This document shows positions 1 to 26,676 of a stretch of DNA of 26,676 nucleotides, one piece after another. The DNA is from a virus (lineage: Duplodnaviria > Caudoviricetes). The position numbers and the translations under genes were made by a program. The notes beneath the pieces were generated by a model. It saw only the letters and a list, made by a program, of their open reading frames with translations. It had not been told where the DNA came from and searched no databases. Every line of letters begins with the position of its first letter. Within the stretch, counting starts at the first letter, position 1. The stretch lies in IMG/VR virus record IMGVR_UViG_3300030330_001737, positions 1 through 26,676 of that record; one strand, 5' to 3'.

Positions 1-1
1 A

Positions 2-745
2 TTGTACGATGACCCCAACAATATTGTTTATCGTGATGTCAGACAGAATCTTTGGACTCTCTTCGGCACAGCCGTTCATAAAATATTAGAGAGTTCGGAG
101 CACCCCGATTACATCACAGAGGAACGCCTGTTCTGCTGTGTGGGGGGAGCTAGGCTATCAGGGCAGATAGACATCCAGCACATACAAAAAGACGGCTCTC
201 GCGTCTTACAGGACTACAAGACACGCAAAGCATATGGCGTGATGAATAATGATAGCGATGAGAAGCAGCTGAATATATATGCATATCTGGCGCAAAGAAA
301 CGGTATCAATGTTAGTGGTTTGCAGATCATTAACTTTATAAAAGATTGGAGTAAACGGGATGCTGAACGTAATCCTGATTACCCACCCCACGACATCCAC
401 ATTCAGAACATAAACCTGTGGCCCTACGAACAGGCAGAAAAGTTTGTGGAAGAAAGAATCCAAGCTCATCAGGATGCGCGGAATGGTAATTTGCCTGACT
501 GCACAGACGAAGAGCGTTGGCTACGCGATGAAAAATTCGCGGTGATGAAAGAGAAACGTGTACGTGCTGTGCGTGTATTCGATTCTCAAATGGAAGCAGA
601 GTCTTTCATATCAGCGCAAAAGGACGCAGACAAACACAGGATAGATCATCGTAAGGGTGTGCCTTTGCGATGCCAAGAGTTCTGTGATGTCAGCGGATAC
701 TGCGATCAATACGCAACGTTTAAACAGGAGAATGAGGATGGCTGA
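2..745 (+). CDS. PD-(D/E)XK (Cas4/AddB-like) phage exonuclease, 5'-truncated by the window edge
   Basis: Motifs FGTAVH..LE, EERL, LSGQIDI, DYKT and QLNIY; C-terminal Cys cluster RCQEFCDVSGYC; lies directly upstream of ERF. Confidence 0.85.
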   Translation: MYDDPNNIVYRDVRQNLWTLFGTAVHKILESSEHPDYITEERLFCCVGGARLSGQIDIQHIQKDGSRVLQDYKTRKAYGVMNNDSDEKQLNIYAYLAQRNGINVSGLQIINFIKDWSKRDAERNPDYPPHDIHIQNINLWPYEQAEKFVEERIQAHQDARNGNLPDCTDEERWLRDEKFAVMKEKRVRAVRVFDSQMEAESFISAQKDADKHRIDHRKGVPLRCQEFCDVSGYCDQYATFKQENEDG

Positions 746-1466
746 AGAGTCACACAAGACACTCATCGAGGCGATGGTGTCAGCGCAAGGTCAGATACAA
801 GGTGCAGCGCGAACTGCCGTAAATGACTTCTACACAAAAAAGAACACACAAGAAGGGCATCCATATGCCACGCTTGAGGATGTCATACAGGCGGTGAAAC
901 AACCACTGCTTGATGAGGGCATTGTGTTCCTACAGAAGTCGCAGCTAGTGGACGGTGGCATCTGTATCGAGACAGTGTTTTATGGACATGGTGAAGAGCT
1001 TTCGGCTGGGCCTATGTTTGTGCCAGCTGACAAGCGCACACCTCAGAGCTTTGGTTCTGCTCTCACCTATGCTCGTAGGTATTCTTTATCTACGGCGTGT
1101 GGGATAGGGGCGAAGGATGATGATGGTAACAGCGCAAACGCTGCGGTGGTTGCTGATCCTAATCACAAAGAGGAGCCGAAGAAAAAGCCAGCCAAGCCAA
1201 AGACAGAAGTGCCAACACCGAAAAAGGTAGAAGCATTGGAAGGTGATGACTTATTTAAAAATATGTCTAACACGTTGAAGGATAGGCTTGGGAACTGCAA
1301 GACAGCAGCTGAATTGAAGGTGGTGCTGGAAGAGACTTGGCAACCTTTAAAAACCGCTTTCACTGGCAAGCAAGATGAGGAACTCACGGTGCTTGCTGAT
1401 CTCATCAGGGAACATATGGTGAGAATAGAAAACATAGGTAAGCAATCAGAAGAAGGAGAATTTTAA
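738..1466 (+). CDS. erf: ERF-family single-strand annealing recombinase
   Basis: YATLEDV and PQSFGSALTYARRYSL..CGI..DDDG match the ERF signature (GSA.TY.RRY..DDD). Start moved to ATG 738, preceded by AGGAG/GAGG and overlapping the upstream stop. Confidence 0.92.
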   Translation: MAEESHKTLIEAMVSAQGQIQGAARTAVNDFYTKKNTQEGHPYATLEDVIQAVKQPLLDEGIVFLQKSQLVDGGICIETVFYGHGEELSAGPMFVPADKRTPQSFGSALTYARRYSLSTACGIGAKDDDGNSANAAVVADPNHKEEPKKKPAKPKTEVPTPKKVEALEGDDLFKNMSNTLKDRLGNCKTAAELKVVLEETWQPLKTAFTGKQDEELTVLADLIREHMVRIENIGKQSEEGEF

Positions 1467-1702
1467 TGGCTGAATGGGAACGAAGAGATATGCAATCCAA
1501 TGTCTTTCCGAACAAGAAGAAGGAACTGGATTGGCACGCCGATTACAGGGGCGACATCTTGGTTGAGGGTAAGGATTACTACATCGACATCACCAAGAAG
1601 ACCGCGAAGACAGGCAACACTTTCTTGTCTGTTAAACTGAAGCCAAAAGAAACATTGGCTAAGGAATCTATCTCTAACTCATTTGATGACATAGAGATAT
1701 GA
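1466..1702 (+). CDS. Small phage protein, probable ssDNA-binding protein
   Basis: FPNKKK..ADYRG.I.V.G..Y.I..K.G..FLSV pattern with an acidic tail (FDDIEI); follows ERF; AGGAG RBS upstream. Confidence 0.6.
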   Translation: MAEWERRDMQSNVFPNKKKELDWHADYRGDILVEGKDYYIDITKKTAKTGNTFLSVKLKPKETLAKESISNSFDDIEI

Positions 1703-1983
1703 GTCGCACCAAATCATATGTGATGGACTTGGAAGAGAAGCTAAACGAAAGAGAGCGTGAGATACGCAGACGTAGGCGCGAGCTTGCGGAGTTTGGTGTG
1801 AACGTCAGGACTATCAACAAAACAGAGTTCGATGAGGATGTGCTTACGAATGTCCGTGAACGTTTAAACGAAGCTGAAAGTTTAATCAGGGCTATGAAAG
1901 TTGCACTTCATAGAGCTATAGATATACGTGCAGAGTTGTTGGATGGCGATAGAAAAAGAGTGGTCAAAAAAGATACGAAGTAG
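1699..1983 (+). CDS. Hypothetical coiled-coil protein
   Basis: ATGA overlap with the upstream gene; charged, helical sequence. Confidence 0.75.
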   Translation: MSRTKSYVMDLEEKLNEREREIRRRRRELAEFGVNVRTINKTEFDEDVLTNVRERLNEAESLIRAMKVALHRAIDIRAELLDGDRKRVVKKDTK

Positions 1984-2224
1984 GAAGCACCTACAGTATA
2001 TCAGGGAACAGGGTTGCCTAATCTGTTATCGCCCTGCACAGGCTCATCACCTAACCTTCGTGGATAGTGATGGCTTGCGTGGTATGCGCAGAACAGGCGA
2101 TCAATTCGCTGTTCCCTTGTGTGATGACCATCACCGACAACTACACGCACATGGTAACGAGGAAAGATGGTGGGCTATGCAGGGTGTAGACCCTATTGGC
2201 TGGCTATCTGAGGAACTTAACTAA
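1943..2224 (+). CDS. DUF968-like Zn-binding HNH-type putative nuclease
   Basis: CLIC..AQAHH..GM..D.FAVPLC..HH..LH motif pattern. Start uncertain (1928 or 1943). Confidence 0.75.
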   Translation: MAIEKEWSKKIRSRKHLQYIREQGCLICYRPAQAHHLTFVDSDGLRGMRRTGDQFAVPLCDDHHRQLHAHGNEERWWAMQGVDPIGWLSEELN

Positions 2225-2242
2225 GCATATTCGGGAGATCAT

Positions 2243-2866
2243 ATGGCTTACAAAAAGAAAGCTTTGATAGAGAAAGAGCTAGAAATGGCTAACGAAAAGG
2301 TGGCGTTCTTAGAAGATCGTTTAAACGGAATGGAGAGGAGACAAAAGGCAGAGAGAGCGCATGGTCAGGAGTTGCAAGAGCAACTGAATCGAGCGGAATT
2401 AAATTTGCTTGAGGAGGAGAAAACATGTGCAAGGCTGCGAAGCGCAATGAACAGGTTGAGTGACCGACCATATAGCGCGACTGATGTTTGGGACTTGGCC
2501 TCTCAGATTTCGTTAAAAGATCTGACCCATCTTATATTTAACTTTAAAGAGTTGGTTAATTATGAACTTGGGCCTCTGGTGCGTATGGAATTAGACACCG
2601 AGCAAGATGCCATAGCGGTTGCTGAAGGCGAGGTATATATCAGTTTGGTTCTGCCCGACACTGTGGGCGAGGAAGATAAGCCCATGAAGCTGCAAGATAT
2701 ATTTGCAGACCATGAGGATGAGGGTGATACAGGGGAGCCTATGGGATACAACCTGACTTTCGATTACTTCAATAGTCAGTTTGTAGCTACAAGCGTTCAT
2801 GTTTGCCACGAGCACAAGAACGTGACGATTGGTTTGGATTCAACTGGAGAATACCTTGGAGAGTAA
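2243..2866 (+). CDS. Hypothetical protein with N-terminal coiled coil and acidic C-terminus
   Basis: 207-aa ORF preceded by a GGGAG RBS. Confidence 0.8.
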   Translation: MAYKKKALIEKELEMANEKVAFLEDRLNGMERRQKAERAHGQELQEQLNRAELNLLEEEKTCARLRSAMNRLSDRPYSATDVWDLASQISLKDLTHLIFNFKELVNYELGPLVRMELDTEQDAIAVAEGEVYISLVLPDTVGEEDKPMKLQDIFADHEDEGDTGEPMGYNLTFDYFNSQFVATSVHVCHEHKNVTIGLDSTGEYLGE

Positions 2867-3299
2867 AATTGCAGAGCACTTCGAGGCAAAGAAGTATGCT
2901 TACAGGCAGACTAAAGATGGTGTCATCTTGAGTTTCGTATTGCATCCAGATGATGTACCCAAGGAGATGGCTCTTGCCAACATAGGCCAACGGTACATGG
3001 TTGCGTGCGCACAGATAGATGACTTCGAGAATCCTATACGTCCGTCAGCTGTAACTGATGGTGAGCGTGCGGTTGCTAGGGCTAATTTAATTTGCAGGGA
3101 TGCGTCATATCAGTCTTGGGTTAGACGCAACAGAGGCGAATGGCCTGATGTAGACTTTGAGAATACGACTGATGAAGAATACGCAGCACAGGTAATTAGA
3201 AGTGTATGCAATGTTGAGTCACGGTCTGAGTTAAAGTACAGCGAAACAGCCAGAACGCTTCTATCTGATCACATGAAAGAGTTTGAGAGATCGCTATGA
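2856..3299 (+). CDS. Hypothetical phage protein
   Basis: Open frame; in-frame TTG at 2856 follows GGAG; ATGA overlap with the next gene. Confidence 0.78.
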   Translation: MESKIAEHFEAKKYAYRQTKDGVILSFVLHPDDVPKEMALANIGQRYMVACAQIDDFENPIRPSAVTDGERAVARANLICRDASYQSWVRRNRGEWPDVDFENTTDEEYAAQVIRSVCNVESRSELKYSETARTLLSDHMKEFERSL

Positions 3300-3559
3300 G
3301 TTGGTATGCTGATAGGCTAAAGCGTCTTAGAACGGATCAGAGGATGTCTCAGCAGCAATTAGCTGATAAGTCTAAGATGACCAAGGCGTATGTTGGACAG
3401 GTTGAAAGGGGTGAGCGTAAGCCTAGCTTCGATGTGGTAGAAAGGATCGCAGCTGCACTGGGCGCGAAGATTTATATCTCGCTTGAGAATCCAGAGCCAC
3501 CAGCTTTGAACCCAAAGAACAAACCGAAAACGTCAATCGCTAGTAGGTTTAACAAATAG
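3296..3559 (+). CDS. XRE/Cro-C1 helix-turn-helix transcriptional regulator
   Basis: LKRLR..MSQQQLA..MTKAYVGQVERGERKPS..IAAALG is a canonical HTH_3 pattern. Confidence 0.93.
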   Translation: MSWYADRLKRLRTDQRMSQQQLADKSKMTKAYVGQVERGERKPSFDVVERIAAALGAKIYISLENPEPPALNPKNKPKTSIASRFNK

Positions 3560-3696
3560 GTCGGGCGTTCCCCTTACACTGAACGCGACACAATCCGCGC
3601 TGCTCGGATCTGACCTATAAGCAGCAAGACCTAGGGCGCACATTACTCCGCGTCCTTAGAAGCATCGTTCCCGTCCGATGTGGTCGAAAAGGCGGG
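3556..3696 (+). ncRNA. Putative structured RNA (three-way junction, hairpin and two possible pseudoknots)
   Basis: Pairings found by eye: 3556-3564/3610-3618, 3565-3570/3581-3586, 3593-3597/3605-3609, loop 3599-3604 with 3620-3625, 3631-3639/3650-3659, 3662-3667/3676-3681, loop 3670-3675 with 3691-3696. G-U pairs favour the + strand. Confidence 0.55.
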
Positions 3697-3720
3697 TTTA
3701 AACGCAACAAGGGTAGGGTT

Positions 3721-4308
3721 ATGGGTATTTTACGTTTCGATAATAGCAATGTGTCTGTTGGTGGCGCGATCTTTTTCAATGATCATGCACAGCAAGTTAG
3801 TCTTGACAAAGGTTTCGCTACCGCTACTGGTGGTGTTTCTGTACAGGCGTTTATTTCTGAAGAACAAAAGCAGCTGAATGAATTGGGCGGTATGCTTGTC
3901 AATCAGGAAGCCAGAGTAGAGAAAGCCGAAAAGCTACTGAAGTCTATACAAAAGGAGAGGGACGCGACTGTAGAATCTATCCGCAAGATCAAAGAGATCG
4001 TACACAAAAAAGACGTCCAGAGAGATGAGGTAAACAAAGCAATTCTCAGGAAGGGTAGGGGTTTCCATTATAGGGATGATGTATCACAGCCGGGTGTTTA
4101 CTTGCTGGCAATGGAAGATAAGATAGTTTATGTGGGTCAATCCAAGAACCCTCATGCGAGGATACCCCAGCATAAGGACAAGGAATTCACCCATGTCCGT
4201 ATACTGCGTTGCCCAGAACGTAGACTGACATATTGGGAGAGCGTTCTGATTAGAAAGATCAATCCTGTATATAACAAAACATTAAAAAAATATCGGAGGC
4301 GTGGTTAA
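3721..4308 (+). CDS. Coiled-coil plus C-terminal GIY-YIG nuclease domain protein
   Basis: PGVYLL..IVYVGQS.N..RI.QH..E..LI..P.YN contains the GIY-YIG motifs with the Arg, Glu and Asn positions retained. Confidence 0.85.
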   Translation: MGILRFDNSNVSVGGAIFFNDHAQQVSLDKGFATATGGVSVQAFISEEQKQLNELGGMLVNQEARVEKAEKLLKSIQKERDATVESIRKIKEIVHKKDVQRDEVNKAILRKGRGFHYRDDVSQPGVYLLAMEDKIVYVGQSKNPHARIPQHKDKEFTHVRILRCPERRLTYWESVLIRKINPVYNKTLKKYRRRG

Positions 4309-4330
4309 CTTTTGCCTTTTGAGGCTATAG

Positions 4331-4444
4331 TAATATGAGAGTTTTTTGGCGCAGGTGAGAGGCAGCATCAGCGTTTAAACAACAGGTCAGATGAAGTACG
4401 GACTCTCGTAATTATTCAGCACCGTGAATCTGATCGTCTGCCTC
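4331..4444. other. Structured intergenic region at the early/late convergence point (possible terminator or ncRNA)
   Basis: GAGGCAG 4359-4365/CTGCCTC 4438-4444; GGTCAGAT 4385-4392/ATCTGATC 4428-4435; TATGAGAGTT 4334-4343/GACTCTCGTA 4401-4410. No clear U-tract. Confidence 0.4.
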
Positions 4445-4613
4445 AGTCTATTTCCATGTTAGAGCAGTCGCCCCATTGAACGGCATCCTCTAATAATGAT
4501 GTAAGTTGATGGGCTTCTATCGGGTTCATAACTATCGTCAGCTCTTTGGTGTCCTCTTTCCACTTGACCTTCATCGCCACATCGCCAACAGGGGTCTCGA
4601 TAAACCCGTCCAT
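4443..4613 (-). CDS. Small acidic hypothetical protein (MDGFIETP...)
   Basis: GGAGG precedes ATG 4613 (alternative start 4631); protein-like sequence. Confidence 0.55.
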   Translation of the reverse strand: MDGFIETPVGDVAMKVKWKEDTKELTIVMNPIEAHQLTSLLEDAVQWGDCSNMEID

Positions 4614-4687
4614 ACGCACCCTCCATGACATCGTTTAAACGCTTAGATACATACACGAAACCATTGCATTGAAGACAATCTATATGA

Positions 4688-5017
4688 TTATTTCTTGCCG
4701 AACTTTTGCTTCTGAGATTTAGGTGGACTCTTTCTGCTACCCCCCTTGCTCCAGAAAAGCTTGTCTGCCCAGAAAGCAGCAGATGTTTTGCCCTTTTTTA
4801 TATTTTTGGCATGGCGTGCTTTGAAGCTTTTACGTGCCTCATCGCTGTAGTTGTGTCCCATCTTCTGATCACCGAATCGGATGATCTTCATCTTGCTACC
4901 GTCCCTGACAGCAACGACACCTTTCTTGGTGGGGTGGTTAGGCGTTCTCTTTGGCTTGTTTAAACCCTTCAAGCCTACCTTTTTCAGCCTGTTTTTTTCA
5001 GCATCTGTCAAACTCAT
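4688..5017 (-). CDS. Highly basic small viral protein (DUF6321-like, from recall)
   Basis: KIIRFGD..M..ARKSFKARH..SAAFWA..W motif; Lys-rich; ATGA overlap with the preceding gene. Confidence 0.8.
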   Translation of the reverse strand: MSLTDAEKNRLKKVGLKGLNKPKRTPNHPTKKGVVAVRDGSKMKIIRFGDQKMGHNYSDEARKSFKARHAKNIKKGKTSAAFWADKLFWSKGGSRKSPPKSQKQKFGKK

Positions 5018-5256
5018 TTGCGATACCTCGCTGTTTTCTTGGCAATCTTCTTGGGTTGTGCGCTGAACTGCTTGCCCTTCTTGGTATCCTTTCTTTTCTT
5101 GCGGGATGTAGCTGCGTATTCCTTAGCAGACAAGGACTTGATGGCTTTAGTAGGTAGGTATCTTTCCCCTGTCTTGGCACTAGGCTTGCCCGACTTGGTT
5201 CTCCATTTCTGTTTCGTCCACTTCTTGAGGGACTTCTGTGACTTTTTGAGAGCCAT
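5014..5256 (-). CDS. Highly basic small protein resembling the C-terminal half of DUF5872
   Basis: QKSLKKWTKQKWRTKSGK..ERYLP motif; TAATG overlap with the preceding gene. Confidence 0.8.
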   Translation of the reverse strand: MALKKSQKSLKKWTKQKWRTKSGKPSAKTGERYLPTKAIKSLSAKEYAATSRKKRKDTKKGKQFSAQPKKIAKKTARYRK

Positions 5257-5378
5257 TATTTTTTCTTCTTCTTCTTACCTTTGTTTAGTTTATCGAAGTC
5301 GGCTTTGGTAATCTTATCTCTGGGCTTCGCTACTCTCGCTAGCTTTTTCTGCTTGGGGCTGTACTTCTTGAACGGCAT
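5256..5378 (-). CDS. 40-aa Lys-rich peptide absent from the ORF track (MPFKKYSPKQKKLARVAKPRDKITKADFDKLNKGKKKKKK)
   Basis: Translated by hand; GGAGG RBS, then TTTAAAC, then ATG; its TAA overlaps the next ATG; it fills the gap in the operon. Confidence 0.8.
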   Translation of the reverse strand: MPFKKYSPKQKKLARVAKPRDKITKADFDKLNKGKKKKKK

Positions 5379-5389
5379 GTTTAAACCTC

Positions 5390-5677
5390 CTAACGTTTCT
5401 TTGCGTTTGCTCTGCGTATTGCCTCTTTACCTTTCTTCGCTATCTCTGCTTGCTTGTTTTTGCCAGCTACCTTGGCCCTCTGTTCGAGCACAGTGAGGAT
5501 CTGGATCTTTCTAGCGAATGGCTTCTTAATGTTCTTAACTTTCCTTACAGTGTCTCTAGCGTCCTTCTCAGTGGCGAATTTTATACTGACGGTATCCTTG
5601 GGGTTCTCATCTGTATACAGCCGTCTGCCCGATCCCTTGGGCTTCTTGCCTGTCCCTTTCTTGGGATCTTTGCTCAC
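5390..5677 (-). CDS. Highly basic small viral protein
   Basis: RLYTDENPKDTV.IKF.T..DA..TV..KIQI..VLEQRA; ATGA overlap with the preceding gene. Confidence 0.82.
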   Translation of the reverse strand: MSKDPKKGTGKKPKGSGRRLYTDENPKDTVSIKFATEKDARDTVRKVKNIKKPFARKIQILTVLEQRAKVAGKNKQAEIAKKGKEAIRRANAKKR

Positions 5678-5889
5678 GACCTATAGCCCCCACCTTTCTC
5701 CTTGTATCTCTTAGCCAGCATCTGAGCTTTCCTTGCGCTCCATTGTCCCGGCTTTCCACCCTTGCCACTCGCTTTGATAGACTCGAACAATCTCTTTCTC
5801 ATAGCTGGTTTTGTATAGTTGCCAGCTTCGTTAACGCGAGACTTGCTCTTCTTTTTTACCTTACCGCCCTTCTTAAATCGCCTAAACAT
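5674..5889 (-). CDS. Highly basic small protein resembling the N-terminal half of DUF5872
   Basis: YTKP..R..IK..KGGKPGQWSARKAQMLAK.YK..GGGY motif; ATG 5889 preceded by AGGTGA. Confidence 0.82.
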   Translation of the reverse strand: MFRRFKKGGKVKKKSKSRVNEAGNYTKPAMRKRLFESIKASGKGGKPGQWSARKAQMLAKRYKEKGGGYRS

Positions 5890-5918
5890 TACTATCACCT
5901 ACCACTAATGTTGTGTAC

Positions 5919-6362
5919 TCAAACAGATTCCCAAGGTTTACCTTCAAACAATAATGCCTCTGCTTGCCTACGCCTTATAAGACCATCCAACACCTGACCG
6001 CCTGCACGATTCCATCTTTTAATTTGCTCTGGCACACCGCCATAATTGCGTTCATTTAAAACTTTAAGCATAGTAGATTCTCTCAGATTCCCCTCACCTA
6101 AATTAAACGTCCAAGCAACTAAAGCATCAAATTGATTTTGTTCTAGCTCAACTTTCACTAGTCGGTCAACTGCCTCCTCGAATACACCTAAATCATCTTT
6201 AAGCATATCTTCTGCCTCTTCCTGAGTGCAGGTGTCTCCATCCTTTACGCCTAGCGTATGACCGTAACCTATAGTCAATACTCCAGCTGAACACTGATAA
6301 CTGCTTAACTCACAGCCTTCAAACTTTTTTATTAATGCAATACCCTCTTCACTCGTTTTCAT
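5919..6362 (-). CDS. Endolysin, GH24 (T4 lysozyme-like) muramidase
   Basis: GIALIKKFEG..Y.C.AG..TIGYGH, QNQFDALV..FNLG.G and W..AGG..L.GL..RR..E; ATG 6362 follows AGGAG. Confidence 0.95.
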   Translation of the reverse strand: MKTSEEGIALIKKFEGCELSSYQCSAGVLTIGYGHTLGVKDGDTCTQEEAEDMLKDDLGVFEEAVDRLVKVELEQNQFDALVAWTFNLGEGNLRESTMLKVLNERNYGGVPEQIKRWNRAGGQVLDGLIRRRQAEALLFEGKPWESV

Positions 6363-6720
6363 CTTCGCTCTCCTTGGTATCTGCGCTGCGGTAATACTCA
6401 ACGATGGATAATACCTGTCGAATATAACGCTTAACTTCTGCCATATTATACGAAAGATTTTCATAACCTTTTGTACTTAATCCATAAAACGCATTCGTCG
6501 GTGCGTTACCCTGCTCAAGATCTGCTAAGTATTCACCCATCGTTTGAGGTGTCAATACAACCCACTCAACAGGCATAGTAGTAACTTTGTTGGGTAGCGG
6601 AGGGTGATACACAGGAGCTTGTTCTACTACCGTAACAACCTCTACAGGCTTTACTTCTGGCAATCGTTCTTGCCATGAACATCCACTAAGTAGTAGGAGT
6701 GGTAATAGTTTCCAACTCAT
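6349..6720 (-). CDS. Outer-membrane spanin lipoprotein (o-spanin, Rz1-like)
   Basis: Signal peptide II MSWKLLPLLLLSG-C (lipobox) followed by a Pro-rich segment; overlaps the 3' end of the i-spanin gene. Confidence 0.78.
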   Translation of the reverse strand: MSWKLLPLLLLSGCSWQERLPEVKPVEVVTVVEQAPVYHPPLPNKVTTMPVEWVVLTPQTMGEYLADLEQGNAPTNAFYGLSTKGYENLSYNMAEVKRYIRQVLSIVEYYRSADTKESEDENE

Positions 6721-7084
6721 TAAGCACCTGCTTAGTTCCACGATTAATTATATTTTCTATTAGCTTTGGTTTCCGCAATGAAAGCACATCCATATTGTGC
6801 TTCGAGAACTTTTTTCTGATCTCTTCAACTTCCTCCAACGCCTTCTGATTTTCTACGGTAAGTGCGGATATACGCTCTAATACAATTTTGTTTTTTTCTT
6901 TTTGATCTAATAGCTGTTGATTCTGTTCAGCTATATTTTTTTCTAACAACTCCTGATTATCTATAGCTAGTTCTAGCTTAGTTTGCAGCTCACGTTTCTG
7001 TGCCTCTGCCTTGTCATAATAGGACTTAAAGCCACCTACCAAAACCAACATCAAAATACCGCTACCTATGACTAACTGCCACAT
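6686..7084 (-). CDS. Inner-membrane spanin (i-spanin, Rz-like)
   Basis: N-terminal TM helix plus a long coiled coil; adjacent to a lipoprotein gene and the endolysin. Confidence 0.75.
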   Translation of the reverse strand: MWQLVIGSGILMLVLVGGFKSYYDKAEAQKRELQTKLELAIDNQELLEKNIAEQNQQLLDQKEKNKIVLERISALTVENQKALEEVEEIRKKFSKHNMDVLSLRKPKLIENIINRGTKQVLNELETITTPTT

Positions 7085-10000
7085 TATCCATCTGTTCCAA
7101 ACTTAGCAGCACGTTCAGCCTCTTGGTCTTGTCTTCTTAAATTACGCATAATTCTAGTTGTGGTCTGACCACTACGGGTAAGCTCCCGTATCTTGGCTCC
7201 GTATGAATCAAGTACACGCTTATAGTTGTTTAAACGCCTCATTCTTTCTTCGCGAGACAGGCTTTGATCCCGCGCCACCGAGTTCATAGCTGCCATAATA
7301 TTGCTTTTCTCACGCTCGATATATGACAGTGATATCTGTATCTGTAGAGGATCTATATTCGATAGGTTCAATCCTATGAAGCGCAACAGAGACTGATTAA
7401 TCGTATCCGTTTCCAGACCATTAGGCTTGGTATTGCCACCTAATGCAGTGTAAAGCTTTGATACTGCACCATATTCTGTATTTAAAAATCCCGGTAAAAT
7501 GTATTGATTCGCTGCCCAGAATAAAACATCTGTTAACTGACCGCGATTGTAAAAGGGACGCTCTATTGCATCTGATATAAAGAATGGATCACTTGGATTT
7601 ACAATAGGTCTTTGTGTAAATGGATCTAGGTTTTGTGATAAGCCAAACAATGACCATGCTGGCCCCCCAAACATACCCAAAGTAGATGTGACATCTTTGA
7701 TATCAAACCCTTTTTCTGCTGGCCCTTTGTTACCTACCAATGATTTACCAGCAATAGCAGCGTCAGATATAAGCTGAGAGAAAGATCCCCACGGATACAG
7801 GTATGCAGTATCCAAAAACTGTAATCGACCTTCTGAATCACGAACAGGTATAGGTATCATGCCGGGGTTGCCACGCAAATAATCTGGCAAAGAACTCTTA
7901 ACATCCTCGTACTCTTCATCATCTATATCAAACGCCGACATAAACAATGACGGTAAGGCATAAGACAAGGCGACATATGGAGCAAATCTCATAGGATTGC
8001 GAAGCGCAGTTTTAATTAGTGCAGGTAATACCTTATATTGGAATGTAAGAAACGGTATACCCAATGGGCTTTGTCGTATTTTACGAACTACCTGTGGCAC
8101 ATCGGAGTAATCAAACAGGTATTCTTGTGCTCGTAAGAAGCCATCATCTGCACTGAGTCCCTCTCGCTCCATAACATCTATATTGATAGCTGTCTTGCCT
8201 ATAACTTCTATGCCCTGATAAACCTTGCTGGCTTTTTGAGCTAACTTCTGCCATGTGTTGAGCTTCAACCAACCATACATACCTATATCTTTGGCATCGA
8301 CAGAACTTAAAAAGTCCATCATATCGTCAGCCATCTGCATAAGTTCTTGATCTGTAAAGGATGTTTGCTGTACACCCCGTTTCAACATCTCTGCATAGTG
8401 CTTAGAGTTCTCAAAGTCACCACGGTTATATGCTCTTACCTCATTGATGGCTTCTACGAATCTAGGTATAACTCTGTAAAATGGCACGCCAGAAAGATGC
8501 ATCAGTATGGCGTTACTAAATAAGTTTCTAGCTATAGTCGGCGGGTTCAACGGTACTTTAATTGTCTTCCAAATCGCTGTAAGCTCACGACCCTTCGAGG
8601 CAATACCCTGCACAGCAGCATCACCTAGCTGCAACATAGCTCCTGACGCTATAACATCATCGAATATCTCTGTTCTGACCAAACGCCCGGACAACAACCC
8701 ATACTTCTTGTTTTTCGGAACACGTTTAAACTGATCGCCGTAGCCCTGTATCTCTGCTGCAAATCCGGCATCATCTAATTGTTCGTAGTATTCTAATGGC
8801 TGTAGTCCTTTAGCTATAAATGCATCTCTAACAGCGTTCTCCATCTCTACTGCATCTTGGGTTAGCTTCGCTGCTTTATCAGGGTCAGCTGCACTAAGCG
8901 CATCTGCTATTTCTCGCAGTGTTCTAGCCTCATTGGTTAGATAGAAACCGCTGACCTTAATTGGCTCACCATTCTTGCCTATGTAATCCACAACAAACTG
9001 GTCATCTGCGGTAGTCCAAGCATCGTTACCCGCAATCGAGTTCATAAACTCTATAAACTGTAAGTCTCGTATGGGTCTTTGTATGGCTCGTGATACTAAA
9101 AATGCAGGGTCTAGCTCGTTTATTACGCCAAGAGACTCTTGCGACTCTTTTGTCATATCTTTACGAGGTTTAAGATAGCTGAATGCTGCGTCTCTCTTGT
9201 CTTCTAGTACGTGTTTTATGTATATACGGGGCAGATATGACCTTTTATTTGCGAAGAATGTGCGAGGATTTAGAAGCCCTTTATTGACCAGCTCCAACCC
9301 TAAATTTTCTATCAGATCTTTGGCCTTTTCTGATGCAGCTGCTGCTCTAGGATCTAATGCTTTAAGTTGTGCCAGAACATTTGCTTCTGCATCTGGCTCA
9401 CCAGTAGTCAGATAGTTAAATATAGTGGTTCTTAACTGCTCTGTATCAGCACGATCCTTCGGCCCTTTTTTGAACAAGAATTTATTGCCTATCTCATCGC
9501 GCAAAAACTCGGCAACTTTGGTAGATCTACCCACCGTACCCAAATACTCAGCACGACTCAGGTAAAACTCACGCTTTTGTGGCAAACCGCCAAGAGTGTT
9601 AAAGAACGGAATGTTATTGACATAGTTAATAGCTTTCTGTCTACCATTCTTCATCACGCCACGAAGGTTTTCTGTTCCATGATTAGTGACAGCAGCAGCT
9701 TCATTCTGCTTTTGTGCGTAATATATTTCTGTTGACTCTATAAGTTTGTCAGACACCCTCATATCGTCGGTAATTTCGTATACCTTTAGCGCATTACGCT
9801 GATTAGAAGTACCCAAAAAATAGTTTTCACTGGTAACTTTTAGCTCTTCTTCAAATCCCTCTTGTTCTCTAGCAAGATTCTCTTCTTCTATATCTGCTGT
9901 TTCTTTTTGTAATCTTCGCAAAAGATTCAAATCCTGTTCGGCTATGCTGCCAGCTAAAGGTATGACCCTAGCAGGTTGTTCCTCCAGCTCTGACAACTCT

Positions 10001-13000
10001 ATTATCTTTGCCGACTCTATATTGTTAGGATCAATACTCCCTAAATATAATCTTTTATTAGAATTATCTGCCCTCAACTTTTTCTTGGCATTTTTAATCT
10101 GTGAGGATGAGTTACCAAGTAAATTAGCTAAACTTGCCTCTAATATTTGAGGCACTTTTTTATCATATAAATTTTCAAACCCAGAGCCTGTTGGATAATC
10201 TATTGCGCCTGTTACTCGGCTCCTCATATCCTTGATTTCGGGAATGTTTAATAAAGATTCTGACTCTAATTGTTCTGGTGTAAGCTCCTGTCCACTCTCT
10301 TTCTGTGTGCGCAAAGCCTCTAATTCAATGTATCTTTCTTGGAGCTTGGATAATAGATCTGGCGCAAAATAACTACCCGTATCCTTCATTTCATCTCTAA
10401 TAATTTTGGCAGTGTTATCACCTAAAAACTCATCTAAGGTTGGATTATAATCGACCGTTTGGATTTGATTATCCCCAACAGCAATTGGTCTTTGATCTCC
10501 AAGCGTTACCACATTAGATAGGACAGATGTTTTTTGTAATTGATTGTTTTCAAATCTGACTATTGGAACGGTATAAGAAACAGTAAATGCATTGGCTATG
10601 TTTGGATATTTCCTTGTCATAACATCAGAGAAAGCTCTAGCAAAAATAGCGTGAGATAATTTAGTTACTGAATCATCAGAAACATCAACCTCCTCAGTAA
10701 ACTCTTTTTCAAATGAGTTCTTCAAACTCTGTGAATATCTTATTGCTGACACACGACCTAGCGTTCCATCTAGATCCTTTAATGACATTTCAAATAACAT
10801 ATTGGCTTGTGACTTAGCGCGACCAATAACGTTTTGAGAAAACTCGCCTGACACAGCATCAACATATTCTGTGCTCGTTTCTGATAAAGGCACACCCCCT
10901 AACTGTCTCGCTGTATCAGTCAGACCTTCTTCGTCTATTGTTGGAACTTCGGCTAAATACGCTAATCTATCTATCTGATTTATTATTTCATCAGATGTAA
11001 TAATCATTTCTAATGGCTGGTCATCCACAAAATATTCTTTAGCCTCTATAACAAGAGCATTGCTATTTCCTATAACTGTGGTTTCTACAGAATGATTATA
11101 ATTTTCCATAAAATCATCTAAAGAGAATGTTCTTTCGATGTTTATCCCATCAATATGTTCTTTTAAATTATCTCGATATCTTTCTTTGTGGCCCTCACTA
11201 CCCACTACTGCAATTCGGTCATAACCATTTTGCACAGCCATTCTTGTAATTTGATCTAAGGCAAAAGCAAGCCTTTGATTTTCATTTTTTAAGGGCAGAT
11301 TTGGTATCTCTTTTCCGTAAACCTCGTCTTTGTAATTATTTTGTTCTTGTCGTACTAAGTTTTTTTCTGTTCTGTTTAAACGATCAAAACTAGGATATGA
11401 AATATCTCCATACGAATACAAATCGGATGCTGCTAATGCTCTCATTCTCTCTTGTGCGTATTGATGCAAGTCAGATTGTATTTCTTCTATAACTAATACA
11501 ACCTCACCATTATCTAAAACATAATCACTAAGCCTAGCGTGGAGGATTGGATTAATAACATCCTTGAAATGAGAGTGCGTAAAGATTGTTCCAAGAGGAT
11601 TATCTACAGTCGCAGCTAATATAATTTCTCTGTAGTTGTATTGAGTTAATGGCTTAATGTCATCTGTCGGATCTGGTATATTAGAAACAAAATCCCGTCC
11701 ACCCATTTGGGTATATCGTTTATAAAACCCTTCGCCTAAAGATTGATTATCTGAATAGCGAACATCAAAAGGTTTTTCACTACCTACAGGAGTTTGTTGT
11801 CCAATTGGTCTGCCAAAATCCATCAAACCAGAACCTGTCACATCAGTAGCTCTAGGAAAGGTTTGAGCATCTTTAGGTGACGATTCTGTATCAACCAACA
11901 TTTGCCCAAAGTTTCTAAGGCTCAAAACATTCTTGGGATCTTGTATATCACGATTCAGCTTTTTAACTATTTCACGATGCAACTTTCTTTCTTGCTCACT
12001 AAATGGAGCTACTTCGCTAAATTGATTTTTAAAATCAAGATTTATTTTATTGATATCTGAAATAACATCTTCGCTAAATATATTGTTGTTGATATTTGGA
12101 TTAGGAGATCCATTTGCGAAGGTATTAACAATTTCTTTTAATGCGCTTAATGTGCCTTTATCCTCTAATCCATTCTTAGCTAAACGCAAAGAACTCAAAG
12201 CTATTTTTCCAACTTCTTCATAAGCCAAGTCATTTCTTTCTGATTGGATTGCCTCTCTATATGTCGCCTCTCCTCGTGTGTCCTCATTGCCTTGCCTAGA
12301 TATAGGAGTTCCGTATATTTGTATTTCTAATACCTGCTCTGTTTCTGACACATAATCTTCTAAATCTTTACCAGATACAGACTTGTCAGTTGGCAACGTA
12401 GCTAAATAAGTACCTAGTCCAGAGTCATTGAACTCTTCAATTTTTATTCCTTTTAACTTACCTGCCAGCTCTGCTTTGCCTTGTTTATTAGTTATTACCT
12501 TTGCCCAAGCTTCTGGCAACGCTTTATCATTAGATTGATTTTGTAATGTGCGCTTTAGTTTAGAATGGAATGACGGACGCATACCTGTGCTGGCTGCGAT
12601 TGGCCCCTGCTTTAACATGAAAAGCGGTGTTGTTGGGGATAATCCAGATGTATCTAATGACGGGCCTATTTTTTGGCGCAGATTTCTAACTGGCCCCGCA
12701 TCAGGTGTTCGCGTACCGACACGACCTTGACGAACCTGATTAAATATATCTTCTATCTCTGCTGGCAAACGCTCACCCGTAAAAGCTGCCCTAAGCTGTT
12801 TAAACAGTTTAAGAAGCTTGCTGAATATACGGCGCAGCGGTGGATTAAACTCTGCTGGAACCTTGCCATCTATATCTAGGCCACGGTTATACAAAGCAGA
12901 CGAGTATGCAACCAGCTCATTTAGCTGCTGGAATGGATTAAGACCGTCCATAGCCCTGTTAAACTCTTTATCTCCAAGCTGTCTGCGTACTATGTCTTGC

Positions 13001-16000
13001 ATACGCCCAACATTAGCTTGTAGATCTTTCAGCTCTTGTGCATTAAAGAAACCGTTGTTGAATAAGAAGTGTGTTGCTTCGTGATATGCGCGGTTGTTGG
13101 TATCTAAGAAGCCATCTGTTGTTAGAGATACGGCAACGAGATTGCCAGCCTGTAATCCTAACGCTTCCTGCATTGGAACTTGCGCACCGTTTATTTCAAC
13201 CGTCTGTAAGTTGGGATCATCCATTGACCTAGCAGGGCCAAACAGCTGTGAGGCAACTTCTATCCTAGCTGTTGGGGCAATAGACTTAATGACCTGCACA
13301 ACTCTGTTAAACTCGTTGATATCAAGTGGTGCTTTGGATTTAACAACACCCGGCCCTAGCTCAGTCATTGTGCCAGCAACCATTTCTCCAGCTACAGGCT
13401 GACCAGTTTTTAAGGCGAAGTCTAAATCTGTAGCCTGATCAACAGCATCTAAGTATTCATCAGCGGAGGAAAAAGCGTTCCTAGCAGAGTCGTGATCCAT
13501 GCCACCCTGTCTGTATTCGTTATACAGTTTTAGGGCAAGACCCATGACAGCAGGGTCTGCTTTACCCACATCAGCTGTAACATCATCTGCGATATCAGCC
13601 TTTTCTTTTGTAGATAAAACAGTCTTAGGTTCTTTCTTTAGTTTGCGCTTAGTCTTTTTTTCTTTCTTTGCAACCTCTTCTTGTGTCGTTTCTTGCTCTG
13701 TTCTTGGGTTGATTTGAGGTACTGAAAAAACAGGTTTATCTGCTGCTCTCGCAGCTTCTCCTTGTTCTTTAACCTTCGATCTAACATCTTGTCCTAATTC
13801 ACGAATAGTATTTTCTGAAAGATTAAGGCCAGTACGTCGATAATAATCTATCAACTCCCCCATAATTTCTTGATCAGCTTTAGATCTGCTGCGGGGATTA
13901 CCTACAATGTATAAAGCCTTATCTAGTAACGAATCAAATACAGGGGTTTCATCTCTATATTTTGGCTTAGATTTTTCTACACGATCAGATATAAATTTGT
14001 CGGTAGTAGGCTCGTCTTGTATCTCTTCTTCTACTACCTCTTCTTCTACAACTTCTTCTGTGGCCTCTGTCTCTGGAGGTCGCGCATCTTTTGCCTCTTG
14101 CTGTGCAGATGCAGCTGCTGCTGCCTCTTCGATAGCTTGCTTGCGACCCTCTTCACGAAGCTTATTCTCAGCTTCTTCCTGCTTTCTTTGCTCGTTTAAA
14201 CGCTTTTTAGTTTGTTGGTGCTGCTGCACTACATCCAATAGATCTATCTTCTGCTGGTTGGTCAACTGTGCTAGATCTGTATCAGGGCTTCCTGTTACCT
14301 GTTGTATATAATTCTTTCTATCTTTCTTGCTTACCTTTTGTTTCTTTATCTCTCTTTCGATAGCAGATGTTTCTATCTGTGTTTGTAGAGTCTCTGATTC
14401 TTCACCTGTTAAAGCAGCCCTGCCCAATACTGTTGTAGGATTAGGCTCGTTTATAAGTCCACTCAGGGTCTGTTCGATATTGTCTGATAGGTCGCCACTA
14501 TCTACAGCCTCGGTAGTTTCAGCGTCTTGTAATATGCTTGCGACACCAACTTCTACATTAGATTTATAGTCTGGGTTGCGCCTTTCTTTTTCTTTCTCTA
14601 CTGCCTTGAGGTTATATACGCTATCAGGCTTGGCTTGTGCCTGTGCTTTGTCGCCCTGTTGTGTAGCTTTGATCGCATCCTTGAGAGTGATGTTGCCAGC
14701 CTCAACCTGTGGCAATAACTCTGGCGATACGAATGGCTTTAGCCCTTCTTCGTAAAGCTCTTGTGTAGTCATCTCTCCTACAGCTTTATCGTTGATGCGA
14801 TATTTAGGACTAAGCAAATCAGCATCACTAGCAAACGACAGTCCAGTGTCGGGATCTACCGTCTGATTCTTGGGCAGATAGGCTATATCCTCGTCGTTAA
14901 TTAATACTTTGACCTTATCGCCTTCTACGCCTAGTACTTGCGCTTGCTGCATATTGCCATCTGCATCGTATACAGATATTGGCTGCTCACTCTGCTGCAT
15001 CTCTGCAAGCTGTTCATCTGACAGAGCGGGTAAATCTGGTGCAGACTCAAGCTCTTGACGTAGCTGCTTTTCAGATTTGGGATATTTAACTTTGCCACGT
15101 ACCAGCAAATCAAAGATCGCACCTGCACCAGCACCATAACCAAAGTCTGACAACATACTGTCAGTCAATGGCATATCAGGATCATAGTTATTTTGGGCTG
15201 CAAACTTTTGCAAGAACCCTGCAACTAATTCCTGACCGCCTTCAGCTATACCTGTAGTAGATGCTTCGGACAGTCGCCTTACTACCTGACTCTTTACATT
15301 CTGCCCGATAGTTTTGGGTATACCACGGAGAACCATCTCTACTGGCAAGAGTTCTAAGAATCCTATCGGTACACCTAACGCTATAGCTAGATTACGTTGC
15401 CCTACCGTGTAATCGTTGCCAGCTGCTTTGTATGCTTCTATCAGTGAGCTTGCTTCACCAGCCCCAACACCCGGCGCAAAAGCACCGTACTGTATGCCTT
15501 TCAATCCCTTAGCTAACTTGTTGACGCGAGTAGCTGCTGCTGCATATTCGCTGCCCTTAGCTGCAAGTGCTGCCCCTCTGCTGGCTGCTCCAGCTGCCCC
15601 TAATCCGGGTACAGCAAATAGCAGTATGCTTCCTAGAGCCTCTGCCAGTTTGCCTACGACAGTCTCTTCATTGCCTACGAAAGCTTTTGCTTCTTGTAAT
15701 GCCTTGAATGCTTCTGATGACTCAGGATCTAGCGCATCCTCAAAGCCAGCTACATTAGTTACGGTGTCTGCTATTGAAAATAAACCCTCACCGATAGTAA
15801 GTGCAGTTTGGCCTACACCTCTAGCTATGCCTCTTGGTACAGCCAGTAATGGGTTTTGGCTTTCTTCTTCTGGCGGGGCTATAGGTTCTGGCAAGAATCC
15901 TGTGCCAAATCCAGCAAATAAATCGACCGCTTGCTCTGGGGGTGAGGCAGGTTGCGGTGGCACAGCTGCCTGTGATTGGGAGATCGGGGCTTGTGACGCT

Positions 16001-16167
16001 GCGCCAGCCGCAAAACTTCCCGGCTGTATAGGTGCTAACTGCTCATATACAGGTCGGAACTGGCTTCGTGGTTGTCTAAATACAGGGGCATCAAACTGTG
16101 AGCCTTGTCTATACGGGCCTTGTAAAGTCTGTATAAGCCTTTGTATTCGCTCTTCTTGTGTAGCCAT
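7084..16167 (-). CDS. Giant (3027 aa) internal virion / polyvalent-type protein with a zincin HExxH domain, an EEIQSD domain and an LPD38-like C-terminus
   Basis: HEATH at 13069-13083 with a downstream Glu (NELVA); YREI..HF..HARL..VLVIEEIQSDLHQ near 11461-11640; C-terminal FDYS..PFLTF..LP.Y; last gene of the ejection-protein block. Confidence 0.85.
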   Translation of the reverse strand: MATQEERIQRLIQTLQGPYRQGSQFDAPVFRQPRSQFRPVYEQLAPIQPGSFAAGAASQAPISQSQAAVPPQPASPPEQAVDLFAGFGTGFLPEPIAPPEEESQNPLLAVPRGIARGVGQTALTIGEGLFSIADTVTNVAGFEDALDPESSEAFKALQEAKAFVGNEETVVGKLAEALGSILLFAVPGLGAAGAASRGAALAAKGSEYAAAATRVNKLAKGLKGIQYGAFAPGVGAGEASSLIEAYKAAGNDYTVGQRNLAIALGVPIGFLELLPVEMVLRGIPKTIGQNVKSQVVRRLSEASTTGIAEGGQELVAGFLQKFAAQNNYDPDMPLTDSMLSDFGYGAGAGAIFDLLVRGKVKYPKSEKQLRQELESAPDLPALSDEQLAEMQQSEQPISVYDADGNMQQAQVLGVEGDKVKVLINDEDIAYLPKNQTVDPDTGLSFASDADLLSPKYRINDKAVGEMTTQELYEEGLKPFVSPELLPQVEAGNITLKDAIKATQQGDKAQAQAKPDSVYNLKAVEKEKERRNPDYKSNVEVGVASILQDAETTEAVDSGDLSDNIEQTLSGLINEPNPTTVLGRAALTGEESETLQTQIETSAIEREIKKQKVSKKDRKNYIQQVTGSPDTDLAQLTNQQKIDLLDVVQQHQQTKKRLNEQRKQEEAENKLREEGRKQAIEEAAAAASAQQEAKDARPPETEATEEVVEEEVVEEEIQDEPTTDKFISDRVEKSKPKYRDETPVFDSLLDKALYIVGNPRSRSKADQEIMGELIDYYRRTGLNLSENTIRELGQDVRSKVKEQGEAARAADKPVFSVPQINPRTEQETTQEEVAKKEKKTKRKLKKEPKTVLSTKEKADIADDVTADVGKADPAVMGLALKLYNEYRQGGMDHDSARNAFSSADEYLDAVDQATDLDFALKTGQPVAGEMVAGTMTELGPGVVKSKAPLDINEFNRVVQVIKSIAPTARIEVASQLFGPARSMDDPNLQTVEINGAQVPMQEALGLQAGNLVAVSLTTDGFLDTNNRAYHEATHFLFNNGFFNAQELKDLQANVGRMQDIVRRQLGDKEFNRAMDGLNPFQQLNELVAYSSALYNRGLDIDGKVPAEFNPPLRRIFSKLLKLFKQLRAAFTGERLPAEIEDIFNQVRQGRVGTRTPDAGPVRNLRQKIGPSLDTSGLSPTTPLFMLKQGPIAASTGMRPSFHSKLKRTLQNQSNDKALPEAWAKVITNKQGKAELAGKLKGIKIEEFNDSGLGTYLATLPTDKSVSGKDLEDYVSETEQVLEIQIYGTPISRQGNEDTRGEATYREAIQSERNDLAYEEVGKIALSSLRLAKNGLEDKGTLSALKEIVNTFANGSPNPNINNNIFSEDVISDINKINLDFKNQFSEVAPFSEQERKLHREIVKKLNRDIQDPKNVLSLRNFGQMLVDTESSPKDAQTFPRATDVTGSGLMDFGRPIGQQTPVGSEKPFDVRYSDNQSLGEGFYKRYTQMGGRDFVSNIPDPTDDIKPLTQYNYREIILAATVDNPLGTIFTHSHFKDVINPILHARLSDYVLDNGEVVLVIEEIQSDLHQYAQERMRALAASDLYSYGDISYPSFDRLNRTEKNLVRQEQNNYKDEVYGKEIPNLPLKNENQRLAFALDQITRMAVQNGYDRIAVVGSEGHKERYRDNLKEHIDGINIERTFSLDDFMENYNHSVETTVIGNSNALVIEAKEYFVDDQPLEMIITSDEIINQIDRLAYLAEVPTIDEEGLTDTARQLGGVPLSETSTEYVDAVSGEFSQNVIGRAKSQANMLFEMSLKDLDGTLGRVSAIRYSQSLKNSFEKEFTEEVDVSDDSVTKLSHAIFARAFSDVMTRKYPNIANAFTVSYTVPIVRFENNQLQKTSVLSNVVTLGDQRPIAVGDNQIQTVDYNPTLDEFLGDNTAKIIRDEMKDTGSYFAPDLLSKLQERYIELEALRTQKESGQELTPEQLESESLLNIPEIKDMRSRVTGAIDYPTGSGFENLYDKKVPQILEASLANLLGNSSSQIKNAKKKLRADNSNKRLYLGSIDPNNIESAKIIELSELEEQPARVIPLAGSIAEQDLNLLRRLQKETADIEEENLAREQEGFEEELKVTSENYFLGTSNQRNALKVYEITDDMRVSDKLIESTEIYYAQKQNEAAAVTNHGTENLRGVMKNGRQKAINYVNNIPFFNTLGGLPQKREFYLSRAEYLGTVGRSTKVAEFLRDEIGNKFLFKKGPKDRADTEQLRTTIFNYLTTGEPDAEANVLAQLKALDPRAAAASEKAKDLIENLGLELVNKGLLNPRTFFANKRSYLPRIYIKHVLEDKRDAAFSYLKPRKDMTKESQESLGVINELDPAFLVSRAIQRPIRDLQFIEFMNSIAGNDAWTTADDQFVVDYIGKNGEPIKVSGFYLTNEARTLREIADALSAADPDKAAKLTQDAVEMENAVRDAFIAKGLQPLEYYEQLDDAGFAAEIQGYGDQFKRVPKNKKYGLLSGRLVRTEIFDDVIASGAMLQLGDAAVQGIASKGRELTAIWKTIKVPLNPPTIARNLFSNAILMHLSGVPFYRVIPRFVEAINEVRAYNRGDFENSKHYAEMLKRGVQQTSFTDQELMQMADDMMDFLSSVDAKDIGMYGWLKLNTWQKLAQKASKVYQGIEVIGKTAINIDVMEREGLSADDGFLRAQEYLFDYSDVPQVVRKIRQSPLGIPFLTFQYKVLPALIKTALRNPMRFAPYVALSYALPSLFMSAFDIDDEEYEDVKSSLPDYLRGNPGMIPIPVRDSEGRLQFLDTAYLYPWGSFSQLISDAAIAGKSLVGNKGPAEKGFDIKDVTSTLGMFGGPAWSLFGLSQNLDPFTQRPIVNPSDPFFISDAIERPFYNRGQLTDVLFWAANQYILPGFLNTEYGAVSKLYTALGGNTKPNGLETDTINQSLLRFIGLNLSNIDPLQIQISLSYIEREKSNIMAAMNSVARDQSLSREERMRRLNNYKRVLDSYGAKIRELTRSGQTTTRIMRNLRRQDQEAERAAKFGTDG

Positions 16168-18176
16168 TAAATGTTCGGTATTGCGCTCGATATATACTTA
16201 TCATCTAGCCATCTATATCTTTGTTTAAACAGCCTTAACAACTCAGCTTTATCTTCTGGTGAATCTGCTCTAGCTATTTCTCCTAGTTCTGCACCGTACT
16301 TATTGAGAACTGCCTCGTGACCAACCTCGTTATTTTCTTTAAGTTGTTCATAAATTTGCGCAGATACTTGCCTAGCAACTTCACTGTCAGATAACGTTTT
16401 ATCCTGCCTTACAGACTTTTCTATCTGAGCTAGTCTTGGAATAATTTCTTTAATAGAGTTATTAACAAGTCTTCTCGCCTCTGGTACGAATAACTGCTCA
16501 TACCCACCCACAGCAAGTCTTATTGATGCTTGTTCTGGTGTTGTATCTAATTTTTGTTCTATATCAGTGAAGCCAGCTCTTGTGCTATTAAAGTCGTTAA
16601 TGGCTGCTCTAACATCATCTCTAAACTGATTTCTTTGTTCAGCTTCAAATTTATCTACCTCTAAACCTTTACTAACTGCTTGGAAATAAAGATCCATTCG
16701 CTTAGTAGCTAGAGTGGTTTGATTTTTTGCATCCGCTGTGGCGTATGTAGCTTCCAAGGTTCTAGCATCATTAATACGCTTGAGATTGTCTTGTTGTCTC
16801 TGATAAGCAGTATTAGCTTTATCTTTCTCTCTTCCGTAAGCATCGATAGCGTACTGATAAAGTTCTTTCTGCTCTTGACCAGAAAACTTATTCATCACAT
16901 TAGATGCGCCAGCCAAACCTCTTGATATCGTTTCTATGAAACTAGGCGTTGCATTCCCTGCTGCATTAAAAAATGCAGATGCTACGCCAAGATCTGTTTG
17001 CTTTTTAATTCTATCTTTAATGTTTTCTTTGCTTGGTAGCTCTGCCTCTAAATCTTTTAGCTTGTTAAGAGAGTCATCTACTTCCGTTTTGTATTGCTTT
17101 TCTCTAGCTATCAAATCATTGAACATCTCATTGCTAATGCCTGTAGCTTTAGATCTTAACGTGTTGCTCACACTTGTTGATGGCGTAGCTCCAGCACCAG
17201 CTGCATCAACACCAGACATTATATTTTGCGGAGTCAACCCCGCCATAGGCCCACCATATGCACCGGGATACATAGAGCTTAAAATTGCGATATCATTTGG
17301 CGGTGGCAAAGCTAGACCTCCTGTCTGACCAGAAGGAACATTTTGCGGAGTAGTTGATGCTTGTGAGGATTGGCTTACCGCTCCAGATGAAACAGTTGTG
17401 CTTGGCTGTGCAGATGTAACAGCAGACGGTTGCTGTCCACCTATAACCGTCCCGCTCATTGGAACGTTTAAACTAGGCCTTGTTAAAGGAGGCGGTAAAG
17501 CTGCTCGCATACCTGCGACTGCTCTTTGAGATGCGTCAAATGGTGTTAATGAAGCTGTATCACCCGGATTAGATAATCCCAAAGCTCGTCCGAATCTACT
17601 GAACCTTGCTAGTTGCGCAACGTTACCGGCTACTCTTGGTGCAAGCATAGCTGCATCTACCGCAGCAGCACCTGATTGCAATGCTCCCATTCCAAATTGC
17701 TGTAGTGCTGTTCTGTCATTTATTGATTGAACAAGCTGCTCTTGTTGAACTGGAGACATAGATCGGTATTGATCCTCCGTTACCCCAGCATCTTCTAGTT
17801 GGCTAAAGAAGTCACTTAAATTACCTCCTGTTTGGAATCGTCTGACTAGACCACCAACCTTTGCCATAGGCATTGGTGCTGGCTGCATAGACTGCAATGT
17901 CATCATTGGGTCAGGCATAGGCTGTTGCATTGGAACTTGCGCCATAGGGCCAGCTGGCATAGTAGGACGCATAGCTGTAGCTAGAAGCTGATTTATTACA
18001 GGGGGCTGTGGCATATTCTGCATAGCAGATGCTTCTTGCCTGATATCATTACGAGCTTTCATTTCACTTGCAGCGATAACTCCTTCAATCCCTCCAGCCT
18101 GTGTTAGCTGGGCTAGAGCTTGATCTGGCAATCCCTCTGTTCTATCCGCAATTCTAAGTAGATCTTCCATTGCCAT
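16167..18176 (-). CDS. Internal virion (ejection) protein, putative
   Basis: 669 aa; Met/Pro/Gln-rich N-terminus, amphipathic Gly/Ala helices, coiled-coil C-terminus; position in the late operon. Confidence 0.7.
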   Translation of the reverse strand: MAMEDLLRIADRTEGLPDQALAQLTQAGGIEGVIAASEMKARNDIRQEASAMQNMPQPPVINQLLATAMRPTMPAGPMAQVPMQQPMPDPMMTLQSMQPAPMPMAKVGGLVRRFQTGGNLSDFFSQLEDAGVTEDQYRSMSPVQQEQLVQSINDRTALQQFGMGALQSGAAAVDAAMLAPRVAGNVAQLARFSRFGRALGLSNPGDTASLTPFDASQRAVAGMRAALPPPLTRPSLNVPMSGTVIGGQQPSAVTSAQPSTTVSSGAVSQSSQASTTPQNVPSGQTGGLALPPPNDIAILSSMYPGAYGGPMAGLTPQNIMSGVDAAGAGATPSTSVSNTLRSKATGISNEMFNDLIAREKQYKTEVDDSLNKLKDLEAELPSKENIKDRIKKQTDLGVASAFFNAAGNATPSFIETISRGLAGASNVMNKFSGQEQKELYQYAIDAYGREKDKANTAYQRQQDNLKRINDARTLEATYATADAKNQTTLATKRMDLYFQAVSKGLEVDKFEAEQRNQFRDDVRAAINDFNSTRAGFTDIEQKLDTTPEQASIRLAVGGYEQLFVPEARRLVNNSIKEIIPRLAQIEKSVRQDKTLSDSEVARQVSAQIYEQLKENNEVGHEAVLNKYGAELGEIARADSPEDKAELLRLFKQRYRWLDDKYISSAIPNI

Positions 18177-18187
18177 GTTTAAACGTC

Positions 18188-19660
18188 CTAAGCTGCTCTA
18201 TTTAAAGCTGCTGCACCTAATAAGAAGTTAAGTAGTTGGCCTGTTGAACTAGCAGCAGGTTGCTGTTGAGCCACTGTCCTATCCATCGGGCTAGCTTGCG
18301 CACCCCTGAGAATTCCAGAGTAAAACTGTAACTGCTCTTTAGGAAAGTCTCTTTGTCGCAAGAAGTCTTGGTATGCCGTATCTAGTATACGTTGCTCATC
18401 GGCTCTTAGATCTGCACCTAACGCCTGTAGTGCTCCTAGCCTCTGCAAGTCCAATGCTTGTTCTTGTCGATCAACATCTATGCCAAATCTAGCAAGCGTA
18501 TCTAACCTAGCTTTCTCTTGCGCTAACGCTCTTTGATTTGCAATCAATGCCTGTAGACCTTGCGCACCTGCTTGTTGTTTTGCACGCTCTCCTACATCAA
18601 ATGCTCTTATGCCTTGCTCTCCACCCTTCAGTGCTAACTCTTCAGAAGCTAAGTCAGCACGTAGTCCTAACTGATCTGCTGTTTGTGCTGATCTATCTGC
18701 TGCAAGCAATGCTTGTAATGTTTGTTGCCCCTGCGCTCTTTGTGCAGCATCTCTTAATTGTTGTGCTTGTAGATCTTGTGTGCCAGCAGCCTGTGCAAAT
18801 CTGCCTGTCGCAACATCAGCTTGAAGACCTAGGCCAGCAGCTGCTCTCCTAGATGCGTCAGTCAGCTGTTGTGTTTTTAATTGTCTGTCAATATCAGCTA
18901 GTGCAGTAGCGGTTGCCTTGTCATATCCTTTTAATAATAAGTCGGCTTCTTGTGCAGCTTGCCTATCTAAAAACCCTCGTTCTGCCTCTAGGTTTGCTAG
19001 TGTGCCTCTTGCCCCGAAAGCACTGGCTCCACCCGCTCTAGTCGCCTGTAAATTTCTTTGTGCTTGTTGCTGATTGAAAGCTCTAGCTGCTCTTTCTTGC
19101 GCTCGATCCAAAACCTGCTCTTGGAAAGGGTTTTGAAACTGCGCAATCCGACTTGCCAGATCGGGTTGAGTAAACTCTGTGCCAGTATATCCAGTGCCAA
19201 TATTTGCGCCTTGGAATCCAGCTTGGATATCTCCTGCACGATACCCTGAGTCAAATGCTGCTGGTGCTGTATAGGTAGAAGCAACTCTACCGGGTGTTAC
19301 AGCAGTTGGTGTTTGTCCGGGTGCAGTATAGCTGGTAGTTGCATCTGTGATGCTTGCCCCTCTAGGAAGACCCGTTGTGGGATCTATTAATTGATCAGTG
19401 GCTCTTGCCCTACCAACATTAACACCGGGCAAAGATCGTGAGGCAAGTCCCGTAATCCCTTGAAAAGCAGCCTGTTGTTCTGGAGTATAAGCAGCGAGTC
19501 TTTGTCCTTCAAACGGCACATAATCTTGCTGCAATATAGCGTCAGCTGACTGCAAGCTTTTCTGGAGATACGGATAAAACTCCTCTGGTATATTTGTATT
19601 TGTGACAGTTGTTTGTACATTCTGCACACCACCTGCACCACCACCGCTACTACCGCCCAT
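18188..19660 (-). CDS. Internal virion (DNA pilot/ejection) protein, putative
   Basis: MGG.GGG start, P..PY, Y.PF.GQR.A..P.Q, NPFQ.QV, GAFG.RG-like and YQDF..FP..QL motifs; Ala/Gln-rich; hydrophobic C-terminus. Confidence 0.75.
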   Translation of the reverse strand: MGGSSGGGAGGVQNVQTTVTNTNIPEEFYPYLQKSLQSADAILQQDYVPFEGQRLAAYTPEQQAAFQGITGLASRSLPGVNVGRARATDQLIDPTTGLPRGASITDATTSYTAPGQTPTAVTPGRVASTYTAPAAFDSGYRAGDIQAGFQGANIGTGYTGTEFTQPDLASRIAQFQNPFQEQVLDRAQERAARAFNQQQAQRNLQATRAGGASAFGARGTLANLEAERGFLDRQAAQEADLLLKGYDKATATALADIDRQLKTQQLTDASRRAAAGLGLQADVATGRFAQAAGTQDLQAQQLRDAAQRAQGQQTLQALLAADRSAQTADQLGLRADLASEELALKGGEQGIRAFDVGERAKQQAGAQGLQALIANQRALAQEKARLDTLARFGIDVDRQEQALDLQRLGALQALGADLRADEQRILDTAYQDFLRQRDFPKEQLQFYSGILRGAQASPMDRTVAQQQPAASSTGQLLNFLLGAAALNRAA

Positions 19661-20123
19661 TCACGACCTCCAATACTGGCTGATCTACATCCTGTGTTTC
19701 ATAGTTTACAGGCTTCGTCATTAATACATATTCCTTCACAAAACCATTATCAGACCACTTCTTTTCTAATGCAGGTGCAGTAGATGTTTCTAGTCCGTCT
19801 AACTGTAATGTTTTTGCAAATACCTCACAGACCTCTAATGCCTGTTCTCCCCACTCCTTTAATCTAACACCACTCAAGGTATTCAAATCTAAATATTTTT
19901 TTCTTGGATACACATTCACACCACAAATAAAAAACCCTATTGGATTTTCTTCTTCCCACACAATCCATACAAAATAAGGAAGCTCTATCATTTGATGAAG
20001 AATGTCAGCAGTATTATATCTGCCGTGACTTCTACGCTCTAGATTTTCGGCGTGATGAGATATCTTAGGCCAGATGTCTAAAATCTTATTCTTTTCTATA
20101 AGTTTTATATCGAACTTGCTCAT
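19650..20123 (-). CDS. Virion morphogenesis protein, possibly GNAT acetyltransferase-like
   Basis: 157-aa alpha/beta pattern (YPRKKYL..LSG..W..FAK..GLE..W..GF) directly before the ejection genes, the position of P22 gp14 / T7 gp13. Confidence 0.55.
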   Translation of the reverse strand: MSKFDIKLIEKNKILDIWPKISHHAENLERRSHGRYNTADILHQMIELPYFVWIVWEEENPIGFFICGVNVYPRKKYLDLNTLSGVRLKEWGEQALEVCEVFAKTLQLDGLETSTAPALEKKWSDNGFVKEYVLMTKPVNYETQDVDQPVLEVVNGR

Positions 20124-20662
20124 CCTACATATGGCTCTGGTCTTCGCATATCCATAACAATTTGTTCTGGTGTTTGATTCATTTCTTCTGGTTGAACAGT
20201 AGTGGCTGTTTTTTCTTTACGAATGTTATCTATCATCTGATCTAGCAGCTCACCACCCCTTGTCGTGCTCCCATCTCCTATGTGCGACACAACATCTGCC
20301 GGGATAACATATTCATCTCTTGACAGTAAAACAGGCTCCATGCCCTCTATATTGGCTGGAACGACATCATCCATGCCCCCACCAGCACCGGGAACCAGTC
20401 CCTCAAAAAACGATGTTTCTATTTCTAGTTGACCGCCATGCGCATACTTTGGCAACAAACCGCCGAATGGATTTTTCGGCTCTTTTGTAAAGCGTTCTTT
20501 ATACAGCTCCCTAATCTGATCCATCGTGAGATTTTCTAAATCAAAAGCCTTCGTCATGCTTTTTAGCTGATCTTCTGTTTGATCAGCCATTTTTTTAGCT
20601 TGACGTAAACTTTGCTCCTGCATACCTCGCAGCTGAGATATTGATGTTATTGGTCTATCCAT
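20120..20662 (-). CDS. Putative virion protein with a G.G.G.DD.VPA..LS..EYVIPADVV domain
   Basis: The motif resembles the GG.V.GPG.G.SDSIPA.LS.GE.V module recurrent in phage virion and tape-measure C-termini (recall). Confidence 0.7.
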   Translation of the reverse strand: MDRPITSISQLRGMQEQSLRQAKKMADQTEDQLKSMTKAFDLENLTMDQIRELYKERFTKEPKNPFGGLLPKYAHGGQLEIETSFFEGLVPGAGGGMDDVVPANIEGMEPVLLSRDEYVIPADVVSHIGDGSTTRGGELLDQMIDNIRKEKTATTVQPEEMNQTPEQIVMDMRRPEPYVG

Positions 20663-22696
20663 TTATGAAAAACGTCCGATAGGTATCATTGCCACGTTAG
20701 TAGGTCTTGTTAAGGCTGTACCAGCTGTTTGTGCTAATCCCGCTGATGGTCTGGAAACATTACCTAATTGCGTAGTTAAAGCATCTATCTGTGTTTGTAG
20801 ACTTGTCGGGTCAAATGTAGTTGCTGCTGGAGCAGCTGATAGCGCATCTATCTGTGATTGCAATCCTGTGGGATCAAACGCCAGTGCATCTAAATCTGCT
20901 TGAGTTACAAAACTAGATGTGTCTATGCCCGGATTGAATCCTGTCAATGCAGTATCGAGATCCGATGCAGTAACAAACTGACTGGTATCTATTTGTGGAT
21001 TGAAGTCTGATAACGCTGTATTGAGATCAGACGTAGTTAAAAAGTCAGAAGTGTTTAAACCTGCCATTGGATCAAACCCTTGTAACGTGGTAGTTAAATC
21101 ATCCTGTGTAACAAACCCGGTTGGATCAAAGCCAGCCAAAGGATCAAAACCTTGCAGTGTTGTGTCTATATCGTCTTGTGTTACGAAACTTGATGTATCA
21201 ATAGGATTGCTGGCTAAATAATCTGCTATATAGGTATCGATATCACTTGCAGCTATGAAGTCATCGGGATTGAACCCCATTCCTGTCGGGTCTTGATATC
21301 CCGGTATTATCATGCCGGGTTCACCCGGAGTTTGTCCCGGCGCAGTAGGATCTCCAGTAACATTACCTCCCTCATAATCAGAGCCGGGAGCACCGCCCGG
21401 ATCTTGATTAGGATCAGTAATAGCATCTGTAGGATCAGATGTATCTGTTGTTGATCCTGTAGTAGTTCCTGTAGTAGTTCCTGTAGTAGTGCCTCCATCA
21501 TCCATAATTGCACTACCATAGATATTTCTAGTCAGTGTAGGATCACCTAGCAATCTTGCGCTGTAATCAATGACTGGAGCATCCGCAAATCCTCTAGTGC
21601 CTAAATTAAATTGTGTATCCTGTGCTCTTGGAACAAACTGCTGTATGGTTTCTGTACCAATAACTTCTGGTGCTTGTGAGAAAAATGCCGGGCCAGCCAC
21701 AGGAACTGTAGATGGGTCTGTATTAAAGTCAAAGCGCGGGCCAAAATCAAAAGGACTAAAATTAACAGAGCCACCTTCTTGAAATTGTTGTGTATAAGAA
21801 AATGGATTAGCAAAATAATCCATTTCTGATGATCTACCACCTCTACCAGATACCGGGAACTGAACACCTCTATCGTCTAACGTTACGGGAACATAAAAGT
21901 CTTCATCATCATCTGCCATACCCAAAGGCATATTCATTGCCAAATACTGATCGGTCATTCCCTGACCAGTAAGTGCAGCTGTGCCTATAGATCCTAGTTC
22001 TCTAGGAGTTATAGTCGCAAATTCACTACCTATTTTTTGGAATATATTTTGCGTAGCAGCATCTGTTATAGGTTTATTAACAGCAGCCTTGCCAGCCTCT
22101 TGCAAAGTTTGAGCAGCAGCTGGACTAAATCCCAATGGAGCTTGTGTTGCAATATTTGATAAAACATTCTGCCCACCGACACCAGCAGCCTGTTTAAACG
22201 CTTCACTCCCTCCCGTTTGTAGAAGTTCAGAACCCCCCTGTTGAACCAATTGTTCCGTAGTTTGTTTAGTGCCTTCCTTTAAAAGCTCTTGACCCCCTTG
22301 TAGCCCCTCTCCCAAAAACTTACCACCAATACCACCCAAGACTCCGCTTATAAGACCAGCCTTCAATCCCTCTTCCAAACTTCCTGTTTCGATTGCTGTG
22401 CCAACACCAGAGCCTACGGCAGCTAATCCAGCAGCTCCACCTAGAGCACCCAAGGCAGTTATTGGCGCAGTTGCCCCAAGTAATCCACCACCTAATGCCA
22501 ATAGCAAAGGTAGGAATGCTTCTGGTTGACCAGTATCAGGGTTGATAGTAAGTGCATTGTTAGGTGTCATAGAACGAAGAACATCCACTTCTCGCGGGTT
22601 CATGTGAACCAGCATTGAGTCTCCGTATCTACCCTTAGAAGCCAACATATCAGCTTGTTGTTTAAACGGCTGATCTTTCTGAAATGCTCTGTTCAT
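20663..22696 (-). CDS. Putative internal virion protein with acidic internal repeats
   Basis: N-terminal GRYGD..LVH.NP.E..L..TINPDTG.PE motif, Gly/Ala hydrophobic segments, and C-terminal D(T/P)S.FVT..DL repeats. Confidence 0.75.
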   Translation of the reverse strand: MNRAFQKDQPFKQQADMLASKGRYGDSMLVHMNPREVDVLRSMTPNNALTINPDTGQPEAFLPLLLALGGGLLGATAPITALGALGGAAGLAAVGSGVGTAIETGSLEEGLKAGLISGVLGGIGGKFLGEGLQGGQELLKEGTKQTTEQLVQQGGSELLQTGGSEAFKQAAGVGGQNVLSNIATQAPLGFSPAAAQTLQEAGKAAVNKPITDAATQNIFQKIGSEFATITPRELGSIGTAALTGQGMTDQYLAMNMPLGMADDDEDFYVPVTLDDRGVQFPVSGRGGRSSEMDYFANPFSYTQQFQEGGSVNFSPFDFGPRFDFNTDPSTVPVAGPAFFSQAPEVIGTETIQQFVPRAQDTQFNLGTRGFADAPVIDYSARLLGDPTLTRNIYGSAIMDDGGTTTGTTTGTTTGSTTDTSDPTDAITDPNQDPGGAPGSDYEGGNVTGDPTAPGQTPGEPGMIIPGYQDPTGMGFNPDDFIAASDIDTYIADYLASNPIDTSSFVTQDDIDTTLQGFDPLAGFDPTGFVTQDDLTTTLQGFDPMAGLNTSDFLTTSDLNTALSDFNPQIDTSQFVTASDLDTALTGFNPGIDTSSFVTQADLDALAFDPTGLQSQIDALSAAPAATTFDPTSLQTQIDALTTQLGNVSRPSAGLAQTAGTALTRPTNVAMIPIGRFS
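21455..21490. repeat. Perfect in-frame tandem repeat, 12 bp x 3 (TCCTGTAGTAGT)
   Basis: Read directly; encodes TTTG three times in the 677-aa protein. Confidence 0.9.
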
Positions 22697-22721
22697 GGCA
22701 CACTCTATAAGCGTTTAAACG

Positions 22722-23057
22722 CTATGTTATCTCAAGTAATGAAACAAATATATCAAAGTAATTAGCTGTTCCAGCAGTCATTCTCAATTTGTCTTTTGAC
22801 TCTAAAACAATTACTTCACCCTCTGTAAGATACCCTTTCCTAGTCTCTGCTGCTATCGAAGCAGTCTTTTCAAATTCTGTTGTTCCTGATGCGCTGTTAT
22901 CAAAAATATGAACAATCAAAGACGCTGGATTAGATGCGTTAGTGTTAAATGCACTAACCGTTTTCAATATTGCCGTGGCCCCTTGTGGGCATTCATATAC
23001 GTCTGTAATAGATGTGGAATCTAATGTCTTAATTGCATTTTGATAAATGGTAGGCAT
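22722..23057 (-). CDS. Small beta-rich structural (tail-associated) protein, putative
   Basis: Y.CP..TAILK..N..IVLE..DKL pattern; start at ATG 23057 via a TAATG overlap. Confidence 0.7.
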   Translation of the reverse strand: MPTIYQNAIKTLDSTSITDVYECPQGATAILKTVSAFNTNASNPASLIVHIFDNSASGTTEFEKTASIAAETRKGYLTEGEVIVLESKDKLRMTAGTANYFDIFVSLLEIT

Positions 23058-23236
23058 TACGACATAAACCAAGATATTGCAGATGATTCATTCTCTACAT
23101 CTTGTTTTGATGGAATCAACTCCAAAACTATCCTCAGTTGGTTTATTAACCTAAGCATATAGTCTTCTTGATAGTCGGGTGTTGGTAGCTCTAAAGGGAG
23201 CCTATGTTCCGCTCCACTTGCCGTTTTAGTTGTCAT
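23057..23236 (-). CDS. 59-aa protein absent from the ORF track (MTTKTASGAEHRLPLELPTPDYQEDYMLRLINQLRIVLELIPSKQDVENESSAISWFMS)
   Basis: Translated by hand; ATGA overlap with the upstream stop, TAATG overlap with the downstream start, GGAGGAG RBS. Confidence 0.8.
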   Translation of the reverse strand: MTTKTASGAEHRLPLELPTPDYQEDYMLRLINQLRIVLELIPSKQDVENESSAISWFMS

Positions 23237-25080
23237 CTCCTCCCATCCTGTCTGACATCAAGACGAACATCTCCTAATCTCCATCCATTCTCTACATCTG
23301 TGCTTTCTACTCTAACCCTAACCTGTCTTGCCCTAGCTCTAACATTAGATAAAGCAAACTCGCTAGTGGTAGTAACTGATGTTGTGGACTCCGATGTTAG
23401 TGTACCACCAGTATTATCTCTAGTTTTTATAGTGTAATTTAATGTGGGATTAGTAGATGATCCAACAAAATCACAATCTGGCAATAGTCTTCTGACAAAT
23501 GCAAAATGATCTCCATCATCAATATCAAAGTCAGCAGTTTCTATAAATGCCGTTAAAGCTGATCCATCATCATCAAACCCCACTTCATGCTCAAATATTA
23601 AACCAGAGTCATTTGTTGTTTTTACCGCTATAGGATTATCTGAAGATGCTCCTGCATCATCCCAAAAATCTCTTGCTAGATCTGCAATAGTCCAATGATT
23701 TTCAACATAGTTATAAACAACCATAGCATTTAACACAGTTGAATCACCTGTAGGATAAAACCAACCAACTTCATTAAAGCCTGTATTTGCAAATGCAACT
23801 ATTTGATTTGCCTGTATCTGATTAAGATTGTCAAACACATATGCTCTAACAGAACATGGCAAAACTTTGGCAGATCCCGAATAAACATAAAAATTTCTAC
23901 GATCCATAAAAAAGATTACATTATTAGCACTAATAGCTGCATTCTGAGATATAAGACTAACGCCATCTGTAATTAAATTTGCTTTAAATATAAATGGCGC
24001 TCCAACAAACTGAACGCTATAAAGAGCAGCGTCTGTCCAGATTGCAACTTCCTGCCTACCTCGTAACGCACCTATTATCTCTGATCCTACAGAAAGTCGT
24101 AAATCACCAGCTGTATTAGTAGTTTTGGGTGTCCAATCTAATAAATTTTCCTGTGTACACCATCGTATCTGCATAAGATCTATATTAGTTTCACCAAAAG
24201 GATTACAGCCAATAGCTAATACATGGCGATCTTGTGTTGATACAACTATCTGCAAACACTCAGTTGGTGGATTATCATTGCCAGATATATCTGTAAGCTC
24301 TAAAGCTCTATTGGTTTCGTTGGTTGCATCCCACAAATAAATAGATCCGAGTCTTGGGTTTAAGACTAAATCTTCTCCGAAGTTATCAAGGCTCCATAAT
24401 CTCAGTGTATTTGTTAAAGTATCACCACTTGATGTTCCCCAAGTTCCTGAGTTCCAAGGCCCAGACCCCCAACCTCCACCCGGTACAGCTACATCTAACC
24501 CAATATTTATTTGATATGCAGCTACAGTGCTGCCACCACCATTACCTGTGTCACTACTATTAGCTGTTACTGTGGCACCTGATGTATCTTTAGCTGTAAA
24601 TGTAAAAGCATTAGCAGAGCTAATCTCTGTAATCTCATACTCTTGATTTAATACAGCTGCTGTTATATTGCCACCTAAACTTGCTGCGCTACTAAAAGTA
24701 ACAAAATCACCAAGCACTGCCCCATGACCTGTTTCATTACAGGTTATAGTTGATGATCCATTAGTAGCTGAAAAAGTTGGATCTCCTGCGCTAGTTGTTA
24801 GACGTATTGGAGTTACATCATTAAATACACTTCCAATCGCTACATAAGTTTTTTTTGTGGTTCCTAGTCCAATATATCTAACACCTGATAAAGACACCCA
24901 CTGTTTTATTTTTCTACAAACACCAACAAATGTAGTAGCATACTTTTTTGTCCAACCCCCCATTTTTTCTGGTTTACCAGATCTAAATCTAACAAATGAG
25001 CCATCATAAAATCTCCCCTCGTTACTATAGGCTGTGCCTTCTTTGTAAATTCCGGGTTGAAAATTAAATCGCTTTAACAT
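23233..25080 (-). CDS. Tail/head-stabilisation protein (P22 gp10 / tail nozzle-like beta-propeller) with an inserted FCCH-like beta domain
   Basis: Trp/beta-rich sequence with IRWC.QE..W.P..N.AG..L..GS.I, FNEV.WFYP and RARARQ..WRLG..R.D..DGRR; insert TITC..HG..GDFVTFS..LNQEYEIT. Confidence 0.78.
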   Translation of the reverse strand: MLKRFNFQPGIYKEGTAYSNEGRFYDGSFVRFRSGKPEKMGGWTKKYATTFVGVCRKIKQWVSLSGVRYIGLGTTKKTYVAIGSVFNDVTPIRLTTSAGDPTFSATNGSSTITCNETGHGAVLGDFVTFSSAASLGGNITAAVLNQEYEITEISSANAFTFTAKDTSGATVTANSSDTGNGGGSTVAAYQINIGLDVAVPGGGWGSGPWNSGTWGTSSGDTLTNTLRLWSLDNFGEDLVLNPRLGSIYLWDATNETNRALELTDISGNDNPPTECLQIVVSTQDRHVLAIGCNPFGETNIDLMQIRWCTQENLLDWTPKTTNTAGDLRLSVGSEIIGALRGRQEVAIWTDAALYSVQFVGAPFIFKANLITDGVSLISQNAAISANNVIFFMDRRNFYVYSGSAKVLPCSVRAYVFDNLNQIQANQIVAFANTGFNEVGWFYPTGDSTVLNAMVVYNYVENHWTIADLARDFWDDAGASSDNPIAVKTTNDSGLIFEHEVGFDDDGSALTAFIETADFDIDDGDHFAFVRRLLPDCDFVGSSTNPTLNYTIKTRDNTGGTLTSESTTSVTTTSEFALSNVRARARQVRVRVESTDVENGWRLGDVRLDVRQDGRR

Positions 25081-25401
25081 TTATTTTCTGCTCATGTATG
25101 CAGTTGCACCAAAATAAAGACCTACTACAGAAGCCTGACTCAAGAATAACATATCACTTAATGATGCTAGAGTGTTTAAACGATCTTCGGGTACAAATGG
25201 AAGTAAAGGTAATATTGCAAATACACACATAGATATCATTGCAACCCACGCCATTTTCTTTTGTGAGTCAGCTTTTTCTTCTTGCAACTCTAGTTGTAAC
25301 ATTTCTTGATGCTTAGATAATTCATCATCAGTGACTGTGCCATCACCGTCAGTATCATATTCTGCGTATCTCGATTTAGGCTCCAACTTTTTTGCGTTCA
25401 T
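25081..25401 (-). CDS. Two-TM membrane protein with an N-terminal EF-hand loop; holin candidate
   Basis: DTDGDGTVTDDE is a 12-residue EF-hand loop; hydrophobic segments MAWVAMISMCVFAILPLLPFV and MLFLSQASVVGLYFGATAYM. Start uncertain (25401 or 25425). Confidence 0.65.
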   Translation of the reverse strand: MNAKKLEPKSRYAEYDTDGDGTVTDDELSKHQEMLQLELQEEKADSQKKMAWVAMISMCVFAILPLLPFVPEDRLNTLASLSDMLFLSQASVVGLYFGATAYMSRK

Positions 25402-25723
25402 ACCTATCTTCTTTAAGCTCTTCAACTTGTTGTTGTAACTTAGAAACAGTTTCTTCTAACAATTCTATCTTGAGATCTTGTCTGCTGTCAGCAGGTAAAG
25501 AACCCAGCTCACCCCTCGGCCATTTGATACGAAACTCACTGTTAGCCTCGACATCAACCTGTTGCAAATCCATATCATGCTCAAGAAAAGTAACTCTTTC
25601 TGTTAGTCCAAAATATGCAAAAGATGCAACGGCAGTAGCTGCTAACAATGATATCAAGTTAGCTAATGGTATTCGTATAGCTGTACCTTCATTAAGATCT
25701 AACGAGTTATTCTTTGTTGCCAT
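25376..25723 (-). CDS. Single-TM coiled-coil protein
   Basis: TM segment LANLISLLAATAVASFAYFGL followed by heptad repeats. Confidence 0.75.
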   Translation of the reverse strand: MATKNNSLDLNEGTAIRIPLANLISLLAATAVASFAYFGLTERVTFLEHDMDLQQVDVEANSEFRIKWPRGELGSLPADSRQDLKIELLEETVSKLQQQVEELKEDRYERKKVGA

Positions 25724-25948
25724 CTATACAGTAACCAAAATGTTTTGACCTGTGGCTTTTGGCGTAGTGTAACTAAAAGCTCCATTCTTGTAGGTATATA
25801 CTTTAGAGTCGTAATAGGTGGTTATCACCTCACTCTTCCTATTAGTCTCTCGCACATGCAATCTTTCTACTTCTATTTTTTGTATCTGATGTTTTGCATT
25901 TGGTGGCTGTGCTTGCACACTATTTGGAAAAGGCGGTATGTCAGTCAT
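25724..25948 (-). CDS. Hypothetical protein
   Basis: 74-aa ORF abutting both neighbours on the operon strand. Confidence 0.65.
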   Translation of the reverse strand: MTDIPPFPNSVQAQPPNAKHQIQKIEVERLHVRETNRKSEVITTYYDSKVYTYKNGAFSYTTPKATGQNILVTV

Positions 25949-26204
25949 CGTCTTTATTTGTTCTCTTTGGATCTCTAAATATATATTTGCCTTTACCTGC
26001 CTCTGCTTGTGGTATTAGCCTTACCTCACAAAAACCATCAAACTTATTTGTTTTAGATCTTGTCCAATTATGTTGATGAACACTTTGGTGAACTAAAGCA
26101 TCTCTATATTCTAAACAGGAAGTAAGTTCTTGGAAATAAAGCTCTACCCCTGTTGGGACACCGCCGGGAGTCAATAACACCAAAACAAAGATCATAAGAG
26201 TCAT
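25941..26204 (-). CDS. Hypothetical protein with a hydrophobic N-terminus and two Cys
   Basis: 87-aa ORF with an ATGA overlap at 26201-26204. Confidence 0.7.
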   Translation of the reverse strand: MTLMIFVLVLLTPGGVPTGVELYFQELTSCLEYRDALVHQSVHQHNWTRSKTNKFDGFCEVRLIPQAEAGKGKYIFRDPKRTNKDDD

Positions 26205-26644
26205 AATCTTCTTTTCTTAGTCATTGCTTGTGTTCTTTCAGCTTGAGGGGCAACAAGTTCCCATGTTAAAACATCAACATCAACTTGATGAGCTGTGCCT
26301 AACACCCTTGGCATACTATTTCTAATATAGATATACGCCCCATACCCGCACTGTTGATAATTAAATCGCAACCACTCCATTGCAATGGCATGTCGTTTAG
26401 CTGGTGGATTTACAAGCTGAAGCTTATTCCACTCCCTTAAATCACAAAACAGATTAGGATTTTCGGGGTCGTATTCTAATCTTACTGTTTCTGAAGCATT
26501 ATCTGGATTAATTGCGCCAGCTTCTCGTCCGTCGCCTTCAAAGTTTCCTGCTGTTGACTCAGACTGTCCACCACTGCTTTGATTTGCGTCTGATTGACCG
26601 CTGACAGTTGCCCGTTGGCTACTGCCTGTTCCGCTGTCTTTTTT
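26201..26644 (-). CDS. Open frame lacking a good start codon; candidate -1 frameshift extension of the upstream gene
   Basis: Frame open 26653 to 26201; first ATG only at 26380 with no RBS; its stop overlaps the next ATG (ATGA); slippery A_AAA_AAG at 26644-26638. Confidence 0.6.
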   Translation of the reverse strand, partial: KKDSGTGSSQRATVSGQSDANQSSGGQSESTAGNFEGDGREAGAINPDNASETVRLEYDPENPNLFCDLREWNKLQLVNPPAKRHAIAMEWLRFNYQQCGYGAYIYIRNSMPRVLGTAHQVDVDVLTWELVAPQAERTQAMTKKRRL

Positions 26645-26676
26645 ACAGCTTGCTCAATCCTTTGAACTTCTGCATC
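26482..26676 (-). CDS. C-terminal part of a coiled-coil protein, truncated by the window edge
   Basis: Translated by hand: DAEVQRIEQAVKKTAEQAVANGQLSAVNQTQIKAVVDSLSQQQETLKATDEKLAQLIQIMLQKQ*. Confidence 0.75.
   Translation of the reverse strand, partial: DAEVQRIEQAVKKTAEQAVANGQLSAVNQTQIKAVVDSLSQQQETLKATDEKLAQLIQIMLQKQ

Follow-up and report, generated by a model that had tools for sequence, protein, structure and literature searches.

The window analysed here (the whole 26,676-nt stretch) is a fragment of a phage genome, and it raises the question of why one 8-bp palindrome, GTTTAAAC, occurs in it 21 times, from position 718 to 25181. An earlier note, made from the sequence alone, had counted these 21 exact copies against about 0.7 expected, a roughly 30-fold excess, and had proposed a selected signal at the DNA level.

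Abundance of the word in the window

The reported excess was borne out, with 0.5-1 copies expected. At a window GC content of 42.6%, Markov models predicted 0.51 (2-mers), 0.65 (3-mers) or 0.99 (4-mers) copies, and GTTTAAAC was the top-ranked 8-mer under all three, with a 21-41-fold excess and a density of 0.79 sites/kb. Dinucleotide shuffles of the window held a mean of 0.56 copies and a maximum of 3, and none of 100 reached 21. Within genes, 15 sites were found versus 1.09 ± 0.99 after synonymous codon shuffling (maximum 6 in 2000), and the word was used at 15 of the 19 places that the amino acid sequence permits. The Markov models and codon shuffling thus rule out codon or low-order k-mer bias as the cause. 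The six sites outside the 31 curated ORFs were enriched as well (P = 4e-5). As the earlier note had observed, copies lie in both arms, in intergenic DNA and in two codon phases (nine xLN and six xFKx); because of the two phases and the intergenic copies, an explanation from protein sequence was rejected. The tripeptide RLN numbers 6 versus 1.9 expected, and the pull of the putative binding word is strong enough to have moulded protein sequence. Six-nucleotide palindromes as a class were depleted in the window (291 vs 440), and no Rfam family was found there at gathering score.

A recount of the flanks gave the same figures as before, a 5' pyrimidine in 20 of 21 copies and a 3' purine in 16 of 21, so that the site consists of an 8-bp palindrome with Y/R flanks and little signal further out. 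The 14-bp palindrome AGCGTTTAAACGCT noticed around one copy is present (Table 1). The excess of GTTTAAAC is real and under selection.

Table 1. Copies of GTTTAAAC and gene blocks in the window, with the fate of each site in the relative G001.
Position	Strand	Feature	In G001
718-725		Site in exonuclease gene (TFKQ), 12 nt before Erf-like gene start	kept
1862-1869		Site in ORF 1699-1983 (RLNE)	kept
2319-2326		Site in ORF 2243-2866 (RLNG)	kept
3696-3703		Intergenic site, 17 nt before GIY-YIG ORF	kept
4373-4380		Intergenic site, at convergence of early (+) and late (-) blocks	kept
4633-4640		Site 1 nt before ATG of ORF 4443-4631 (-)	kept
4958-4965		Site in small basic ORF 4688-5017 (GLNK)	kept
5379-5386		Intergenic site, between small basic ORFs	kept
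7228-7235		Site in 3027-aa ORF (RLNN)	kept
8724-8731		Site in 3027-aa ORF (QFKR)	kept
11374-11381		Site in 3027-aa ORF (RLNR)	kept
12798-12805		Site in 3027-aa ORF (LFKQ)	kept
14194-14201		Site in 3027-aa ORF (RLNE)	kept
16223-16230		Site in 669-aa ORF (LFKQ)	kept
17466-17473		Site in 669-aa ORF (SLNV)	kept
18177-18184		Site directly before ATG of 669-aa ORF, after AGGA	kept
21053-21060		Site in 677-aa ORF (GLNT)	kept
22192-22199		Site in 677-aa ORF (AFKQ)	sole site not shared (diverged stretch)
22660-22667		Site in 677-aa ORF (PFKQ)	kept
22710-22723		14-bp palindrome around site 22713-22720, 16 nt before ATG of 677-aa ORF	kept
25174-25181		Site in ORF 25081-25425 (RLNT)	kept
2-4308	+	Early-arm end: PD-(D/E)XK exonuclease, Erf-like annealing protein, SSB-like, DUF968, XRE HTH, GIY-YIG	
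4443-26380	-	Late arm: small basic proteins, endolysin, spanins, large unassigned ORFs, virion structural protein (phrog_3287)	

Conservation and turnover in relatives

The closest near-complete relative of the window, G001 (93% complete), was assembled separately and is 89% identical to it. All 20 aligned sites were identical in G001, against a baseline of 50% for all 8-mers, and this conservation across separate assemblies rules out the PmeI/adapter or assembly artefact that had been raised as an alternative. The word recurs in related phages, with 48 copies in G001, 47 in G002, 40 in G003 and 38 in G004, all four of which carry the ribbon gene described below; G005 has a single site and no match to the gene. 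In distant relatives the positions of the sites turn over and the excess of the word persists. Permitted places in late genes of G001 were filled in 7 of 10 and 11 of 14 cases. Sites were spaced more evenly than chance would have it in 13 of 32 tests (P<0.05), and 28 of the 32 fell under the null mean. G001-G004 yielded no integrase or resolvase, and these integrase-less phages have 38-48 sites, compared with 4-27 in integrase-bearing ones.

A named-phage search gave only 24-36% matches. A GTDB scan found two relatives only, both in MAG contigs, which assign no host. That the word might imitate a motif of the host chromosome, with a host protein as its reader, is suggested by analogy only. None of 151 sampled Pseudomonadota genomes exceeded about 0.05 sites/kb (the host may lie outside this sample), and phages of Arthrobacter, Microbacterium, Streptomyces, OM43, Escherichia, Serratia and Achromobacter also carry the word or its one-base variant. 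We therefore regard host mimicry as exceedingly improbable.

A SprT-like protein with a zinc ribbon

At 18140-18745 of G001, about 9.4 kb left of the window and outside it, lies a gene for a SprT-like zinc protease of 201 aa whose C-terminal part is a 56-aa zinc ribbon of the 'QxTR' type. It is the first early gene, beside terminase. The earlier note had looked to the HTH, basic and GIY-YIG proteins as binders; the gene that tracks the word lies outside the window, the co-occurrence having been computed for the ribbon gene. The DUF968 protein of the window was rejected as a ribbon homolog (ribbon-profile match probability 0.3%).

The zincin ligands H92, E93, H96 and H105 are invariant across 113 homologs, and HExxH is kept in 96 of the 107 top family members having a protease domain, which argues that proteolysis matters. 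The predicted structure of the G001 protein (pLDDT 85.9) matched selecase (Z 7.1), abylysin (6.9), SPRTN (6.8) and Wss1 (5.7); the match to SPRTN 6mdx (rmsd 4.1, 98 aligned), with Z below 8, is moderate only. In this full-length search the ribbon part matched generic rubredoxin-like ribbons only (Z ~4). The ribbon alone was modeled at pLDDT 80.1, and an Atlas search with a stand-alone ribbon returned unnamed small zinc-ribbon clusters only. Pfam PF10263 scores for G001-G004 were 13.6-24 bits, below the curated cut-off of 25.6; the gene matched PHROG 6361 with an E-value of 3.5e-32. No solved structure with a sequence match to the family was found (best E 0.15). The family comprises 2,489 clusters at 50% identity, in phages.

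When loci were picked by the word alone, the gene turned up in 22 of the 29 rich in the word and in none of the 42 poor in it, and in two further enriched, complete records it was found elsewhere in the record. Conversely, 36 of 41 loci around the gene, many of them close kin, were enriched for GTTTAAAC or GTGTAAAC (P<0.001). It is the ribbon that goes with the word, and not the protease: 55-aa stand-alone ribbons (L222, L225, L235) and proteins lacking HExxH (L182, L213, L224, L241) were found at loci with 15-40 sites, whereas homologs with another tail (Dismas gp45, Epa5, CN1, L128, L130) had 0-1. A quick version of the tree placed loss of the ribbon tail on two separate branches. Two ribbon-bearing loci, L122 and L125, had no sites within 10-11 kb. 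The candidate site words for the ribbon protein are GTTTAAAC and GTGTAAAC, with GTKTAAAC as the degenerate form. No paper linking word to gene was found in the literature searched, which was largely open-access. The results point to a zinc ribbon that reads a sequence and may steer a protease, for which this literature gave no earlier description.

A mutational ratchet was once proposed for HIP1, and methylation or repair could in principle generate the word here without any function. Near-miss words are indeed somewhat depleted (one-mismatch variants numbered 4 versus ~15 expected in the window and 105 versus 142 pooled), and G003 carries a C5 methyltransferase. Such a ratchet is nevertheless very improbable: phages with little else in common in gene content share the close association of the word with a single ribbon domain, the placement of sites is operator-like, and no methyltransferase match was found in the 31 window ORFs or the 28 scanned G001 ORFs. 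On that last result, the methylation mark suggested earlier is not supported either.

Placement of sites and candidate functions

A site was found within 130 nt upstream of the gene at 24 of 37 loci versus 5.7 expected, often in the -35/-10 spacer; the remaining 13 had no site in that interval. Five genomes of the G001 clade share the arrangement TTGACA-nn-GTTTAAAC. In relatives the reader gene has its site at +1 or inside the TTGACA spacer, as judged from predicted promoters only. A strict promoter scan of G001 17500-18900 found none. Operator-like sites lie at the divergent early/late control region. In the window, where most sites are intragenic, 0 of 21 fall in a TTGACA spacer and one reaches a high score with an ad hoc promoter scorer.

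Strand counts of GTGTAAAC were 21:21 in Stuff and 6:8 in Percival, and skewed in Cluster AZ phages (4:11, 5:12, 7:20, 2:15), where an in-frame stop may be the cause. Chi and KOPS are polar translocation signals; a signal of this type is ruled out by the palindromy of the word and the absence of strand bias in Stuff. Local-transcription calls for Stuff were left out (crude ORF caller, GC-rich DNA).

The word is under selection, co-occurs with the ribbon and is positioned at the start of the gene. Because it co-occurs with the gene in many unrelated phages, often just upstream of it, the copies are likely binding sites. The earlier proposal of a selected signal in the DNA is supported, and a phage protein is its most likely reader. 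We cautiously favor the explanation that the copies serve an autoregulated SprT-like/ribbon repressor as a stoperator-like array, both binding and repression being inferred. A host-polymerase promoter next to the small terminase gene would drive synthesis of the repressor ahead of other phage proteins, and its ribbon would bind GTKTAAAC. Once bound at +1 or within the -35/-10 spacer, the repressor would switch off the promoter of its own gene together with the early operon, and the late operon would be covered at its start by a second site 60-73 nt away. The remaining sites, one every 0.5-1.5 kb, would be roadblocks keeping the genome silent in lysogens, in superinfected cells or in dormancy without integration. 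The protease domain would be an accessory switch or effector. If so, marine phages that lack an integrase may be able to enter a regulated quiet state. Several observations sit less easily with repression. The reader gene is absent from the window, most window sites are intragenic, and siteless upstream regions and loci occur as described above. The larger site numbers of integrase-less phages are not expected of a repressor that serves lysogeny alone, and the conservation of HExxH is left unexplained.

Decoy sites might alternatively soak up the autorepressor as genome copies rise, turning promoters on at a set copy number, with roadblocking incidental. The number of sites matters more than their position, operators stand at the divergent control region, and the equal strand counts in Stuff show no polarity, all as such a timer would have it. 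A sink, however, has no need of even spacing, and a cluster of sites would be cheaper than shaping protein sequence, as with RLN; we consider titration improbable.

The protease itself may be the point. It is conceivable, though doubtful, that the ribbon parks a SPRTN-like protease at the word every kilobase, where it would cut DNA-tracking RNA polymerase (silencing, immunity) or host defense machines. In a variant that we consider rather unlikely, the same protein would bind the same sites and stop making more of itself once these are occupied, but it would serve to dock an active zinc protease at kilobase intervals on the incoming genome. There it would cut host proteins that load onto phage DNA or travel along it, such as restriction translocases, exonucleases and silencers, or trapped protein-DNA crosslinks. 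Consistent with this variant are the first-early position of the gene, even spacing, turnover of positions under a persisting excess, the filling of late genes, the retained HExxH and fold matches, and the larger arrays of integrase-less phages; phage SprT-like peptidases have also been suggested to cut host proteins (PMC7824862). The densest arrays, however, accompany protease-dead and stand-alone ribbons, and the reported phenotype of phage Liebe, taken up below, is clear plaques, not poor growth.

Cluster AZ Arthrobacter phages

The SprT-like gene of Cluster AZ phages belongs to the same family (37-43% identity), and five AZ genomes carried 15-27 copies of GTGTAAAC; in the genomes inspected, one copy lies immediately before the gene. 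These phages are reported to be temperate and to form immune lysogens without a recognisable repressor (PMC8758107; bioRxiv 10.1101/2025.05.26.655371). The preprint names the SprT-like gene as a repressor candidate, uses 'SprT-like protease' for Cluster AZ, EH and EB actinophages, and describes plaques as clear for Liebe and turbid for Maureen; in its available part it mentions repeat sequences near the gene, which are not displayed, and names no binding site for the phage SprT-like protein (bioRxiv 10.1101/2025.05.26.655371). A one-base insertion (frameshift) is seen in the SprT-like gene (gp49 in Maureen) of Liebe, which differs from Maureen by three further changes and retains the ribbon in its truncated frame. 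Some cultured soil phages lack a recognised immunity repressor, and the putative repressor may fill that role. With a concrete candidate site for a very common phage protein, the identity of the Cluster AZ immunity repressor becomes directly testable.

Comparison with known systems

Like SprT, SPRTN and Wss1, the phage protein carries an HExxH zincin domain and, after it, a small domain that binds zinc. SPRTN and Wss1 are not known to be sequence-specific, and some members of the phage family lack the protease.

Cluster A mycobacteriophages (L5/TipsytheTRex) are described as having more than 20 repressor-type sites over a 40-60 kb genome, some in promoters; their stoperators are 13-bp asymmetric sequences in short intergenic gaps, oriented with transcription, and are bound by a monomer with HTH and Stoperator domains (PMC9283540). 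The array studied here resembles this system in its more than 20 dispersed sites (21 in the window and 38-48 in near-complete relatives), in the overlap of some sites with promoters (predicted, and in relatives, with none in the window) and in its candidate link to immunity. It differs in having an 8-10 bp dyad instead of an asymmetric 13-mer, in that 15 of the 21 window sites are intragenic, and in that the tracking protein is a zincin with a zinc ribbon, found also in integrase-less phages. As to orientation, the palindrome GTTTAAAC has none, and the strand counts of GTGTAAAC are balanced in some phages and skewed in others.

HIP1 of cyanobacteria, GCGATCGC, is reported as a palindromic octamer that is 15-300-fold over-represented, conserved and non-randomly spaced (PMC5861425). 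The phage word is likewise an over-represented palindromic octamer with non-random spacing, within and between genes, and was conserved at every aligned site. HIP1 is tied to orphan methyltransferases; of the phages, G003 carries a C5 methyltransferase, and the window and the 28 scanned ORFs of G001 gave no match. The word itself is a different one, however, it occurs in phage DNA instead of host chromosomes, and it is tied to a candidate binding protein.

Over-representation and conservation of the palindrome

The array formed by the 8-nt palindrome GTTTAAAC (the word) is real. The window contains 21 exact copies, whereas shuffles predicted 0.56 and Markov models 0.5-1.0, in keeping with the large excess claimed in the earlier note; the flank counts and 14-bp palindrome described there were reproduced on recount. 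The word was still an outlier after codon-preserving shuffling, with 15 sites inside genes compared to 1.09 expected (maximum 6 in 2000 synonymous shuffles), and 15 of 19 amino-acid contexts permitting the word carry it. Six sites fall outside the curated ORF set, which leaves 3.2% of the window. Palindromes other than the word were depleted. Among 6-mer palindromes, scarce across the window, several were missing (CTGCAG, 0 vs. 13.8; CTTAAG, 0 vs. 8.7), which is the usual pattern of restriction avoidance.

Comparison with a related phage, as the earlier note had suggested, showed the sites to be conserved. G001, the closest near-complete relative (54 kb, 93% complete), could be aligned to 25.1 kb of the window with 89% identity. 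Every one of the 20 sites in the aligned part was identical, compared to 50% of all 8-mers, and protein alignment showed that 14 of 15 coding sites were kept. Six relatives at 47-62% amino-acid identity kept 0/3, 0/1, 0/4, 3/9, 1/8, and 1/7 coding sites and carry their own sites at other positions. When 72 loci collected via a structural protein were split at 55% identity, the 28 closest (≥55%) contained 133 sites vs. 7.9 expected, and the remaining 44 contained 8 vs. 17 expected. Sites were denser in the early arm (~1.5/kb) than in late genes (0.45-0.8/kb), and the permitted places of the early arm were all occupied (12/12, 13/13). Spacing was more even than random (P<0.05) in 13 of 32 tests, including that of the window (P 0.039), and in 28 of the 32 the spacing statistic was lower than the mean of the null, with some region limits set by eye. 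Overall, how many sites there are and how well they cover the genome seem more important than where each one lies.

Features of the window and related records
Record	Positions	Strand	Feature
Window	1-26,676		Linear virus record, 26,676 bases; tailed phage, two arms
Window	2-4308	+	Early arm, its end
Window	4443-26380	-	Late arm
Window	4688-5898		Four short ORFs with a very high lysine content; PHROG matches for three of them (7595, 14910, 17747)
G001	18140-18745		Partner gene, 201-aa ORF; first early gene, divergent from small terminase
G001 (L092)	~17670-17790 (1250-1370)		Conserved divergent control region, also in L095, L115, L120, L121: A-rich tract, TTGACA, word in spacer, weak -10 candidate
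G001 (L077)	15510-17062		Large terminase as two overlapping ORFs; single 526-aa ORF in G003
G003 (L083)	5145-8126		CsgF-, CsgG-, FecR-like genes
G003 (L083)	10839-12002		C5 methyltransferase
L115; L121	799-850; 1062-1114		Mu-gpT-DE RNA (Rfam RF03012), in two relatives
L119	upstream of 9908		Hammerhead-like core words by eye; no Rfam match at gathering score
L127	8023-13991		Several GTGTAAAC at centre of longer inverted repeats
L222	5797-8203		Stand-alone 55-aa ribbon gene, first in early operon with putative amidoligase and glutamine amidotransferase

Co-occurrence of the word with a SprT-like gene

The near-complete relatives G001-G004 (48, 47, 40, and 38 sites) encode a SprT-like zinc protease with a C-terminal 'QxTR' zinc ribbon; G005, with one site, had no match to this partner gene. 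The gene is not in the window itself, and in G001 it lies ~9.4 kb left of the window's extent. Its G001 product matches PHROG 6361, and the HExxH motif and third histidine are invariant across 113 homologues. The predicted structure (pLDDT 85.9) resembles selecase, abylysin, SPRTN, and Wss1 (Z 5.7-7.1) and ends in a rubredoxin-like ribbon. In the window's clade, an AAA ATPase and DUF7192 come after the gene.

Starting from the gene, GTTTAAAC or its one-base variant GTGTAAAC was enriched in 36 of 41 surrounding loci. Starting from the word, a search of part of IMG/VR for two nearby copies yielded 128 loci; 48 with short flanks were left out and 79 with long flanks were scored as enriched (29), non-enriched (42) or intermediate (8). 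The gene was present in 22, 0, and 2 of these, respectively, or by distinct contig in 19/26 enriched vs. 0/42 (Fisher P 2e-11, kinship ignored). Whole-record searches located it in both complete enriched records without a local copy, the other five gene-less ones being fragments (17-31%), and produced one weak partial match among 21 of the 42 non-enriched records. Word-rich, gene-bearing sequences form about a dozen groups with few other genes in common. From 164 gene-bearing records of named phages, 11 were picked for host spread and the word was counted in them: Venkman has 34 GTTTAAAC; Stuff, MaGuCo, and Percival have 42, 15, and 14 GTGTAAAC; Mano, ECO1230-10, Persinger, and MQ-4 have 4-6 GTTTAAAC each; and Dismas, Epa5, and CN1 have 0-1 word copies. 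Four further records of actinophage cluster AZ had 17, 17, 27, and 17 copies (reversed controls, 0).

The word tracks the zinc ribbon

In Dismas, Epa5, CN1, and loci L128 and L130, the protease is kept, the 'QxTRxxKxxC' ribbon is replaced and the word is missing. Four loci have lost HExxH (L182, L213, L224, L241) and three have the ribbon only (L222, L225, L235); these loci carry 15-40 sites. L122 and L125 are counter-examples, in which the ribbon is present but the surrounding 10-11 kb contain no site; the L122 record has four sites elsewhere. A ribbon profile search matched 2,489 clusters, the best 150 comprising 96 zincins with HExxH, 11 without, and 43 partial or short proteins. The main rival explanation is a protease coat that would shield the phage genome. 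Evenly spaced sites and conservation of the active site fit this reading, as does the fact that arrays are larger in phages that yielded no integrase match, but protease-less lineages do not; on balance we consider it rather unlikely.

Epa5 and L130, whose homologues have another C-terminus, are rich in CCCTGGGC (57 vs. 9.7 and 19 vs. 1.6), which might point to another reader with a word of its own; CN1 belongs to that branch but shows no such richness. L118 and L119 encode a close homologue with an altered ribbon segment and have a relaxed word set (GTTTAAAC, ATTTAAAC, GGTTAAAC, GTGTAAAC).

Sites at the promoter of the partner gene

The 130 nt preceding the gene include a site in 24 of 37 loci vs. 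5.7 expected, and an ad hoc scorer gave high sigma-70 scores to 11 of 27 nearest upstream sites vs. 31 of 704 others. In many loci this site occupies the spacer after a TTGACA-like box; in AZ, EH, and Jilinvirus-like phages it comes after a -10-like box. Within the window's clade, five genomes conserve TTGACA-nn-GTTTAAAC, although a strict scanner called no promoter at this region of G001. A site within or beside a gene's own promoter is the layout of negative autoregulation; none of the window's own sites is of this type. Four of five divergent control regions have a second word copy, 60-73 nt further upstream and close to the start of the small terminase. Between the two copies lies a near-palindrome of 15 bp (TTACCCATAGGGTAA).

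Proposed role and relation to known systems

The word is under selection, co-occurs with the ribbon and, at the partner gene, sits promoter-proximal. The partner protein very probably binds it and, once bound, would repress its own gene; bound sites may act as roadblocks, whatever part the protease might play. We favor a repressor with a stoperator-like site array, a reading we hold to be slightly better than even. Titration by the sites is improbable, accumulation through a neutral ratchet more so, and mimicry of the host scarcely credible.

Passages of a preprint (bioRxiv 10.1101/2025.05.26.655371) state that AZ phages form lysogens, with the repressor not identified and the SprT-like gene among the candidates. 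Liebe has a one-base insertion in this gene (confirmed here in sequence) along with three other changes; its plaques are clear, whereas those of Maureen are turbid, as are those of integrase-less AZ4 phages. Powerpuff lysogens are described as immune to related phages (PMC8758107), and the passages of neither source name the word. As context only, many marine isolates without lysogeny genes are described as showing incomplete lysis (bioRxiv 10.1101/2020.04.27.064238). Phage SprT-like peptidases are mentioned, with no site given, in the part of PMC7824862 consulted. No account pairing the word with a SprT-like gene was found in the openly accessible literature searched.

HIP1, the over-represented cyanobacterial octamer, resembles the array in statistics only (PMC5861425). 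The stoperator system of Cluster A mycobacteriophages, as described in PMC9283540, would be alike in its way of working but differs from the array in site symmetry, site location and protein type.

Follow-up and report, generated by a model that had tools for sequence, protein, structure and literature searches.

The window analysed here is an entire contig of 26,676 bases, and the locus of interest lies on its minus strand at the contig end (26676). The window encodes an ERF-like annealing protein, an exonuclease, an endolysin, two Rz-like spanins and a virion structural protein. Because this structural protein is 31–37% like the stabilization proteins of DSL-LC04, CRP-901/902 and HTVC023P/027P, the sequence suggests a marine podovirus-like phage. 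The sequencing runs holding the stretch are marine metagenomes, no RNA run holding it was found among the 20 runs listed, and a one-genome-per-species search returned a single locus, inside a metagenome-assembled bin. At the contig end, a small gene (gene A) is followed in the −1 frame by a start-less domain (domain B), with the following features:

26482–26676, minus strand: 3′ part of gene A in the 0 frame, 64 codons and TAA, a predicted coiled coil (pN/pS and alignment with relatives).
26658–26663, minus strand: AAAGGA, weakly Shine-Dalgarno-like and 13 nt upstream of the heptamer, a possible stimulator that is missing in some relatives.
26654–26656, minus strand: TGA that lies three codons upstream of the site and closes the −1 frame (sequence).
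26638–26644, minus strand: predicted −1 shift site, heptamer A_AAA_AAG, read as GTA AAA AAG (sequence and family survey).
26603–26626, minus strand: 9-bp hairpin, 11 nt after the heptamer, a possible stimulator present only in the window's lineage.
26483–26638, minus strand: dual-coding overlap, stop-free in the −1 frame, which encodes a 52-residue Ser/Gly-rich linker (19 of 52 residues S or G).
26201–26485, minus strand: domain B, start-less, in the −1 frame, with two conserved Cys (26446 and 26350) and four predicted helices (pN/pS 0.13, pLDDT 84).
25941–26204, minus strand: next gene, 87 aa, with a hydrophobic N-terminus and two Cys, its ATG overlapping the stop of B (in 96/100 A+B loci).

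The first 37 codons of gene A are lost beyond the contig end, and near-identical relatives give a full length of 101 aa. The hydrophobic segment and A-x-A motif of the gene, known from relatives, fall in the lost part.

An earlier note on this DNA had proposed a programmed −1 frameshift at A_AAA_AAG, and its reading of the window was correct. The 0 frame GTA AAA AAG puts the heptamer (26644–26638) in phase. After the TGA at 26656–26654 the −1 frame is open for 150 codons (26653–26201), its stop overlaps the ATG at 26204, and its first ATG, GTG or TTG, at 26380, lies beyond the first Cys of the domain. The Ser/Gly linker followed by a folded-looking two-Cys domain is likewise borne out by the residue composition and the structure model listed above. 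The heptamer alone is unremarkable, with 7 in-frame copies per 7,451 codons of the window's minus-strand ORFs. Synonymous re-coding of the window's 52 downstream codons puts the chance of an open −1 frame at 0.007–0.014. The GTA and AAA-AAG or AAG codons of the site are invariant in 37 close relatives. Concerning a read error in the A run, which the earlier note had considered, no indel is listed there, and contigs from three of the four runs cover the A run with no other letter either.

For the family survey, a search with B yielded 79 viral loci and searches with gene A added more (two of these giving the best 80 of 200 and the best 80 of 95). Once duplicates and loci that break off ahead of A's stop had been removed, the matches listed comprised 120 distinct copies of gene A, the window included. 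B follows gene A in 111/120 of these copies among the matches listed, and the offset is the −1 frame in 111/111. The dual open frames are found in the relatives with B, as the −1 frame is open in all 98 full-length A+B copies among the matches listed, for 37–93 codons before A's stop. In the 9 listed copies without B, it is open for just 0–15 codons, with 2–7 stops in the last 42 codons.

Site types were counted in 99 copies, namely the 98 full-length A+B copies and the window. The common types were A_AAA_AAG (24), G_GGA_AAA (22), G_GTA_AAG (21) and G_GGA_AAG (19), and the rarer ones A_AAA_AAC (8), T_GTA_AAG (3), A_AAA_AAA (1) and G_GCA_AAG (1). A strict heptamer is present in 95/99 copies with B, the others being the G_GCA_AAG copy and the three T_GTA_AAG copies, vs 0/9 without B, at a background of 52 per 48,259 codons; the generic NNA_AAG is still present in 6/9 copies without B. 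A slippery site is present in every relative with the domain, but only 24/99 have exactly A_AAA_AAG. The site lies, depending on the lineage, at codon 47–51, 54–58 or 72 of gene A, and the −1 frame opens at most 12 codons from it in 91/99. The motif list was drawn up from the first 68 loci and later widened, and the sole independent test is a held-out set of 53 further loci found via divergent B proteins. Duplicates account for 10 of these and truncated or incompletely parsed loci for 9, which leaves 34 new full copies. In all 34 the −1 frame is open, for 52–131 codons, with a strict heptamer in 27 and G_GCA_AAG in 7.

Some lineage-specific observations accompany the survey. GTA_AAG at codon 45 persists in L032, L058 and L063–L071, where other lineages have their site, and a −1 stop comes next; in this lineage the open frame is entered from G_GGA_AAG at codon 54, and the codon-45 GTA_AAG is possibly a relic of an older site. 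On the gene A tree, whose bootstrap had not converged, 2 changes are needed for the presence or absence of B, which may reflect either gain or loss. Two near-identical gene A copies (L219 and L220) lie about 3 kb apart on one viral contig. Directly upstream of a gene-A copy without B are two ORFs (L219:493-1195) which we take to resemble IscA and IscU of iron-sulfur cluster assembly.

Codon choice points to selection on both frames. T-ending synonymous choices that create a −1 stop number 0/944 after the site vs 322/777 before it, with control values of 57/110 in copies without B and 4,287/10,459 in other genes, and 0/277 vs 102/269 in the held-out copies; these pooled counts overstate independence because sequences within lineages are related. 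When one copy was taken from each of seven lineages that are 20–68% alike, the frame was open in all, at a chance of 0.005–0.14 each. Among the 37 close relatives, the two halves of gene A have pN/pS values of 0.13 and 0.03 and B has 0.13, whereas the DNA of B gives 1.29 when translated in the alternative frame; the linker has no residue-level conservation. At fourfold sites before GY codons, a purine was found in 441/491 cases after the site vs 257/702 before it, and such purines give linker Ser or Gly, not Cys or Arg. As other fourfold sites lean likewise, though more weakly (432/667 vs 862/1,557), this bias is supporting, not decisive, evidence.

Two single-member database proteins, P0005 and P0019, are in-frame A::B fusions with A's first 68–73 residues joined to B, and might raise the suspicion that a single gene carries an indel from sequencing or assembly, or that it is a pseudogene in decay. 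However, these fusions are deletions with different junctions, not single-base repairs. The same offset recurs in 111/111 copies from many assemblies among the matches listed, no indel is listed in the A run, and both C-terminal alternatives are under purifying selection. The conserved two-frame layout refutes the indel or pseudogene reading, whose probability we regard as practically negligible. P0005 and P0019 themselves may be natural hard-wired long forms or assembly errors. From these sequence comparisons, we consider a conserved −1 frameshift in gene A highly probable.

Domain B appears to have no start of its own. Homologues do not begin near Met 26380, the position singled out by the earlier note, since a Met is found there in 38/99 only. 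Between the site and B's first Cys, ATG, GTG and TTG are absent in 91/99 copies, and neither a start nor a hydrophobic segment of B was found before its first Cys. Gene callers record just B fragments of 59–79 aa from internal Met codons, and because of this the A+B family is mis-annotated. B could alternatively be a separate gene, translated from a near-cognate start or by re-initiation at A's stop, with the open −1 frame caused in some other way. Its conserved sequence indeed begins at A's stop, 2–13 codons before the first Cys, the linker is free of residue-level conservation, and a TTG lies two codons before the Cys in 8/99. Against this, the codon at A's stop varies (GTA, ATA, CTA), no near-cognate codon occupies a position common to more than 25/99, and a separately translated B would be without an export signal. 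A separate gene would also leave unexplained the 0/944 stop-creating choices, which lie 29–53 codons upstream, and the heptamers that track the opening of the frame. We therefore consider a separately started B very improbable.

Stimulatory elements are variable. The 9-bp hairpin described in the earlier note, 11 nt after the heptamer, does occur in the predicted structure, but it is limited to one lineage, not conserved and not unusually stable (folding z of the window −0.79 for 78 nt and −2.3 for 60 nt). Among 39 copies of the window's lineage, 13 keep 9/9 pairs, 16 keep 8, and 10 keep 7 or fewer. Other lineages fold differently and weakly after the site, with a mean folding z of −1.85 to +0.3 in the larger groups, and folding of the 60 nt after each site, without pseudoknots, gave no conserved stem-loop or pseudoknot. 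Shine-Dalgarno-like matches 4–17 nt upstream are present in several lineages and absent in others.

According to the part of PMC5009743 that deals with site strength, A_AAA_AAG, like G_GGA_AAG, is highly shift-prone in E. coli, A_AAA_AAC and A_AAA_AAA are much weaker than A_AAA_AAG, NNA_AAG sites shift at a low level, and the ratio of lambda G to GT is 30:1. For G_GGA_AAA or the T_GTA_AAG hexamer as a shift site, no precedent was found in the literature consulted. Because of the published E. coli site strengths and the lambda G:GT ratio, a low shift efficiency is likely by analogy. Fusion of the two frames might also come about during transcription, through slippage on the A run, or through other recoding at the same place (a +2 shift or a hop). 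The window has a run of six A, and sequence comparison is blind to the level at which the frame changes. Many relatives, however, have just three or four A (G_GTA_AAG, G_GGA_AAR, G_GCA_AAG), and the sites fit the patterns of tRNA re-pairing, so that we consider these other routes very improbable.

Gene A encodes a protein of about 100 aa with a 17-residue hydrophobic segment (mean hydropathy 1.4–2.1) and an n-region with little positive charge. An A-x-A motif follows the segment in 52/52 distinct N-termini, the export call being made from hydropathy and motif only, in A-rich sequence where A-x-A is easy to find. The remainder is a heptad-rich helix, read by eye as a coiled coil. The slip falls at residue 49–74 of about 100 in the family. 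A longer product, as the earlier note had envisaged, is predicted (about 195 vs 101 residues), but the slip in the window is mid-gene (codon 49–50 of 101), so the C-terminus would be replaced and not extended. Likewise, two products are predicted as foreseen, but they would not be a short and a long coiled-coil isoform, for the long form is without the last 51 residues of the coiled coil. Across the family, the predicted long form of 185–195 aa keeps the N-terminus of A and has the C-terminal helix replaced by linker and B.

A first structure model of B had a pLDDT of 48 and was set aside; the second, used here, has four helices and a pLDDT of 84, and the two Cys are nearly invariant. Neither A nor B could be placed in a Pfam or PHROG family, the scans showing nothing beyond weak coiled-coil noise; the ESM Atlas gave no usable match for B or a stand-alone relative, and PDB sequence searches returned nothing for B or for the single-TM partner described below. 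Compared with the PDB, the B model had no clear match, the best Foldseek E being 1.9 and the best VIA Z 5.8 (generic helical repeats), and in a viral library only three uncharacterised phage proteins of 90–103 aa stood out.

Several known systems resemble parts of this arrangement. The lambda gpG/gpGT pair, as described in part of PMC5009743, is also a phage −1 slip giving short and long products with a common N-terminus, and G_GGA_AAG, used in gpG/gpGT-type genes, is the site in the 19/99 A+B relatives counted above. In contrast to lambda, where GT contains nearly all of G, the slip in gene A is mid-gene and replaces half the protein, and gene A has a hydrophobic N-terminus. A tail assembly chaperone was rejected because gene A is flanked not by major tail and tape-measure genes but by tail-fibre genes, holin-like genes and structural genes of podovirus type. 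The view of the earlier note that the context is unlike that of a tail-chaperone or capsid gene was upheld, as neighbours and gene A family scans fit neither. The E. coli dnaX and IS-element sites (PMC5009743, in part) share the heptamer with the window and the A_AAG core with most relatives, and the window has weak upstream Shine-Dalgarno-like and downstream hairpin candidates. A shift-prone site in the correct phase is present in 99/99 and 34/34 full A+B relatives, together with a selected open −1 frame without its own start. Differences from dnaX and the IS elements are that no stimulator is conserved, that site sequence and position vary by lineage, and that the products are predicted envelope proteins.

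Ig-like domains added by frameshifting to capsid or tail proteins, reported in part of PMC5009743 for T3, A2, A118, A500 and PSA, are comparable in that a mobile domain, known also from genes without a frameshift, is made out of frame behind an upstream gene. This assignment was rejected as well: B is predicted to be all-helical with two Cys and replaces rather than extends, and gene A has no capsid or tail family match. Overlapped two-component spanins, in which a TM and coiled-coil gene is overlapped by a −1-frame envelope gene (PMC6139136, in part), show a similar layout. This identity too was discarded: B is without the start and the lipoprotein signal that the o-spanin described there has of its own, and a separate spanin pair is encoded in the window at 6349–7084.

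B is homologous to stand-alone proteins of 90–115 aa (hhalign 97.6%, and 98.5% with E 1.6e-15), and the stand-alone profile matches B once in each of two frameshift genomes (E 4.5e-12 and 3e-10). A hydrophobic, signal-like N-terminus is present in 21/21 aligned stand-alone B proteins, whose genes sit in lysis cassettes. In 33/36 loci the stand-alone B adjoins a single-TM protein of 214 aa whose C-terminal domain is large; B lies directly downstream of the single-TM gene in 32, two loci are cut and one is without it. The single-TM protein is unannotated and belongs to phrog_31287 (L297–L332, e.g. L297:1001-1911; NC_026611.1 gp77; NC_028773.1 gp076). In Edwardsiella phage GF-2 a homologue occupies the place of the holin, with Q on one side and the endolysin on the other; in Cronobacter phage S13, which is T4-like, the homologue is listed as a hypothetical gene. 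A search of five near-complete frameshift phages, run without a positive control, did not detect this partner family.

The stand-alone B proteins recall antiholin RI beside holin T of T4 in being small signal-peptide proteins encoded next to a single-TM gene (PMC11413866, in part). Neither RI nor T had a sequence or fold match among the matches listed, and RI was not among the listed PDB structure matches. The likeness of the single-TM partner to holin T is presumably one of architecture and serves as a lead only; phrog_31287 is possibly an unrecognised T-like holin with its partner. Because the stand-alone relatives carry their own signal-like segment, the simplest reading is that B needs export and here borrows the signal of A, which the sequences make probable. 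A lysis-accessory role of the A and B products is our best guess, with the chances about evenly balanced, and an antiholin role of B, suggested by analogy, is a weaker guess.

The gene setting bears on this role. The A+B genes are placed between tail-fibre genes and the structural block, with tail-fibre and small membrane genes upstream of gene A and small genes, a holin and a stabilization protein downstream. A 3-TM holin homologue lies inside the fetched flanks of 71/100 A+B loci and 4/9 loci without B; no such match was found near gene A in the window, where the endolysin and spanins are 19 kb from gene A. Alternatively, with the frameshift real, the N-terminus of A could be an uncleaved membrane anchor or a virion-assembly element, and the products without any role in export or lysis. 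The position of the genes beside the structural block, the n-region with its little positive charge and the failure of A and B to match a Pfam or PHROG family above the coiled-coil noise would all suit an anchor or virion element. The signal-like N-termini of the stand-alone B relatives in lysis cassettes and the holin homologue in 71/100 A+B loci speak against it, and we think it unlikely.

The next gene starts at or overlaps B's stop in 90/99 copies. Its Shine-Dalgarno interaction is weak (median −1.5 vs −8.65 kcal/mol for gene A), which is not specific, since other late genes of the window also have weak Shine-Dalgarno sequences. Translational coupling of the next gene to B's stop is likely, and expression further downstream may likewise be metered by the slip. 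Two small, conserved, unannotated genes (25724–25948 and 25941–26204 in the window, minus strand) travel with B: they occur in 74 and 96 of 100 A+B loci, respectively, and in 0/9 loci without B at the same cut-off.

Taken as a whole, the best explanation of the sequence data, and in our judgement probably the right one, is a mid-gene slip by which one predicted export signal would head two products. A fraction of ribosomes would slip back one base at the mid-gene site of gene A, presumably through re-pairing of tRNA-Lys at A_AAG or X_XXA_AAN. Two products with a shared predicted export signal would result, a 101-residue coiled-coil protein and a form of about 195 residues with the linker and the two-Cys, four-helix domain. 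Both would be exported via the N-terminal hydrophobic segment and A-x-A motif of A; the long form would be made at a fixed minority ratio, B may contain a disulfide, and translation of the next gene would be coupled to termination at B's stop. In the least certain step, both products would serve as accessories of lysis within the cell envelope. This explanation is supported by the site, by the −1 frame that stays open, by the selection on both frames, by the start-less B and by the stand-alone B relatives with their own signal peptide. A more far-reaching proposal, to which we would give somewhat less than an even chance, is that a once stand-alone secreted protein of the lysis cassette has given up its signal peptide along with its start, so that a −1 slip, which borrows the export signal of the upstream gene, is now the only route to it. 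The slip would then fix how much of each of two periplasmic proteins is made and, by way of coupling at B's stop, meter the downstream genes; the arrangement would have persisted although the site moved along the gene at least twice.

No paper on the A/B family was found in the literature searched (listings and abstract starts); related cases may be tabulated in the supplements of PRFect (PMC10885494) and of the spanin survey (PMC6139136). As a kind of mechanism this is known already, and the case is a real variant of it, a conserved phage −1 frameshift that proved to be neither a tail chaperone nor an Ig-like extension nor a spanin. The phage frameshifts treated in the consulted part of PMC5009743 are those of tail chaperones and capsid or tail extensions, whereas gene A is a small envelope-type gene of uncultured marine phages with a domain swap behind a common N-terminus. 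The family offers a natural series of sites (A_AAA_AAG, A_AAA_AAA, A_AAA_AAC, G_GGA_AAR, G_GTA_AAG, G_GCA_AAG) together with domain-less negative controls, and thus a test set for the evolution of shift sites and for how weak a functional bacterial site can be. If true, the borrowing of an export signal would be a case in which recoding serves to share a signal and to control lysis, in a group of marine podoviruses that is abundant.

Two further features of the window, both on the minus strand, lie outside the A+B locus. Four small, very lysine-rich ORFs follow the endolysin at 4688–5898. A 3,027-aa ORF at 7084–16167, without a PHROG or Pfam family, probably encodes an internal virion or ejection protein.
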